This document shows, piece by piece, positions 1 through 64,000 of a DNA stretch of 64,000 nucleotides. The position numbers and the translations under genes were made by a program. The first letter of the stretch is position 1. The number at the start of each line of letters is the position of its first letter. The notes under the pieces were generated by a model. The model was not told where the DNA came from, made no database searches, and saw only the letters and a list, made by a program, of their open reading frames with translations. This stretch comes from Betaproteobacteria bacterium. Lineage in GTDB: Bacteria > Pseudomonadota > Gammaproteobacteria > Burkholderiales > Burkholderiaceae_E. The stretch is taken from positions 17,083 to 81,082 of the forward strand of contig JAYVKZ010000324.1 in NCBI GenBank assembly GCA_043767985.1. The letters run 5' to 3'.

Positions 1-2750
1 CCGCCCGTACGAATGAAACGATTCTGCAAGTGGCCAAGCGCGAAGGCTTTGACATTCCTCATCTGTGCTTCAAAGACGGCATGGAGGCCGTGGGCAATTG
101 CCGTGCCTGCATGGTGGAGATCAATGGCGAGCGTGTTTTAGCACCGTCTTGCTGCCGGGCGCCGACGCAAGGCATGAAGGTCACGACCAACAGTGTGCGC
201 GCTGTGGCCTCGCAAAAAATGGTGCTCGAACTCTTGCTCTCCGACATGCCGGAGACCGACTACACACGCAATAACGAAGTCGACCAGTGGGCTGCGAAAA
301 TCGGTGTGAGTAAACCCAGGTTCGAAGTGCGCGCTAAAGTTCGACAAGATCTCTCCCACCCCGCTATCGCTGTCAACCTGGATGCCTGTATCCAATGCAC
401 GCGCTGTCAGCGTGCCTGCCGCGACGAACAAGTCAACGATGTGATTGGTCTGGCCTTCCGTGGCGATCACGCAAAGATCGTCTTCGACATGGACGACCCG
501 ATGGGCGCCTCAAGTTGCGTGGCCTGTGGCGAGTGCGTACAAGCTTGCCCCACCGGTGCGCTCATGCCCGCGCGCGACGTCGCGATGACGGTGCCTGACA
601 AACAAGTCGAATCCGTATGCCCCTATTGCGGGGTAGGTTGCCAGCTCACCTACAACGTTAAAGACAATAAGATTTTGTTCGTTGAAGGCCGTGACGGCCC
701 TGCCAATCAAAGTCGTCTGTGCGTCAAGGGTCGCTACGGCTTTGACTATGCGCATCATCCCCATCGCCTCACCAAACCTCTGATTCGCCGCAGCGACGCG
801 CCAAAGCATGGTGACTTCACGATGGACCCAGATCGCGTCTTGGAGGTATTCCGCGAAGCCAGTTGGGAAGAAGCTCTTGAGTTCGCAGGTGGGAAGCTAA
901 AAGCCATTCGCGACCAATTTGGTAAAAAATCCTTGGCGGGTTTTGGCTCAGCCAAAGGGAGTAACGAAGAGGCCTACCTTTTCCAAAAACTGGTGCGCAC
1001 TGGTTTTGGATCGAACAACGTAGACCATTGCACTCGTTTGTGCCACGCCTCATCAGTGGTGGCCTTGCTTGAAGGTATTGGCTCAGGCGCGGTCTCTAAT
1101 CCAGTGATGGATGTGACCAAGGCCGAAGTGGCCATCATCATCGGCGCCAACCCAACTGTGAATCACCCGGTCGCAGCCACCTGGATCAAGAACGCGATGC
1201 AAGCGGGGACGAAACTCATCGTCTGCGACCCACGCCGCTCTGATCTGGCCCGCTCCGCGCACCGCTTCTTGCAGTTCAAGCCCGATACCGATGTGGCCCT
1301 ACTCAATGCCATGATGCATGTCATCGTCGCCGAAAACTTGGTGAACGCAGACTTTATCGCCAGCCGCACCATTGGCTACGACGAACTCAAAGCCAATGTC
1401 GCAGCTTACAGCCCCGAATTGATGGCGCCCCTTTGCGGCATTGATGCCGACACCATCCGTTACGTCGCTAGGCTCTATGCCACTTCGAAAGCCTCAATGA
1501 TCCTGTGGGGTATGGGCGTCTCGCAGCATGTGCACGGCACCGACAATGCGCGCTGCCTGATTGCCTTGTCGCTTATGACTGGACAGATCGGTCGCCCCGG
1601 CACAGGTTTGCATCCGCTACGCGGACAGAACAATGTGCAAGGCGCCTCCGATGCTGGACTCATCCCGATGATGTATCCCGATTACCAACACGTGACGCAA
1701 GCCGCGTCACGGGCCAAGTTTGAAAAGGCCTGGTCACTTCCTGCGGGCACACTCGATGACCAACCCGGACTCACCGTCGTGGAGGTGATGCATGCCATTA
1801 AGAAGGGCGAGATTCGCGGCATGTATGTAATGGGTGAGAACCCCGCCATGTCCGACCCTGATGCCAACCATGCCCGAGAGTCTTTGGCGGCCTTGGATCA
1901 TTTAGTCGTGCAAGATATTTTCTTAACCGAGACTTGCTACCTCGCCGACGTGATCCTACCCGCCAGTGCCTTCCCCGAGAAAACCGGTAGCTTCACCAAC
2001 ACCGATCGCCTGGTACAGATGGGCCGTCAAGCCATCGACCCACCCGGCGATGCCAAGCAAGACCTGTGGATCATTCAGCAACTCGCGGCGAAGCTGGGTT
2101 TAAGTTGGAACTACCAACATGTCAGCGAAGTATTCGACGAGATGCGCCGCACCATGCCCAATATCGCGGGTATTACTTGGGACCGTCTTGAGCGTGAACA
2201 CGCCGTGACCTATCCTTGCAAAGAGGAAGGTGACCCCGGGCAATCGGTGGTTTTTGCGGAGGATTTCCCCAGAGAAAGCGGACGCGCGAAATTTGTGCCT
2301 GCCGACATTATTCCGGCCGATGAGCGGCCTGACGCGGAGTACCCCATGGTACTGATCACCGGGCGGCAGCTTGAGCACTGGCATACCGGAAGCATGACAC
2401 GACGCGCAACCGTATTGGACGCGCTTGAGCCTGATCCGATTGCGCTGGTACATCCTCTCGATCTTGCTGATATGGGTGGCAAACCCGGCGAGGTGATGAC
2501 CATCGCCTCACGTCGGGGCACGGTTTCTTTATATGCCCGAGCCGATGACAGCTCACCGCGCGGCGCAATCTTTGTGCCGTTCTGCTACTACGAAGCTGCC
2601 ATCAACAAACTCACCAATGCAGCCTTGGATCCGTTTGCGAAGATTCCGGAGTTTAAGTACTGTGCGATTCAGGCCAAGATGGGTGGGGAAGTGACAGGGG
2701 CTAGTAGTTATGGTGGAGGATTGGCAATGGATAAGCTCAGCAATAACTAG
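1..2750 (+). CDS. fdsA: NAD-linked formate dehydrogenase alpha subunit (2Fe-2S/4Fe-4S/molybdopterin); 5' end lies outside the window
   Basis: The frame is open to the window edge (in-frame ...ETILQVAKREGFDIPHLC precedes the GTG at 30). Cys clusters CRACMVE, CIQCTRCQRAC, CVACGECVQACP and CPYCGVGC are followed by a molybdopterin-oxidoreductase core. The active-site region HCTRLCHASS has Cys, not Sec. Confidence 0.9.
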   Translation, partial: ARTNETILQVAKREGFDIPHLCFKDGMEAVGNCRACMVEINGERVLAPSCCRAPTQGMKVTTNSVRAVASQKMVLELLLSDMPETDYTRNNEVDQWAAKIGVSKPRFEVRAKVRQDLSHPAIAVNLDACIQCTRCQRACRDEQVNDVIGLAFRGDHAKIVFDMDDPMGASSCVACGECVQACPTGALMPARDVAMTVPDKQVESVCPYCGVGCQLTYNVKDNKILFVEGRDGPANQSRLCVKGRYGFDYAHHPHRLTKPLIRRSDAPKHGDFTMDPDRVLEVFREASWEEALEFAGGKLKAIRDQFGKKSLAGFGSAKGSNEEAYLFQKLVRTGFGSNNVDHCTRLCHASSVVALLEGIGSGAVSNPVMDVTKAEVAIIIGANPTVNHPVAATWIKNAMQAGTKLIVCDPRRSDLARSAHRFLQFKPDTDVALLNAMMHVIVAENLVNADFIASRTIGYDELKANVAAYSPELMAPLCGIDADTIRYVARLYATSKASMILWGMGVSQHVHGTDNARCLIALSLMTGQIGRPGTGLHPLRGQNNVQGASDAGLIPMMYPDYQHVTQAASRAKFEKAWSLPAGTLDDQPGLTVVEVMHAIKKGEIRGMYVMGENPAMSDPDANHARESLAALDHLVVQDIFLTETCYLADVILPASAFPEKTGSFTNTDRLVQMGRQAIDPPGDAKQDLWIIQQLAAKLGLSWNYQHVSEVFDEMRRTMPNIAGITWDRLEREHAVTYPCKEEGDPGQSVVFAEDFPRESGRAKFVPADIIPADERPDAEYPMVLITGRQLEHWHTGSMTRRATVLDALEPDPIALVHPLDLADMGGKPGEVMTIASRRGTVSLYARADDSSPRGAIFVPFCYYEAAINKLTNAALDPFAKIPEFKYCAIQAKMGGEVTGASSYGGGLAMDKLSNN

Positions 2751-2775
2751 GTGCAACTATCCGTAGGTTGACTTG

Positions 2776-3210
2776 CTACAGATTCGGGCCACACAAGCGC
2801 AGGCCCATATCACCCGCAGCCTTGTTGAGCTGTTTATCAAAACAGCAAAATGCAAAAGAGTTGCCGATCTGTTGAAAGCCTCGACTCGCGCTAGCGAGTT
2901 GCACACTATCATAGGCCCGTAGACCAAAACGAAGGGCCAATTCAGCCGCCTCATGAAGAATGCTCATGTCAATGGCCATACGCGTAAACATGGGCCACTC
3001 GCGTGTCAATCGCTTAAGCGCTGAGCGTTGTTCAGCTGGCGTAATTTCCTCATTTCGACGTTTCATACCAAACGCGGCGTTGGCCTCAACCCAGGCCATT
3101 TGACTGACGACACAGCTACTTGCAAGCGTGACTTGCTCGCGGACCCACTCGCTATGTTGCTCCTGTGCATAGAGCTTCACTAAGGCGGACGTGTCGCAAT
3201 AAAGAATCAC
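2776..3210 (-). CDS. vapC: PIN-domain toxin (VapC family)
   Basis: The N-terminus MILYCDTSALVKLY carries the PIN acidic residue. Size is 144 aa. There is a 4-nt overlap with the upstream antitoxin gene. Confidence 0.85.
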   Translation of the reverse strand: MILYCDTSALVKLYAQEQHSEWVREQVTLASSCVVSQMAWVEANAAFGMKRRNEEITPAEQRSALKRLTREWPMFTRMAIDMSILHEAAELALRFGLRAYDSVQLASASRGFQQIGNSFAFCCFDKQLNKAAGDMGLRLCGPNL

Positions 3211-3512
3211 CCTGGGCCTCGCATCTCGCTGACGAGATCGCTCATGGATTGCCCTTTTGACGCCTTGCTCAACTTGACAGCCCGCCCAAGCTTGAGCGGA
3301 ATCAGAGCAGGTTCGGCCAGGCCTGAAGCAATTAATCGCTTCAAAGCCTTAGCATCGTTTGGCTCGTTCATTCCGCGCGTCGTTGATGGCCTGACGATCT
3401 CAGCCACAACTTTCCGGTGAGAGGTAATTTCGACTAATTCGCCCTTCTGGGCAAGCTCAATCGCATGGGCTGGATTGGCCTTTAGCTCTCGGATGGAAAC
3501 TTGCATTGACAA
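3207..3512 (-). CDS. Phd/YefM-type antitoxin
   Basis: The N-terminus MSMQVSIRELKANPAHAIELAQKGELVEITSHRKVVAEIV is Phd/YefM-like. Size is 101 aa. The gene is translationally coupled to the PIN toxin. Confidence 0.8.
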   Translation of the reverse strand: MSMQVSIRELKANPAHAIELAQKGELVEITSHRKVVAEIVRPSTTRGMNEPNDAKALKRLIASGLAEPALIPLKLGRAVKLSKASKGQSMSDLVSEMRGPG

Positions 3513-3728
3513 ATCCTTCGCTTGATCATAGTGAGGTCACATAATACTACGAACAAAATAATTGTGGTCACATATTGGGTGTAAAGCCTTTCAGTTAAGT
3601 ATAGTGTTCCGACTACGATCCGACCAAATTGAGCATTTGCCATGAACAATTTATGGAAAGCTCCATTCGTCCAAATTCTTCGAGAGGGTACAGTCCATCT
3701 CCCTTCCTCACGTCTTCTTGAATCCCTC

Positions 3729-5459
3729 ATGTCTAGCCCGATCAGCCACAGCACTGCTCATTATTTTTTGGAAGGATTGGCCGAGCTGGGAATTGACTAT
3801 GTTTTCGCCAATCTCGGCACCGACCACGTCTCTCTTATAGAAGAACTCGCCAAGTGGGATCAGGAGGGCCGCCCTCATCCTGAATTTATCCTATGCCCGC
3901 ACGAAAATGTCGCCATGCACATGGCCGCAGGGTTTGCCGCCATCACTGGTCGCGGCCAGGCTGTCATGGTGCATGTGGACGCGGGCACGGCCAACTCGGC
4001 GATGGGCATGCACAATATGTTCCGAGCGCGCCTACCGGTCATGCTGATCGCGGGTAAGGCACCCTTCACCATGCGTGGTGAGTTGGCTGGCTCGCGCGAC
4101 AACTATGTACATTTCGTACAGGACCCTTTCGATATCGCGAGCCTGGTTCGCCCCTATGTGAAGTGGGAATACTCCCTACCGAGCGGAGTGATTGCCAAAG
4201 AAGTATTACGGCGCGGACATTCTGTGATGCAAAGCGATCCGCCAGGGCCGGTGTACCTCACTTTGCCGCGTGAGACTTTGGCGGCCGATATACCCTCGGA
4301 TCAGGTGCGAGCCTTTAGCGCAGAACGCTACGGCGCCGTTCTTGCTGGAGGCATCGATGAAACTCGAATAGCTGCAATCGCGAAAGCCATCATGAGCGCG
4401 CGCGAGCCGGTAGCAATCACCGCCTACTTAGGCCGCAAAGCCGAGGCAGTAGCCGCCCTTGAAGACTTGGCTATGCTTTGTGGCATTCGAGTATTTGAGT
4501 TCAGTCCAAGTTATCTGAGCGTACCTCGCAACTCGCCATGCTTCGGCGGCTTCGATCCGGCCAAGGCCATGGCGAGCGCAGACTTAGGCTTGCTACTGGA
4601 TGTTGATGTGCCTTGGCTACCCAAGTTGGTTCAAGAAAGCGCTGCAACCCGCTGGATACATGTTGATGTGGATCCGATTAAGAAGGATTTTCCGATGTGG
4701 GGGTTTGCTTCGGACCTAAGAGTTCAGGCGGATTGCGCGGTGGTCCTTCAGCAAGTGGCGGCCTGGATTCGTGCGCAGGCTGATGCTGGCTTCCAAAGCC
4801 AAGTCGCTGCGCGCGTCACCGCGTGGAGTGAAGCCAATCGCCACCGCAATGAGCTTGTCGCCAAGGCCGCTAAAGATCCCGGTAAACCAGGGGCAATTTC
4901 CACCGCCTTTTTGTGCGCTGCACTGGGTGAGGCCATCGCGTCAGATGATATTGTGATCAACGAGGCGATTCGCAATTCACCGGCCGTACTGAACCAGATT
5001 CCTCGTGTGCGAGCCTTGAGCCTCATCGGTGGTGCCGGTGGTGGTCTTGGTTACAGCGGCGGCATGGCCTTAGGTGCGAAGTTGGCGAAACCCGAAGTGA
5101 GGGTGGTTCAAATTGTTGGAGACGGCGGTTTTCATTTCTCGACCCCTACCTCGGTATACGCGACGGCGCAACGCTATCAGCTTCCCATCTTCACTGTCAT
5201 TCTCGATAACGGCGGCTGGCAGGCAGTGAAGGAGGCTGTGCTGAGGGTTTATCCGGACGGCTCGGCCGCGCAGACCAACGAGTTTCAGGCACGTCTACAA
5301 GGTCAGACACGACACTTCGAAAAAGTAGGCGAAGCTTTTGGCGCTTACGGTGAATGTGTCAGCGAGCCTAGTGAGGTACGTGCAGCCATTGCCCGTTGCC
5401 TCAAGGCTATTGACGCAGGTCAAGCGGCCGTGCTTAATGTGCAGATCGGCTTGCAATAA
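3729..5459 (+). CDS. Thiamine-pyrophosphate-dependent enzyme (acetolactate synthase large-subunit-like)
   Basis: N-terminal TPP-pyrimidine domain (YFLEGLAELGIDYVFANLGTDH) and C-terminal TPP-binding GDGGF...LDNGGW motif. The ORF is open from 3642, but homology starts at the Met at 3729. Confidence 0.85.
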   Translation: MSSPISHSTAHYFLEGLAELGIDYVFANLGTDHVSLIEELAKWDQEGRPHPEFILCPHENVAMHMAAGFAAITGRGQAVMVHVDAGTANSAMGMHNMFRARLPVMLIAGKAPFTMRGELAGSRDNYVHFVQDPFDIASLVRPYVKWEYSLPSGVIAKEVLRRGHSVMQSDPPGPVYLTLPRETLAADIPSDQVRAFSAERYGAVLAGGIDETRIAAIAKAIMSAREPVAITAYLGRKAEAVAALEDLAMLCGIRVFEFSPSYLSVPRNSPCFGGFDPAKAMASADLGLLLDVDVPWLPKLVQESAATRWIHVDVDPIKKDFPMWGFASDLRVQADCAVVLQQVAAWIRAQADAGFQSQVAARVTAWSEANRHRNELVAKAAKDPGKPGAISTAFLCAALGEAIASDDIVINEAIRNSPAVLNQIPRVRALSLIGGAGGGLGYSGGMALGAKLAKPEVRVVQIVGDGGFHFSTPTSVYATAQRYQLPIFTVILDNGGWQAVKEAVLRVYPDGSAAQTNEFQARLQGQTRHFEKVGEAFGAYGECVSEPSEVRAAIARCLKAIDAGQAAVLNVQIGLQ

Positions 5460-5541
5460 GTACGGCTCCTATAAGTACCGCCCAGATAGGTGCGCAAGCC
5501 ACTTCCTTAAAATATGAATATCAAACACTAAAGAGAATTCC

Positions 5542-6516
5542 ATGTTGATCGACCGTCTCACTGGCTTTGTAGCCGCTACATTTAGCCTCGTCGTTGCCAC
5601 CCTGTTTCCGTTAGGTTCGATGGCCGCAGATTTTCCGACACGCCAAATTACCATCGTGGTCGGCTACTCCCCAGGTGGGGCCAATGACTTGCTCGCTCGC
5701 ATCGTCGCTGAGAAACTCACGACCACACTAGGTCAACCCGTCGTCGTCGAAAATCGCCCGAGTGTTGCATCGATTGTCGGAGCCGCCTATGTGGCGAAGG
5801 CCAAACCCGATGGCTATACCTTGCTGATGGGTGCTAGCGGCCCGATCGTTTTTAATCATTCGCTCTATACCAAGCTGCCCTACGGGCCGCAAGATTTTGC
5901 GCCGATTAGCTTGATCGGCACCTTCCCGATGGTGCTACTTACCCAAGCCAACAATCCTGCGAAGACGGTTCAAGAGCTGGTGAACTATTCCAAGGCCAAC
6001 CCTGACAAATCCAACTACAGTGCCAGTGCCGCGTCGTTTCAATTGATCACCGAATTATTCAACAACAAAACCGGTGCTCGTTTTGCGCATGTACCGTACA
6101 AAGGCAGCAATGATGCGATTACGGCGGTGATGGCCAACGATGTCACCATGAGCTTGGTCGACACCGGCCCAGCATCCCGTGCACTACAAGGCGGGCGCGT
6201 GAAGGCCTTGGCCATCACCTCAAGCGAAAGACTGCCGGAGATGGCGAGCATCCCCACCATGAGTGAGCTTGGTATTGACCTGAAGGTCTCATTCTGGAGC
6301 GGCTTGCTGGCTCCCGCAGGCACACCCGCACCGATCATCAAACAATTGCAGGAAGAAGTCGCTCGGGTGCTAGCGATGCCGGAGGTCGTTAAACGCATCG
6401 CGACGCTGTCCATTACGCCCAAGGGTAATACGCCGGAAGAATTCGCGAGGTTGATCGCCATCGAGATTCCGCTTTGGAAGAAGGTTGCGCAGGACAATAA
6501 CATCAAGCCCGAGTGA
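5542..6516 (+). CDS. Bug/TctC-family periplasmic solute-binding protein
   Basis: Signal peptide followed by FPTRQITIVVGYSPGGANDLLARIVAEKL, ...VENRPS..., PDGYTLLM and HVPYKGS, all Bug-family hallmarks. Confidence 0.9.
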   Translation: MLIDRLTGFVAATFSLVVATLFPLGSMAADFPTRQITIVVGYSPGGANDLLARIVAEKLTTTLGQPVVVENRPSVASIVGAAYVAKAKPDGYTLLMGASGPIVFNHSLYTKLPYGPQDFAPISLIGTFPMVLLTQANNPAKTVQELVNYSKANPDKSNYSASAASFQLITELFNNKTGARFAHVPYKGSNDAITAVMANDVTMSLVDTGPASRALQGGRVKALAITSSERLPEMASIPTMSELGIDLKVSFWSGLLAPAGTPAPIIKQLQEEVARVLAMPEVVKRIATLSITPKGNTPEEFARLIAIEIPLWKKVAQDNNIKPE

Positions 6517-6538
6517 AATAGCCTCTCTAGGAAAAATC

Positions 6539-7360
6539 ATGAACGCACGCATTGACCCCACCCTTGATCTCAGCGCACCACGCACAGAGGCAGTACGCGC
6601 CCAGGTGAGTGAGGCCGAGTGGCAAACCCGCGTCAACCTCGCCGCCTGTTATCGCTTAGCGGCGAAGTATGGCTGGACCGATCTCATCTACACTCATATT
6701 TCAGCCCGTGTACCAGGCCCAGAAGAGCATTTTCTGCTCAACCCTTTCGGCTATATGTTTGACGAGGTGTGCGCTTCCAACTTGGTCAAGGTCGATCTTG
6801 ATGGACATCTGATCGGCGACACACCTCACTTTATTCATCGCGCCGGTTTCATTATTCACAGCGCGATTCATGCGGCCCGGCCCGATGCCGAATGCGTGAT
6901 TCATGCACACACCCGTGCCGGTATGGCGGTGTCCATCATGAAATGCGGCCTCTTGCCGCTCACCCAACATGCCATGCTTTTTCACGGTCGAGTGGCTTAT
7001 CACGACAGTGAGGGCTTCGCCCAACAAACAGAGGAGCGGGCCAGACTAGCCTCAGATTTGGGTGACAAGCCGGTGATGATCTTGCGCAATCATGGCACCT
7101 TGGTGGCGGGGCGCAGCGTGCCTGAGGCCTTCAGCATGATGTGGCATTTGGAGTTGGCGATGCAGGCTCAAGTGGATGCACTAGCCGTCAGCAATGATCC
7201 CAATCTTCCGGGCGAGGGTGTCGCTGCAGCTATTGTGAAGCGTGCTTTCACCGGTAAACCGTTAAGCGAGTACAAGCCTGGCGACTCTCCGCTTGGACGA
7301 CTCGAATGGCCTGCCTTGCTGCGGATGTTGGATCGTAGTGATAAATCCTATCGCCTATAG
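6539..7360 (+). CDS. Class II aldolase/adducin-family protein
   Basis: Contains LIYTHISARVPG, FIIHSAIHAARPDAECVIHAHT and LRNHGTLVAG. The ORF is open from 6485; the ATG at 6539 is the plausible start. Confidence 0.85.
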   Translation: MNARIDPTLDLSAPRTEAVRAQVSEAEWQTRVNLAACYRLAAKYGWTDLIYTHISARVPGPEEHFLLNPFGYMFDEVCASNLVKVDLDGHLIGDTPHFIHRAGFIIHSAIHAARPDAECVIHAHTRAGMAVSIMKCGLLPLTQHAMLFHGRVAYHDSEGFAQQTEERARLASDLGDKPVMILRNHGTLVAGRSVPEAFSMMWHLELAMQAQVDALAVSNDPNLPGEGVAAAIVKRAFTGKPLSEYKPGDSPLGRLEWPALLRMLDRSDKSYRL

Positions 7361-7457
7361 AAAAACACTAGAAGCATCGAAGCGACATATTTCTCTTGAT
7401 GACTTGTATAACAAATTGTGATACGTTAGGTCAGAGCATGCTTTACCGAGGCCACTT

Positions 7458-7706
7458 ATGAGTCGAAAATCTCTATCGACAACAGCTAGGGAGGCAGTTC
7501 ATAACTTCTCTCACTACGCGGCGCTCGCCGAGGCGGGAACTGAAGTCATCATTACTCGGCGCGGTCGGGCGTCGTTACGGCTAATGCTCGCGGAAGCGAC
7601 CGTCCAAGGGCAGGACAAGGCTGCCATCATTGAGCGCGCGCTTGCGGTTCGATCAAACAAACCGTTTCAAGGTAAGTTTGATCGCCGCGAGGCCTATGAT
7701 CAATGA
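7458..7706 (+). CDS. Type II antitoxin (Phd/YefM-like), partner of the downstream PIN toxin
   Basis: 82-aa ORF that overlaps the PIN gene by 4 nt. Contains ...HNFSHYAALAEAGTEVIITRRGRASLRLM. Confidence 0.7.
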   Translation: MSRKSLSTTAREAVHNFSHYAALAEAGTEVIITRRGRASLRLMLAEATVQGQDKAAIIERALAVRSNKPFQGKFDRREAYDQ

Positions 7707-8104
7707 ATTCGCTCGATACAAATGTTCTGGTTTACGCGGGCAGTGAGTTGGATGGCCCTAAAGAAACTGCAGCGAAGTTGTTACTTTCCGAAGCCTTACA
7801 CGGAAGCTGGCCCATTGCCGCTCAGGTGTACGGTGAGTTTTATTCGGTGATGACCCGAAAAAATTACATGAGCAGAATCGATGCCCGCGCTGCGATCCAA
7901 ACTTATTTGGAGCTGATGCCAGCCTTGCCTTCCTCCTTAACAGCGCACGCAGCCGCACTAAAGCTTGCTACCGAGCGGCAGATACAATATTGGGACGCAC
8001 TCATTATTGCTGTATGCGCAGAAAACGGCGTCAAGAAGCTTTACTCAGAAGATTTACCTGGCTCCAGCAAACCACTAGGCGTACGTTGCGTTGAGCCGTG
8101 GTAA
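7703..8104 (+). CDS. vapC: PIN-domain toxin (VapC family)
   Basis: MNSLDTNVLVYA N-terminus, conserved acidic residues (YWDALI) and size of 133 aa. Confidence 0.85.
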   Translation: MNSLDTNVLVYAGSELDGPKETAAKLLLSEALHGSWPIAAQVYGEFYSVMTRKNYMSRIDARAAIQTYLELMPALPSSLTAHAAALKLATERQIQYWDALIIAVCAENGVKKLYSEDLPGSSKPLGVRCVEPW

Positions 8105-8317
8105 CGAGTCGTAAAGCGGCATCGGCTTTCCAGTTACACCCATTTACAAACAGATACTTTTGATCGGTCAACAGGGCGCAATTTAAGGGCGTTGTATAGC
8201 CATGTCCTACGAAAATGAATTGAGCGTTCAATTCAGGGCAAACCTTCTTGAAGGAGTGCACCATGCGTTTACGTAAGCAAAAAGCTCGCAAGCATCGTTA
8301 ATTTATCGCTCAACCAG

Positions 8318-8345
8318 GGGCTCCTTCGGGGGCCCTTTTCTTTTC
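8318..8345 (+). terminator. Rho-independent terminator (GGGCUCC-UUCG-GGGGCCC stem-loop plus T-rich tail)
   Basis: A 7-bp GC-rich stem with a UUCG tetraloop is followed by TTTTCTTTTC. It lies downstream of a mini-ORF in an otherwise empty 358-bp gap. Confidence 0.6.
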
Positions 8346-8462
8346 GACGCCACTGCGAACGTAGTCTTGGGACGAAGGCGATAAGGAGCAGCATAATCGG
8401 TCATAATTCAGCTTGATAAGTAGCGGCGCATGTTGACGACCGCGATGATCGAGGAGAACTGA

Positions 8463-9452
8463 ATGTCCAACGTACATAATATATGGCTTGGTGTTTCGCG
8501 TCGCGCAGCATTTCTAGCCTTTGCTCTCTGTGCAGGCATAGGCAGCGCTATGGCGGCGGACTACCCTGTGCGACCTGTGAAATGGATCGTGCCCTATCCG
8601 CCCGCGGGCACCACCGATGTGCTGGCACGCATCATCGCTCAGTGGCTGACCGAAAAGCTTGGCCAACCCTTTGTGGTTGAAAATCGCCCCGGTGCAGGTA
8701 ACAACATTGGTACCGAAGCCGCATTGAAGGCGCCTGCTGACGGTTACACCATGCTACTGGTTAACCCAGCGCACGGCATTAATGCCACTCTTTACAAGAA
8801 CCTGCCCTTCAACTTTATCCGCGACGTAGCACCAGTAGCCGGCCTCGTGCGCACTCCCAATGTGATGGGCGTTACCAATAACCTGCCGGTGAAGACTGTC
8901 GCGGAATTTATCGCTTACTGCAAGGCCAATCCCACCAAGGTCAACATGGCCTCGTCGGGCAGTGGCACCTCGACCCATCTGTCGGGTGAATTGTTCAAGG
9001 CCATGACCGGCTGCAACATGCTCCACGTGCCCTATAAAGGCGCGGGGCCTGCACTCATCGATCTGATCGGCGGGCAGGTGCAGGTGTTCTTCGATAACTT
9101 GCCTTCCTCCGCGGTGCATATCAAATCTGGCGCCATTCGTGCATTGGCCGTAACCTCGGCTGCGCGCGAGCCATCAATGCCTGCGCTACCCACGATCAGT
9201 GATACGGTGCCTGGCTACGAGGCAACCGCATGGTTTGGGATTGGTATGCCCAAAGGTGCGCCACGCGAGGCCATCGATCGTATCAACGCGGAAATTAATC
9301 GCGCTCTGGCCGACCCTAAAATGAGAGCTCGCTTAGCGGAACTGGGCGGCCTCCCGATTGCAGGCTCACCTGAAGACTTTGGCAGAGTGATCGCCGCCGA
9401 AACTGAAAAATGGGCCAAGGTGGTGACTACTTCTGGTGCGACAGTAGATTGA
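8463..9452 (+). CDS. Bug/TctC-family periplasmic solute-binding protein
   Basis: Signal peptide, YPVRPVKWIVPYPPAGTTDVLARIIAQ, VENRPGAGNNIG, ADGYTMLL and HVPYKGAGPALIDLIGGQVQV. Confidence 0.9.
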   Translation: MSNVHNIWLGVSRRAAFLAFALCAGIGSAMAADYPVRPVKWIVPYPPAGTTDVLARIIAQWLTEKLGQPFVVENRPGAGNNIGTEAALKAPADGYTMLLVNPAHGINATLYKNLPFNFIRDVAPVAGLVRTPNVMGVTNNLPVKTVAEFIAYCKANPTKVNMASSGSGTSTHLSGELFKAMTGCNMLHVPYKGAGPALIDLIGGQVQVFFDNLPSSAVHIKSGAIRALAVTSAAREPSMPALPTISDTVPGYEATAWFGIGMPKGAPREAIDRINAEINRALADPKMRARLAELGGLPIAGSPEDFGRVIAAETEKWAKVVTTSGATVD

Positions 9453-10525
9453 TGAGCATCGACACCGGCAAACTACAGGCGGCAGTCGATTTTTCGGTGG
9501 CCCACGAAACCCCTTGGGATCGCGACAATAGCGATCACTGGGGCATACACAATGCGGATCAGCCGCCCTGGAATCGCTTACTCGGTCCCGTGCATCCGCG
9601 TGGCCCAGTCTCGGGAGTTATTCGGGTGGGTGGTCGGCAGGTCATCGAGTGGGGTGAGCCGCGCCGCGCCGATCTCACCTTTTCCATCGCGAAGACTTAC
9701 CTCGCTATGTTAGCCGGTATCGCACTCCAAGAGGGTCTGCTTCCAAGTCTGGAGGCGCCGGTTCTTGCAAGTGTGCCCGGCATTGGTTTTGAGACGCCTC
9801 ACAACCGCGCTATTACCTGGATGCAACTCTTACAGCAAACCAGTGAATGGGAGGGTTCATGCTTTGGCGTTCCAGACCTCGCGGATCGCTACCGACATCT
9901 TCAATATCAACCGTCGCGTCCTCCTGGTTTTGATGCGAGTATCAAAAAAGGTGATCCACGGCCTTTGCAAACACCGGGTAGCTTCTGGGAATACAACGAC
10001 GTTCGCATCAATCAACTTTCATTAGCACTTTTGCATGTCTTTCGCCGTCCGTTGCCCGAGGTCTTTCGAGACAAGATCGCACGTCCCGCTGGCGCGAGCG
10101 ATGATTGGCGCTGGGTGGGTTACGACAATAGTTGGGTAGAGATTGATGGCAAGAAAATACAATCAGTCCCCGGCGGTACGCACTGGGGTGGCGGCATGTC
10201 GATCAGTGCTAGCGATCAGGCTTTGATTGGGCAAATGCTCTTGAACGAAGGTCGAGTGGGCGATACCCAGGTGTTGAGCAAAGACTGGGTGGGTCGGATG
10301 CAAACGCCCTGTGCCATCGCACCCTGGTACGGTACGCTTGTATGGCTCAATCGTTTGCGAGGCGTTTTTCCTAGCGCATCTGCCGCGAGTTACTTCTGCA
10401 TAGGCGCAGGGGCGAGCGTGGTTTGGATCGACCCCGAGCGCGACATGGTTGCCGTGGTGCGCTGGATTGATACGACGCAAATTGATGGCTTCTGTAAGCG
10501 TGTTGCTGATGCTATTGGTGCTTAG
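9452..10525 (+). CDS. Beta-lactamase-related serine hydrolase
   Basis: S-x-x-K motif (FSIAKTY) and Y-x-N (EYNDV). The start ATG overlaps the Bug stop codon (TGATG). The ORF is open from 9410. Confidence 0.75.
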   Translation: MSIDTGKLQAAVDFSVAHETPWDRDNSDHWGIHNADQPPWNRLLGPVHPRGPVSGVIRVGGRQVIEWGEPRRADLTFSIAKTYLAMLAGIALQEGLLPSLEAPVLASVPGIGFETPHNRAITWMQLLQQTSEWEGSCFGVPDLADRYRHLQYQPSRPPGFDASIKKGDPRPLQTPGSFWEYNDVRINQLSLALLHVFRRPLPEVFRDKIARPAGASDDWRWVGYDNSWVEIDGKKIQSVPGGTHWGGGMSISASDQALIGQMLLNEGRVGDTQVLSKDWVGRMQTPCAIAPWYGTLVWLNRLRGVFPSASAASYFCIGAGASVVWIDPERDMVAVVRWIDTTQIDGFCKRVADAIGA

Positions 10526-10555
10526 GTTTTAGCTTTCGCCAAGCGACGGACAGGC

Positions 10556-11410
10556 TCACATTCCGGGCACCGGAACTTCTTTGCCGTTCAAAGTAGCGAC
10601 CCCGCCCCTCATCGTTGCCTTGAGCAACAGGAGGTCGCCTTCCCGCACGACAAAACCCTGCTGGACCATCGGTTCAATCATTTGCCCCAGAGCGGCGTCA
10701 TCTGGCGCTTTGTCAGTTCCCCCGGCGGACGCCATGATATTTCGTATCCAGGGCACGGGCAGCTTCAAACTCGCCGCCACTGCGAGCTTCTTGATCACTG
10801 CTTTCGGGTCGTCCTTGAGTCGCTTGGCTTCATCGGCAGTAACGCCCTGCACGCCCAGTGAATAACTCAACTCGCCCTCTTTCCCCAAATAGCTTGCGGC
10901 CATTTTGTCCACGCTGTATTCTGGATTGAATGCCAGCAACTTAAGCGCACTCACTTTCAGCATATCCAGCAGCTGCTTAGCGACTTGCTGCTTTAGCGCT
11001 ACCTTGGTCTGTGGGTCGGCAAAGTTGCTGCACAGCAGCGCCGCGCCATTCTGACTGAAAATTGCAGTCATCATGGCATCGAGGGTTGGAGCATGTAGCC
11101 GCTTCACACTTGAAGCGATCTGTACCTTTTCCAGTTTGATCTTATCGAACTCAAACTGACCTTTCATCTCGCTGCTAGCACTCATCAGCTCACCCTCAAG
11201 TTTGGCGGTTGAGGTGGACTGCAGGTTACTCACGAGCATTTTGAACTCTTTGTCTCCTTGTTTAGCAGTCATCTCAATCTTACTGACCTCGCCGGTACTA
11301 CTCCCAAGGTTGGCCCACCAGAACTTGCCGAGGCTACCCACACCCTTGACCTTCGCACCAGTAAGCTTTAGCGAGGCGCCTTGTGCGGCGAGCTTCTGCG
11401 CACCAGTGCC
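10556..11410 (-). pseudogene. 5'-truncated YdgA/DUF945-family gene (only the C-terminal ~285 aa retained)
   Basis: The C-terminal architecture resembles E. coli YdgA (e.g. ...GGVATLNGKEVPV versus YdgA ...GQITLNGQKMSL). The first ~45 codons of the ORF (to 11548) are Arg/Cys/Gly-rich read-through with no signal or TM segment. Confidence 0.55.
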
Positions 11411-11429
11411 TCCATCGCAATCACCCATG

Positions 11430-11460
11430 TGCCCTACAAAAGCCCTACAAAAGCCCTGCA
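11430..11460. repeat. 11-bp tandem repeat (GCCCTACAAAA x2 plus a partial third copy) at the junction of two truncated genes
   Basis: Read directly: gccctacaaaa gccctacaaaa gccctgcaa. Confidence 0.85.
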
Positions 11461-11868
11461 ACGGCGCTGCAAGATGTCCTGTCCGGGCAGGTCTTGATGA
11501 TGTGCGAGAACCTATCCAACGCTTTGGTCCATGTACGCGCTGGCACACTGCGCCCCATTGCGCTCACGGCCAAACAAAGACACGGTCAGGCCCCTGACAT
11601 CGCGACCGCCGACGAATCCGGCTTACCAGGTTTTGAAGTCGGTGTTTGGTTCGGCTTTGTCGCTCCTGCCGCCACGCCAGCGGCGATCGTGAAACGCTTG
11701 AATGCCGAGATCGCGCAAGCCATAAGGGAGCCAAGCGTCGCCCAAAAGTTCGATAGCCTCGGCTTGAGCGTCTTGGCAGGTTCACCTGAGAATTTCGGTA
11801 AATTTATCACCAGCGAATCAGTCAAGTGGCGCAAAGTGGTTGAGTCCTCCGGCGCGCAAGTGGACTAA
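11455..11868 (+). pseudogene. 3' fragment of a Bug/TctC-family gene (C-terminal ~135 aa only)
   Basis: ALQDVLSGQVLMMCENLSNALVHVRAGTLRPIALTA...PGFEVGVWFGFVAPAATPAAIV...KWRKVVESSGAQVD matches the C-terminal third of the intact Bug paralogues in this window. There is no signal peptide or N-terminal domain. Confidence 0.75.
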
Positions 11869-11878
11869 GGGGAAAACC

Positions 11879-12898
11879 ATGTCTTCATCACCTACTGCCG
11901 ACATGTTGCACCTCATCAACGGCTACTCAGTGTCGCGGGCCATCTTCGTCGCGGCAAGCTTGGGACTGCCGGATCTGGTTCGGGACGGCAGTCGAAGCTG
12001 TGCGGAGTTGAGCGCGGCAACCAACACCGACGCCGCCGCCTTGTACCGCTTGATTCGGGTACTGGCCAGTGCTGGCGTGTTTGCCCTGTTGCCCAATGGC
12101 CAGGTAGGTATCACTGAGTTAAGCTCGACCTTACTCAGTGATGCTCCAGGCTCGTTACGGGGCTGGGCCGTTGATCAATTGGGTGGTGAACACTATCTCG
12201 CATGGGGCGAACTGATACATAGCGTTAAGACTGGAGAGGTGGCCTTTGAGCATGTCTTTGGAACGAGCGCCTGGGCGCATCGGGCGGACCATCCGGCCAG
12301 CGCCAAAGCCTTCGACGAAGGCATGGCAAGTTTCATCGGCGCTCACCACCAAGCGGTACTTCAAGCCTATCCCTTCTCTAGCTTCGCGAGCCTCTACGAT
12401 ATCGGCGGCGGCGACGGACAATTCATGGAAGCAATGCTGTTGGCTAACCCCAACCTGCACGGTCTCGTTCTAGACCTTCCCTATGTGGCACCAAGAGCAA
12501 GTCAACGCTTACAAGCCGCTGGCTTATTGGATCGATGCGAGGTGGTTGCGGGCAACATTTTTGAGTCAATTCCTAAAGGTGGCTCGGCCTATCTTTTGTC
12601 CCGAATGATTCATGACTGGAATGACGTGCAGGCCACACAAATCCTTTTGGTGTGCCGTCAAGCCATCGGCGAACAAGGTGTTCTGTTACTGGTGGAAAGA
12701 ATCATGCCCGATGAGATCACACCGCTGCCTTCCACGCGCGCCCTAGCAGTTTCCGATTTGAACATGCTGGTGATGACCGGTGGTTGCGAGCGCACCAAAG
12801 CTCATTACCAAGCGCTGTTGCACGAAGCCTCGTTTGAGGTGCGTTCCATCACCGCCACCAGCACGGCCTTGAGCGTGATTGAAGCTCGTCCGATCTAG
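11879..12898 (+). CDS. Class I SAM-dependent O-methyltransferase (dimerisation domain plus Methyltransf_2-like)
   Basis: N-terminal winged-helix/dimerisation region and SAM motif LYDIGGGDGQF, then ...LSRMIHDWND. The ATG at 11879 is preceded by GGGGAA. Confidence 0.85.
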   Translation: MSSSPTADMLHLINGYSVSRAIFVAASLGLPDLVRDGSRSCAELSAATNTDAAALYRLIRVLASAGVFALLPNGQVGITELSSTLLSDAPGSLRGWAVDQLGGEHYLAWGELIHSVKTGEVAFEHVFGTSAWAHRADHPASAKAFDEGMASFIGAHHQAVLQAYPFSSFASLYDIGGGDGQFMEAMLLANPNLHGLVLDLPYVAPRASQRLQAAGLLDRCEVVAGNIFESIPKGGSAYLLSRMIHDWNDVQATQILLVCRQAIGEQGVLLLVERIMPDEITPLPSTRALAVSDLNMLVMTGGCERTKAHYQALLHEASFEVRSITATSTALSVIEARPI

Positions 12899-12924
12899 CG
12901 CTTCTTTGGCGTTACTTCTACGCC

Positions 12925-13344
12925 CTATTTATCCAGCACTTTGACCGGTGGTGAAAGCCCTAGTTTTTGCGCACGCCGAGCGAACCCGCGATCATCGAAG
13001 CTTGCCAATTCACTGCAGCGAGAGCTTGCGGACAAATGCAGCGCATCGGCGAAGTCCAGCCCTTTCGAATGCCATTCCAGGGCATCAACGATTCGCGACC
13101 ACTCCTCGACGCTCACATTGGGCAAGCCGAGCAAATTCTTGATGACACTCACAAAATCCGCGGCCTCAAAGCCGTAAAAGGCACGAAGTACCCATTCGAG
13201 CTCGAGTATCACACTCAGCGGTACGAAGAGTTGATTGGGGCTGGCGATGAGGCGGCGTGCGATGGGCCGCTGCTTCACCGCTTCGAGGTCTGAAGAATCA
13301 TCGACATAGAACCGGGCAAGGATATTGGTGTCCAGCGCGATCAA
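12925..13344 (-). CDS. vapC: PIN-domain toxin (VapC family)
   Basis: MIALDTNILARFYVDD, ELEWVL, DFADALH and SFDD supply the four PIN acidic positions. There is a 4-nt overlap with the antitoxin gene. Confidence 0.85.
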   Translation of the reverse strand: MIALDTNILARFYVDDSSDLEAVKQRPIARRLIASPNQLFVPLSVILELEWVLRAFYGFEAADFVSVIKNLLGLPNVSVEEWSRIVDALEWHSKGLDFADALHLSASSRCSELASFDDRGFARRAQKLGLSPPVKVLDK

Positions 13345-13604
13345 GATTTAGCTGCCCGCATGGCCGCAGCAACATCGAAATCCGCTAGCCTACGTTTAGC
13401 CGCGTGACTACTCAAGGGCTTGGCCTTCAGCATGCCATAACCGTCAGCAGCGCTAGTTTCCTCAAAGGCGCGTTTCACTTGCGCGTGAATCACCCGGCCT
13501 TCCAAGGTGAAATCAAGCTGGCACCCTGGCGATATACCGAGGCTGCGACGAATTTCAACCGGAATGACCACTTGGCCTTTGTCGGATACGGTCACTGTTG
13601 TCAT
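13341..13604 (-). CDS. vapB: AbrB/MazE/SpoVT-type antitoxin (VapB)
   Basis: MTTVTVSDKGQVVIPVEIRRSLGISPGCQL is a typical SpoVT-AbrB swapped-hairpin motif. Confidence 0.85.
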   Translation of the reverse strand: MTTVTVSDKGQVVIPVEIRRSLGISPGCQLDFTLEGRVIHAQVKRAFEETSAADGYGMLKAKPLSSHAAKRRLADFDVAAAMRAAKS

Positions 13605-13618
13605 ATCGGAAAGTTCCT

Positions 13619-13631
13619 CTTACATAGTAAG
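13619..13631. promoter_or_regulatory. Palindrome CTTAC-ATA-GTAAG just upstream of vapB; candidate autoregulatory operator
   Basis: Perfect 5-3-5 inverted repeat 15 nt upstream of the vapB start codon. Its function is inferred only. Confidence 0.3.
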
Positions 13632-13662
13632 AATAGCTTATCACGAAGATCCGGTGTTTTCA

Positions 13663-13704
13663 ATGAGCCTAGCAACATGAGCCTAGCAACATGAGCCTAG
13701 CAAT
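13663..13704. repeat. 14-bp tandem repeat x3 (ATGAGCCTAGCAAC/T)
   Basis: Read directly. The third copy supplies the last codons and stop of the cupin-like gene on the minus strand. Confidence 0.9.
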
Positions 13705-14437
13705 AGGCTGCCGCAAGCGGAGGAAACTGTAGCAACAACACTTCTGCGCCTTGAGCACCGGCGATCATGACATGCTCAGGCTCGTCCGAGGACAGAAAAA
13801 GACTTTCAGGAGCTAGCAAAATCTGTTCTTCGTGCGAGAGCGTCCCATTGACCACCACGCGGTACTGGCCTGCGCCTGTGGAAGGTGCAAGACCTGAGCT
13901 TCGCGCGCCAGGAGGTAAGCGATAGAGCGACACAGCCAACCCACCTGCCTCAAGTGGTAGGAGCTCTTCACAGCGCACATCGTCCAGCCTTCGCAAGGCA
14001 TCGGCATCCAAGCGCTGAATAGGTTCCGAACTAAAGTGGCACTTTGGGCCGCGAAGAAGTTGTTCGCGGGCCTCAGGCATAAAATTTGCACCCGGATCGT
14101 TGTGCGCACGCAGGGTCAAATACTGAATGCCTTGAGGCCCGCAGACGATCGGCCCATAACCCGTGTAAGCGCCGGCATAGTGGACCAGTAAGGGCTCAAC
14201 CGCGTGTCGGCCGAGGGTGCCCGAGCCACCGATGATGACCTGAAATTGATTCTGTTGATGAAAGTGAGTCAGGATGGTTGTATTCGGGTCCTGCTCTATT
14301 AGAAAAGCATGCGGTGAAGGCTGGTCGGCCTCAGCCGGTGCCAGCATATATTCGCCTTTGTAGTAGCCCGTGCCATTGGGCAAAACCAAATGGCGGCGAC
14401 GCGCTTGCTGCGCGGCTGTGGTGCCCAGCATCTTCAT
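13697..14437 (-). CDS. Cupin-fold protein, function unknown
   Basis: ILTHFHQQNQFQVIIGGSGTLG is a cupin-like His-containing motif. There is a 4-nt overlap with the upstream Bug gene. Confidence 0.5.
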   Translation of the reverse strand: MKMLGTTAAQQARRRHLVLPNGTGYYKGEYMLAPAEADQPSPHAFLIEQDPNTTILTHFHQQNQFQVIIGGSGTLGRHAVEPLLVHYAGAYTGYGPIVCGPQGIQYLTLRAHNDPGANFMPEAREQLLRGPKCHFSSEPIQRLDADALRRLDDVRCEELLPLEAGGLAVSLYRLPPGARSSGLAPSTGAGQYRVVVNGTLSHEEQILLAPESLFLSSDEPEHVMIAGAQGAEVLLLQFPPLAAAYC

Positions 14438-15456
14438 TCGACTTTCACTCCCGCATCCACCACGGCCTTACCCCACTTACGTAGCTCTGATTTGATGTGA
14501 GCACCAAACTCTTCGGGCGTACTGCTTAAGGGCTCGGCACCGAGCTTGAACAAGCGCTCGGTCACTTCAGGGGTGCGCACGATCTTGATCAGTTCCGTAT
14601 TCATCCGGGTGACAATCGCCCGAGGCGTGCCCATTGGAAATAACATGCCCAACCAAGCACCCGTGTCATAGCCCGGCACACCTTGCTCGGCGACCGTAGG
14701 AGTATCGGGTATGAGACTCGACCTCTTTGCGCCAGCCACGGCTAGGAGCTTGACTCGACCAGATCGCACCATCGGTAAGGCATAAACAGCGGTATCAAAC
14801 ACTAAATCGACTTGGCCGGAGATGACATCGGTGAAAGCCTGCACGCTACCCTTGTAGGGCACATGCCGAATATCGGTGCCCGTGGCTGTCTTTAACATTT
14901 CCATCGACAAGTGCGAAGTAGACCCGTTGCCAGACGAGGCGAAGGTGAACTTGCCACTCTGGGCTTTGGCCATGGTGATCAGTTCTCGTACATTATTCGC
15001 TGGGAAATCCGGCCGAGCCACCAGCACAAAGGGAAGATTGGCAATCAAGGTAATGGGCGCAAAGTCCCGGATGGGTTCGTAAGGAAGATCTTTGTAGAGA
15101 TTGGGATTGGTCGCTAGAGGCGCGGTTGCGGAGAGCAGCAAGGTATAACCATCGGCAGGTGACTTAGCAGCGGCAGCAGCGCCGATGCTGCCCCCTTGGC
15201 CAGGCTTGTTGTCCACAATCACACTCTGCCCAAAAACGGCGCTGAGTTTTTCAGCCAAGAGGCGGGCGATCACGTCCGTGGCTTGCCCGGGCGGGAAGCC
15301 GACGATGATTTTTAAGGGCCGGTTGGGATAGTCGGTTTGAGCTTGTGACGCAGCTTGGGCAAGGACCGGCGCAGGCGCGAGACTCAGCAAAAAGCATCCC
15401 GCGAGCAGGGTCACATTAATCAAAAAGTTTCTAAGTTTAGGATTCAAAATTTTCAC
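14434..15456 (-). CDS. Bug/TctC-family periplasmic solute-binding protein
   Basis: Signal peptide, YPNRPLKIIVGFPPGQATDVIARLLAEKL, VDNKPGQGGSIG, ADGYTLLL and HVPYKGS. Confidence 0.9.
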   Translation of the reverse strand: MKILNPKLRNFLINVTLLAGCFLLSLAPAPVLAQAASQAQTDYPNRPLKIIVGFPPGQATDVIARLLAEKLSAVFGQSVIVDNKPGQGGSIGAAAAAKSPADGYTLLLSATAPLATNPNLYKDLPYEPIRDFAPITLIANLPFVLVARPDFPANNVRELITMAKAQSGKFTFASSGNGSTSHLSMEMLKTATGTDIRHVPYKGSVQAFTDVISGQVDLVFDTAVYALPMVRSGRVKLLAVAGAKRSSLIPDTPTVAEQGVPGYDTGAWLGMLFPMGTPRAIVTRMNTELIKIVRTPEVTERLFKLGAEPLSSTPEEFGAHIKSELRKWGKAVVDAGVKVE

Positions 15457-15494
15457 CGTTCTCTAATCTCCTCAGGGATTATCCACTCGCGCGA

Positions 15495-15968
15495 CTAAAT
15501 CAGCCCAAATTCTTTCGCTAAACTAGAATGCGAATTGGGCTCTCCAGTGGGTTTGAAGATGCCATTGAGTCGGGCAATGATTCGGTCTTCCACTTGCAGG
15601 AGACCTTGGGCGAAGACCATATTTTTCGAGGCGCGTAGCACCTCGCAGCGGCCTTCGATCCACTCGCCCACACGAGCCGGGCCTAGAAAATCCGTGGTCA
15701 GAGTAATGGTCACCAAATACTGATGGATCTTACCTTGAAGATTGCTGCCAAAGAGCAAGGTCATGTCGGACAAGGTTGACAGCATGCCACCATGGCAGGT
15801 CAGGCCAGGATTGCAATGGCGCTCCTCGACCCGAAAGCCTAAGGTAAAGCGATCATCGGCCCAGCGCCCATAAAGTGGACCGTTGGTTTCGATGAAGGGA
15901 TTGTGCTTGAACGACAGCGGACGGAAATCTGTGGGAATATGCATGCTGTGAATTTTAAGTGAAATCAT
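15495..15968 (-). CDS. PaaI-family hotdog-fold thioesterase
   Basis: CHGGMLSTLSDMTL motif, ~150 aa. The start could instead be the Met at 15944. Confidence 0.8.
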   Translation of the reverse strand: MISLKIHSMHIPTDFRPLSFKHNPFIETNGPLYGRWADDRFTLGFRVEERHCNPGLTCHGGMLSTLSDMTLLFGSNLQGKIHQYLVTITLTTDFLGPARVGEWIEGRCEVLRASKNMVFAQGLLQVEDRIIARLNGIFKPTGEPNSHSSLAKEFGLI

Positions 15969-16056
15969 TTAGTGCCTTGGTTCGACATGCTTCGTTCGGA
16001 ACTCTTCTTTTCGGCCTACCTTCTTTACTCTTTATAGTTACCGAGGCTTGACCCGT

Positions 16057-17031
16057 ATGCTCTTCAAGCAATTGCTTTCTATCTCGTTCTTTTTGATTAG
16101 CCTGACCTTTCCCGCATTTGTCGTGGGCCAAGCGGCGTGGCCTAGCAAACCCATCACACTGGTGGTGACCTACCCACCAGGCGGCGGCGCCGACGCCATG
16201 GCTCGCCTGATCGCGCCCAAGCTTGGCGAAGCGCTAGGGCAGGCCGTCGTGGTTGAAAACCGGGGCGGAGCGAGCGGGCAAATTGGTGCAGGCTTGGTCG
16301 CCAAGGCGGCACCCGATGGCTACACCCTGATGTTGGATGCATCGTCCTTTGCGGTGAACCCCGCGCTCTACCCAAAACTGGCCTATGACAGCGACAAAGC
16401 CTTCAAACCCATTGGCGTGATTGCCCTGTTTCCCAATGTCGTCTTGGTCAACGCACAATTTGCACCGCGCACCTTGGCGGAGCTCGTGACCTTGGCACAG
16501 GCCAAGAAGGACTCAGTCGCATATGCCTCTTCAGGTAATGGATCGGCCCAGCATGTGGCGGGCGCTTTGTTTGAGTCGGCCGCGAAAGTAGAGATGCTGC
16601 ATATCCCGTACAAAGGTGGAGGCCCAGCGCTGAACGACTTACTGGCCGGCCATGTACCGGTTTTCTTTGGTAACTTAGCCTCAACCTTGCAGCATGTGCA
16701 ATCGGGTAAATTGCGTGCCCTGGCGCTCACCAGTAACAAGCGCTCGGCAATTTTGCCGGAGGTCCCTAGCGTGACAGAGCTTGGGCTAAAAGATGCGGAA
16801 GTGTATGAGTGGAACGCAGTGTTTGCCCCCGCAGGCACACCCGAGGCCATCATCAACAAACTAGCCGCGGCCTTACAAGCCACACTGGATCAGCCCGAGG
16901 TGAAGGCACGCATTGCGCAGCTTGGCGGGGACATTCAAAAAGGAGGGCCTGAAGTAGCACAGAGTTTCATCCGGCAACAGTTCTCGCTTTGGGCCAAGGT
17001 GGTCAAAGCGCGCAATATTGTTTTAGAATAG
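16057..17031 (+). CDS. Bug/TctC-family periplasmic solute-binding protein
   Basis: Signal peptide, WPSKPITLVVTYPPGGGADAMARLIAPKL, VENRGGASGQIG, PDGYTLML and HIPYKGGGPALNDLLAGHV. An alternative TTG start lies at 16048. Confidence 0.9.
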   Translation: MLFKQLLSISFFLISLTFPAFVVGQAAWPSKPITLVVTYPPGGGADAMARLIAPKLGEALGQAVVVENRGGASGQIGAGLVAKAAPDGYTLMLDASSFAVNPALYPKLAYDSDKAFKPIGVIALFPNVVLVNAQFAPRTLAELVTLAQAKKDSVAYASSGNGSAQHVAGALFESAAKVEMLHIPYKGGGPALNDLLAGHVPVFFGNLASTLQHVQSGKLRALALTSNKRSAILPEVPSVTELGLKDAEVYEWNAVFAPAGTPEAIINKLAAALQATLDQPEVKARIAQLGGDIQKGGPEVAQSFIRQQFSLWAKVVKARNIVLE

Positions 17032-17044
17032 GAGAAGGGTCGTC

Positions 17045-17971
17045 ATGAGCGAAGCAAACGTTTCAAGCCAATGGCCTAGTGGTCGTCCGAATGTGAATCG
17101 GCTCAGCGCAGACCTGCGCTTGGTGTGGCTGTTCGGACCCGGTGCAAACCCGGCGACTCACCAAAAAATGGCCGAGGTAGGCGCCCAGGTGCTGATTCAA
17201 GATCTGGAAGATTTCACACCGCCGAATCTTCGGGCGCAAGCACGTGCCTTGGCGAGTACTTTGTACCCAGCGTGGCGTCTTGCCGGGGCCTTGGTGTGTG
17301 TCCGAATCAATTCCCTCGAGAGCGAAGGCTTAACGGATCTCGCCGCGGTCATGCCCTTTCGCCCGGACATCATTGCCTATCCTAAGGCAGCCGGTGCCGA
17401 GGCGATTCAAGCACTCGCTCAGGCCATGACCCTTGAAGAACGGGGCCTGGGTCTGACAGTCGGCTCCACAGAAATTCTCCCGGTCTGCGAAACCGCACTA
17501 GGCGTGGTCACCGTACGAGAGATGGCCGCCGCCAGCACCAGGATCAAAGCCGCGCTACTGGGCTCTGAAGATTTGGCGACCGATCTCTGCGCTGAGCGCG
17601 GACAAGATGCTGTCGAGCTGGACTATGCGCGTCGCCGATTCTTGCTTGAGTGTCGCGCAGCCGGGATCGAGCCTGTCGATGCCCCCTTTACCTTCGCGGA
17701 CGCCGAGGCCGCTGCTCATGAGGCCCGTTTCGCTCGTCGCTTGGGTTACCGTTGTAAGAGCACGGTGACCCCAGAACATACTGCCGCGCTCATTGCTACG
17801 CTGTCACCAAGCCCTGGGGAAATCGCTCATGCGCGATTATTAGTCAGCGCTTTCGAGGCCGGTCGCGCCAACAGTGAAGATCGGGTGAAGCTAGGCGAGC
17901 ATTGGATCGAGGTACCCACCTATCTTAATGCCAAGCGACTCTTGGACCGCGCACAGGCTTTGGGTTCCTAA
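17045..17971 (+). CDS. HpcH/HpaI aldolase / citrate-lyase beta (CitE)-like CoA-ester lyase
   Basis: LIQDLEDFTPP, VRINSL and ETALGV...GSEDLATDL are CitE-family motifs. Confidence 0.8.
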   Translation: MSEANVSSQWPSGRPNVNRLSADLRLVWLFGPGANPATHQKMAEVGAQVLIQDLEDFTPPNLRAQARALASTLYPAWRLAGALVCVRINSLESEGLTDLAAVMPFRPDIIAYPKAAGAEAIQALAQAMTLEERGLGLTVGSTEILPVCETALGVVTVREMAAASTRIKAALLGSEDLATDLCAERGQDAVELDYARRRFLLECRAAGIEPVDAPFTFADAEAAAHEARFARRLGYRCKSTVTPEHTAALIATLSPSPGEIAHARLLVSAFEAGRANSEDRVKLGEHWIEVPTYLNAKRLLDRAQALGS

Positions 17972-18912
17972 AAGTAAGCCACGCCCTGTGTGTTGACATA
18001 GAGCGAGTACACCGACGTACTCGCCGCCATGAACAGGCGATTACGATGCACGCCACCAAAGCATAGGTTCGCGCATCGCTCGGGGAGATCGATCCGTCCG
18101 ATCAACTTGCCGGATGGATTGAAGATGTGCACACCATCCAGGCCCGCTTCGCCCATGCCCCAGCCGCACCATAAGTTGCCGTCGACATCGAGCCGGAACC
18201 CATCTGGCGTGCCCTTCGGGCCAGCATCAATCGCGACGCGCCGCTTGGAGAGCTTGCCCTTGGCGGAGACATCGTAGGCCAAGATGGTGCGAGGTACCGC
18301 GCGCGATTCGACGATGTAAAGAATCGACTCATCCGGCGAAAACGCTAGGCCATTGGGTTGGTTGATTCCTTCTGCTACCACCGTCAATTTACCCGAGATG
18401 TCAAGGCGATAGACGTTGGTCGGCAACTCGGGTTCAGCCTTTTCACCTTCGTAATAACTAAGGATGCCAAAGCTTGGATCGGTGAACCAAATGGAACCAT
18501 CCGACTTACAAACGATATCGTTGGGTGAATTGAGGCGCTTGCTTTCGAAGCGATCCGCAAGCGTGGTCACCCGGCCATCAAATTCTGTACGCGACACACG
18601 ACGATTGCCGTGCTCACAAGTGAGAAGTCGCCCTTGACGATCACGGGTGTTGCCATTGGAATTGCCAGAGGGTCCGCGATAAATACTGGTTGAGCCGGTG
18701 CTCTCATCCCAACGATACATGCGATCTCCGGGCACATCGCTCCAAAGCAAACTGCGAGAGTCACCCATCCATACGGGGCCTTCCGCCCAGCGAAAGCCTG
18801 TGGCCAAGCGCTCGATTTTTGCGAGTGGCAAACGGTATTTGGCAAAGGATTCATCGACCACCACCATGGATGGATCAGGGTAGCGTTGGCTTGGCGTCCA
18901 GTCTTGACTCAT
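17968..18912 (-). CDS. SMP-30/gluconolactonase/LRE-family protein
   Basis: AEGPVW, NSPNDIV, WFTDP and PDGFRLD beta-propeller motifs. Confidence 0.85.
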   Translation of the reverse strand: MSQDWTPSQRYPDPSMVVVDESFAKYRLPLAKIERLATGFRWAEGPVWMGDSRSLLWSDVPGDRMYRWDESTGSTSIYRGPSGNSNGNTRDRQGRLLTCEHGNRRVSRTEFDGRVTTLADRFESKRLNSPNDIVCKSDGSIWFTDPSFGILSYYEGEKAEPELPTNVYRLDISGKLTVVAEGINQPNGLAFSPDESILYIVESRAVPRTILAYDVSAKGKLSKRRVAIDAGPKGTPDGFRLDVDGNLWCGWGMGEAGLDGVHIFNPSGKLIGRIDLPERCANLCFGGVHRNRLFMAASTSVYSLYVNTQGVAYF

Positions 18913-18946
18913 TGATTTGATCCTTAGTTATTTTTTAAAGTAATGC

Positions 18947-19882
18947 CTAATGTTGCACCAACCAAGCCCAAGCACTCAAACTAAAGAAGGCGCCCACCGT
19001 ACTCAACATAATAATCGCCGCGCAGCGTTCTACGTTGGAACCATTTCGCTCCGCGAAGAGAAACACAGAACCTGCGGTCGGCAAGGCGGCCGCCAGCAAA
19101 ATCACCGAGGCCTCGAACCGGCCGACGCCGAAGACATAGATGCCTAACATCCAAGCCAGTAGTGGGTGAAAGACTAGCTTGGTCACGACGATGATCCAAG
19201 TGTCGCTTTGAATTCTCGGCCGCTCGGGCCGAAACAATGAAATACCAATCGAGAACAAGGCAACCGGACCGGCGGCTGTTCCGAGCAAGCGCAATAGCTC
19301 GTCCACTGGTTTGACAAATTCAAGATTCAAGCCTGAGACAAAGAGCCCCGCTACGATCGCCCAAATGAGCGGGTTTTTCGCAACCCCAAGCAATGATTGT
19401 TTGACCGTATTCATCCATGTCTTGGAATCCCCACCCTCTTGAGCAGCTGTCGCCAAAGCAGCCGAGACCACAATCAGTAGGTCAGCAATCCCTGCGGCAA
19501 TCATCGGTGCAATCGCCTTGCTACCCATCAAAGCAGGAATGATCGCAAAGCCCATGTAGCCCCAATTGGACCAGGTGGCGCACATGCCGCCATAGCCAGC
19601 ATCGCGCCAGCTCTCATGATCGCCCCAACGTAAGCCGACCACGGTCACGGCAAGTACCGCTAAGCCAGCCACTGCGTAGGTCGCAAAAACTGGCGGGTTC
19701 GCGATACTCGAAAAAGGCGAGCCTGCGGCGAAACGAAAGAGCATCGCCGGCAGCGCAAAATAGAGCACGAAAGTATTGAGCGCGCCCACCGCTTTCCCAT
19801 CTAACTTACCTGTACGAGCGGAGATATAACCCAGCAAGACCAGGGCAAAGAAAGGGATCGTGACGTTGAAGATGGAGATCAA
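18947..19882 (-). CDS. AEC-family (auxin efflux carrier-like) membrane transporter
   Basis: ~10 TM segments and the N-terminus MISIFNVTIPFFALVLLGY typical of AEC/Mem_trans proteins. Confidence 0.85.
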   Translation of the reverse strand: MISIFNVTIPFFALVLLGYISARTGKLDGKAVGALNTFVLYFALPAMLFRFAAGSPFSSIANPPVFATYAVAGLAVLAVTVVGLRWGDHESWRDAGYGGMCATWSNWGYMGFAIIPALMGSKAIAPMIAAGIADLLIVVSAALATAAQEGGDSKTWMNTVKQSLLGVAKNPLIWAIVAGLFVSGLNLEFVKPVDELLRLLGTAAGPVALFSIGISLFRPERPRIQSDTWIIVVTKLVFHPLLAWMLGIYVFGVGRFEASVILLAAALPTAGSVFLFAERNGSNVERCAAIIMLSTVGAFFSLSAWAWLVQH

Positions 19883-19949
19883 GGAGGACTACACTCAGAG
19901 AGCGCTCTTGCGCCAAGCAAACATTGCGGCATCGATACTCAATCGGGTC

Positions 19950-20426
19950 TCAGCGAGGGATGTCGAGCTTGAAATCGTTGATCTGCGGCTTACTCAGAAA
20001 CTCCATTTTCATACGCACATCCAAGACACCGTTCTCTAGATTGGGCGTGATAGCGCAAGACAGGCTACCCTGGTCCAAAAGGATGGTCTCTCCATCTTGC
20101 AAGGATAAATACTTGCCCAAATTGGTGCTCGACAATTTTTCGGCTTCCTGCACATAACGATAAACCAAGCCCTCGGCGAGCATGATGGATACATTGCCGC
20201 CCACTAAGGAGCCCGAATACTTTAAATGAAAACGACTGGCAACACTCATCAGTAATTTCTTCGGGTCAGCTTTGTCGCGAATCAACTCTGCAATACCGCA
20301 GGGTTTGTCACTCAGTGCGGGACCAGCGCTTTGCGCGCTTACCGACAACGCTAGACTGACCAAAGCACATCCCGAGGCAAACTTTGTCAAGCATTTCGAA
20401 AGCAATGAGGAAAAAGAGGAAAACAT
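19950..20426 (-). CDS. Hypothetical exported protein
   Basis: Signal-peptide-like N-terminus (...CALVSLALSVSAQS). I recognise no family. The region looks locally AT-richer than its neighbours by eye. Confidence 0.5.
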   Translation of the reverse strand: MFSSFSSLLSKCLTKFASGCALVSLALSVSAQSAGPALSDKPCGIAELIRDKADPKKLLMSVASRFHLKYSGSLVGGNVSIMLAEGLVYRYVQEAEKLSSTNLGKYLSLQDGETILLDQGSLSCAITPNLENGVLDVRMKMEFLSKPQINDFKLDIPR

Positions 20427-20509
20427 AGGTCACCTACGAAAAGAATCGACACTTGAGCCAAGAGGGAAAGTGCCAGGCGCGAACTAACGAAAAGGCTTCG
20501 ATGCAACGC

Positions 20510-21640
20510 TTAAGCCAAGGCCCGACTAATGAGTATACGTTGGATATCACTGGTGCCTTCATAGATCTGAGCCACGCGCACATCGCGATAAATACGCTCG
20601 ACCGGGAAGTCACTCAAGTAGCCGTAGCCGCCATGAATTTGAATCGCATCCGAGCAGACCTTCTCGGCCATTTCACTGGCAAAGAGCTTGGCCATGGCCG
20701 CTTCTTTCAGGCAGGGCAGGCCCGCATCTTTGAGGCTTGCGGCATGCAAGATTAACTGGCGAGCCGCCTCAATTTGAGTGGCCATATCGCTCAAGCGAAA
20801 CTGAACCGCTTGGTGCTCAAAAATGGCCTGACCAAAGGCCTGTCGATCTTTGGCGTAGCTGAGTGCCGCGTCAAACGCAGCACGCGCCATGCCCAGCGAC
20901 TGAGAGGCAATACCAATGCGACCACCCTCCAGTCCAGACAGGGCGATCTTGTAACCCATGCCCTCTTCCCCGAGCAAGTTAGCGGCAGGAATACGGCAGT
21001 TCTCGAAAATGATTTGTGCGGTATCTGAGGCATGCTGGCCAAGCTTGTCCTCCAGTCGGGCCACCACATAGCCTGGCGTTTTGGTGGGTACCAAGAAGGC
21101 GGAAATGCCTTTTTTTCCCGCAGCCTTGTCGGTCACTGCCATCACAATGGCTACGTCGGCAGTTTTGCCCGAGGTGATGAATTGCTTCACACCATTCAAT
21201 ACATAGTGGTCGCCGTCACGGGTCGCGGTGGTTCGCAGCGCAGAAGCATCGGAGCCGGTGTGTGGTTCAGTCAAGCAAAACGCGCCGAGCATATCCCCGG
21301 CCGCGAGAGGTCGTAGCCACTGCTCCTTCTGGGCGGTATTCGCATAGCTCATCAAGATCGAACACACCGGACAGTTGTTCACCGAAATGATGGTGGAGGT
21401 TGCGCCATCCCCTGCGGCAATCTCTTCGATAATTAAGGCAAGGCAGGTGTAATCTAGTCCTGCCCCGCCCCACTCCTGCGGCACGGCAATGCCATAGCAA
21501 CCTAAGGCTGCCAGCCCTTTAAGTTCCTGGGTAGGAAAGGTGCAGTGCTTGTCCCAGGCCGCGGCCTTCGGCTTGATTTCGGCTTCAACAAAATCACGCA
21601 CGGCATCTCTCACCATGCGCAGGTCTTCACTTAACAGCAT
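20510..21640 (-). CDS. Acyl-CoA dehydrogenase (short/branched-chain type)
   Basis: Full ACAD architecture: GAFCLTEPHTGSDA, ...QIHGGYGY... and YEGTSDIQRILISR. Confidence 0.9.
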   Translation of the reverse strand: MLLSEDLRMVRDAVRDFVEAEIKPKAAAWDKHCTFPTQELKGLAALGCYGIAVPQEWGGAGLDYTCLALIIEEIAAGDGATSTIISVNNCPVCSILMSYANTAQKEQWLRPLAAGDMLGAFCLTEPHTGSDASALRTTATRDGDHYVLNGVKQFITSGKTADVAIVMAVTDKAAGKKGISAFLVPTKTPGYVVARLEDKLGQHASDTAQIIFENCRIPAANLLGEEGMGYKIALSGLEGGRIGIASQSLGMARAAFDAALSYAKDRQAFGQAIFEHQAVQFRLSDMATQIEAARQLILHAASLKDAGLPCLKEAAMAKLFASEMAEKVCSDAIQIHGGYGYLSDFPVERIYRDVRVAQIYEGTSDIQRILISRALA

Positions 21641-21643
21641 AAT

Positions 21644-22321
21644 CTACCAGGCAAGGGCCTGGCCCTTATAGTCAAAGAAACTACCGCCTGGGTAGGCTTG
21701 CGAATTAGCGATCACATTGCGCATGCCTGTCACGCTCACGACAGGGTCAACATCCGCATTAGGGCCACCCATATCAGTACGCACCCATCCCGGATGAAGC
21801 GAGAGCACCCGCACGCCAATCGGCGAGTATTCACCGTGGGCTAATTTACCAAGCATGTTGGCCGCCGCTTTGGAAGTTCGGTACAACATGCCATAGCTCG
21901 CGCTGGCATCGGCAATTGAACCCATGCGACTAGTAATAATGGCTAGGGTGCCTCGGGCAGGCCCAAGCAAGGGCGCAACCACGGGAATGATCCGCATGGA
22001 AGCCAAGACATTGGTGCGCATGACCAGATCGAACTGTTCGTCTGAGGGCGGCTGAGTGATGGTACTGGTGCGAGGGCCATATACCCCTGCATTGATCACC
22101 GATACGTCAATACGCTCGCCATCGAGCTGCCAGGCCATGCCGGCCACTTCACTGGCATTGAGTACATCGACGCTAAGAGTATTCACGCCCAGATCGCGCA
22201 GCTTTATGCGGTCGGCCTCGCTGCGGTGGGTACCAAACACCGTCCAGCCTTCGGCGCGGTATTGCTTGGCAAATTCTAGGCCAATACCTCTTGAGGCTCC
22301 AACGATTAAAACAGTAGACAC
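21644..22321 (-). CDS. Short-chain dehydrogenase/reductase (SDR)
   Basis: VLIVGASRGIG Rossmann motif, NAGV and Y-x-x-x-K (YRTSKAA). Confidence 0.85.
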   Translation of the reverse strand: MSTVLIVGASRGIGLEFAKQYRAEGWTVFGTHRSEADRIKLRDLGVNTLSVDVLNASEVAGMAWQLDGERIDVSVINAGVYGPRTSTITQPPSDEQFDLVMRTNVLASMRIIPVVAPLLGPARGTLAIITSRMGSIADASASYGMLYRTSKAAANMLGKLAHGEYSPIGVRVLSLHPGWVRTDMGGPNADVDPVVSVTGMRNVIANSQAYPGGSFFDYKGQALAW

Positions 22322-22525
22322 TGGCCATGCTCCTAGGCAATGATGAGTGACTTCGCGTATCCGAAGCCTTGCTGCATTTTAACGCCCAGGGCGAAGACTT
22401 CCTTAAATCATTTCCACTGGGCATGGGCTTTTTAAAAAGCTATTTTCAACTGACAGACTAACTTGCTTGCAAGTGATGTCGTCGCTAAAGACTCGCTTCA
22501 GTAGCTTCGCCCGGCATGAAATGCT

Positions 22526-22563
22526 TGCTTACGTTGCTTCATGTATCTACAATGTATCATTGT
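22526..22563 (+). promoter_or_regulatory. Candidate sigma70 promoter (TTGCTT-16-TACAAT) overlapping the perfect palindrome ACAATG-TAT-CATTGT upstream of mazE
   Basis: Read directly. The palindrome at 22549-22563 overlaps the -10 element, as expected for MazE/MazF autoregulation. Function is inferred. Confidence 0.4.
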
Positions 22564-22584
22564 CAACTCATGGAGGGAAACCAT

Positions 22585-22848
22585 ATGTCAATTACCCGAA
22601 TTTCAAAGTGGGGCAACAGCCTAGCCTTTCGGCTGCCGAGTGCAGATGCGCGGCAGTGGGGTGTTGTTGAAGGCACTGATGTTCTCGTTGAGATCAATCA
22701 CGGTGTGCTTACGGCACGCCTTGCCACGCCAAAGTACACTTTGGACCAGCTTCTTGCGACCTGCACTCCCGAAAATATGGCTTTGTCGGAGGACGATCAG
22801 GCCTGGATCAACATGAAACCCGTGGGTAAAGAATGGGGTGCTGAATGA
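22585..22848 (+). CDS. mazE: MazE/PemI-type (AbrB-fold) antitoxin
   Basis: MSITRISKWGNSLAFRLP is the classic MazE N-terminus. GGAGGG Shine-Dalgarno 7 nt upstream. The ORF is open from 22516. Confidence 0.85.
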   Translation: MSITRISKWGNSLAFRLPSADARQWGVVEGTDVLVEINHGVLTARLATPKYTLDQLLATCTPENMALSEDDQAWINMKPVGKEWGAE

Positions 22849-23189
22849 TTCTTCGCGTTGATCGCGGTGACATTATTCATGTTGACTTGGAACATACGAA
22901 GGGTAAAGAAATTAAGGGTTATCGGCCCGCTTTGGTCCTTACTCCCAAAGCATTCAATATTTTAGGCTTGGCGCTTGTCGCACCCATCACTCGGGGCGGA
23001 GTTGGCGCAAGGGAGAATGGCTTTACAGTGCAATTGATGGGCTCTGGATCCGAGACACAAGGGGTTGTCAACGTCCAGCAAATCACGATGATTGATCTCT
23101 CCGGTGAACGCAAAGTACGAGTTGTCGAAAAGCTGGACTCCTCGTTCGTTGCTGAGGTGCTTGCTCGTGCCCGCACGCTTCTTGATTGA
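22845..23189 (+). CDS. mazF: MazF/PemK-family endoribonuclease toxin
   Basis: RGDIIHVDL...GYRPALVLTPKAFN...VAPITRGG...VNVQQITMIDL. There is a 4-nt overlap with mazE. Confidence 0.9.
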   Translation: MILRVDRGDIIHVDLEHTKGKEIKGYRPALVLTPKAFNILGLALVAPITRGGVGARENGFTVQLMGSGSETQGVVNVQQITMIDLSGERKVRVVEKLDSSFVAEVLARARTLLD

Positions 23190-23356
23190 TCTGTTCAACG
23201 TGAATTCTGACGATCACAGTGGTTTCATTAGCGGGGACCCGCTAGTGCAATTGCCGTTTCGACCTGGGCAACGGAACGTAGCCGCATGCTGCTACAGTAC
23301 CCGTGGGAGCTAGATTTGCCTATTAATGGGCGTTAAGTTTAAATAAGCCCAAAATT

Positions 23357-23600
23357 ATGAGCAACTTCGCCAGCCAGGCAGGGGTCAACCGCAACACCCT
23401 AACGGCCCTGGAACTCGGCAAGCCCGGCACCAGCATGGGCGGTGCCCGTCCCAAGGCCACCATTGATTAGATCGTCACGGTGGCGCGTCCATGGCGCGAG
23501 AGCTTCTTCACGTGTGGTGTGTCCGTCCAGGACCTGGACTACATCGCTCCCGCCATCCTGCCCGAGCGTTTCTTCTTTGAAAGACCAGCTCGTGAATGAG
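23357..23600 (+). pseudogene. Heavily deleted hipBA-like remnant
   Basis: A 37-codon ORF joins an XRE/HipB-like HTH piece (QAGVNRNTLTALELGK) to a HipA-like GGARPKA motif. After a stop, the sequence VARPWRESFFTCGVSVQDLDYIAP resembles a HipA C-terminal piece. Confidence 0.4.
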
Positions 23601-23848
23601 TCGCCGTATCAGGCGCTGGATGTACGCCAGATATCTGTCCACGAGCGGGCGAGCGTGGCGGGGACCCAGCATCAAGGCCCACGTGCGTAAGTATCTTCTC
23701 GATGGCGGATCTGCCAAGGTACGGAGGCCTTGGCGTGCGCCAGGCCCCAACTGACCTGCTCCAAGTCTAGAAAGCAGACCAAAGGATGCGCGAAATTGAG
23801 GTTGAGAAGTCTCAGTGCTAACTACCTCGCAACATGACCTGAAATTTT

Positions 23849-24487
23849 CTAGATTTGAAACCTGTCAAATGCAAACAGCGCGGCCACGACCAGCGCAGCA
23901 GCCACTGGCCCGGCCAACGGATAGACGATAAATACCAATAAGGGGGCAACCATCAACAAATGGCGCAAGCCCCAGCTGTACAGGAGCCCCGCGCGGCGCA
24001 GGTATGCCACGGCTGTCGGCCCCCAGCGGTTGCGTTCTTCAGACTCGACCGGCATCGACAAAATAAAGCCTGCGTGGTTGTAGTAGCGCACCGCCATCGC
24101 CGAGCAGACCAGCGATGCAAACAACACAGCCATCAGCACCAGCTCTATCACTAGCCGGGCCGTAAAGTGTCGTGCCATGTTGTCGAGGGTACCAAAAGAA
24201 GAATTGAGAGACGGCGTGAGCAAAGTGGCTGCGCCAATCAAGCCTAAAGCTGCAGTTGATGCTGTCATAGTAGCGGCCATCAGCGAGTTACGCAGCGTTT
24301 GCACCGCCAAAATCTCAGAGCCTTTTTGCGTGGACAGGGCTGCAAACCACTCTTCCCGCAAGTTGGCATGTGCCGAACGCGCCAGCAACGCCGGGCTGCG
24401 CCGCTGCAGCCAGAGCAATGACAGCTCGTAGGCGACCAGCATGGCAACTGTGAGGCCTGCTGCCAGCAACGCCGTTAAGGTGGTCAT
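23849..24487 (-). CDS. DUF599-family membrane protein
   Basis: Four TM segments and RSAHANLREEWFAAL...LAVQTLRNSLMAAT, typical of DUF599. Confidence 0.7.
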   Translation of the reverse strand: MTTLTALLAAGLTVAMLVAYELSLLWLQRRSPALLARSAHANLREEWFAALSTQKGSEILAVQTLRNSLMAATMTASTAALGLIGAATLLTPSLNSSFGTLDNMARHFTARLVIELVLMAVLFASLVCSAMAVRYYNHAGFILSMPVESEERNRWGPTAVAYLRRAGLLYSWGLRHLLMVAPLLVFIVYPLAGPVAAALVVAALFAFDRFQI

Positions 24488-24497
24488 GTTGTGGCCT

Positions 24498-24935
24498 TCA
24501 TACAGCGCCTATTACCTTAGTGCGTTGACGGTTTTCGCGCCAGGTGAATATCACCATACCGATCAGCATGGCGGCGACAAAGACCAGCGCCTTGGGCTCG
24601 CCCATGCCAAGCGCCACCAAGCCAGGACCTGGGCAGAAACCGGCAACGCCCCAGCCCGCGCCGAATAGCGCACTGCCTGCTAACAGACGGCGATCTATGG
24701 CCGATGCGGTGGGCAGTTTCATTTCTGCGCCGATGAACGATCGCGTGCGGTTTTTAGCGACTAAAAAAGCAAAAAATCCGACTAAAATCGCCCCGGCCAT
24801 GACCAAGCTCAGGGAAGGATCCCAGGCACCCGCGAGGTCTAGGAAGCCGAGTACCTTGGCGGGATTTGCCATACCCGAAACGATGAGCCCTAGGCCGAAT
24901 ACCAAGCCTGACAGCAAAGAAGTTAGAACGTACAT
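24498..24935 (-). CDS. YeeE/YedE-family half-size membrane protein (sulfur-compound transport component)
   Basis: MYVLTSLLSGLVFGLGLIVSGMANPAKVLGFLD... and GFCPGP motif. The start at 24935 has a GGAGAG Shine-Dalgarno. The ORF extension to 25073 overlaps the upstream gene. Confidence 0.8.
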   Translation of the reverse strand: MYVLTSLLSGLVFGLGLIVSGMANPAKVLGFLDLAGAWDPSLSLVMAGAILVGFFAFLVAKNRTRSFIGAEMKLPTASAIDRRLLAGSALFGAGWGVAGFCPGPGLVALGMGEPKALVFVAAMLIGMVIFTWRENRQRTKVIGAV

Positions 24936-24946
24936 ACGAGCTCTCC

Positions 24947-25384
24947 TCAAAGATTGAACAGGTGGCGAAGAACATATACTGTGACGAAGCCAGCGCCCAT
25001 GAAAGTAGCAGTAGCCACCAGGGATCGTAGCGACAGCCGTGACAGGCCGCACACCCCATGCCCGCTGGTACAACCCGCACCATAACGTGTGCCCACGCCC
25101 ACCAGCAGCCCGGCAGCAACCAAAGCTGCGTAGCCAGCGTTAATCTGCACGGCAGGCAGGGCTAGAAAAACGGCATAGGCTAGCGGCGCACCGACCATGC
25201 CGACAAGAAAAGCCACCCGCCAAAGCATGTCACCCCGAGCTGGGGCAAGCAGGCCACCCAGCACGCCACTGATGCCCGCAATACGGCCATTGAGCAGCAC
25301 AAACATGGCGGCGGCCAAGCCAATCAACATGCCGCCAACCAGCGACGACCCGGGTGTAAATGCATTCCAGTCAATAGTCATCAA
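24947..25384 (-). CDS. YeeE/YedE-family half-size membrane protein
   Basis: LVGGMLIGLAAAMFVLLNGRIAGISG and GAGCTSGHGVCG (conserved Cys motif). There is a 4-nt overlap with the regulator gene. Confidence 0.8.
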   Translation of the reverse strand: MMTIDWNAFTPGSSLVGGMLIGLAAAMFVLLNGRIAGISGVLGGLLAPARGDMLWRVAFLVGMVGAPLAYAVFLALPAVQINAGYAALVAAGLLVGVGTRYGAGCTSGHGVCGLSRLSLRSLVATATFMGAGFVTVYVLRHLFNL

Positions 25385-25719
25385 GCTTCTCCTTCAGGGC
25401 AATACAAACGGTGCAGAAGCACCAAAATTTCAAGCGTTCTTGGGTCGGCCACACTGTAGTAAATATTTTTTCCCTGACGGCGGGTACTGACGACGCCTTC
25501 ACTGCGCAACACGCCAAGTTGCTGCGACAAAGTGGGCTGAACGATGCCAAGCTCATTTTCAAGTTCGCTCACACAATGCTCACCTTGCGAGAGCTGGCAC
25601 AGCAGCAGCAACCGGTCAACATTGGCTAACACTTTTAAAACACTAACGCCTTCAGCGGCTGCGCTACGCAACTGCTCCGGGCTGATGACGGGCGGTGTGA
25701 TGTGAAGAGATGCATTCAT
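25381..25719 (-). CDS. bigR: ArsR/SmtB-family transcriptional regulator (BigR-like)
   Basis: Winged-helix region CVSELENELGIVQPTLSQQLGVLRSEGVVSTRRQGKNIYY. Cys residues sit in positions consistent with a redox switch. The gene is divergent from an MBL-fold hydrolase. Confidence 0.8.
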   Translation of the reverse strand: MNASLHITPPVISPEQLRSAAAEGVSVLKVLANVDRLLLLCQLSQGEHCVSELENELGIVQPTLSQQLGVLRSEGVVSTRRQGKNIYYSVADPRTLEILVLLHRLYCPEGEA

Positions 25720-25752
25720 ACGATAAATGGTGAATTTACGCGGTACAGGCCA

Positions 25753-25780
25753 TTGACATTAATATATCAAACAATATAAT
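25753..25780 (+). promoter_or_regulatory. Consensus sigma70 promoter TTGACA-16-TATAAT with embedded dyad TATAT-N6-ATATA (candidate BigR operator)
   Basis: Read directly. The flanking 7-bp inverted repeat TTAATAT (25759-25765) / ATATTAA (25791-25797) brackets the -10 element. Confidence 0.6.
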
Positions 25781-25818
25781 ATAAGTCAACATATTAACTA
25801 CATGAGGGATTGCCGAGT

Positions 25819-26700
25819 ATGAATAGCCGCATCACAACGCAAGCATTTTTTGATCCCAGCACCTGGACCGTGACCTACGTCGTATCAAACAATGCGGATC
25901 GCCACGCAGCCATCATCGATCCTGTGCTGGACTACGATTTCAAGTCTGGCAGCACCAGCACCGTCTCTGCAGACTTGGTGGTGAGCTACCTCAAAGCGCA
26001 AAATTTGACGGTTGACTGGATTCTTGAAACCCATGCCCACGCCGACCATTTGTCTGGCGCGTATTACCTGAAGGAGCGGGTAGGTGGGCGAATCGCCATT
26101 GGCGAAAACATTCGCACCGTGCAGTCCACCTTTAAGGCTGTGTTCAATCTGGGCGCCGAATTTTCAACCGATGGCAGGCAGTTTGACCACCTTCTCAGCG
26201 ACGGAGAGGTTTTCAATATTGGCAATGTCCAAGCTGTTGTCATGCTGGTGCCCGGCCACACCCCCGCCGACGTGGCCTACCGAATTGAGGACTCAGTTTT
26301 TGTCGGTGATACGCTGTTCATGCCCGATGTAGGCACGGCGCGCGCAGACTTTCCCGGCGGCGATGCGCACGCATTGTATCGGTCAATCCACAAAGTATTG
26401 GCCTTGCCGCTTGAGACCCAATTATTTGTTTGCCATGACTACCCGCCCGCATCGCGCAATGCACAATGGCAAACTACTGTGGCCGAGCAGCGCGAGAAAA
26501 ATATTCATGTGCGGGATGGTGTTTCAGAAGAACAGTTTGTAGCCATGCGCACCGCACGGGACGGCACGCTTGAAATGCCTTCGCTGATCATTCCTGCCAT
26601 ACAGGTCAATGTACGTGCAGGTGAGATGCCCGATCCTGAGGCCAACGGTGTTCGGTATCTAAAAGTTCCATTGAATACGCTTGGTGGGAAAGTACATTAG
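25819..26700 (+). CDS. MBL-fold metallo-hydrolase (Blh/ETHE1-like persulfide dioxygenase candidate)
   Basis: THAHADHLSG metal motif. GAGGGA Shine-Dalgarno 9 nt upstream of the ATG at 25819. Divergent from the bigR-like gene. Confidence 0.85.
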   Translation: MNSRITTQAFFDPSTWTVTYVVSNNADRHAAIIDPVLDYDFKSGSTSTVSADLVVSYLKAQNLTVDWILETHAHADHLSGAYYLKERVGGRIAIGENIRTVQSTFKAVFNLGAEFSTDGRQFDHLLSDGEVFNIGNVQAVVMLVPGHTPADVAYRIEDSVFVGDTLFMPDVGTARADFPGGDAHALYRSIHKVLALPLETQLFVCHDYPPASRNAQWQTTVAEQREKNIHVRDGVSEEQFVAMRTARDGTLEMPSLIIPAIQVNVRAGEMPDPEANGVRYLKVPLNTLGGKVH

Positions 26701-26707
26701 TGGGGTA

Positions 26708-27889
26708 TTAAATCATTTCCACGGCCATGGCAACCGCTTCGCCGCCGCCAATACACAGCGACGCAATACCACGCTTGCCACCGGTTTTACGAAGGCCACC
26801 TAATAAGGTCACGAGAATACGGGCACCGGAAGCACCAATAGGATGGCCCAGCGCAACTGCGCCGCCATGGATATTGACTTTGTCATGCGTGAGCTTGTGC
26901 TCCACCATTGCTGCCATGGTGACGGCAGCAAAGGCTTCATTGATTTCCCAAAGATCGACTTCGCTGCTTTTCCAGGCAGCCTTGTCGAGCACTTTTTGGA
27001 TTGCCCCAGCGGGAGCGGTGGTGAACCATTCTGGCTGATGTGCATGGGTGGAATGGGCAATGATGCGAGCGATCGGTTGCAGGCCTTTTTTAGCCGCAGT
27101 CGATGCTTTCATCAGCACTAGGGCCGCTGCACCGTCGGAGATCGACGAAGCATTGGCCGCAGTGATCGTGCCGTCTTTCTTGAACGCCGGTTTCAGGCCA
27201 GGAATCTTGTCGAGCTTAGCTTTGAAAGGCTGCTCGTCTTTATCGATCAGGTTTTCACCGGTCTTGGAGACCACCTTGACGGGGGCCATCTCCCAGGTAA
27301 AGCTGCCGTCGGAGTTAGCCCGCATGGCACGTTCCGTCGAAGTGATTGCAAACTGATCTTGCGCTTCACGGGTAAATTTGTACTTGTCGACACAGTTCTC
27401 GGCGAAGACGCCCATGGCGACACCTTTTTGGTAGGCATCTTCCAAACCGTCCATCGCCATATGGTCATAGGTGGTAAACGCGCCGTAACGGATACCTTTG
27501 CGGGCACTCAACATGAGGTGCGGGGCATTGGTCATGCTCTCCATGCCACCTGCAATCATAATGTCGTGACTACCGACTGTGACCAAGTCGGCGGCCATCA
27601 TGACGGCCTTTAGGCCTGAACCGCACATTTTCGAAAGGGTGACGGCGCCAACGGACTGGGGCAAGCCCGCCGCCAAGGTCGCTTGGCGCGCTGGCGCTTG
27701 GCCGAGGCCCGCCATCAGGCAATTACCAAAAAACACTTCCCCAACCTCTTCCCCCTTGATACCCGCTCGATCCACCGCCGCCTTGATCGCCACTGCGCCT
27801 AGTTGAACTGCGCTATGGGACGCAAAATCACCCAGCAAACTTCCGATAGGAGTGCGGGCAGCCGATACGATAACGATAGGGTCTTGCAT
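26708..27889 (-). CDS. Acetyl-CoA C-acetyltransferase (thiolase II)
   Basis: Active-site regions LSKMCGSGLKAV, NIHGGAVALGHPIGASGARI and CIGGGEAVAM. Confidence 0.92.
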   Translation of the reverse strand: MQDPIVIVSAARTPIGSLLGDFASHSAVQLGAVAIKAAVDRAGIKGEEVGEVFFGNCLMAGLGQAPARQATLAAGLPQSVGAVTLSKMCGSGLKAVMMAADLVTVGSHDIMIAGGMESMTNAPHLMLSARKGIRYGAFTTYDHMAMDGLEDAYQKGVAMGVFAENCVDKYKFTREAQDQFAITSTERAMRANSDGSFTWEMAPVKVVSKTGENLIDKDEQPFKAKLDKIPGLKPAFKKDGTITAANASSISDGAAALVLMKASTAAKKGLQPIARIIAHSTHAHQPEWFTTAPAGAIQKVLDKAAWKSSEVDLWEINEAFAAVTMAAMVEHKLTHDKVNIHGGAVALGHPIGASGARILVTLLGGLRKTGGKRGIASLCIGGGEAVAMAVEMI

Positions 27890-28093
27890 GTCAGTGTCGT
27901 TCTATTTTGTAAGGGAGTCAGATTGTCGCGCCGCTTTTGCGGCAATGCAACATCTGGATTCACTTTTCCACGCAATCTTTTGGATGAGGTGCTCTAAACT
28001 CGTCGCTCAGCGGCGACTTTGACGCAGAACCCTCAGCATTTTGGTGAACTCTTTCCTTGTTAGGCCGAATTTCTTGGCGATGAACCTGGGTTT

Positions 28094-28822
28094 TCAGGCA
28101 AGCAAGAAGGTCAACAACAGCAGGTTCACAATGGCGGGCTGCTCTAAGGTGCTGATATGCCCACAATCCTCGATCACTTCGAAACGACAGTCTTGGCGAT
28201 GACGACGAATCGCCGCCGCGATGGCTTCATGGTCAGCGACCGTGGTCAACGTATCTTGTCGACCACAGGCGACCAGGGTGGGACAGGCGACTCGCGAAAG
28301 ATCGGGCAGGGAGTCGGGGCGACTCATCATAGCCTCTTGTTGAGCGATTTGCGCTTGATGACCAAGCGCTTTGGCCATCGCCATCGTGACCCCGGCGATT
28401 TCGGGCACGTTCACATGACTTGGCGCGAGAAAGCGCACGGGTAGGCTTTGGCTAAAGGCTTCCATCCCCAGTGTGGCGGCCTTGGCGCGGTCTGCCAGTC
28501 GCCCTTGTCGGTGGGCGTCATTATCGGGTGTGGCGCGGGTGTCGAGCAACGCTAGGTTAATGAGGCGCTCCGGTGCCTGCCGCAAAAGCTCAAAGGCAAT
28601 ATAGCCACCCATCGACAAACCAACACAATGAAACCGCTCTGGTTGGCTAGCCAAAATGCGCTCGCCGATGGCCTGCATCGAGGTTTCCTCTCGGAACATC
28701 ATGATTTGGCAATCGAATTTGTCTTTGAGCACTTCGAGTTGCGGCGCGTACAAACGCTCGTCACACAGATGGCCGGGGATGAACAGAAGGCGCTCTTTAG
28801 CGCTCGCATTACTCGCATTCAT
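28094..28822 (-). CDS. Alpha/beta-fold hydrolase
   Basis: Nucleophile elbow GLSMGG and C-terminal catalytic His (DCGHIS). The start at 28822 abuts the upstream stop codon (TGACATG). The ORF is open to 28861. Confidence 0.8.
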   Translation of the reverse strand: MNASNASAKERLLFIPGHLCDERLYAPQLEVLKDKFDCQIMMFREETSMQAIGERILASQPERFHCVGLSMGGYIAFELLRQAPERLINLALLDTRATPDNDAHRQGRLADRAKAATLGMEAFSQSLPVRFLAPSHVNVPEIAGVTMAMAKALGHQAQIAQQEAMMSRPDSLPDLSRVACPTLVACGRQDTLTTVADHEAIAAAIRRHRQDCRFEVIEDCGHISTLEQPAIVNLLLLTFLLA

Positions 28823-28823
28823 G

Positions 28824-30956
28824 TCAGGACTTACCGTAGGTGAAGGTGCTGGAGAAATCAATAATCCAATCGATGCTGTGCGGGTTCGCCATGGAGTCGC
28901 GATTCACCGCCTTCTCGAGCGGATGACCGAGCAAAATCCGTTTCACGGGCACCTCGAGTTTCTTGCCGGTCATGGTGCGCGGCACTTCGGGAATCGCGTA
29001 GGCCACATTGGGGACGTGACGGGCGGAGAGCTTGGTTTTAATGGCACTCAAAATTCGCTCGCCCAATTCGGCTGGCATGCCGGTGTTACCGCTTGCAGCC
29101 TCGGCGCCAGTCTTGGCAGGCCCTTTGGGGACGACGCTGGTTGAGGCAAAGCTCGGATCGCGCAACACCACAAACAGCGCCAAGAACGAAGGTTTGCCAA
29201 GATATTCAAGATCCACGACCAAAGAGTCGGCCACCTCCGTGAACTCTTCTACCACCCGGTACAGCTCACTGGTCCCCATACGGATACCGTAGCGGTTAAT
29301 GGTGGAGTCACTGCGGCCGTAAATTTTCGAAGTCACGCTTTCTTTGCGCTCGTTCAATTGCAGCCAATCGCCATGACGCCAGACGCCTGGATAGAGATCG
29401 AAATAGCTATTGAAGTACCGGCTGCCATCGTCATAGCCCCAGAAATACAGGGGCATGGAGGGAATCGGTTGCTTGCAGACTAACTCGCCCACCTGTCCCC
29501 GCAGGGACTTGCCTTCTTCATCGTAGGAATCAACATCGGTGGCCAAGCAACGGCATTGCATCTCGCCAGAATAGATGGGCAGCGTCGGCGAGCTACACAG
29601 GAACGCCGCACCCGGGTCGGTACCCCCTGAGATTGAACACAGAGCAATGTCTTTGCCGATGCCTTGATAAATCCACTCATGGCATTCCTCGCTCAGGGGC
29701 GATCCCGTGGAGCCGACGGAGCGTACCCTACTTAAGTCGAATTTTTTCGAAGGGTTCAAGCCAGCCTTAATGCACTGGGCCACAAAGGCCGGGCTAGTAC
29801 CGAAGAACGTCGCTTTTTCACGCGCTGCGAATTCAAAGGGCGCATGTAGATCTGGGTAGCCTGGGTTGCCATCAAAGAGCAAGACGGTGGCCCCCGTACC
29901 AAGCGTGGTGACCAACAGATTCCACATAATCCAACCGGTGGACGAGAACCAGTAAAAGCGGTCTTGCGGGCCAACATCCAAGTGAATGCCGGTTCCTTTG
30001 TAGGACTCGATGGTTGCACCGCCGTGCGAGTGCACGATGGGCTTCGGCATACCTGTTGTGCCCGAGGAATAGACAATCCACAAAGGCGTATTGAATTCAA
30101 CCGGCAGGTAATGGGGCGTTGCGACTTTGGCGTCCACCATCGCTTGGTGCCAATCGAGCACGCGGACCGGCCGATTCAAGCCACTCACATCCAGGCTGGC
30201 GCCTGCCGTCAAGTTGTCGACAAAAATGACCGCCTCAACGCTGGGTAAGGCTTGCAAGATCTCGAGCAAAGTGTCGCGCCGATCAAAGCCTTTACCGCCA
30301 TAGAAATACCCATCGACCGCGAAGATCACTTTGGGCTCAATTTGTTGGAAGCGGTCGGCCACACTCACCGTGCCCATATCAGGCGAGCAACTCGACCAAA
30401 TTGCGCCTAGGGAAGCCACCGCATTCAAAGCGACGACCGTATGGGGAATATTAGGCATGTAGGACACGACCCGATCACCCTTGCTGACGCCCAGGGCCTT
30501 CAAGGTTTGAGCCATCGACGCGACCTGCTGCTCAAGTGATGACCAGGAGATCGCGCCGCGCGTAAGACGCTCGCTGCGGTAGATCAAGGCAGGTCGTTTG
30601 CGCGAGGCTGCATCACTGGCCCGCGCCATCATGTGCTCGGCATAGTTAAGCGTTGCGCCTTCGAACCAACGGGTGCCAGGCATTTTGTTGGCATTGAGAA
30701 TACGTTGATAAGGCGTGTGCACCTTCATGGGCGCGAACTGCCAGAAGGCCTCCCAAAACACCTCAATGTCCTTGACCGACCATTCCCAGAGCTCCTCGTA
30801 GTTTTTAAAGCTCAAGCCCTTGTGCTGGTATAACCAAGCCTCAAAGCGTTTGAGTTGCGAGCCTGCAATGCGCGCTTGCGAGGGACGCCAAAGGACTTTA
30901 GGGGTAGATGGTTTAGCGAGAGCTAGATCGTTGGAAACAGATGTCTTGATGGACAT
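28824..30956 (-). CDS. aacS: Acetoacetate-CoA ligase (acetoacetyl-CoA synthetase)
   Basis: ~710-aa AMP-forming ligase with YSSGTTGMPKPIVHSHGG. The N-terminal region (LWRPSQARIAGSQLKRF) is typical of AacS. Confidence 0.88.
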   Translation of the reverse strand: MSIKTSVSNDLALAKPSTPKVLWRPSQARIAGSQLKRFEAWLYQHKGLSFKNYEELWEWSVKDIEVFWEAFWQFAPMKVHTPYQRILNANKMPGTRWFEGATLNYAEHMMARASDAASRKRPALIYRSERLTRGAISWSSLEQQVASMAQTLKALGVSKGDRVVSYMPNIPHTVVALNAVASLGAIWSSCSPDMGTVSVADRFQQIEPKVIFAVDGYFYGGKGFDRRDTLLEILQALPSVEAVIFVDNLTAGASLDVSGLNRPVRVLDWHQAMVDAKVATPHYLPVEFNTPLWIVYSSGTTGMPKPIVHSHGGATIESYKGTGIHLDVGPQDRFYWFSSTGWIMWNLLVTTLGTGATVLLFDGNPGYPDLHAPFEFAAREKATFFGTSPAFVAQCIKAGLNPSKKFDLSRVRSVGSTGSPLSEECHEWIYQGIGKDIALCSISGGTDPGAAFLCSSPTLPIYSGEMQCRCLATDVDSYDEEGKSLRGQVGELVCKQPIPSMPLYFWGYDDGSRYFNSYFDLYPGVWRHGDWLQLNERKESVTSKIYGRSDSTINRYGIRMGTSELYRVVEEFTEVADSLVVDLEYLGKPSFLALFVVLRDPSFASTSVVPKGPAKTGAEAASGNTGMPAELGERILSAIKTKLSARHVPNVAYAIPEVPRTMTGKKLEVPVKRILLGHPLEKAVNRDSMANPHSIDWIIDFSSTFTYGKS

Positions 30957-30984
30957 TGAGGCGGGCCTTGAAGATTAGCGCATA

Positions 30985-31680
30985 CTATTTCTTTAGGCGC
31001 TCATTTTGAGGGAACATCGCCTTCTTGGCGGCATCATCCATGTCCGCCTTAAAAGCATGCTTCGTTTTCATGGCCTCGGCGCGAACCGCTGCAGGCCTCG
31101 CAGAGATCTCGTCGAGCAGTCGCTTCACATTGGGAAAACTCGCCCAAGTGGCATCACCGGTGCCAAGCACAAAAGGAAGGACGCGGGCCCAGCCCCAAAA
31201 CGCCATATCAACCACCGAATATTGTGCACCAAGCATGTAATGGTTATGAGACAAATGCTTTTCCAAGACGTTCCAATGGCGGTGCGCCTCATAGTCGTAA
31301 CGATTGAGCGCATATTCCTTAGGCTCCGGCGCGGCATGCCTAAAATGCACCGATTGACCCGAGAACGGGCCAATGCCGCTGGCCACAAACATCATCCAAG
31401 AGAGCAGGGCGGCGCGACCAGCGGCATCGCTTTGAGCGGGAACAAACTTGTTCTCGCGATCACCAAGATACAAAAGAATGGCATTGCTGTCGAAAACAGT
31501 CACGCCCTTGTCTTCAATCGCTGGGACCTTGGAATTTGGGTTGACATGGGTGTAGCTGTCAGCATGCTGTTGCCCCATGCGAGTATCCACGGGCAGCGCT
31601 TCATAGGGAAGCCCAAGCTCCTCCAAAAGCAGGGCGACTTTCATCGGATTGGGCGCGGTATTGTAATAAAACTTCAGCAT
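30985..31680 (-). CDS. Glutathione S-transferase
   Basis: N-terminal thioredoxin-like fold (MLKFYYNTAPNPMKVALLLEELGLPYE...VPAIED). Confidence 0.85.
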   Translation of the reverse strand: MLKFYYNTAPNPMKVALLLEELGLPYEALPVDTRMGQQHADSYTHVNPNSKVPAIEDKGVTVFDSNAILLYLGDRENKFVPAQSDAAGRAALLSWMMFVASGIGPFSGQSVHFRHAAPEPKEYALNRYDYEAHRHWNVLEKHLSHNHYMLGAQYSVVDMAFWGWARVLPFVLGTGDATWASFPNVKRLLDEISARPAAVRAEAMKTKHAFKADMDDAAKKAMFPQNERLKK

Positions 31681-31741
31681 GGCTTCGGTGACCTTCGGAT
31701 GGTTATCAGAGTGTTAAACGCAACAAGACGTTTCGACCAGT

Positions 31742-32929
31742 CTACTTGGTTTCGGAAAACAGTTCACGTCCGATCAGCATCCGTCGAATCTCGGACGTGC
31801 CGGCACCAATCTCATAGAGCTTGGCGTCTCGCCACAAGCGCCCCGGTGAGTATTCATTGATATAGCCATTGCCACCTAGGCACTGAATCGCTTCACCGGC
31901 CATCCAAGTCGCCTTCTCCGCCGAGAATAGAATCGCGCCAGCGGCGTCCTTACGCAAACTTCGTACATCGACTTTGCCGTCGCGGCTCAAATCGCATTGC
32001 TTGCCCACTTCATAGACATAGGCCCGTGTCGCCATCATGGTTGAGTACATATCGGCAAGCTTGCCCTGCATCAACTGGAACTCGCCAATCGGTTGGCCGA
32101 ACTGTTTGCGGTCATGCACATAGGGGATGACCACGTCCATGCAGGCGGACATGATGCCAAGCGGCCCACCAGAGAGCACGGCACGCTCAAAGTCCAAGCC
32201 ACTCATCAACACATTAACGCCCTTGCCCAAACCTCCCAGCACGTTTTCGGCGGGGACCTCACAGTCTTGAAACACCAGCTCACCGGTGTGGCTGCCGCGC
32301 ATGCCAAGTTTGTCGAGCTTTTGGGCCACACTGAATCCTTTGAAGTGCTTTTCAACCAGGAAGGCGGTCATGCCGCGCGGGCCAGCCTCGAGATCGTTCT
32401 TGGCATAGATCACCATCACATCGGCATCTGGGCCATTAGTGATCCACATCTTACTGCCATTGAGAACCCAGCGATCGCCTTTGAACTCAGCACGAGTTTT
32501 CATCGACACGACGTCTGAACCCGCATTGGGTTCACTCATTGCGAGCGCGCCGATATACTCGCCGGAGATGAGCTTAGGCAAGTATTTGCGTTTTTGCTCC
32601 TCGGTCCCATTGCGAAAGATTTGGTTGACGCAAAGATTGGAATGCGCGCCGTAGGACAGGCCCACAGACGCGGAGCCTCGCGAGATTTCCTCCATGGCCA
32701 CGATATGGGCCAAATAACCTAGGCCTGCACCACCGTACTCTTCTGAGACCGTCACCCCCAAGATGCCCATATCGCCCATCTTGCGCCAAAGGTCCATTGG
32801 AAACTGGTCGGTTTTATCGATCTGGCCCGCCCTCGGGGTGATCTCGGCGGCGACGAACTGCTGCAAACTATCACGCAACATGGCGACATCTTCGCCGAGG
32901 TCGAATTGCATTCCGGGCATATTAGCCAT
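31742..32929 (-). CDS. ivd: Isovaleryl-CoA dehydrogenase
   Basis: [17 protein letters not shown], ...[11 protein letters not shown]... and [18 protein letters not shown] are close to IVD/LiuA sequences as I remember them. Confidence 0.88.
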
Positions 32930-32980
32930 AGAGCTCTCCTGCTTTAAGAGCCCGTATTGTAGGCAATTTTGGCGGCGTTT

Positions 32981-33820
32981 CTAGCGCGCCTGTAAATGAA
33001 GGCCAGCATCGAGTTGAATGATCTCACCGGTCATGAGTGCAGCACCGGTACATATCCAAAAAATGGTCTCGGCAATTTCGGAGGGTTTGCCTACGCGCCT
33101 TAAAGGCGTACGTTCAATTTGGTGGGCGGCACGCTTTTGATAACTCTCGGGTTGGAGACGTTCGACAAAGCCTTCGGCGACCAGCGCTGGGCACACCGCA
33201 TTGACCCGAACTTCAGGAGCCAGGGCACGCGCCAGGCTTAAGGTCACCGCGTTCACGGCGGCTTTCGAGGCCCCATAGGCAAGGGAGGAGCCGCCGCCGT
33301 GAATGCCCGCATAGCTCGACAGGTTGACGATCGAGGAGGTCGGTCCCTCTACATCTCCGGCGGACTGGGTCGCTGCGCGTAAAGCTTGTGAGGCGGCGCG
33401 GGCCATTTGAAAGGTGCCAATGGTGTTAACAGCATAGATCGCATGAAAATCAGCCGCATGAATGCCCTCTAAATCGGCCTCGTCGCAAAACCGAGTGATC
33501 CCGGCGGCGTTCACCAATGCATCCATTCGCGCAAATCGCTCTAATGAGCTGGCGACCATGCTTCGGCACTGCCGGTCATCGGCGACATCGGCACGCACGA
33601 CCAAGCTACGTTGAAGTGCGCCCGGGTCCTCTTGAGATAGCTCGACGATGCGCTCATGAGCCGCCCGTTCATTATTCTCGTCAAACACATTGAAGCTCAC
33701 GTTCCAGCCCGCTTGCAAGAAACGGGTGGCGGTGGCCAAGCCGATGCCCGAGCCCGCACCGGTCACAAAGGCATGGCGAGTGACCGCGGTCGTCGTCAAT
33801 GCGACACCTTGGGTAACCAA
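32981..33820 (-). CDS. SDR-family oxidoreductase
   Basis: FVTGAGSGIG, NAAG and YGASKAA. The annotated start is TTG. An alternative TTG at 33799 overlaps the dctM stop codon (TTGA). Confidence 0.85.
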   Translation of the reverse strand: MVTQGVALTTTAVTRHAFVTGAGSGIGLATATRFLQAGWNVSFNVFDENNERAAHERIVELSQEDPGALQRSLVVRADVADDRQCRSMVASSLERFARMDALVNAAGITRFCDEADLEGIHAADFHAIYAVNTIGTFQMARAASQALRAATQSAGDVEGPTSSIVNLSSYAGIHGGGSSLAYGASKAAVNAVTLSLARALAPEVRVNAVCPALVAEGFVERLQPESYQKRAAHQIERTPLRRVGKPSEIAETIFWICTGAALMTGEIIQLDAGLHLQAR

Positions 33821-35109
33821 GTCACAATTGGCGGAAAGAAAATAATAATCAAAATCAGCAAGATCACGCAGCCAATAAAAGGCATGGCGGAGAGATAGAT
33901 GTCCTTCATCGTAATGTGCGGCGGGGCAACGCCCTTCATCACAAACAAGAGTAAACCAAAAGGCGGCGTGGTGTAGCCGATTTCCAAGGCCAGGAGCATG
34001 ATGATGCCAAACCAGGTGAGATCAAACCCTAGTGTCTTCGCCAGAGGGAAAAAGATCGGGGCGGTGAGCAACATCATGGACAGTTGGTCCATGAAACAAC
34101 CCAAGAAGAGAATGATGCCGATCATCACAAACAGCATGGCCATGGGGCCAATGTCCCAGGTCAGCGCATAGTTGATCAAGCCTGAACTGGCGCCGGTGAA
34201 AGCCAGTACCTGGGCAAAGGTACTCGAGGCAAAAATAATCAGAAAGGACATCACTGTGACGCGCAGTGAAGACTCCAAGGCCTTGCGAATGGCCTGCCAG
34301 GTCAGCGTGCGATAGCACAGCGCGAGGGCAATCACCATCATCACACCCAGGGCTGCAGCCTCGGTAGGAGTCGCCCATCCGACCAACATAATGGCCACCG
34401 AGCCGATGATGATGGTCACCATCGGCGTGATGTCAAAAGCCCATAGCCGCAGCTTCTCGGCGCGCGATATTTTTTCTGCTTTGTAGGAGGGCGCCGCCGA
34501 AGGATCAATCTTCACCCACACATAGATCAACACGGCATACATTAAGGCCAAGACCAAGCCCGGAATAATGCCTGCAATCAAGAGATCGCCAACATCGGTG
34601 CGACCTAGGGTTGCCAACAGCACCGTCAGTGCTGAGGGTGGAATAATCACCGCCAGACCGCCGACCCCCATGATGGGGCCAATGGACAGGTATTTGTTAT
34701 AGCCACGCTTAAGCATTTCAGGCACCATCAGGGAGCCGAGCAAGGCACAAGCACCCATGCTGGAGCCCGCCGGGCCTGCATAGGCGGTACCGCCTAAAAG
34801 CGTGACATAGGATAGCCGTGCCGGTACATTGCCGAGGAGTTTGTCGGTTGCATTAAAAAAGCGCTGCGCTAGCCCCGTGGTGAAGAAAAGATCGCCCATC
34901 AGTAAGAACATCGGGATCGGTACCAGCGCAAAACTAGTAATACCGCCAAAGCCGTTGTTGAGCACCTGAACAATGCCCTTCGTGCCTCCCATAAAAAGCA
35001 TGGCGGCGATGACATTGACACCGAGAAAGGCGATCGCGACCGGCAGGCCAATCAGCATTAGCCCGGTGACTGAGCCGAACAAGAGCGCGCAGGCCCAGTA
35101 CCATTCCAT
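33796..35109 (-). CDS. dctM: TRAP transporter large permease (DctM)
   Basis: 437 aa with ~12 TM segments and a DctM-like N-terminus. It follows the small-permease and SBP genes. Confidence 0.9.
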   Translation of the reverse strand: MEWYWACALLFGSVTGLMLIGLPVAIAFLGVNVIAAMLFMGGTKGIVQVLNNGFGGITSFALVPIPMFLLMGDLFFTTGLAQRFFNATDKLLGNVPARLSYVTLLGGTAYAGPAGSSMGACALLGSLMVPEMLKRGYNKYLSIGPIMGVGGLAVIIPPSALTVLLATLGRTDVGDLLIAGIIPGLVLALMYAVLIYVWVKIDPSAAPSYKAEKISRAEKLRLWAFDITPMVTIIIGSVAIMLVGWATPTEAAALGVMMVIALALCYRTLTWQAIRKALESSLRVTVMSFLIIFASSTFAQVLAFTGASSGLINYALTWDIGPMAMLFVMIGIILFLGCFMDQLSMMLLTAPIFFPLAKTLGFDLTWFGIIMLLALEIGYTTPPFGLLLFVMKGVAPPHITMKDIYLSAMPFIGCVILLILIIIFFPPIVTWLPKVSH

Positions 35110-35182
35110 AAAACTACCGTCCGGAGCAGATCGTAAAGGAGGCGCGCATCAAATACCGTGGAAAGAATTGATGAGGCATGAA

Positions 35183-35692
35183 TTAATGAGTCGTGTCATG
35201 AAGTATTTGTTCAACAGCTGTCTCAAGATAGCTCTCGCCACGGACAAAGAAACGCACAAACTCCAGAGCCATCATCGTGAAACAAATTGGGAAAAAGATC
35301 GTCAACATCCAGCGTGGCATGTCGAAGGAACGCACGTCTTTCGCGGCTTGATGGTAATCATCCCAAGCAATGACACCACCATAAAACGCCAAGACGGCGC
35401 AAATTAAGGCGCAAATCAGACAGGTGATACGAGACAGTCCGCGCTGTGCTTTGTCAGGCAAACTGGTCGTCAAAATCTCCACAAAGACATGACCCTTGTC
35501 GCGGACCAACCAGGGCGAGCCCAGGAGAGGCACTAGGAGCAAGGCATACTCCGTAAAGGTAAACAAATGCGAGGAGCTTTGCGTACCCAAGTTACGCAGG
35601 AGCACATCGATGGTGATACTCATCATCATGGCAAATAACAAAAACCCTGCTATCCAAGCCAGGGCATTGACGAGTTTATCGTAGAGCTTCAA
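35183..35692 (-). CDS. dctQ: TRAP transporter small permease (DctQ)
   Basis: 169 aa with 4 TM segments, positioned between the dctP and dctM genes. Confidence 0.8.
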   Translation of the reverse strand: MKLYDKLVNALAWIAGFLLFAMMMSITIDVLLRNLGTQSSSHLFTFTEYALLLVPLLGSPWLVRDKGHVFVEILTTSLPDKAQRGLSRITCLICALICAVLAFYGGVIAWDDYHQAAKDVRSFDMPRWMLTIFFPICFTMMALEFVRFFVRGESYLETAVEQILHDTTH

Positions 35693-35734
35693 AGTTTACG
35701 CCCGCGAAAATACGGGCCTGAGTCAAACATCGAA

Positions 35735-36742
35735 TCAGGGCGCCAACAACTTCAAGCCCTGATCATAGCCTTCAGTACCGCCAGCTTTTTCCATCCGCTC
35801 TTTCATACGAGCAAAGGATGCAGCACGCGCACCTTCAAGGAACTTTTTCTGACCGTCGGCGCTTAAGCTGATCGTTTTTATGCCACGCTTTTCGAGCTCC
35901 ACCATCTCTTTTTTACGCAACTCACCGAGTTCACTGACGCTGGAGATTTCATGCTCAATGCCCACCTTGGTGAGAATCTCGCGAGACTTGGCGGAAAGAC
36001 TATCCCATTTCTTCTTGTTGATTTGAATGGTCAAATCGGTCGAGAAAAATGCTGGGTTAATGCGGTACTTGATGAACTTGTCCCAGTTCGCATCCATTAA
36101 GCCAATCTCGGTCCAACCCATCATGTCGATGGTGCTGCGCTCAAGCGCCGTATAGATCTCTGAGGCATTAACATTGATGACCTGGGCACCGAGGAAGTTG
36201 GTAAAGAAGGCGTTATAGATCGCATTGCCGCGCATCTTTACGCCCTTGATATCCAAATTTCCCTGTGCGTCGAGCTTGGGTTCCTTGGTGCTCCACAGGT
36301 GAAAGCGAATGCCACTGTCGACCCACCCTAACAGATGAACACCGGCACGCTTTTCATGGGCGGCCCGCAAATACTCATAGCTTCCGTTCTTACGTGCGGT
36401 TGGACCGTCAATCGTCGAGGCCGATACTGCGTCGCATTCGGGCACAGCTGCGGCATAGAATGCGCAGGCGGCGTAAACCATGTCCACCACACCGGTACGC
36501 ACCGCATTGGCTTGTTCCATCATGCCAATCGCCTCAGGGCCGCCTCGCACGTTAATTTCAAACACACCCTTGCCCGCTTCATTGGCCTTCTTTACAAAAC
36601 TCAAGAAACTTTTGCTGTAAACGAAGTTCGACGGGAAGGCATGAACTGCCGAAATCTTGTCTTCGGCAAGCGCGGGGGTTGCCGCTAAGACGGCAAACAG
36701 CATTGCGCCAGCACTGGCCAGTGAAATCATCCATTTTTTCAT
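35735..36742 (-). CDS. dctP: TRAP transporter substrate-binding protein (DctP family)
   Basis: Signal peptide and DctP-like core (...NVRGGPEAIG...LWSTKEP...). Confidence 0.85.
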   Translation of the reverse strand: MKKWMISLASAGAMLFAVLAATPALAEDKISAVHAFPSNFVYSKSFLSFVKKANEAGKGVFEINVRGGPEAIGMMEQANAVRTGVVDMVYAACAFYAAAVPECDAVSASTIDGPTARKNGSYEYLRAAHEKRAGVHLLGWVDSGIRFHLWSTKEPKLDAQGNLDIKGVKMRGNAIYNAFFTNFLGAQVINVNASEIYTALERSTIDMMGWTEIGLMDANWDKFIKYRINPAFFSTDLTIQINKKKWDSLSAKSREILTKVGIEHEISSVSELGELRKKEMVELEKRGIKTISLSADGQKKFLEGARAASFARMKERMEKAGGTEGYDQGLKLLAP

Positions 36743-36847
36743 TTCTTTCTCCCAATATTTGTGATGAGACGCGTCCGCGCTCTTTGGCGTTTAGGTCGTA
36801 TAAAGCAATCCTACCTGAATTTACAGCCCCAAAGGTCGTGGACAACC

Positions 36848-37642
36848 CTAACCATGGTTCAAAAACTCGTCCACCGAAACCTGCGGCGGCTTGGCAAAGT
36901 TGGAACGACGGCTCACGCCGATACCACATTGACGACGCAAATCAATCGCCGCAATGGTTTGCTTGGCGATGACCGAGAGTCCGTTAATGATGGGTGCACC
37001 GCCCATAGCCGCACCGTGCACACCACCATAGAGCAACATGGGAAGGCCACCTGCCGGCACAATGACATCTGCACCAGCATTGAGCAGGGCGTTCACCTCA
37101 CGCTCGAATTTGGGGTACAGGGCCTTGTATCCTTCCGGCGAGGCAAAAGCATCCATAAAGTCGCTCACCTTGGCATCCACCGCACGCACACCCACGACTC
37201 TTTGCTGCATGCCGTAGCGATTGATTTGATCCTCGTGCCAGGGGATAAAGATCGGATTGATCGTGATCAGCCCAAGCTTGCGGCCCAGCATTAAGGAGTA
37301 GGTAAGCGTGGTTTCGCCCAAGCCAAGCACGGGGATGTCCACGAGAGATTTGCATTCGGCCAGACCGGCGTCCTGAAAATGCGTGATGGCGACTGCGTCA
37401 TAGCCTTGCTTTTCCGCCTCAACCGAATTCTTCATGAAAGTTCGCGCCATGCGAAATTCCGTCACCGCGTGAGTAGTGGTAGCAGGGGGGTTCGCGCCAT
37501 TGAAAGAAAATTCCACCCCGGGCCCTAGTATTTCGGCCATATGCTTTTCAAGCTTGGAAATATAAGGGGAATGCTGGCCTCGTCCGGTCGCCCCCTGAAA
37601 CCAAATACGATATCGCGGCCGGGTGATTGCAGAGCTTTCCAT
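36848..37642 (-). CDS. Asp/Glu/hydantoin racemase-family protein
   Basis: GYDAVAITHFQDAGL...VLGLGE and ...VIVPAGG pattern. It lies first in the TRAP operon. Confidence 0.65.
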   Translation of the reverse strand: MESSAITRPRYRIWFQGATGRGQHSPYISKLEKHMAEILGPGVEFSFNGANPPATTTHAVTEFRMARTFMKNSVEAEKQGYDAVAITHFQDAGLAECKSLVDIPVLGLGETTLTYSLMLGRKLGLITINPIFIPWHEDQINRYGMQQRVVGVRAVDAKVSDFMDAFASPEGYKALYPKFEREVNALLNAGADVIVPAGGLPMLLYGGVHGAAMGGAPIINGLSVIAKQTIAAIDLRRQCGIGVSRRSNFAKPPQVSVDEFLNHG

Positions 37643-37688
37643 GGGGAGTCCTTATTTGATCGGGCGGGAGATCTTCTTGCCAAAAGAT

Positions 37689-39878
37689 CTACTTCAGTAT
37701 TTGAAAGAGATTATTGCGATCATCCGTCCATGGCTCAAGAGACGGTTTCGGTTTTAAACGATCCGGGCGATGCAAGCCCTTGTCCTTATCGGGCTTCGCG
37801 GTCAAGGCGTCGGCTGCGGCTTGCTTATCTAACCATGCCATAAAGGCCGCGCTCTTGGTGACTAAGATCCAATCGGAGCGGTACAAATAGCTCTCATCGC
37901 CCGGGTCATCCAACCAGCGCAGCGCTGAATAGCCGATGTCTGCCCCGAGTTGCGCCACCACGGGCTGCAAGTCGAGATAGCGATTACTGATATGAAAGGC
38001 GATCACGCCGTCTGGTTTCACATGCCTCGCATAGAGTTTGATCGCCTCACGGGTAATTAAATGGACCGGAATCGAGTCGCTTGAAAAAGCGTCAATGGCG
38101 AGCACGTCGAAGCCTTGATCGGGTTCGCGCTCTAGCACCAAGCGAGCATCGCCCAGGGCACTCGTAATCTTGGCGGCGCTGTCTTTCAAAAAGGTGAACT
38201 TGCGTTGCGCGAAATCCAACACCTGGGGATTGAGCTCATACACCCGGTACTCGTCGCCCTTACGCCCATAAGCGGCTAAAGTGCCCACACCCAATCCGAT
38301 CAGGCCCACCTTTTGAGGGTTTGCCACGCCCAATGTTTCCCGCGTACCGATGATGGCCCGCCCGATGCCGGACTGATCTCCGTAATAGGTGGTCACTAGG
38401 TTTTTAAACTTCTCGGCGCGATACTGTTCCCCGTGGGTAATGACACCGTGCAAGAGGCGCCACTTAGCGTTCTCCTTGGTATCTTCGGCCGTCGCACGGA
38501 TACGCAAGGTGCCGTAGAAATTGCGATCCATGGCAACCGTGTCTTGACGGACATGGTCCGCATGCTGATAGAAAAAGAAGCCGCACGCCACGACAGCCGC
38601 CAAGCCTACGGACTTGACCCAGCCGTCCGAGAACCAGGCCACCAAGAAAGCAAAGACTAGAAGCGCAAGCGGAAACTCCCAGTAGTAACTAAACAGCAAA
38701 GGCGCGACAACCCCGCATAGCAGGCCTCCGAGCGCACCTCCCAGTGACACCATTAAGTAAAAGCGCGTGAGGTGCTGCGGTACAGGCTTGCGTGCAACCA
38801 ACTCGCCGTGACAAACCATGCACAAGACAAACAAGCCCCAGGCATAGAGCGGTACCGCTTGCTCGATATGCATGATGCCGCTCTCGAACAGACCACTCAA
38901 ACCGTCGCTTAGCTCCCAGTCATCGTTCCAGCGATAGTTGAGCCCGGCCATCAACATCGCCACCATCAACGCAGATAAAGGCAAATACCACACCCTGAGA
39001 TACCAACCCTTACCGTCAAAGCAAAGAATGAAAGTAATCAAGTAAATCGCCAGTGGCAGGACCCAAAGAAAGGGAATGGAAGCGACGTTTTGGGTAATGT
39101 GAATGGTGACGGTCAGCAACATCACCGAGCCCAAAGCCGCCAGCACTAGCCACAACAGTTGTTCATTAAGTTTTAAAGGGCTCACGACACCCGTATCAGC
39201 AGGCCTTTCTAGACGGACGTTATCGCTATCAGACATTGTCAAAGAGGACACCTCCGGCGAGGCGCTCTGATCGGCCGAGTTTTTTGAGGACAACCAACCC
39301 GTCAAAACCGCCAGGGCCACAAAACCACCATAGCCGAGACTCCACCCCCAGGATTGCAATTGAGCGCTCGCAAAAGGCTCGATCAGCGGTGGGTAAGCAA
39401 TCAGCGCCGCCATGGAGGCCATATTGGACAGGGCATATAACCGATACACATTGATTTTCTTGCTATCGCTGGTCGACGCAGGGAAACGTTTTGCAAACCA
39501 CGCCTGAACCAAGGGTCCCGTCGTTGAAAGCATGAAATACGGCAAACCAATCGTGACAAACAAGAGCAACAGGATGCGACCGATTGGGTTGTCCGCATCC
39601 ATGGGCTTGAAGCTCGGTGAGGCCGTGATGGGCAATAGGGCAAGACTCAAAACTAGTAATGTGGCATGTACCATCACCTGCTTTTTAAACGACAGGCGGC
39701 GAGTCAAAAAGTCCGAGTAAAAGTAGCCTGCCAATAAAATGCACTGAAAAAACACCATGCAGGTGGTCCAGACTGCAGCCGAGCCCCCAAACCAAGGCAA
39801 GATCTGCTTGGCGATAATGGGTTGCACGAGAAACAGCAGAAAAGCGGAGAGCGCAATGGTGGCGCCGTAATGAAGCAT
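37689..39878 (-). CDS. Membrane-fused spermidine-synthase-like methyltransferase (polytopic N-terminal domain plus SpeE-like C-terminal domain)
   Basis: N-terminus FLLFLVQPIIAKQILPWFGGSAAVWTTCMVFFQ. C-terminal GLIGLGVGT...DVLAIDAFSSDSIPVHL resembles SAM-binding and SpeE motifs. The ORF extension to 40013 would overlap the neighbouring gene. Confidence 0.78.
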   Translation of the reverse strand: MLHYGATIALSAFLLFLVQPIIAKQILPWFGGSAAVWTTCMVFFQCILLAGYFYSDFLTRRLSFKKQVMVHATLLVLSLALLPITASPSFKPMDADNPIGRILLLLFVTIGLPYFMLSTTGPLVQAWFAKRFPASTSDSKKINVYRLYALSNMASMAALIAYPPLIEPFASAQLQSWGWSLGYGGFVALAVLTGWLSSKNSADQSASPEVSSLTMSDSDNVRLERPADTGVVSPLKLNEQLLWLVLAALGSVMLLTVTIHITQNVASIPFLWVLPLAIYLITFILCFDGKGWYLRVWYLPLSALMVAMLMAGLNYRWNDDWELSDGLSGLFESGIMHIEQAVPLYAWGLFVLCMVCHGELVARKPVPQHLTRFYLMVSLGGALGGLLCGVVAPLLFSYYWEFPLALLVFAFLVAWFSDGWVKSVGLAAVVACGFFFYQHADHVRQDTVAMDRNFYGTLRIRATAEDTKENAKWRLLHGVITHGEQYRAEKFKNLVTTYYGDQSGIGRAIIGTRETLGVANPQKVGLIGLGVGTLAAYGRKGDEYRVYELNPQVLDFAQRKFTFLKDSAAKITSALGDARLVLEREPDQGFDVLAIDAFSSDSIPVHLITREAIKLYARHVKPDGVIAFHISNRYLDLQPVVAQLGADIGYSALRWLDDPGDESYLYRSDWILVTKSAAFMAWLDKQAAADALTAKPDKDKGLHRPDRLKPKPSLEPWTDDRNNLFQILK

Positions 39879-39957
39879 CAGTGGTCCTGGCCGATTATTA
39901 AGGTCGTGGTGTAGCGCGTAAAGGGTAGTGACAAAGAGGTGTTTAAGAATGCGCCGC

Positions 39958-40737
39958 TTAGGCGTAAACCTGCAATTGTGCCAATTGTTTTTCGACAGCC
40001 TCCGTCCAACCACGATTTGCCGCTGGGCTGGCTGGGCTTGGATGAAGAATTTGAGCGACCTTGGGCAGGCGTTTGATCAGGCGCGGCGCGTCGGCGTGGG
40101 CAAGAGCATGCTCAATACGCTTCATGGCGTAAGCGCCAATCCCAATCGCCCATTCCGGTTGCAACGCGGCCAAGGCTAGCCGAAGGTGTTGATCGCAGGC
40201 CGCTTGCAAGGCCTTCATCGCCGGGGCAGGCAGCTTATCTGGCGTAAAGTTTCTGCCCCCCGCCTCAAGAAACACTAAGGGGCAATAGTTGAGTACAAAG
40301 TGATCTTCAAAGAATCGCTCGGCCGTGCCAAAGCGCTGTGCAGCCCAACCCCATAAGCGGCGCCCACTGACTTCGGACCGTGTGCAGGCGAAGCCTTGAA
40401 TCGGACGCTTCGGATGCTCCTGTTTGGGCTTTGCAACCGGCATCTCAATACCCATCCAGTCGCGAACAGCGGCCACCTCACCAAAAGGAACACCGATCTG
40501 CATCATGCCGTAGGGTCCGGGGTTCATACCGAGCAACACCACTCTACGCCGACCGCTCCCAAAGCGACGAATATAAACTTCATGCGGTGCCCAGGCATAA
40601 TCGAGTGGATCGTAGACATGGGTCACGCTGAGTTCGGGGGCAGTAAAGAGACCGGAATCAGTCAATACCTTGAGCTGCTTGCTCAACGCACTTGCAGCGG
40701 CGAGCAGAGAGTTGTCGACACGGGCAGGTAGGGCCAT
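39958..40737 (-). CDS. Family 3 (SMUG1-type) uracil-DNA glycosylase
   Basis: GMNPGPYGMMQIGVPFG and HPSPASPAANRGW match the two SMUG1 signature motifs (GMNPGPxGMxQTGVPFG and HPSPRNPxANxGW). Confidence 0.8.
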   Translation of the reverse strand: MALPARVDNSLLAAASALSKQLKVLTDSGLFTAPELSVTHVYDPLDYAWAPHEVYIRRFGSGRRRVVLLGMNPGPYGMMQIGVPFGEVAAVRDWMGIEMPVAKPKQEHPKRPIQGFACTRSEVSGRRLWGWAAQRFGTAERFFEDHFVLNYCPLVFLEAGGRNFTPDKLPAPAMKALQAACDQHLRLALAALQPEWAIGIGAYAMKRIEHALAHADAPRLIKRLPKVAQILHPSPASPAANRGWTEAVEKQLAQLQVYA

Positions 40738-40844
40738 AAAAACAGGTCATCTCAGTAAAGTCACAGAATCGATGCTCTTCGATCGGTTGGACGGTACAGC
40801 ATTATGACAAGCTGGCAAAAGTAGGGTGCCCGAGAGGTAAACAG

Positions 40845-41831
40845 CTACCTTGCAGAGCGATAGTGAAGGGACCCTTGGGTGTCCTCACGCAGGCCGCTCC
40901 ACCATTGAAGGCCTCTTCGCGCCCAATTAGCGAACGTCGTTAACCAGATCAACGGCCTACGACCTAAGGAGCTAAAACGCGCCTCGCGAATGGCCGCGTT
41001 CACATGGGTCAGCTCGACCTGATTAGCGTCGCTGCTGTAAGCGGAAAGAATCGCTTTCTCGGCCAGAATGTTGACTCGCCGGGCGATACCGCCAGAGGCC
41101 TTGGCGAGTGCAAGGACGGATTGGCGCGTAAATAAGTCTGGGCGCCCGCCTGCTTTTTTGGATCGAAACGCTAAGTAGTGACTCACCTCTTCAAGCGAAA
41201 GTGGGCCCAGGTGAAAACGTTCGGTGATCCGCTCACGTAGCGGTCTTAATCGACTACCCGCGAGAGTCCGGTTCAGTTCGTCTTGACCGACCAGCATGAT
41301 TCGCATCAGCTTAGAACGCTTGGTTTCCAGGTTGGACAACAGGCGTATTTCCTCGAGGGTTTCGGCCGACATAACATGGGCTTCGTCAATCAGTAAAAGC
41401 ACCTTAATGCCCTTACTATGAAGATCGATCAAGCGCCTTTGCAGATTCTTAATCACTTGGGCTGATCGCATTGATTCAAGGTTTCGCATCCTCAGCTCGC
41501 TGGCGATCATCAGTAGCATTTCGTCGCGCATGACCGAAGGGTTGGCAACATAGACCACTTCAAGATGTCTTGGCTTACGGTCGATCAACATGCGGGACAG
41601 CATGGTCTTACCCGTGCCCACTTCGCCTGTCACCGTGATGACCCCTTCGGCGTGTAGGCAGGCGTACTCAAGCCCCTCGAGCATGGCACCACGATCTGCT
41701 CCGTCAAAAAAAGTGTCGGTATTGGGTGTGAGAGGGAAGGGCACTTCCCGAAAGTGAAAATGCTCCAGATAAACCGCCTCTCGACGGGCGACTTCCCGCC
41801 TGCCCACGGCTTGCTTGCTGAGTCTACTCAT
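40845..41831 (-). CDS. mshM: ExeA/GspA/MshM-family AAA+ ATPase
   Basis: YLEHFHFREVPF, Walker A GEVGTGKT and Walker B LLLIDEAH. There is no C-terminal peptidoglycan-binding domain, which is MshM-like. ATGA overlap with the upstream ABC ATPase gene. Confidence 0.82.
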   Translation of the reverse strand: MSRLSKQAVGRREVARREAVYLEHFHFREVPFPLTPNTDTFFDGADRGAMLEGLEYACLHAEGVITVTGEVGTGKTMLSRMLIDRKPRHLEVVYVANPSVMRDEMLLMIASELRMRNLESMRSAQVIKNLQRRLIDLHSKGIKVLLLIDEAHVMSAETLEEIRLLSNLETKRSKLMRIMLVGQDELNRTLAGSRLRPLRERITERFHLGPLSLEEVSHYLAFRSKKAGGRPDLFTRQSVLALAKASGGIARRVNILAEKAILSAYSSDANQVELTHVNAAIREARFSSLGRRPLIWLTTFANWARRGLQWWSGLREDTQGSLHYRSAR

Positions 41832-42583
41832 GCGTGCTCCAAGGTCTCGATACTATGAATAAATGCTTCTTCGAGGCTTGCTCCAGAAAAGCGCTGACGT
41901 AGGGTGACAGGCGTGCCGCAAAAGATCAGCGCCCCGTTGTGGATAAGCGCCATGCGGTCACAGAGCGCTTCGATATCCAGCATCGAATGGGACGTGAAGA
42001 CGATGGTTCGGCCCTGAGCCTTGGCCTGCTTCAAAGCTGTGATAAAAAAACGCCTTGCCAGGGGATCCAGACCGCTCATCGGCTCATCCAATACGACTAA
42101 CGGTGCCTGCAAGATCAGGCAGGCCATCAGCCCGATCTTCTGCGTCATACCTTTTGAAAAGAACTTAAGGGGGCGATGCATCGCCTGGGGATCAATTGCA
42201 AAATCCGCAAAGCCCTGGCGGCTTGCCGCTTCACTCCAAGTTTGGCCTCGAAGACCCGCCAGCCAAACCAGTGTTTCATGCCCCGTGAGGTATCCAGGAG
42301 GCACAAAGCGCTCAGGAAGAAAAGCTAGGGGCGTGCGGGCGCTGGCCAGCGTGCTAGCCACGCCAAAGATGTCGACGCAGCCACTCGTTACTTTCATAAA
42401 ATCAAGTAGGCAGCGTAACAACGTGGTCTTACCCGCACCATTGACGCCAGCAATGGCCAGCGTTTCACCAGCCCGAACCTCGAGGCAGACGTCGTCAAGA
42501 ATTGTCTTCTGGTCGATGCACTTGGTGACATGGCTAAATCGAATCGCCAGGGCGTCACGCGGAGTTGTAAATGAATTGTTCAT
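41828..42583 (-). CDS. ABC transporter ATP-binding protein
   Basis: Walker A GVNGAGKTT, signature-like FSKGMTQK, Walker B LVVLDEPMSGLD and H-loop FTSHS. Confidence 0.88.
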   Translation of the reverse strand: MNNSFTTPRDALAIRFSHVTKCIDQKTILDDVCLEVRAGETLAIAGVNGAGKTTLLRCLLDFMKVTSGCVDIFGVASTLASARTPLAFLPERFVPPGYLTGHETLVWLAGLRGQTWSEAASRQGFADFAIDPQAMHRPLKFFSKGMTQKIGLMACLILQAPLVVLDEPMSGLDPLARRFFITALKQAKAQGRTIVFTSHSMLDIEALCDRMALIHNGALIFCGTPVTLRQRFSGASLEEAFIHSIETLEHA

Positions 42584-42682
42584 GGAGCCCGATCATAGAG
42601 GGCTAGTGCAAGGTAGTAAGCAAGAAAAGCACCGAATTATCTGGCTTATTCGAGCCTTTAGATCTTACGGATCGTTCGACAA

Positions 42683-44662
42683 TTGGGCCCAACGTTTGAA
42701 AACTGTTTGGAGCCACCCAGCGTGTATCACTTCCCAAGAACAAAGTTGCTAGTACAACCCCTGCTGCTGACGATGCTGGCAGGTTGCGTTGGAAAACCCA
42801 TTTCGCCCTCCTCTCAACATCTTGGCCGTCAGGCTTTAGGGGATCGCTCCGCGCTCCTAAAGGAGCGATCACCCCAAGTTCAAGACGATATTCCCGCCCC
42901 GCTCAGCAGCGCGATTGAAACGCCGCGCCCTCGCCTCGGTCCGAAGCTCGAAACGTACTCGGTGGTGGTGAGTCAGGTCGAAATCTCAGAACTACTTTTT
43001 GCGATGGCGCGCGATGCCAAGCTGAACGTCGATGTGCATCCGCTGGTGCAGGGCAAGGTCACGATCAACGCGATCAACCAGACCTTACCGGCCATTCTGA
43101 ATCGTCTCGCGAGGCAGGTGGATCTGCACTATGAATTTGATGGTAAGAATCTTGTGGTGATGCCCGATGTTGCATTTTCCCGGCACTACGCCATTGACTA
43201 CGTCAATATGACCCGCGAGTCGCGCTCCAGCACCAGTATTGCGACTCAGATTGCTTCGACAGGTAGAGACGCCCTGAGTTCCAGCGGCGGCTCCGGTGGA
43301 TCGCAGGCAAGCAATAACTCCACAACCCAGATCACCAATACGTCCAGTAACCGTTTCTGGGAGACCTTGGTGTCCAATTTGCGGGTCTTAATTCATGACA
43401 GCGCAACGTCGAACCCAAGCGCTGCATCATCGAGCCAAACTCCCGGTCAAACTCCCGGTCAAACCTCTGGACAAGGCTCGAGTAGCCCGTCGGGTGGTGG
43501 CACACCGCCAAGCACTCCCAGCATCACAGGCCCCGGTAGTAGCGGCACCACGGGCTCGGCGTCAGCGGCGGCCTCGAACGTCAGTGCAAGTCCCGAAACT
43601 GGCTTCATCACAGTGAAGGCGACCCATCGACAACACCTTAGGGTGCGCGATTATCTCGACAAGATTATGGGGTCTGCGCGTCGTCAAGTCATGATTGAGG
43701 CAACCATTGCAGAAGTGCAATTGTCGGACCAATATCAGCAAGGCATTAATTGGTCGCGCATGAGTTTGGACGGTTCAGGCTTTGCCTTCCAAATGCAACC
43801 CCAGGGTACAGGCCCCTTGGTCAGCGGGGCGGTGCCCGGCACAGGCCCAGGAGGGGTCACTTTCCCAGGGGTGCCAGGAGTGACGAACCTCCCCGGTGGA
43901 GCCAATCTCAGTCAGGGGCAAAGCACCAGTCTGGGGGTGTTTCGATATTTGAACAGTACGTCCTCGCTGGGTAATATCGGTGCTGCGGTGTCCTTGCTGC
44001 AATCGTTTGGCAAAGTGAAAGTGCTGTCCAGCCCCAAGATTAGCGTACTGAACAATCAGACGGCTGTATTGAAGGTGGTTGATAACAAAGTCTATTTCAC
44101 AATCGGTGTGCAAATCACGCCAGGGACTGCGACCACCGCAGCACTGGTCACCTATACCTCCACACCCAACACCGTGCCGGTGGGCTTCGTCATGTCGGTG
44201 ACGGCTCAGATTGAAGACGGTGGCAATGTCACGATTAATGTTCGGCCCACCATCTCTCGCATTATCGGCTATGTGACCGATCCCAATCCCGCACTAGCGC
44301 AAAGCAATGTGACGAGTCGCATTCCAGAGATTCAAACCCGCGAGCTGGAATCCATCCTCAAGGTTAGCAGCGGTGACATCGCGGTCATGGGCGGGCTGAT
44401 GCAGGAGTCTATCGACGAGCGTCAAGACAATATTCCAGGCGCATCGAGTCTCCCGTTCTTTGGGAACTTTTTCAAATATCGAAACGAAACTGCCGTGAAA
44501 AGCGAACTCGTTATTTTTTTGCGACCGATTGTGGTCAAGGAAGCCAGTATCGAAGGGGACTATCGCGGTTTCCGTGACTCCCTTCCTGGCCCTGATTTTT
44601 TCGGTAAGCCGGAGGGAGCAAACCCACTACGAACTTGGACACAAAGCGAGGCAACACGATGA
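42683..44662 (+). CDS. mshL: Lipoprotein secretin of a type IV filament system (MshL/PilQ-like)
   Basis: Lipobox LLTMLAGC. Secretin C-domain VKVLSSPKISVLNNQTAVLKV...IPEIQTRELESILKVSSGDIAVMGGL...IPGASSLPFFGNFF...ELVIFLRP. A likelier start is GTG at 42722 (GGAG upstream). Confidence 0.88.
   Translation: MGPTFENCLEPPSVYHFPRTKLLVQPLLLTMLAGCVGKPISPSSQHLGRQALGDRSALLKERSPQVQDDIPAPLSSAIETPRPRLGPKLETYSVVVSQVEISELLFAMARDAKLNVDVHPLVQGKVTINAINQTLPAILNRLARQVDLHYEFDGKNLVVMPDVAFSRHYAIDYVNMTRESRSSTSIATQIASTGRDALSSSGGSGGSQASNNSTTQITNTSSNRFWETLVSNLRVLIHDSATSNPSAASSSQTPGQTPGQTSGQGSSSPSGGGTPPSTPSITGPGSSGTTGSASAAASNVSASPETGFITVKATHRQHLRVRDYLDKIMGSARRQVMIEATIAEVQLSDQYQQGINWSRMSLDGSGFAFQMQPQGTGPLVSGAVPGTGPGGVTFPGVPGVTNLPGGANLSQGQSTSLGVFRYLNSTSSLGNIGAAVSLLQSFGKVKVLSSPKISVLNNQTAVLKVVDNKVYFTIGVQITPGTATTAALVTYTSTPNTVPVGFVMSVTAQIEDGGNVTINVRPTISRIIGYVTDPNPALAQSNVTSRIPEIQTRELESILKVSSGDIAVMGGLMQESIDERQDNIPGASSLPFFGNFFKYRNETAVKSELVIFLRPIVVKEASIEGDYRGFRDSLPGPDFFGKPEGANPLRTWTQSEATR
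43434..43469 (+). repeat. 12-bp in-frame tandem repeat (CAAACTCCCGGT x2 plus a degenerate third) encoding QTPG-QTPG-QTSG within the secretin
   Basis: Read directly. It is embedded in a ~70-aa Ser/Gly/Thr/Pro low-complexity insert. Confidence 0.85.
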
Positions 44663-46296
44663 GCCTATTGATCAAGGCCTTGAAGAAGGCAGAACAGAGA
44701 CATCAAGAGGCTACCGCTCAGGCCATAGAAATGGTTGCGACAGATCCTAGCTTTCAGGCGGGTCCAGCGCCCCAGGCCAAGGTGTCTCAAGCCACGGCTT
44801 CGAAAGCAGAACTCTCTCTACAAGCGGACCCGCCCGCGCAGGAAGTAATCTCATCAAAGCTAGAGACGCCCGGGCTGGCGGAGCTCATCAGTATCGAAGA
44901 GAAGTACATCACACTGGCGCAAGCTCACGCTGAGCAGCCTGCGACGAATACCTCAGCACAAGAGAGCACTGCGAAGGCTATGACCCCGGCCTTGCCCGCT
45001 ACTGAACCCCTCGTAACCAAGCCGGTTCAGTTGAAGCACGATGAGGCGATCGCGAAAGCCACCGAAGCTCCCGCAGAGCGGGCGAGTTCCGTCAAAACCT
45101 CGCCGACGCCCATGAATCGAGAACCAGGTCCACCGCCACGTCGTCCAATATCGGCCTGGCTGAAGCTAGGAAGTGCGACTGCGCTCGCAGTTGTCGCTTG
45201 CGCAGCCTATCTAGCCTGGCAAATGCGGGCACCGACCACAAGCTTGCAAGGCTCGGTTCCTCAAGGCTCATTGTCCTCGGCCACCTTGCCGGCTCCCCCT
45301 TCGGGACAGTCTGTTGCCGCCAAGCCGGCAGCGGTTACCGAGAAAGAGACCAAGCCTGGCGTTGAACCTTTGCTTGCACCTCCAGTGAAGAGCAGACGCG
45401 TGTCGAATCAAGCAGGCTCTGAACAAGCGCTGTCAAGCGCCGGCCAGTCGCACATTGACGCCTTAATTTCAAAAGTCGGTCCACATATTGAGACAACACG
45501 TTCTCGCGGAACCCCTCTCAACTCACCCAAAGCGGATACCGTCGACGGGCCCTCAAGTTCTGATGTCAAGACTAGCCCGACTAACCTGTCCCGAGCGCAG
45601 GCGACGAACGCCCTCGCCCCGTTAGCCACTCCCAAGTCGAGCCCCCGCTTAATTCGCAACGAGGCAGCGGACCGGGTAAGTCTTTTGCTAGAACAAGCCT
45701 TCTCGGCCGTGGGTCGACAAGATCGGCGCACTGCTCGTCAGCTTTATGAGCAAGCGCTCGAGATCGAGCGCACTAATACTGATGCATTGGTCGCACTAGC
45801 GTCTTTGTCCGCGCGAGAGGGTGATAGCAACGCCGCCGAAAGGCTGTACGCTCGGGTCCTCGATCTTGACCCAAGCGATTCTGCCGCTCGCGCAGGGCTC
45901 GCGAGTTTGCGTGTGGCGGCCGATCCCACTGGGCAAGAGTCGCAACTGCGTCACCTTCTGGCTGGCAACTCGGTACAACCCTCTTTGCAGTTTGCGCTCG
46001 GCAATAGTTTGGCAGCGCAATCGCGTTGGAATGAGGCTCAACAGGCCTACTTTCTCGCTTCGAGCGGCGACGCTCTTCACCCTGATTACGCCTTCAACCT
46101 AGCCATTAGCCTGGAAAGGCTGCATCAAACCAATCTTGCACTGGTTCACTACCGACGGGCGCTCGAGCTCTCCAAGAATCGCCCAGGTCGATTCTCGGCA
46201 GATCAAGCGCAAAGCCGCATCCACACACTCGAATTGCGACTCTCTCCTCAGACGACGAGTAGTGGTACGCCAGACGCTATTCTCACTAAGGACTGA
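44659..46296 (+). CDS. Bitopic TPR protein (GspB-like N-terminus, TM, Pro/Ala/Ser-rich linker, C-terminal TPRs; MshN-like position)
   Basis: MSLLIKALKKAEQRHQE N-terminus, TM segment LGSATALAVVACAAYLAW and C-terminal TPR-like repeats (ARQLYEQALEIERTNTDALVALA...AERLYARVLDLDPSD...). ATGA overlap with the secretin stop codon. Confidence 0.65.
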   Translation: MSLLIKALKKAEQRHQEATAQAIEMVATDPSFQAGPAPQAKVSQATASKAELSLQADPPAQEVISSKLETPGLAELISIEEKYITLAQAHAEQPATNTSAQESTAKAMTPALPATEPLVTKPVQLKHDEAIAKATEAPAERASSVKTSPTPMNREPGPPPRRPISAWLKLGSATALAVVACAAYLAWQMRAPTTSLQGSVPQGSLSSATLPAPPSGQSVAAKPAAVTEKETKPGVEPLLAPPVKSRRVSNQAGSEQALSSAGQSHIDALISKVGPHIETTRSRGTPLNSPKADTVDGPSSSDVKTSPTNLSRAQATNALAPLATPKSSPRLIRNEAADRVSLLLEQAFSAVGRQDRRTARQLYEQALEIERTNTDALVALASLSAREGDSNAAERLYARVLDLDPSDSAARAGLASLRVAADPTGQESQLRHLLAGNSVQPSLQFALGNSLAAQSRWNEAQQAYFLASSGDALHPDYAFNLAISLERLHQTNLALVHYRRALELSKNRPGRFSADQAQSRIHTLELRLSPQTTSSGTPDAILTKD

Positions 46297-46300
46297 ATCG

Positions 46301-48097
46301 ATGTCTGCTGTGCTTGAGCCAAGCCTTACGGCACCCACCCCCAAACCCGGGGCGAATGCTTCCGGTAAACGCCGACCGCTGGGTCAGTCTCTGATCGAAC
46401 GCGGCTTACTCACTGACGACCAGCTACGCATCGCCTTGATGGAGCAAAAAGCTCAAGGTATCCCCCTCGGTAAGGTCTTGGTCAGCATGGGGTTTCTGAC
46501 CGAGGCGACGCTGCGCGAGATGCTGGCAGAGAATCTTGGACACCGGGAAATTGATCTGTCTCGTCTCGTCCCCAATCCGACGGCAATGCGTCTTGTGACT
46601 CGGGATTTTGCAAAACGCCATCTCGTCTTTCCAGTGAGCGTGGACGACGAGGAAGGCATATTGACCCTGGCCTTATCGAACCCGAACGATGTTATGGCGC
46701 TCGATAAGATCAGCGCCGATCTTGAGGGACGCTACAAACTTGTGGTGTGTATTGCCACCGAGGGAGAAGTCTCCGGAGCGATTGATCTTCATTATGGCCA
46801 TGAGCTATCGATTGACGGCATCCTGAATGAGATTGAGACGGGCGAGCTAGATTTGGGCAGCCTTGACACGGGCGGAAACGAATACAGCGGCCCGGTCATA
46901 CGGTTGATCGACGCGATTTTGACCGATGCGATCCAACGCCGCACCAGTGACATTCACTTCGAACCTGAGGCAGGCTTCGTTCGCATTCGCTACCGGGTGG
47001 ACGGCGTGTTACGACAGATTCGCGCCCTCCACGCGAAGTTTTGGCCGTCCATGGCGGTGCGCCTGAAGATCGTAGCGGGGATGAACATTGCCGAAACCCG
47101 TGCACCTCAGGACGGACGAATTTCCTTGCTTGTGAATGGTCGACCAATTGATTTTCGAGCAGCGGCACATCCAACCATTCACGGCGAAAATTTTGTACTA
47201 CGAATTTTGGATCGTAACAGTGGCATGGTCGCTCTAGAAAAGATGGATCTGCTCGATGCCCAGATCGACGCCATTGAGATGATGATTGCCCGACCCGAAG
47301 GAATGGTCTTGGTGACGGGACCCACCGGCAGCGGCAAAACGACCACCTTGTACTCGATTCTCGCCCGGCTGAACAAAGAGGGCGTCAACATCATGACACT
47401 CGAGGACCCGGTGGAGTATCCCTTGCCAATGGTGCGTCAAAGCAACCTCGCCTCCAGTACCAAGCTTGATTTTTCGGGCGGCATCCGTTCGCTTATGCGT
47501 CAGGACCCCGACATCATTCTGGTCGGTGAGATCCGCGACGCTGACACCGCGACCCAGGCCCTGCGCGCCGCGATGACCGGTCATTTAGTGTTTTCTACAT
47601 TACACACAAACTCCGCGATTGGCGCGATTCCCCGCCTACAAGACCTCGGTCTCACCGCCGAATTGATGGCAGGCGCGCTCATTGGTGTGGTAGGCCAGAG
47701 ATTAGTCAGAAAGCTCTGTACGCATTGCAAAAAGCCAATGGAGATCGACCGAGAGACAGCGCTCGCGCTTCACATGCCCGAAGACAAGCCTGCCGTGCTC
47801 TTCCAGTCCGAGGGCTGTGTTCACTGTGATTATCAGGGCTACAAGGGACGACTGGGCTTACTTGAAGTGTTGCGCTTCGATGAGGAGCTTGACGACCTTG
47901 TTGCTCGCAGGACACCCTTGCGAGAGATTCTTAGAGCAGCGCGAAAAAAAGGCTTCACCACGCTTGCCGATGATGCGTTACGCCGAGTGATCGCCGGCCA
48001 GACCTCGCTTGAAGAAGCGGCTCGGGTGGTCGACCTCACCAACATCAGCTCCTTGGTTCGCGAGGGATCCAATGAGACCACGGCGAGCCCAGCATGA
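46301..48097 (+). CDS. mshE: GspE/PilB-family extension ATPase with MshEN-type N-terminal domain (MshE-like)
   Basis: Tandem MshEN motifs at aa 26-78, Walker A GPTGSGKTTT, Asp/His boxes and the tetracysteine CTHCK...CVHCDYQGYKGR. The ORF extension from 46136 overlaps the upstream gene. Confidence 0.92.
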   Translation: MSAVLEPSLTAPTPKPGANASGKRRPLGQSLIERGLLTDDQLRIALMEQKAQGIPLGKVLVSMGFLTEATLREMLAENLGHREIDLSRLVPNPTAMRLVTRDFAKRHLVFPVSVDDEEGILTLALSNPNDVMALDKISADLEGRYKLVVCIATEGEVSGAIDLHYGHELSIDGILNEIETGELDLGSLDTGGNEYSGPVIRLIDAILTDAIQRRTSDIHFEPEAGFVRIRYRVDGVLRQIRALHAKFWPSMAVRLKIVAGMNIAETRAPQDGRISLLVNGRPIDFRAAAHPTIHGENFVLRILDRNSGMVALEKMDLLDAQIDAIEMMIARPEGMVLVTGPTGSGKTTTLYSILARLNKEGVNIMTLEDPVEYPLPMVRQSNLASSTKLDFSGGIRSLMRQDPDIILVGEIRDADTATQALRAAMTGHLVFSTLHTNSAIGAIPRLQDLGLTAELMAGALIGVVGQRLVRKLCTHCKKPMEIDRETALALHMPEDKPAVLFQSEGCVHCDYQGYKGRLGLLEVLRFDEELDDLVARRTPLREILRAARKKGFTTLADDALRRVIAGQTSLEEAARVVDLTNISSLVREGSNETTASPA

Positions 48098-49299
48098 GTG
48101 TTTTTAGTTATCGTGCGATTAACCCAAGCGGTAAAGTCCTCTCCGGTCAAATGCCCGCCAACAATGAGCGCGAACTAGAAGCCCGCCTGAAGAACTCTGG
48201 CATGGAGTTAATTCATGCCAAGCGGCAGAGCGCGAAGCGTTCTCTGCCCGGTGGCGGCGTGCCTAGAAAAGAGTTGATTAACCTGTGTTTCCACATGGAG
48301 CAAACGCTGCGCGGCGGCGTACTTCTCACCGACGCTTTCGCCGACCTCATCGAAGGATTGCAACACCAGAAAATGCGAGACGCCCTGTCGGTCATTCTCC
48401 AGGCTATTCGGGATGGAGCGCCTCTGTCTAATGCGCTGGCTGATTTTCCGGATATCTTCGATGATGTTTTTGTGGGCATGGTAGGTGCGGGAGAGGAGGC
48501 CGGTGCCCTACCCGAAGCCTTCGCAAAACTGGGCGTGGGCCTACGTTGGCGTGATGAACTTTCATCACAAGTTACCAAGATGATGCTGTACCCATGTTTC
48601 ACGATCCTGGTTCTGTTTTCGGTGGCCTTTTTTATGTTGCTGTTTCTCGTGCCGCAACTGGCTGGTTTTATCAAGTCCACCTTGGGCACGATTCCACTAC
48701 AGACCAAAGTGCTGCTGGCACTTTCGGATTTTGTAGTGGCTCACTGGGGAAAGATCATCGCTACGCCACTCTTCGTTGTGGCTAGCTTGTGGGCTATCTT
48801 TCACTGGAGTAGTGAGGCGACTCGTACGAAGTTGGATCGCCTGAAATTTCGGCTACCTCTGGTGGGTGCCGTGATCGAGAAGGTTGCGCTAGCCCGGTTC
48901 GCATCACTTTTTGGCATGTTGTATGCCTCCGGTGTACCCATTTTGCGATCTTTAGAGGTTTGCCAAGCTGCAGCGGGTAATCGACACCTAGCGCAAGGTA
49001 TTCGCGATGTACGCGAAAGAATTATTGGCGGCACGGGGTTATCTCTGGCATTTGAGGCTTCATCCTTGTTTCCAAACTTGGTGCTACGCATGATCCGGAT
49101 TGGCGAGGCGACCGGTGAAATCGACAAATCTCTCGAAAACGTCGGGTATTTTTACAACCGCGAAATTCAAGAAAGGATCGGCAAGATCCAGGCCATGATC
49201 GAACCCATGTTGACGGTTGCTCTCGGAGTTCTATTGGGCTGGCTAATGATGGCGGTTCTAGGGCCGATCTACGACATCTTAGGAAAGTTGAAAATCTAA
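48094..49299 (+). CDS. mshG: GspF/PilC-family platform protein (MshG-like)
   Basis: 401 aa with two T2SSF repeats and 3 TM segments. ATGA overlap with the ATPase gene. Confidence 0.9.
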   Translation: MSVFSYRAINPSGKVLSGQMPANNERELEARLKNSGMELIHAKRQSAKRSLPGGGVPRKELINLCFHMEQTLRGGVLLTDAFADLIEGLQHQKMRDALSVILQAIRDGAPLSNALADFPDIFDDVFVGMVGAGEEAGALPEAFAKLGVGLRWRDELSSQVTKMMLYPCFTILVLFSVAFFMLLFLVPQLAGFIKSTLGTIPLQTKVLLALSDFVVAHWGKIIATPLFVVASLWAIFHWSSEATRTKLDRLKFRLPLVGAVIEKVALARFASLFGMLYASGVPILRSLEVCQAAAGNRHLAQGIRDVRERIIGGTGLSLAFEASSLFPNLVLRMIRIGEATGEIDKSLENVGYFYNREIQERIGKIQAMIEPMLTVALGVLLGWLMMAVLGPIYDILGKLKI

Positions 49300-51182
49300 T
49301 GGCTCACACCACTCATTTTCTTTATCTGAGCGCGGCTGGACTTGTTTGTCTGAGTGACGAAGGACGAGGCCTAACTCAAGGCCCTTCGTTTGAGGCCAAC
49401 TTTGAGCTCGACGATCAAGGTCATTCGATACACCATGCGCTATCCCAGTGGCTCATTGAGCACCGACGCAACACCTTTGCCTTGATCGTCGATGTGAGCG
49501 AAGAGGAGTTCGCGATCGAACAGGTCCCAACCCTCGGGAGAAACGACCAGCTCGCAGTCATTCGGCGTAGGCTATCTCAAAAATTTCGAGAGGCCAGGCT
49601 ACAGCAATGGACAGTCTTAAAACAATCCACCGGCAAGTTCTTTTCACGCACAAAAGACACTGATCGTCAGGTTCGGGTCCTGATGAGTGGGGTGGCTCGG
49701 GACAGTGTGATCTATTCGTGGCTACACACGCTCGAACAAAGCAAGATCGCCGTTCGAAGTGTGGTGAGCCCTGCGCTACTCGCGCACCGGTTGATGCTTA
49801 AACAGCTAAAAGGTACGAGTGCGATGATGGTTTCATGGAGCCCTGCGGGCTTGAGACAAACCGTCATTCTTAAGGGAGAGGTTCGCTTCACGCGGCTCGC
49901 TGCGCAACTGCCGTCTGTCGGGATTGCCGCAGTGCAAACAGAATGCCTTCGGACCATCCAGTATTTGCTCATGTCACAGCAAGTCAGTCGTGACGATCTG
50001 CGCACCATTGGGCTACCGATCTGGATTCTCGAGGGGGGTATTGCAGGGCTCGATCATGCACCCGAACGGCTTGCGGTAGACACCTCCGTCGAGCTTCCCT
50101 TGGGCGTCATTCCAGCGATCGCGTCGCTGACGCAGGCCAGCGCCGCGCTAGGTTCGCTAGCTTCGTGGTGTGCGACTGAAAGCTTTCCGTTGGTGCCGGG
50201 CAGCCTACGCCGTGGTTACGCGAGCGAGGCACTTTTGCGAGGCTATCGGGTTCGTCTGTTTGAGCTTTGGTTCTTTCGAACGGGGGCGACAGCCCTTGGC
50301 TGCGCCTTGATTGGTCTCGTCGCAAGCCTCTGTCTCAACGCACTTTGGCCAGCAGACTCCCAAGCGCTTCTACTCAAGACCCAAAAGGCGCTCGCGGCCA
50401 AGGACAAGTTAAAGGTTGAATTGGCCCGGTTCACCCTACCGGGTCCTGAAATGCAGTCTGTTGTCGAGATTGCACACGGCCTTCGTAAGCGACATGTTGA
50501 CGCCTATGCTTTGATGCAAACGCTGTCTGCTGCCGTAGACGCAGAGCAGAACATCGATCTCCATGTGCTTCGTTGGCGACGGCTCGAACCTGCTCAGAGC
50601 ACACAGTGGGCGACCTTTGATTTCACGGGCAAAGGCGAACAAAGCGGTGACGGTACACGCTCTAAAGGCGGCTCGAATCCTTTGTCCCAAGCGCTCTCGA
50701 GCGGGGGGGCGACCCCCTTGGGTTCTGCAGCTTTAGGGTCTGCATCTTTAGGATCGAAATCTTTAGGGTCCGGGACATTCGGCTCCGCGCCGCTAGGCGC
50801 TACGCTGTCGATGCCGACGCCCGGCTCACCTGGCCTTGCAGGCATGTCAGGCCAGCAAGGTCTCGCGAGTCTTGGCCCGGTGGTACTCGAGCTAAAGGGA
50901 TCGCTAAACGGTCAACCCATCATGCAGGAGGCTAACAAGCAAGCTAGACAGTTTGCGCAGCGTATTCGCGATTACTGTCATTGCGAAGTCATTGTGAGCA
51001 CCCTGCCTTTCGATCCCGAAGCCAGCCTTGGGTTTAGCAAGTCGTTCGAAGCGCGTACCGAGAGCGATAAGCAGCCCGCAAGCTTTACGATTCGCGCCCT
51101 GTTTCCCGAGACACCCGATATTTCACAGGTGGTTCAGCGACCTAAATCGGCTCCAACAGAGAAAACTGGGGGGCAAGGGTAG
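49299..51182 (+). CDS. Hypothetical bitopic protein; possibly a fused GspL/PilM-like cytoplasmic domain plus PilN/GspM-like periplasmic domain (MshI position)
   Basis: Coding status is supported by the TAATG junction and operon context. There is a single TM segment (ATALGCALIGLVASLCLNALW) at about aa 330. The functional assignment is from architecture only. Confidence 0.55.
   Translation: MAHTTHFLYLSAAGLVCLSDEGRGLTQGPSFEANFELDDQGHSIHHALSQWLIEHRRNTFALIVDVSEEEFAIEQVPTLGRNDQLAVIRRRLSQKFREARLQQWTVLKQSTGKFFSRTKDTDRQVRVLMSGVARDSVIYSWLHTLEQSKIAVRSVVSPALLAHRLMLKQLKGTSAMMVSWSPAGLRQTVILKGEVRFTRLAAQLPSVGIAAVQTECLRTIQYLLMSQQVSRDDLRTIGLPIWILEGGIAGLDHAPERLAVDTSVELPLGVIPAIASLTQASAALGSLASWCATESFPLVPGSLRRGYASEALLRGYRVRLFELWFFRTGATALGCALIGLVASLCLNALWPADSQALLLKTQKALAAKDKLKVELARFTLPGPEMQSVVEIAHGLRKRHVDAYALMQTLSAAVDAEQNIDLHVLRWRRLEPAQSTQWATFDFTGKGEQSGDGTRSKGGSNPLSQALSSGGATPLGSAALGSASLGSKSLGSGTFGSAPLGATLSMPTPGSPGLAGMSGQQGLASLGPVVLELKGSLNGQPIMQEANKQARQFAQRIRDYCHCEVIVSTLPFDPEASLGFSKSFEARTESDKQPASFTIRALFPETPDISQVVQRPKSAPTEKTGGQG
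50715..50804 (+). repeat. Six in-frame 15-bp tandem units encoding x-L-G-S-x pentapeptides
   Basis: Read directly: PLGSA ALGSA SLGSK SLGSG TFGSA PLGAT. A G7 homopolymer lies at 50703-50709. Confidence 0.85.
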
Positions 51183-51184
51183 CT

Positions 51185-51844
51185 ATGAAAATTTCCAAGT
51201 CGCTCCGATCATTGGCAAAAGACCTACGTCGCTCGATTCTTAAGCTTTTGATCATGGTCTGCTGCGCTACAACGTTATTTGTAGTCGCAATCTCGCAGTA
51301 TCGCGCGCTCTTAAAGGCTCACGACGTCGAGCAATTGAATCTTTCAGCCGTCGAAGCTTCAGTGACTCAACTTCGAGGTGAACTGGACAGCGCTCAGAAG
51401 TTTATCGAGCCCTTTGATGCTTTAAAAGGGAGCGGCGTCTTGAGTCCGTTTGGAAAGCAGAACTCACTCGATCAAGTGGATCGCCTCATGCAAATCGGCT
51501 GGGTGGTACCGAAGTCTTACGCCTTGGCTGCTCAAGCACCTCTTGAAGGTACGCTTGCGACCAAACTTGCTCAACATGTGCCTTTCAAACATAGCCTGAA
51601 GTTTGAAGTGAGTCTACCTCACGAGCTACGACTGCTCCGCTTAATCGATGCGCTCGCTTCAAAGTCATTCTCAGGTCTATCAACGGTGGAATCCTGTGAC
51701 ATGGAACGAAAATCCTCGCACCAGAAGTCTGGCGAGGTGCAAGACCGGGCCTTGACGGCCACATGTACTTTGAACTGGTATCACTTTGTAAGCAAGGCCG
51801 AGACCGTACCAGCCCTAGCAATGACACTAGGAGAGCGTCCTTGA
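51185..51844 (+). CDS. Hypothetical bitopic protein, PilO/GspM/MshJ-like by architecture
   Basis: Basic N-terminus, one TM segment (ILKLLIMVCCATTLFVVAI), coiled-coil stretch and a ~110-aa C-terminal domain. There is a 2-nt gap from the upstream gene. Confidence 0.5.
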   Translation: MKISKSLRSLAKDLRRSILKLLIMVCCATTLFVVAISQYRALLKAHDVEQLNLSAVEASVTQLRGELDSAQKFIEPFDALKGSGVLSPFGKQNSLDQVDRLMQIGWVVPKSYALAAQAPLEGTLATKLAQHVPFKHSLKFEVSLPHELRLLRLIDALASKSFSGLSTVESCDMERKSSHQKSGEVQDRALTATCTLNWYHFVSKAETVPALAMTLGERP

Positions 51845-52188
51845 CTACAGTCACTTGGATAGGATTAGCACGGCGCGCGGTCTTGGTTTACCTTGCGCTG
51901 ATTTCTTCGGTGTCGCATAGTCAAAGTGCGCCTGCACAAAAGCACTATGAACTCGGGCGCCTATTCATGGACCCCGTTCAGCGCGCGCAGATTGACCAGC
52001 CGAGTAAGGCCGTCGCGTCGGGCAGCAACGATGTCGCGCAAATTAATGGCGTCGTGCAACGTAGTGCGGGCCCAACCGTCGTTTGGATCGATGGTGTACC
52101 ACGCCAAGACTGGCCGATCTACGCCAAGCGCTGGGTCAATGGCAAGGCTGAGAACAGACCGAGCGGTCAAGTCAAGGATTCGCCATGA
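51841..52188 (+). CDS. Small exported protein (MshK/PilP-like position)
   Basis: The TTG start overlaps the upstream stop codon (TTGA). Signal peptide AVLVYLALISSVSHS. The INGVVQRSAGPTVVWIDGV motif resembles PilP/MshK cores. The ORF is open from 51763. Confidence 0.45.
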   Translation: MTTVTWIGLARRAVLVYLALISSVSHSQSAPAQKHYELGRLFMDPVQRAQIDQPSKAVASGSNDVAQINGVVQRSAGPTVVWIDGVPRQDWPIYAKRWVNGKAENRPSGQVKDSP

Positions 52189-53642
52189 GAGCCGGTATCA
52201 GAAGGGTTCGTCATTGCAGAGGCGTACTTCGGCAACAGGGCATCGTTTTTTATCTGGTCATCGTCGCGATGGCGGTGTCAATGTCACTGCTCACCTTGGC
52301 CCTGACCGGTATGACTTCGCTCAAAGACTTGCGCGCAGACCAAGCCGATAGAATTTTGCTTGATGCCCGTCGTAGCGTACTGAGCTATCTGGTCAATGTG
52401 GATATTGATCCTTCGGGCCGTCGGCTAGGTGAGTGGCGCTTGTTTGCAGATCTTCCCATCGCCGCGTCCGCTGGCCTCGATGCGACTGAGCCCAACTATG
52501 ACGGAACCGCTGAGATCGCGGGCTGCGCAACACGCACCTGGGCGGTGGGTCAAGCACTCACACCCGTGAGCACTAGCGGTCCAGCAGCACGCTGCTTTGG
52601 TCGACTTCCTTGGCGCTCATTGGGCTTGTCGATTCCAGATGCTGGTGATGATCCCGATGCCTATGTGCCCTGGATTATCGTCTCCCCGAACTTGGCGACC
52701 GTGAGCGCCTGCCAACCGAATTTGCATCCCTCCGCTCTCGGTCAGGCCTATGTCGGCTATCTCTGCCTGGGTGCGATGCCCTATCCGTGGATTAACGTGC
52801 GAGATGAACGAGGCAATCTCATTTCTGATCGCGTAGCGGTTGCCTTGATTCTCCCTGGTAGCCCTTTGCAAGGACAAACCCGCGGTCCGGGGGCGGGACC
52901 CGCCGCCTACCTTGATCGCGTCACGGTCACAGCAGCGTGCCCGGCCCCCTGCCAGCCGGGGACCTACAATAACGCTGATTATGCGCATGCCGACAATCTT
53001 CCCACGACGCTGATTCAAGCCAACGCTGACGCCTCGGCCAGCGAGCGCAAAGGCTTCTATGCCGCGCCCTATTTATTTAACGACCGAGTGGTGTACATCA
53101 CCATTGACGAACTGATGTCCAGGCTCGAGAATCGCGCCCGAATCGAGGTCAAGCGTCGTCTCGAGGCCTTCAAAAGTGCGCGTGGCTACTACCCTAATGC
53201 GGCCGATCTCACTTCCGCGACGGGTCAATGCAATAGCAGTCAGCGTTTCGGTCGCCTGCCGATCGTTCAGGGTAGTTGTCAGGCCGGTGACATTCTGAGC
53301 CTGCCCGCTTGGTTCACGGACGCAGGTTGGCATCGTTACTTCCTTTACTCGGTCTCTGCGCGGTGCAACTTTGGCAATATCGCTTGCACTGCGCCTGGCC
53401 TCACGGTGGGCAGTAACAATGCCGTCAATGCCCTATTGCTAGCGCCGGGCCTGCCTGTGACGAGCCCGCCTTATGTGGTTGCTCGCGCCAATGCACAAGT
53501 CCCGCTCACCGGACAAATCTTGTCTGCTAATCCGGCTGATTACCTCGACTCCATTGAAAACGCTGGAGGTGCCGCGGATGTGTTCGACGCAACTGCGCTA
53601 CAACCCTACCCCAACAATGATCGCCTGGAGACCCTCAATTGA
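52185..53642 (+). CDS. Large pilin-like/GspK-like protein with a non-canonical N-terminal hydrophobic segment
   Basis: QQGIVFYLVIVAMAVSMSLLTLAL has Gly then a hydrophobic helix but no Glu+5. Cys-rich. It carries CFGRLPWRSLGL and FGRLPIVQGSC motifs, shared with the next pilin. ATGA overlap with the upstream gene. Confidence 0.5.
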   Translation: MRAGIRRVRHCRGVLRQQGIVFYLVIVAMAVSMSLLTLALTGMTSLKDLRADQADRILLDARRSVLSYLVNVDIDPSGRRLGEWRLFADLPIAASAGLDATEPNYDGTAEIAGCATRTWAVGQALTPVSTSGPAARCFGRLPWRSLGLSIPDAGDDPDAYVPWIIVSPNLATVSACQPNLHPSALGQAYVGYLCLGAMPYPWINVRDERGNLISDRVAVALILPGSPLQGQTRGPGAGPAAYLDRVTVTAACPAPCQPGTYNNADYAHADNLPTTLIQANADASASERKGFYAAPYLFNDRVVYITIDELMSRLENRARIEVKRRLEAFKSARGYYPNAADLTSATGQCNSSQRFGRLPIVQGSCQAGDILSLPAWFTDAGWHRYFLYSVSARCNFGNIACTAPGLTVGSNNAVNALLLAPGLPVTSPPYVVARANAQVPLTGQILSANPADYLDSIENAGGAADVFDATALQPYPNNDRLETLN

Positions 53643-54442
53643 AACAACGCGGATTTTCTCTCATCGAAATTGCCATCGGACTCATGATCATTGGGCTGAT
53701 CGCCGCCAGCATGATTGCTAGTGTGACCCAACAAAACGAACAACGTCGTATCGCCGAAACCAAGATAACGTTGAGCCTAGCGCGTGACGCCGTCATGGCC
53801 TTTATCACAGGGCAGGGCCGCCTACCTTGCCCAGCGACTGCCGCAAGCAATGGCCAAGAGGCAATCGCAAGCAATCTCGCCGGTGTCGTGAGCTGCACGC
53901 TAGAGGCGGGCTTCTTGCCTGCGGTCACGCTCGGCCTACCAGGCATTGACCCACAGGGTTTCCTGAATAATGCTTGGGCCGACGGCGCAACGGGCGGAGG
54001 GTCTTTCCCGCGAGCGCTTCGCTACGCTGTGAGCAACTTGGCGGCGCCTGTCGCCAATGCTTTGACCTCGCCAGGACTCGGTGCCCCCACCAGTGCCACC
54101 CGCCGCGCCGATGTGCAAGCGGCCATGACAGCGGGGGCCGGACTTTTTGTGTGCGCAAGCGCGAGTGGGCTGAGCGCAGGCGCGAACCGTTGTGGTTCAA
54201 CGGCCAACCTTTTGAGCAATAACGCTGCCGCGATGATTTGGACGCTTGCCGCCAACGGTAACGATATCCCAAGCTATTCGGCAGACGAGCAACAAAACGC
54301 GAACCTTGTGGTGGCACGAGTACTCATCAGCCGAGGGTTTGCACCGAGTGGCGCCATTGGAGGTCGATTTGACGATTTGGTGACCTGGATTCCCGCATCA
54401 CTCGTGATGGACCGACTATTGACCAGTGGAGCTGTGCAATGA
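53639..54442 (+). CDS. Prepilin-type minor pilin (N-terminal cleavage/methylation motif)
   Basis: (M)KQRG|FSLIEIAIGLMIIGLIAA has Gly-1, Phe+1 and Glu+5. The TTG start overlaps the upstream stop codon (TTGA). Confidence 0.8.
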   Translation: MKQRGFSLIEIAIGLMIIGLIAASMIASVTQQNEQRRIAETKITLSLARDAVMAFITGQGRLPCPATAASNGQEAIASNLAGVVSCTLEAGFLPAVTLGLPGIDPQGFLNNAWADGATGGGSFPRALRYAVSNLAAPVANALTSPGLGAPTSATRRADVQAAMTAGAGLFVCASASGLSAGANRCGSTANLLSNNAAAMIWTLAANGNDIPSYSADEQQNANLVVARVLISRGFAPSGAIGGRFDDLVTWIPASLVMDRLLTSGAVQ

Positions 54443-55212
54443 CTATCGCATTTTGGACAATCGTGCGGTTTACCTTGGTCGAAATGCTGAGAAATCGCAG
54501 CGTTTGGCTCTGTCTCGGGGGTGCCTTGGCAGTCGCTTCGGTCGCGGCCTTCGCAGGGGCCTTGGCCCTCACCGAGCACCAAGAGATTGCGATCAATACC
54601 CTCGCCCCACTCACTCGACTGTGCTGTATCGCGATGGTCGCTATGCTGAGCACAACATCGCTAGTTCGGGACCTGCAAGAGAGAACTTGCTTACTCATGC
54701 TGGCCGCGCCCATGTCACGCTGCTCGTGGCTGTTAGGAAAGTGGGCGGGTCTGGCCTTAGCCGCTGCCGTGAGCGCCGTTTTGTTCGCGATTCCGATCCT
54801 AGTTTTGCAAACCAACTTGGGTGGGCTGATATGGACAATGTCGCTAGTCCTCGAAGCTGTTCTCGTGACGGCTCTCGTCGTCGCCGCTGCCCTAAGTTTT
54901 AAGCAGGTGCCCGCCACTCTTTTTGCGACGGCGAGCTTTTACTTGGCGGCCCGTGTCATTGGCTTAGCCAAGCTTTTGAATGATCGTGCGCCCTTAGAAC
55001 TCACTGGTGTACAAACCATGGGTAATACGATCATTGATGGTCTGGCCTTGCTCTTACCAAGACTTGATCTTGTGACCTCAACGACTTGGTTATCATCATC
55101 CGCACCCATGTTCAGTGATCTTGCCCTCGTCGCTGGCCAGGTGGCGCTGTACTGCTCCCTGGCGTTGAGCGCTGCGTCCATCGACTTCACGCGCAAGGAT
55201 CTAACGTCATGA
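54439..55212 (+). CDS. ABC-2-family transporter permease
   Basis: Six predicted TM segments. N-terminal FWTIVRFTLVEMLRNRSVW and DLQERTCLLMLAAPMSRCSWLLGKWAG match the ABC-2 pattern E-x-G-T-x-E-x-L-x-x-x-P-x-S-R-x-x-x-x-x-G-K. ATGA overlaps on both sides. Confidence 0.7.
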   Translation: MTIAFWTIVRFTLVEMLRNRSVWLCLGGALAVASVAAFAGALALTEHQEIAINTLAPLTRLCCIAMVAMLSTTSLVRDLQERTCLLMLAAPMSRCSWLLGKWAGLALAAAVSAVLFAIPILVLQTNLGGLIWTMSLVLEAVLVTALVVAAALSFKQVPATLFATASFYLAARVIGLAKLLNDRAPLELTGVQTMGNTIIDGLALLLPRLDLVTSTTWLSSSAPMFSDLALVAGQVALYCSLALSAASIDFTRKDLTS

Positions 55213-55979
55213 ATGAGGTCGTCCTTGGGGGCGCTTTGCGCAGTGCACTTTCTCGACAGTGGCGCAAGCTCAAAGGTGCCCCCAATACGGCCAGGGCTCC
55301 CCGCTGGGGATGGCCCTTACTGGCCACTTGTTTGATCTTGCAGGCCTCGCTGTCGTGGGTGGTCCCGCGCACCTGGCAAGCTGACACCCGTTTGGGTGCC
55401 GTCCCCAGTGCACCGAGTATCAAGCTCTGGAGTTTGGGTGAGCCGATCATGGCGAGCTATGCCATGAGCCTCTATGTACAAACCTTCGACAGTCAAGCCG
55501 GCCAAAGTCTGGGCCTTCGTACACTCGATCAGGTGGCTTTGCGGGCCTGGTTGAACCGCAGCGTTGATTTGAATCCTCAAGGCTCATACCCCCTGTTGTT
55601 GGCGACTCGAATCTATGCCTCGGCGAGCCGAGCAAGGGACGCGCGCGACATGTTGGACCTTGTACATCAGCGCTTCCTCGAAGCGCCAGACCGGCGTTGG
55701 CCTTGGCTGGCCCATGCCGTTCACGTCGCGCGCCACGAACTGCACGATCTTGAACTGGCCAAACACTACGCTAGAAGCTTAGCCCAGCACACCAGGGATG
55801 AGAAAGTGCCTTCCTGGGCGCGTCAGTTAGAGATCTTTTTGCTCGAAGCCGGTAACGAAACGGAGGCTGCTCGGCGGCTGCTCGGGGCGCTACTGGCGAG
55901 CGGGCAAATTAAGAGCGACGCGGAATTTCGATTTTTGGCCGAACGCCTGAAACAGATTCCCGATGATGGGCCGCGCTGA
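55209..55979 (+). CDS. Hypothetical membrane-anchored helical-repeat protein
   Basis: One TM segment (WGWPLLATCLILQASLSWVV) followed by an alpha-helical, TPR-like region. Translationally coupled to the ABC-2 permease. I recognise no family. Confidence 0.5.
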   Translation: MNEVVLGGALRSALSRQWRKLKGAPNTARAPRWGWPLLATCLILQASLSWVVPRTWQADTRLGAVPSAPSIKLWSLGEPIMASYAMSLYVQTFDSQAGQSLGLRTLDQVALRAWLNRSVDLNPQGSYPLLLATRIYASASRARDARDMLDLVHQRFLEAPDRRWPWLAHAVHVARHELHDLELAKHYARSLAQHTRDEKVPSWARQLEIFLLEAGNETEAARRLLGALLASGQIKSDAEFRFLAERLKQIPDDGPR

Positions 55980-56091
55980 GTTGATCAGCGGCACTAATGA
56001 TTTAGATTTTTTGGCCGAAATGAATTCTATTGGCTAGATAGGTAAACGGTCGATGTACAGCACGGATTCGTCAACATTAGGAGTTTTGGAA

Positions 56092-56715
56092 ATGAGAAAA
56101 CAAATGCAACAAGGCTTTACGTTAGTAGAAATTGCTATCGTCTTAGTCATCGTAGGTCTGCTCTTGGGAGGTGTTCTCAAGGGTCAAGAATTGATCTTCA
56201 ACTCGAAGATCAAGGCGACCTTCAATTTAAGTAAGGAACTATCGGCGGCGATCAATGGGTATCAGGACAGATATAAAGCGCTCCCTGGCGACGACGCCAA
56301 TGCTCTTGTGCGCTTTCCTGCCGTGATTCCGGCTGTTACAAATGGTAACGGCGATGGCCTGATGTGGTGGGGCGGCGATTGTAGCCTCGGTCAGCGCACG
56401 GGTGAGAATTGCACAGCCTTGCATCACATGCGCGCTGCCGGTTTTCTTTCCGGTACCGGCGCCGAAGGAGCTCCCGCACCCTTCGGTGGTACGGCCTCCC
56501 CCGCAGCCGCAATGATCTTCATGCCTAACGCTGGCGCCAGCCCCGTGCTGGGGTTATCGCCAACCGGTATGACGCACAAAATTGCGAGTGCTATTGATAC
56601 CTCGTTCGATGACGGCCTTTCGACGACGGGTACAGTTCGCTGCCGCAACCTCGCCGCCTACAACATGGCGACTCCCGATACGCAATTGCCAGACTGGTGC
56701 TCCATCCAAATGTAG
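56092..56715 (+). CDS. Type IV (pseudo)pilin, probable major subunit
   Basis: MRKQMQQG|FTLVEIAIVLVIVGLLLGGVLKGQELI has Gly-1, Phe+1 and Glu+5. C-terminal Cys pair (VRC...DWC). AGGAG Shine-Dalgarno 8 nt upstream. Followed by a terminator. The ORF is open from 56053. Confidence 0.85.
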   Translation: MRKQMQQGFTLVEIAIVLVIVGLLLGGVLKGQELIFNSKIKATFNLSKELSAAINGYQDRYKALPGDDANALVRFPAVIPAVTNGNGDGLMWWGGDCSLGQRTGENCTALHHMRAAGFLSGTGAEGAPAPFGGTASPAAAMIFMPNAGASPVLGLSPTGMTHKIASAIDTSFDDGLSTTGTVRCRNLAAYNMATPDTQLPDWCSIQM

Positions 56716-56741
56716 GCCTGAACATCGAGACTTCAACCAAA

Positions 56742-56771
56742 GCGGGCGCCAAATGGCACCCGCCTTTTTTT
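56742..56771 (+). terminator. Rho-independent terminator after the pilin gene
   Basis: GCGGGCGCC-AAAT-GGCACCCGC (8 of 9 bp paired) followed by a run of seven T. Confidence 0.7.
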
Positions 56772-56834
56772 GTAGTAAGAGGCGGCGCTACTGATCGTCA
56801 ACGCGCCCTATCTTTTTCTCCCGTATCGTGAGAT

Positions 56835-57446
56835 TTATCGGCCCTCACTCGAGTTCAAGTGTTCGCGATGGAGCACCGTACCCGCAGCGATTTTTCGCGC
56901 TAAGCGCTGACCCAAAATTTCGGTGCCGTCGATGAAGTTTGGGTGGGTTTGCTTTTTCATTTCGACAAGAGCGAGCTTGAAGTCTTTGGCTGTTAAAGCT
57001 TGGTCAGCTTGAAGATCAAACACCGCAATCAGAGCATGACCATAGACTTTGAGCTCCAATGGGATCGTAGCCGACCATCTGAGGCCTCCGGGGCACTGAA
57101 CCTGAATCACTGATCGACCCCAAATCTTGGCATCACTTTGGAAATTCGCCTCTACTGTCGCACAAGGTGCCGAGCGGATCGCTTGATCGATGTTTCCAAA
57201 ATCGAACTGAAGCCTTAGGTTGCGCTCAGGGGGCTGATTCGCAAAGGTCACGAGGCCGTCTCCATACAACAGCAGCGTCTTGCCGAATTGAGCCCCCTGC
57301 TCCTGAATAAATCGTTGGCTCGCCATGTCCTTGAGGACCTCAGGAAGCTTTTCAAGCGGTGCCAGCCGTGTTGTCTGCGCGTAAGCAACGACACTCGCCA
57401 GCATCCATGCGCAACCGAAAGCCATTTTCTTAACATTATCCATCAT
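56835..57446 (-). CDS. FlgA/SAF-domain periplasmic protein
   Basis: Signal peptide. VQCPGGLRWSATIPLELKVYGHALIAVFDLQADQALTAKDF...GTEILGQRLARKIAAGTVLHREHL follows the FlgA pattern of a conserved Cys, a beta-clip SAF domain and a C-terminal G-x-x-L motif. Confidence 0.6.
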   Translation of the reverse strand: MMDNVKKMAFGCAWMLASVVAYAQTTRLAPLEKLPEVLKDMASQRFIQEQGAQFGKTLLLYGDGLVTFANQPPERNLRLQFDFGNIDQAIRSAPCATVEANFQSDAKIWGRSVIQVQCPGGLRWSATIPLELKVYGHALIAVFDLQADQALTAKDFKLALVEMKKQTHPNFIDGTEILGQRLARKIAAGTVLHREHLNSSEGR

Positions 57447-57651
57447 GGTTCCCCTGTATTCCTAAGCCTTCAAGGAGGTTGTGGCTCTGAACGAATAAGG
57501 TTAGGGGAAGCTCAAGCGTGCTGTTTTGAAGAGTAGCGGGGGAAAACCCCAGCTATTCCACAGTTGGTCGCTGAAGCCACCTGATTAGGATCGAGGAGAG
57601 TGTTATAAGAGTGGCTTCCAGCGCAAAGTCATTACCTGATCCAAAATCCTT

Positions 57652-58212
57652 ATGGCCCTCAAGTCCACCATTTTCAAAGCCGATCTGTCGATTGCCGACA
57701 TTGATCATGCCTACTACGCCGACCATTCCATGACCTTGGCCCGTCATCCCAGCGAAACCGATGAGCGCATGATGATCCGCCTAATCGCGCTGGCCCTGCA
57801 TGCCTGGAAGCTGCAAGCGGTATGCAATAACGACGGTATTCTGGCTTTCGGGGCGGGCTTGAGTAACCCAGACGAACCCGATGTGTGGCTGCGTGACTTT
57901 ACCGACACATCAAGATTGTGGATTGAAGTGGGGCACCCCGAGGACCGGCCTTTGGCCAAGGCCTGCGGCAAGTCCGACGAGGTGATTGTGTATTGCTTTC
58001 ACCACGCTGCCTCCGTGTGGTGGAAAAGTATCGAGAACAAACTCACTCGCTTTGACAAATTGAGCGTGTTCAATATCCCCTCAGAGCAATCGCGCGCTGC
58101 GGCCGCTCTAGCGGCACGTACTATGCAGCTTCAGGCGACCATCCAAGAAGGGGTGTTGATGCTGGGGTCAGCGAAAGACAACGTTCACATCGAACCCGTA
58201 AAGTGGAAGTAG
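57652..58212 (+). CDS. yaeQ: YaeQ-family protein
   Basis: MALKSTIFKADLSIADIDHAYYADHSMTLARHPSETDERMMIRL is the characteristic YaeQ N-terminus. Confidence 0.85.
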   Translation: MALKSTIFKADLSIADIDHAYYADHSMTLARHPSETDERMMIRLIALALHAWKLQAVCNNDGILAFGAGLSNPDEPDVWLRDFTDTSRLWIEVGHPEDRPLAKACGKSDEVIVYCFHHAASVWWKSIENKLTRFDKLSVFNIPSEQSRAAAALAARTMQLQATIQEGVLMLGSAKDNVHIEPVKWK

Positions 58213-58221
58213 GAGTGGCCC

Positions 58222-59133
58222 TTAAAGCATCGCCTCCACATGCACGCAAGCGCTTTCCGCCAGGCCACCCAGGTGGTATCCACCTTCCAGCATCGAAACA
58301 ATACGCCCTTGGCTGTACTTGTTGGCTTGCTTCACAATCCACTGACTGACCCAGGCGTAGTCTTCTTTACGCCAGCTCAAACCACCCAGAGTATCTAGAT
58401 GATGCGCATCGAAGCCCGCCGACACAAAAATCATCTCCGGCTTGAACTCATCCATCGCAGCCTGCCACACGCCCTCGACCGCTTGCTTTAGAACGTTACC
58501 ACCCGCCCCCTCCATCAAGGGAACGTTATACATATTGGCCCCCAGCGGATTGGTGCCGCTATAGGGATAAAACGGGCTTTGAAAGGTGGAGAGCATCATG
58601 ACGCGCTCGTCCTCGGCAAAGATATTCTCCGTTCCGTTGCCATGATGTACGTCGAAATCGATGACCAGCACGCGCTTCAGGCCATGCGCTTCAAGCGCAT
58701 GGTAGGCCGCAACAGCCACGTTATTGAAGAAGCAAAATCCCATCGCCCTGCCGCGCTCGGCATGATGGCCTGGCGGTCGCACGACGCAGAAGGCACGCTG
58801 ATGGCGCCCCGCCATCACTTCGTTGACTGCCAAAACGCCCGCGCCCGCCGCTAGACGAATCACCTCCAGCGTGGCAGAGTTCATGACCGTGTCGGGATCG
58901 AGTGCGGCATAGCCTCGCTCCGGTGCCGAAGCTTCGATCTCATCTAACAAATACTCGGTATGGGCTCGCAGCAATTGCTCGTCGCTCGCTGCGGTAGCCT
59001 CTAACTGGGCCAACTGGGCGAACCAGGGCGCTTTGCGCATTGCTGCGTCGATGGCCGTCAGGCGGGCAGGCTGCTCGGGATGGCCGGGACCCATTTCATG
59101 GGCTTGGAATTTGGGGTGCGTAATGAGTAACAT
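58222..59133 (-). CDS. Histone deacetylase-family (HDAC/AcuC/Aph-like) amidohydrolase
   Basis: RPPGHHA, DFDVHHGNGTE and SAGFDAH motifs. Confidence 0.9.
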   Translation of the reverse strand: MLLITHPKFQAHEMGPGHPEQPARLTAIDAAMRKAPWFAQLAQLEATAASDEQLLRAHTEYLLDEIEASAPERGYAALDPDTVMNSATLEVIRLAAGAGVLAVNEVMAGRHQRAFCVVRPPGHHAERGRAMGFCFFNNVAVAAYHALEAHGLKRVLVIDFDVHHGNGTENIFAEDERVMMLSTFQSPFYPYSGTNPLGANMYNVPLMEGAGGNVLKQAVEGVWQAAMDEFKPEMIFVSAGFDAHHLDTLGGLSWRKEDYAWVSQWIVKQANKYSQGRIVSMLEGGYHLGGLAESACVHVEAML

Positions 59134-59212
59134 AAGTGAACTTTAGCAGAGTGAAACAAGCACGGCAGCACCTATAATCGATTTCACACCAAAAGTAGTG
59201 GAGACAAGAAAC

Positions 59213-60055
59213 ATGCAGATCACACCACAGGCGGCTTCGTGCGGTGCGCTGGTACGAGGCATCAATCTGGCGCAGGAACTATCCCCTGAGAGCCTTGTCG
59301 AAATTCGCCAGGCTTGGCTACAGCATCAGGTACTAGGCTTTCCCGACCAAGACATGAGCATCCCCGATCTGGAGCGGTTTGCGCTGGCGATTGGCCCGAG
59401 CGGCGACGACCCGTATATCAAGGCCATTCCCGGCCACGCTCATGTGGTGCAGGTGAAACGAGAAGCCAACGAAAAAACCCGCATCTTTGCTGAATCCTGG
59501 CATACCGACTGGAGCTTCTTGAAGCAGCCGCCCGCTGGCACCGCGCTTTTCGGTAATGTCATCCCACCCACAGGCGGTGACACCTTGTTCTCCAACCAGT
59601 ACGACGCCTGGGAGGCCTTGCCCACTGACATGCGCACGTTACTGAAGGATCGCCAAGGCATTCATTCGGCTCGTAATGGGTATTCTCGACAGGGCTTGTA
59701 TGGCGAAAAAGACAAGGGGCGCTCCATGGCCATTATTTATGATGACCATGCCATGAAGACCCAACTTCACCCGATTGCACGGGTGCATCCCGAGACCGGA
59801 CGGACGGCCTTGTTTGTTAGTCCTGGCTACACCATCGGCATTGAGGGGCTACCCGAAGACGAGTCACGCGACATACTCCTCAAGTTGTTTGCTCATCAGA
59901 TCGACCCGGCTTTCATCTATCGCCATCAATGGTCGGCTGGTATGCTGACGCTTTGGGATAACCGTTGCCTAATTCATGCAGCCACGGGAGGCTATGAAGG
60001 TTATGCTCGGCTGCTTCATAGAATTACCATTGGTGAACGTCGTGCATATCAATAA
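59213..60055 (+). CDS. TauD/TfdA-family Fe(II)/2-oxoglutarate dioxygenase
   Basis: WHTDWSF (H-x-D), GGDTLF, C-terminal WDNRCLIHAA and ...RLLHRITI. An alternative GTG start lies at 59198. Confidence 0.85.
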   Translation: MQITPQAASCGALVRGINLAQELSPESLVEIRQAWLQHQVLGFPDQDMSIPDLERFALAIGPSGDDPYIKAIPGHAHVVQVKREANEKTRIFAESWHTDWSFLKQPPAGTALFGNVIPPTGGDTLFSNQYDAWEALPTDMRTLLKDRQGIHSARNGYSRQGLYGEKDKGRSMAIIYDDHAMKTQLHPIARVHPETGRTALFVSPGYTIGIEGLPEDESRDILLKLFAHQIDPAFIYRHQWSAGMLTLWDNRCLIHAATGGYEGYARLLHRITIGERRAYQ

Positions 60056-61022
60056 AAGGATTGTTTTTGGTCTCGGGCTAAGTGCACTTGCGAGTCTATT
60101 GCTTTGCACCGAATCAAAGGCGCAAGCCACGCCCTGGCCCAATAAGCAAATCCGCTTCATCGTTCCCTTCGCACCAGGTGGTGCCAATGATTTAATGGCA
60201 CGCACCGCAGCACTCGGGGCCTCGAAGTTTCTGGGGCAACCAATTGTCATTGAAAACAAGCCCGTCGCAGGCGGCACGATTGGTTCAGACGAAGCGGCTA
60301 AGAGCGCTCCGGACGGGTATACGTTTTTAATTAGCGCAGCCGGGGTAATCTCGAACTCGATGATTAAACGCAACATGCCCTATCAAGACAGTGATCTCGT
60401 TCCCGTGGTCATGATCGGACTTGCACCGTCGGAGATCTTGGTCGCACCCAACTCTCCTTACAAAACCATCAAAGATTTGGTGGAGGCCTCACGCGCTGCG
60501 GGTGGTTTGCATTTCGCCACTGCGGGGACGGGCAGCACGCCACATTTCGTAGCCGAACTTCTCAATACGCGCTACGGTGCGAAACTCGATCCTGTGCCTT
60601 ACAAAAGCGGCTCGGAATCAACCACCGCCCTGATCGGCGGGCAGATTGCCGCCACCTCCGAGGCCAGTATTGTGTCCCTGGGTTACTTGAAAAGCGGCAA
60701 ATTGCGAGGATTAGCGACCACCTGGGTCAAACGGATCGAGGCCTACCTCGATTTACCTACCGCGGCCGAGCAAGGGTTTCCGGACATACGAATCGCCCAC
60801 TGGGCGGGCCTACATGCACCCAAGGGTACGCCTTTGGAGATTCTCGATAAAATGAGCGCTGCCATTGACGCCGCCATGCGATCCGCCTCGGTGGTCGAAC
60901 GTATGACTCCCTTGGGAATTCAGCCCGTCGGTGGTAGTCGAGCAGACTTCGAACGATTCGTCAGCGAGGAGCGAGCCAGGCTCGGCGCCACGGTACGCGC
61001 GGCGGGCATGAAAGAAGATTAA
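60042..61022 (+). CDS. Bug/TctC-family periplasmic solute-binding protein
   Basis: Signal peptide, WPNKQIRFIVPFAPGGANDLMART, IENKPVAGGTIG, PDGYTFLI and PVPYKSGS. The start (GTG 60033/60042) is uncertain. The ORF is open from 59976. Confidence 0.88.
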   Translation: MHINKRIVFGLGLSALASLLLCTESKAQATPWPNKQIRFIVPFAPGGANDLMARTAALGASKFLGQPIVIENKPVAGGTIGSDEAAKSAPDGYTFLISAAGVISNSMIKRNMPYQDSDLVPVVMIGLAPSEILVAPNSPYKTIKDLVEASRAAGGLHFATAGTGSTPHFVAELLNTRYGAKLDPVPYKSGSESTTALIGGQIAATSEASIVSLGYLKSGKLRGLATTWVKRIEAYLDLPTAAEQGFPDIRIAHWAGLHAPKGTPLEILDKMSAAIDAAMRSASVVERMTPLGIQPVGGSRADFERFVSEERARLGATVRAAGMKED

Positions 61023-61066
61023 GCTCGCCGGGTACTGAGCGACATCCATTTAGAAAGCAACACCGA

Positions 61067-62341
61067 ATGAGCGCGATCACCATGACCTCAGAACAACTCC
61101 AAGCGCAGGCGAGGCTTGAGGCCTATGACACCCCCCTTGATCAAATCAATGTCAGCAAGCCGCGGTTTTTTCAAAGCGACACCATCTGGCCCTACTTCGA
61201 GCGCCTGCGGCGCGAAGATCCGGTTCACTATTGCAAAGAAAGCGTCAACGGCCCGTTCTGGTCGGTGACCAAGTTCAAAGACATCATGCAGGTGGAAGGT
61301 AATCACCAAGTCTTTTCTTCGGCGTCCGGCATTGGCATTAGCGACCCGCCACCTTTCCTAGTGTCGGGCGGCTTTATTTCGATGGACCCGCCAAAACATG
61401 ATGAGCAGCGCAAAACAGTCAACCCGATTGTTGCGCCTGGTAATTTGGTGAACTTCGAGAAATTGATCCGTACTCGCGTGTGCAAGACCCTCGATGAATT
61501 ACCCATCGACGAAGAATTTAATTGGGTCGACAAAGTGTCGATCTCTCTCACCACCCAAATGCTCGCCACGCTCTTCGATTTTCCTTGGGAGGATCGCCAT
61601 CTACTCACTTACTGGTCTGATGCGGCCACCTCCGAGATCAAATCAGGACTCATCACCTCGGAGGCGATGCGCGCCAAGGTCATGGGCGAATGCCTCGAGT
61701 ACTTCACTCGTCTTTGGAACGAGAGGGTCAATGCACAGCCCGCAAGCGATCTCATCTCGATGTTGGCTCATTCCCCGGCCACCCGCAATATGGGTCCCGA
61801 AGAATTGCTGGGCAATCTCATTTTGCTCATCGTCGGTGGCAACGACACCACCCGCAATTCCATGACGGGTGGGCTTTATTTTTTAAACCAGAATCCAGGT
61901 GAATTTCAGAAAGTTCGTGACAACCCGGCGCTGATTCCAAACATGGTCTCAGAGATCATTCGCTACCAAACGCCTTTAGCCCATATGCGCCGCACGGCCT
62001 TAATGGATACTGAGTTGGGCGGCAAGCCCATCAAGAAGGACGAGAAGGTCGTGATGTGGTATTTGTCCGGCAATCGTGATGAAGAGGCCATCGACCAACC
62101 CAATGATTTCATCATCGACCGCGCACGCGCTCGTCAGCACCTGTCCTTTGGATTTGGCATTCACCGCTGCGTGGGCAACCGCTTGGCCGAGTTACAACTC
62201 AAGATCATGTGGGAAGAAATCTTGAAGCGCTTCACAAAAGTGGACGTGGTGGGTGAACCACATAGAATTTATTCCAATTTTGTACATGGTTATAGCGCCT
62301 TGCCGGTCAAGATTCGCGCGCAGTCGGTGATCGGACGCTGA
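61067..62341 (+). CDS. Cytochrome P450 (CYP153-like)
   Basis: Heme-binding FGFGIHRCVGNRLAELQLKIMWEEILKRF, I-helix LLIVGGNDTTRNS and EIIRYQTP (ExxR). Confidence 0.9.
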   Translation: MSAITMTSEQLQAQARLEAYDTPLDQINVSKPRFFQSDTIWPYFERLRREDPVHYCKESVNGPFWSVTKFKDIMQVEGNHQVFSSASGIGISDPPPFLVSGGFISMDPPKHDEQRKTVNPIVAPGNLVNFEKLIRTRVCKTLDELPIDEEFNWVDKVSISLTTQMLATLFDFPWEDRHLLTYWSDAATSEIKSGLITSEAMRAKVMGECLEYFTRLWNERVNAQPASDLISMLAHSPATRNMGPEELLGNLILLIVGGNDTTRNSMTGGLYFLNQNPGEFQKVRDNPALIPNMVSEIIRYQTPLAHMRRTALMDTELGGKPIKKDEKVVMWYLSGNRDEEAIDQPNDFIIDRARARQHLSFGFGIHRCVGNRLAELQLKIMWEEILKRFTKVDVVGEPHRIYSNFVHGYSALPVKIRAQSVIGR

Positions 62342-62380
62342 GGCCTAATGAGGGCCACTAGTTGAGGCTATACTACATTT

Positions 62381-62596
62381 ATGAAAGTTGTAGGTTCTAA
62401 AAATCGCGACGAGATTGAACTCGATCCACTTAAGGCCTGGCGAAGAGGAGCCGAGCTGGACAAGTTGCTGCTCAGCACATCCGTGCCCCATCCGCGTGGA
62501 GTCTGGAGGCAGTCTCACAAAGCGATGAATGACATGGACTTTGCCCGGCAAGTAGCGATTGCTGCAAGGTTGAATCAATCCAAGCTGCCTATTTAG
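62381..62596 (+). CDS. Hypothetical 71-aa protein, candidate partner (antitoxin?) of the downstream nucleotidyltransferase
   Basis: It sits 8 nt upstream of the NTase gene. I recognise no family. The region appears AT-richer by eye. Confidence 0.4.
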   Translation: MKVVGSKNRDEIELDPLKAWRRGAELDKLLLSTSVPHPRGVWRQSHKAMNDMDFARQVAIAARLNQSKLPI

Positions 62597-62604
62597 GGCA
62601 AGCT

Positions 62605-63081
62605 GTGCCTAGCCAAACCACATCCCACGACGAACTCTTCTTAACGCTTTTGAGGCGCTTCCAAGACGAGGGTGTGCAATACGTGCTCGTAGGCGGTCAG
62701 GCCGTACGTTTGAACGGGTTTCTAAGGGCGACCGAAGATGTTGATGTCCTACTCGAGCCAAGCCGAGCCAATGGCGAGAAAATTATCCGCGCTCTCAGTT
62801 TTCTTGAATCCGCGCAGGAACTTGACCCGGCATGGTTTGAGCCGCCAAGCAATGGCGAAGTAGAAAACATTCGGGTCGCAGACGATTTAATCGTTGACCT
62901 TCTATTCGCTGCCAATGGTCATACTCTGGAAGACGTCCGTCCTCATATTGTGTCCCTGCCGGTCGACGGGATTAATGTCAGAGTACTCAACATCGACGGA
63001 CTACTAAAAACCAAAACTGATTACCGCGAAAAAGACATATTAGACAAAGCTGTTTTGAAAAAGCTGAGGGATGCGCTCTAG
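62605..63081 (+). CDS. Small nucleotidyltransferase-fold protein
   Basis: YVLVGGQAVRLNGFLRATEDVDVLL fits the minimal NTase G-[GS]-x(9-13)-D-x-D pattern. GTG start. Confidence 0.65.
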   Translation: MPSQTTSHDELFLTLLRRFQDEGVQYVLVGGQAVRLNGFLRATEDVDVLLEPSRANGEKIIRALSFLESAQELDPAWFEPPSNGEVENIRVADDLIVDLLFAANGHTLEDVRPHIVSLPVDGINVRVLNIDGLLKTKTDYREKDILDKAVLKKLRDAL

Positions 63082-63153
63082 AACTATTGGGCTCCCCTCC
63101 TTGCGATTTCGTGTCGTACTCTGCGAAAGGCTTGCCAAGTAAAGTTCAACCGA

Positions 63154-63924
63154 TTAGGCACTCGGTAGACGCAACTCAAACATTACGCCATCGGCGGTAT
63201 TCCTCGCCCTAATACCACCCTGCATTTTTGCCATGTAGGTCTTCGCGACAAACAGGCCTTGGCCACGGCGCTCGTTGTTTGCGACATTTGCTGAGGAGTT
63301 CAACCTAGTTTCAACTCCTGGCGCTACAGCCCTAGAAGAATCAATTTCTTTCAGTTCAGAAACACCGTACTCGAAAATCTTGTCAATGAGCTCAAGTGGG
63401 ATGGTCGGACCTTGATTTGCAATTTGAATGACCGCTTCGTTAACGCCACGATCCTGAACCCGCGCCAAACCGAGCATGATGATCGAGCCGGGCAGCCGGT
63501 AGCGCTTGGCATTGTTCAGCACATGGGTGACGACATCTTCTAGCGAGTACTCATCGGCATGCACGAGGCATTTCACCAAAGGGCTAGCAAACACCAGCCC
63601 CTCGATCCCAGCGAAATGGGCATTTTCCGCAACGTTGCCTAAAAATTCAACCAGCTCTAGAATGCCTAATTGAAGCTGGCTCGATTCAATCGCCTCACTG
63701 GGCGAGGCGCTACCGTACAACACTTTTACTGCTTGTTGCATACGCTTGACATAGCGATGACTCGGGTCCAACTCTTGGCCATGTAAGACCATGAGGGACT
63801 GTAGAGGCGACATAATTTCATGGCCTACCGCATGCCAAGTATCGCGCTCTTGCTCGGCGCGAATTTGCTCGCGTTTGAGATCAAATTTCACCCGAGTTAA
63901 TAGATCGGCCAAGCCACCGGCCAA
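63154..63924 (-). CDS. Histidine-kinase core (HisKA plus HATPase_c) without a recognisable sensor domain
   Basis: H-box GHEIMSPLQSL, N-box LNNAKRY, G1 IANQGPTIP and G2 GQGLFVAKTYMAKMQG. The annotated start is TTG. An in-frame stop lies about 60 nt upstream, near 63986. Confidence 0.7.
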   Translation of the reverse strand: MAGGLADLLTRVKFDLKREQIRAEQERDTWHAVGHEIMSPLQSLMVLHGQELDPSHRYVKRMQQAVKVLYGSASPSEAIESSQLQLGILELVEFLGNVAENAHFAGIEGLVFASPLVKCLVHADEYSLEDVVTHVLNNAKRYRLPGSIIMLGLARVQDRGVNEAVIQIANQGPTIPLELIDKIFEYGVSELKEIDSSRAVAPGVETRLNSSANVANNERRGQGLFVAKTYMAKMQGGIRARNTADGVMFELRLPSA

Positions 63925-64000
63925 AATGCCAAGCTCGACACGCCTAGCTCGGAATCGCTCGGCATAGGATTTGCGGCCGCCTTCCTAAAAGTAGCCTCGA

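Follow-up and report, generated by a model that had tools for sequence, protein, structure and literature searches.

A conserved MSHA-like type IV pilus cluster with a predicted ABC-2 exporter in uncultured Burkholderiales

Type IV filaments comprise a handful of types. The MSH type is defined by mandatory mshA/E/G/L/M genes in a single locus without a peptidase, and its loci are characteristically devoid of both prepilin peptidase and PilT (Denise et al. 2019, PMC6668835). The MSHA genes of Vibrio and Aeromonas are ordered mshHIJKLMNEGF / BACDOPQ, and the type II secretion systems (T2SS) that carry GspA/GspB (ExeA/ExeB) are represented by gspAB/gspC-O of E. coli K-12. To our knowledge, Myxococcus PilGHI, in which one further protein of unknown family accompanies an ABC ATPase and a polytopic permease, is the sole precedent for an ABC module in a pilus locus. 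In two later articles, PilH is given as an ABC transporter homologue, and PilGHI are said to resemble ABC transporters and to be needed for pilin translocation (Wu et al. 1998, via PMC3724824 and PMC6060248).

Organization and conservation of the locus

Within the 64,000-nt stretch of DNA analysed here (the window), positions 40845-56771 carry 14 genes in two divergent operons (Table 1), one fewer than the 15 proteins counted in the original prediction, whose gene content and order otherwise agree with the ORFs and with the Pfam and NCBIfam matches. The minus strand carries the MshM-like and ABC ATPase genes, facing L-N-E-G-I-J-K-like genes, pilins, the ABC permease with its partner and the major pilin. 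Ten consecutive plus-strand junctions are overlaps or gaps of 4 nt or less (in order ATGA, gap of 4, ATGA, TAATG, gap of 2, TTGA, ATGA, TTGA, ATGA, ATGA), with a 112-nt gap then preceding the pilin gene, and the junctions, the gap and the terminator all lie where they had been placed before. On the minus strand, the stop codon of the ABC ATPase gene overlaps the start of the MshM-like gene in a 4-nt ATGA. No sigma-70 or sigma-54 consensus site was found in the divergent intergenic region of 138 bp.

Table 1. Features of the filament locus (positions in the window)
Feature	Position	Strand	Evidence
MshM/ExeA(GspA)-like AAA+ ATPase, 328 aa	40845..41831	-	Pfam, NCBIfam, BLAST
ABC transporter ATPase, ABC-2/DrrA-NodI-GldA type, 251 aa	41828..42583	-	Pfam, NCBIfam
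Divergent intergenic region, 138 bp, presumed promoters of both operons	42584..42721		
MshL-like lipoprotein secretin, 646 aa with start at GTG 42722	42722..44662	+	Pfam, NCBIfam, BLAST, lipobox
MshN/GspB-like bitopic TPR protein, 545 aa	44659..46296	+	TPR Pfam matches, TM segment, N-terminal motif
MshE-like assembly ATPase, 598 aa, MshEN N-domain	46301..48097	+	T2SSE, MshEN, NF053729, BLAST
GspF/MshG inner-membrane platform protein, 401 aa	48094..49299	+	T2SSF, BLAST
GspL/MshI-like bitopic assembly protein, 627 aa	49299..51182	+	Profile search, Foldseek, hhalign
219-aa bitopic protein, putative GspM/PilO/MshJ-like	51185..51844	+	Architecture and position
115-aa signal-peptide protein, putative MshK/PilP/GspC-HR-like	51841..52188	+	Position
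GspK/PilX-class minor pilin, 485 aa	52185..53642	+	N-terminus, hhalign, AF2
Prepilin-type minor pilin, 267 aa (MKQRG/FSLIE)	53639..54442	+	N_methyl, TIGR02532
ABC-2 type permease, 257 aa	54439..55212	+	Weak Pfam, TM scan
256-aa partner of permease	55209..55979	+	Family alignment, position
Major pilin candidate, 207 aa (MRKQMQQG/FTLVE)	56092..56715	+	N_methyl
Intrinsic terminator, hairpin and U7	~56739..56771	+	-24.1 kcal/mol, z = -2.5

The Pfam and NCBIfam search left five locus proteins without any family. The earlier impression was that some 5 kb could not be placed by eye; part of this is now placed by profile, architecture and position. In current domain libraries, about 5 kb of the operon is without annotation.

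Dozens of independent metagenomic loci carry the same genes in this order, with proteins 25-90% identical, and at least 40 independent loci share the gene order; this recurrence argues that they are real genes rather than chance ORFs. All relatives found come from MAGs or metagenomes and bear hypothetical labels, and a comparison of synteny likewise recovered the same order from MAG and metagenome contigs without annotation and nowhere else. Wherever the source organism of a relative is identified, it is uncultured, which sets a practical limit. The locus is a real and conserved MSHA-like type IV pilus cluster of uncultured Burkholderiales, and adds to the few filament types a coherent, widely distributed environmental subtype.

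Assembly proteins and placement in the MSH branch

The MshM-like AAA+ protein (Pfam AAA_22, 8.3e-24; NCBIfam TIGR03015, 200 bits, below the model cutoff) shares 39.5% identity over 276 aa with Aeromonas MshM (BLASTP, E ~2e-56), which is its only BLAST match in a panel of 35 reference proteins; it has no C-terminal peptidoglycan-binding domain and gave no BLAST match to E. coli GspA at E<1e-3. For the secretin (Pfam Secretin, 4.8e-33), the NCBIfam model of MshL, TIGR02519, scores 237.9 bits, just under its cutoff of 250.2, and BLAST ranks MshL (125 bits) above GspD (73) and HofQ (50), with 28.5% identity to Aeromonas caviae MshL (BLASTP, E 1e-33). The longest secretin ORF runs from 42683; GTG 42722 is the likely start and gives a lipoprotein signal with LAGC, the lipobox, at its end. 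The secretin also carries a Ser/Gly/Thr/Pro-rich insert. The TPR protein has an N-terminal MSLLIKALKKAE motif, a transmembrane (TM) segment at residues 168-186 and C-terminal TPRs; the motif is kept in relatives and resembles MSVINQMLKDLD of Aeromonas MshN, the likeness to MshN being confined to this motif and the TPRs.

The c-di-GMP motif of MshEN domains is a tandem RLGxx(L/V/I)(L/V/I)xxG(L/V/I)(L/V/I)xxxxLxxxLxxQ. In the assembly ATPase (Pfam T2SSE, 1.4e-123; MshEN, 2e-14), residues 81-132 of the long ORF match the corresponding model NF053729 with 62.3 bits (cutoff 38), and PLGQSLIERGLLTDDQLRIALMEQ and PLGKVLVSMGFLTEATLREMLAEN can be read in the MshEN domain, where both copies have P in place of the leading R and the second has N for the final Q. 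The tandem motif that marks MshE-type c-di-GMP receptor ATPases is present and intact, and binding of the nucleotide is predicted. The protein aligns over its full length with Aeromonas MshE (39.3% identity, 355 bits, E 1e-118) and in its C-terminal part only with E. coli GspE (324 bits, BLAST). The platform protein (Pfam T2SSF, 4.9e-47) is 31% identical to Aeromonas caviae MshG (BLASTP, E 7e-58) and matches MshG (185 bits) better than GspF (158); among NCBIfam models its best is GspF (284 bits), ahead of PilC (231).

BLASTP against the Aeromonas caviae msh locus recovered equivalents of mshE, mshG, mshL and mshM together, in a single locus without a prepilin peptidase among the scanned ORFs, and each of these proteins scored higher with its Aeromonas counterpart than with E. 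coli Gsp or Hof (GspD/E/F, HofQ). They were the only four locus proteins to match the canonical Aeromonas operon; for Aeromonas MshI/J/K/F/B/C/D/O/P/Q, which are accessory and not mandatory in the MSH model, there was no BLAST or significant profile match in the locus. The Pfam-scanned ORFs of the window (those of the locus and of flanking DNA up to 60 kb, most upstream ORFs of at least 180 aa and three downstream ones, leaving aside 24498-25073 and 28094-28861) included no peptidase A24 or PilT-like gene. These results bear out two earlier statements, that peptidase and PilT were missing and that MshH/O/P/Q equivalents could not be recognised; the notion that the former absence is an unusual trait has to be dropped, as it is normal for MSH loci (PMC6668835). 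Because the MshL model scored 238 bits against 158 for GspD and 101 for PilQ, and because the best matches were to Aeromonas Msh proteins, we prefer MSH over T2SS and type IVa pili (T4aP); on the pattern of best hits in a small reference set, the locus belongs within the MSH branch of type IV filaments. As to T4aP, PilB reached 497 of the 676 bits of its cutoff and PilQ 101 of 284, with no PilM/N/O/P Pfam matches and no PilT in the scanned ORFs.

It is conceivable, though we consider it quite unlikely, that the locus is a T2SS, in which a pseudopilus piston would secrete folded proteins and no surface pilus would be formed. The divergent ExeA/GspA-type gene facing the secretin operon does recall E. 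coli gspAB/gspC-O; the 627-aa protein has a GspL-like architecture, and its family shows weak GspL_C matches and a single UniRef name of GspL type; the N-terminus of the 485-aa protein is GspK-type and lacks Glu5, GspF is the top model of the platform protein, and a retraction ATPase is absent. Yet every Gsp equivalog score fell far under its cutoff (GspD 158 of 351 bits, GspE 483 of 630, GspF 284 of 424, GspG 21-24 of 89), no match to GspC, GspH-K or GspM was obtained, and equivalents of GspC/G/H/I/J/M/O were not recognised in the locus. Moreover, the core proteins are closer to Msh than to Gsp, the ExeA-like protein is without the C-terminal peptidoglycan-binding part and gave no BLAST match to E. 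coli GspA, the 207-aa major pilin with its C-terminal Cys pair is unlike GspG, and neither a GspO gene in the locus nor a candidate substrate gene kept nearby was seen. Very improbable is the reading of the locus as a standard, already annotated MSHA operon with shuffled genes. Homologs of the mandatory E, G, L and M, with a candidate for A, do lie in one locus without a peptidase or a dedicated retraction ATPase, together with an MshN-like protein and an MshEN domain on the ATPase; however, the gene order is rearranged, I/J/K equivalents are beyond sequence recognition, MshH/F/B/C/D/O/Q equivalents are lacking and only three pilin-like proteins are present, one of them, the 485-aa pilin, of unmatched fold. 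A lipoprotein serves as secretin, Pfam and NCBIfam assign no family to five proteins, related loci carry "hypothetical protein" labels, and the embedded ABC-2 exporter has no counterpart in the canonical msh locus examined. No normal-score match to MshI/J/K/O/P/Q or GspC/H-M proteins came to light, and the original prediction of a divergent MSHA/T2SS-like filament locus of non-canonical order and content, representing a poorly described subtype, is upheld.

Divergent inner-membrane proteins and pilins

The 627-aa protein, which has no Pfam or NCBIfam match, consists of a cytoplasmic actin-like domain, a TM segment at 331-349, a coiled coil and a periplasmic alpha/beta domain, and a profile search found 1275 related cluster representatives. 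GspL_C matched weakly in 6 of 47 diverse family members, and one member is named "GspL cytoplasmic actin-ATPase-like" in UniRef. Its model is of low confidence (pLDDT 46), with Foldseek matches to actin-like folds including PilM, and hhalign of the family gave Aeromonas MshI as the best of 35 references (P=0.0018, marginal), with position-matched motifs. Most likely, it is a GspL/MshI-like actin-fold bitopic protein with an MshI(+I1)/GspL-type role. The 219-aa protein (TM segment at 18-36, coiled coil, periplasmic domain with two conserved Cys) belongs to a family found in 60 related loci and has no Pfam or PDB sequence match; its best hhalign partner is MshJ, over the TM segment only and not significantly (P=0.005). 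The 115-aa protein, whose family is found in 70 loci, shows the motifs LGRLF..P..R and G.V.RS.G...VW.(D/N)G and a non-significant likeness to the GspC HR region (P=0.039), with one T2SSB match at E 0.01. By architecture and position only, these two are most likely very divergent MshJ/K (GspM/C-type) alignment proteins. The three proteins had been listed as unknowns; they are most likely very divergent MshI(+I1)/J/K rather than carriers of new functions.

Three proteins of the locus carry class III signals. The 485-aa protein begins RQQG/IVFYL, without Glu5, and continues into a large globular domain with 10 Cys; its homologs form at least 100 clusters, most of which carry no source name, and every name given is "hypothetical protein". 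The AF2 model is confident (pLDDT 91.6) and has a 53-residue N-terminal helix, and neither PDB nor BFVD yielded a fold match for the modelled globular domain (best E 1.9 and 0.39, respectively). With hhalign the best match was the E. coli GspK N-terminus (P=3.8e-4), so that the earlier call of a pilin-like protein holds and can be narrowed: it is a Glu5-less, tip-type minor pilin of the GspK/PilX class. Its pilin-anchored domain, confidently modelled and without a structural relative, is a candidate for a new adhesin or receptor-binding module. The 267-aa minor pilin (N_methyl, 1.7e-5; TIGR02532) is encoded directly 3' of it in nearly all related loci that reach that far. The 207-aa pilin (N_methyl, 6.5e-7) has an AGGAG ribosome-binding site upstream and two Cys pairs, one of them C-terminal (184, 203), and resembles Aeromonas Msh pilins in the N-terminal helix only.

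The ABC-2 exporter and the proposed machine

The ABC ATPase (Pfam ABC_tran, 4.9e-19; NCBIfam drrA subfamily, 4.4e-38) shows Walker A, signature, Walker B and H-loop in its translation. The permease has weak ABC2_membrane_3/2/4 Pfam matches (ABC2_membrane_3 at 27 bits, below cutoff) and at least five hydrophobic segments by TM scan, its gene overlaps both neighbours by ATGA, and its own operon holds no ATPase gene. The 256-aa partner combines an N-terminal hydrophobic segment with a conserved helical domain; it gave no PDB match, only sporadic TPR-like Pfam matches and no known family, and its gene follows the permease gene in every case. Among 41 non-redundant environmental loci that extend far enough downstream, and whose 485-aa orthologs share 34-75% identity with that of the window, permease, 256-aa gene and pilin stand in that order in 33, and 8 have neither permease nor partner. 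Wherever the contig shows the region upstream of the secretin gene, the divergent ABC ATPase gene adjoins it, in four permease-carrying loci besides the window (among L001, L029, L033, L042 and L054) and in L007, the contig of which stops short of the permease position. Judged from these gene neighbourhoods, an ABC-2 exporter split between two operons is the most distinctive conserved feature of the subtype and a putative conserved accessory of it. The original prediction had listed ATPase and permease without singling out the module.

In gene composition, the locus resembles PilGHI: genes for an ABC ATPase, for a polytopic permease and for one further protein form a three-gene module inside a type IV pilus cluster, beside a pilin gene. 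The host system in Myxococcus, a deltaproteobacterium, is however a T4aP with PilT, whereas in the window the ATPase gene lies away from the permease gene, on the other strand, where it is coupled in translation to the MshM-like gene. By analogy with PilGHI, pilin export or the biogenesis of the pilus probably requires the exporter. That the ABC genes are mere passengers, an independent exporter embedded by chance and without a filament role, seems unlikely to us. Exporters of this type are frequent and generic, the permease homologs bear the JGI label "Cu-processing system permease" (a NosY-like COG), pilus loci without the permease exist, and in L058 and L079 a gene for a histidine kinase intervenes between it and the minor pilin gene; but its position between minor and major pilins is kept in most loci, it is translationally coupled on both sides, the ATPase gene stays with the locus despite the opposite strand, or lies 3' of the pilin as in L008, and PilGHI offers a functional precedent (PMC3724824).

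Our preferred explanation, to which we assign a probability of roughly 0.7, is an MSH-branch type IV pilus machine in a lineage-specific format, probably a c-di-GMP-activated adhesive pilus, with the ABC-2 exporter as a conserved accessory. In such a machine, the MshM- and MshN-like proteins would help the secretin to assemble in the outer membrane, the 627-, 219- and 115-aa proteins would form the alignment complex between inner membrane and secretin, c-di-GMP bound by the ATPase would switch on polymerisation, and the 485- and 267-aa pilins would prime filament formation and provide the cap. As in other MSH systems, enzymes with genes elsewhere would process the prepilins and carry out any retraction, and the exporter, with its ATPase on the minus strand and permease and 256-aa partner on the plus strand, would link both operons functionally. 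More tentatively, and less likely than not in our view, the exporter (ATPase, permease and partner) may be a working part of the filament machine that defines, together with the 485-aa tip pilin, a distinct "ABC-assisted" MSH-like class. If so, it might pull pilins out or pass them on, or else export a factor, linked to lipid or glycan, required by the pilus; such a class would be widespread in uncultured soil and freshwater Burkholderiales, and would provide a second, independent system for solving the PilGHI-type transporter role, unexplained since 1998, with an ABC exporter tied to pilus biogenesis in a lineage besides Myxococcus.

At the 3' end of the related clusters, the 207-aa pilin gene is the last one in 33 loci, and in L001 it is duplicated.

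Rather than a new type of machine, the locus is a variant of the MSH-type pilus that is distinct, conserved and as yet without annotation; what sets it apart is the reorganisation of its operon, a smaller set of pilins, a tip-type pilin of orphan fold and an ABC exporter integrated into the cluster. The distinct, poorly described filament subtype of the original prediction is supported, with the corrections given below on the missing peptidase and PilT and on the unassigned proteins. No published description of such a locus was found in the literature searched.

Gene layout and affinity to the MSH branch

ORF listing, translation and domain scans recovered every gene predicted earlier, with 12 genes on the plus strand, from the secretin to the 207-aa pilin, and a coupled pair on the minus strand (see table). 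Direct reading of the sequence likewise confirmed the ten tight plus-strand junctions (in order ATGA, a gap of 4, ATGA, TAATG, a gap of 2, TTGA, ATGA, TTGA, ATGA and ATGA), the 112-nt gap ahead of the 207-aa pilin gene, which contains an AGGAG ribosome-binding site, and the terminator. GTG 42722 is the most likely start of the secretin, giving a predicted lipoprotein signal peptide that ends LAGC, and ATG 44659 is the start of the TPR gene. The two intergenic regions of the locus showed neither a sigma-54 nor a sigma-70 promoter, and a search for Rfam elements, c-di-GMP riboswitches included, was negative.

Features in the window and in related loci (window positions unless a related locus is named)
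Feature	Position	Strand	Remark
TctC/Bug-family periplasmic receptor genes (five in 64 kb)	5542-6516, 8463-9452, 14434-15456, 16048-17031, 59976-61022		
Fused MFS/spermidine-synthase-like protein (NF037959)	37689-40013	-	774 aa; directly beyond MshM-like gene
UDG-superfamily protein	39958-40737	-	directly beyond MshM-like gene
AAA_22/ExeA-like protein	40845-41831	-	ATGA overlap with ABC ATPase
ABC ATPase	41828-42583	-	
Secretin insert	~43250-43620	+	residues ~180-300; ~100-residue Ser/Gly/Thr/Pro-rich low-complexity stretch between N-terminal domains and secretin core
115-aa protein	51841-52188	+	
Terminator	~56739-56771		hairpin + U7
FlgA-N/SAF-domain protein	56835-57446	-	203 aa; signal-peptide-like N-terminus; directly after pilin gene
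FlgA-N/SAF-domain gene, related locus L005	13653-14276	+	
FlgA-N/SAF-domain gene, fetched sequence L089	4135-4746	-	
Tandem major pilin genes, Burkholderiales pond MAG (L001)	16747-17370, 17574-18197		79% and 76% identical to window pilin
Inserted histidine kinase gene, related locus L079	12659-14383	-	
Inserted histidine kinase gene, related locus L058	12116-14002	-	
Signalling genes, Rhodocyclaceae MAG variant (L088)	905-2359 (+); 14546-17535		sigma-54 response regulator upstream; guanylate-cyclase-domain gene and histidine kinase downstream

Model scores favour a placement of the locus with MSH over T2SS or type IVa pili. Against the NCBIfam models, the secretin reached 238 bits with MshL, 158 with GspD and 101 with PilQ, and the ATPase carries an MshEN domain and a c-di-GMP-motif domain, above cutoff. 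We also compared the proteins with a reference panel of 35 proteins, comprising a canonical Aeromonas caviae msh locus (taken from a chromosome filed among plasmids) together with the gsp and hof loci of E. coli K-12. Here, the secretin scored 125 bits with MshL, 73 with GspD and 50 with HofQ; the ATPase matched MshE over its full length (355 bits) and GspE in the C-terminal part only (324 bits); the platform protein scored 185 bits with MshG and 158 with GspF; and the sole match of the ExeA-like protein was MshM (39.5%). At its N-terminus, the TPR protein carries MSLLIKALKKAE, which is kept in relatives and resembles the N-terminus of Aeromonas MshN. As mandatory genes, the MSH definition of Denise et al. 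(2019, PMC6668835) names mshA/E/G/L/M, and under that definition the missing prepilin peptidase and PilT are traits of the family. Their absence, noted earlier, was borne out among the window ORFs scanned with Pfam, but its reading as an anomaly was not.

Two side observations concern the models and the references. For the ExeA-like and TPR proteins of the window, the best NCBIfam matches, each under its cutoff, are to models of the PEP-CTERM system (TIGR03015 and PrsT). Moreover, the record NZ_AP026896.1 ('plasmid pKAM479_3'), chromosome-sized at 4.94 Mb within a plasmid collection, carries what ORF sizes and order suggest is a complete msh locus, itself a housekeeping-type cluster; the record is almost certainly a mislabelled chromosome rather than a plasmid.

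The previously unassigned proteins

The original prediction could not place five proteins in a family, and indeed Pfam (E<=10) and NCBIfam returned nothing for them apart from one sub-cutoff match of the 256-aa protein (RHA1_ro05818_N at 22 bits; cutoff 27). Profile searches of the 627-, 219-, 115- and 256-aa families against PDB sequences gave nothing meaningful, and for the 256-aa partner no family was detected in these searches or in the Pfam scans. Two of the proteins can nevertheless be placed, the 627-aa protein most likely as GspL/MshI-like and the 485-aa protein as GspK/PilX-like.

An exhaustive profile search found 1275 cluster representatives related to the 627-aa protein, with lengths of 480-620 aa; Pfam GspL_C was weakly matched by 6 of 47 diverse members, and UniRef gives one member the name 'GspL cytoplasmic actin-ATPase-like domain-containing protein'. 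Its AF2 model, built on a 7-sequence alignment, is poor (pLDDT 46), and the Foldseek matches of this low-confidence model, all of them actin-like folds including PilM, give a hint of such a fold. In the panel, the best hhalign partner of the family is Aeromonas MshI (P=0.0018), aligned at the same residue positions via the most conserved family motifs (G..RFSR and E..RT.QYL). With a single TM segment (331-349) followed by a C-terminal alpha/beta domain, the architecture is of the GspL / PilM+PilN / MshI+I1 type.

In the 219-aa protein, encoded at the position of MshJ/PilO/GspM, a TM segment at the N-terminus is combined with a coiled coil and with a periplasmic domain bearing two conserved Cys. 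The 115-aa protein, encoded at the position of MshK/PilP/GspC-HR, has a signal peptide, and LGRLF..P..R and G.V.RS.G...VW.NG are its conserved motifs. No profile comparison was significant for either, including those with the 35-protein panel, and architecture and position suggest that they may be the respective counterparts. Most members of the family alignment end in a C-terminal 'LK.GQ' segment that is missing from the window 115-aa protein and from its closest orthologs, in L001 and L005, indicating a shortened version in that subclade.

The 485-aa protein begins RQQG|IVFYL, without Glu5, as do GspK and PilX, and GspK is the best hhalign partner of its family in the panel (P=3.8e-4). In its confident AlphaFold model (pLDDT 91.6), a pilin helix of 53 residues is joined to a globular domain that contains ten conserved Cys and for which Foldseek found no match in PDB or BFVD.

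Conservation, the ABC module and a proposed mechanism

A word-indexed search with the 627-aa protein found only six close homologs, on contigs with the same 14-gene layout from a Burkholderiales pond MAG and JGI collections. For the 485-aa protein there are at least 100 homolog clusters, most without a name and every given name being 'hypothetical protein', with Burkholderiaceae, Lautropia and Gammaproteobacteria MAGs as named sources. A metagenome scan with its family alignment yielded 74 loci; one with a diverse 627-aa alignment gave no confirmed match. The synteny survey suggested along with the original prediction, a census by BLAST and iterated HMM over all fetched loci, found the same order recurring in related MAG and metagenome loci (secretin, TPR, ATPase, platform, 627, 219, 115, 485, 267, permease, 256, pilin), across orthologs only 25-60% identical to the window proteins. 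The unassigned ORFs are genuine genes. An iterated HMM search from the ExeA-like protein was discarded, having drifted into other P-loop ATPases. The pond MAG has two tandem major pilin genes where the window has one.

The permease has weak ABC-2 Pfam matches and at least five hydrophobic segments. It shares an ATGA overlap with each of its neighbours, and its own operon contains no ATPase gene; the sole ABC ATPase gene heads the divergent operon and is coupled translationally to the MshM-like gene. Of the 41 related, non-redundant loci that extend at least 1.7 kb beyond the 267-aa gene, 33 have permease, 256-aa gene and pilin in this order; the other eight lack the permease module and, judged by the 485-aa protein, belong to the most distant ones (no BLAST match, or 35-37% identity). 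In four permease-carrying loci other than the window, the divergent ATPase is present wherever there is DNA upstream of the secretin to read; it also occurs in L007, a related contig ending ahead of the permease position, and in one gammaproteobacterial MAG (L008) an ABC ATPase follows the pilin. This recurrence, together with the module order, argues that the exporter belongs to the pilus system and that the two operons probably work together. Type IV filaments are linked to ABC importers in the archaeal 'bindosome'; we rejected a reading of this kind, given an exporter-type ABC-2 module and no solute-binding protein gene recognised among the locus genes. The known pilus-linked parallel is the Myxococcus ABC transporter homologue set PilG/PilH/PilI, described as required both to translocate pilin and to build pili (PMC3724824, citing Wu et al. 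1998; PMC6060248).

The sequence itself shows which genes are present, the identity of their domains, their conservation and their coupling; for protein-protein roles, c-di-GMP control and ABC function, we infer the following scenario. Pilins would polymerise on the GspF/MshG platform, powered by the c-di-GMP-bound MshE-like ATPase, and the GspL/MshI-like, 219-aa and 115-aa proteins would bridge the platform to the lipoprotein secretin, whose assembly the MshM-like and MshN-like pair may aid. The filament would consist of the 207-aa pilin, primed and capped by the 485- and 267-aa pilins, with the peptidase and any retraction ATPase acting in trans, and the ABC-2 module may aid pilin export or supply an exported cofactor. 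The ABC link and the orphan domain should interest pilus specialists, for a system whose function is predicted from sequence and whose relatives of identified source are all uncultured.

Signalling genes and flanks

Some relatives (L058 and L079) carry an inserted gene for a multi-TM histidine kinase (H-box THDVKNLLQSL), which runs on the opposite strand and separates the permease from the 267-aa pilin gene. Together with the response-regulator, guanylate-cyclase-domain and histidine kinase genes of the Rhodocyclaceae variant, it suggests control by two-component or nucleotide signalling.

Other scanned window ORFs encode ordinary metabolism and transport. Many TctC/Bug receptors are typical of Burkholderiales, and their abundance here agrees with how the closest related MAGs are classified. 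The MFS/spermidine-synthase-like and UDG genes do not adjoin the locus in relatives whose flanks were read (L001, L007 and L088) and are probably unrelated to it. The SAF-domain gene is absent beside the locus in L001 and adjoins it in a related JGI contig, at 51% identity and in reversed orientation relative to the operon; SAF-domain proteins also occur in other pilus systems, as CpaB/RcpC.
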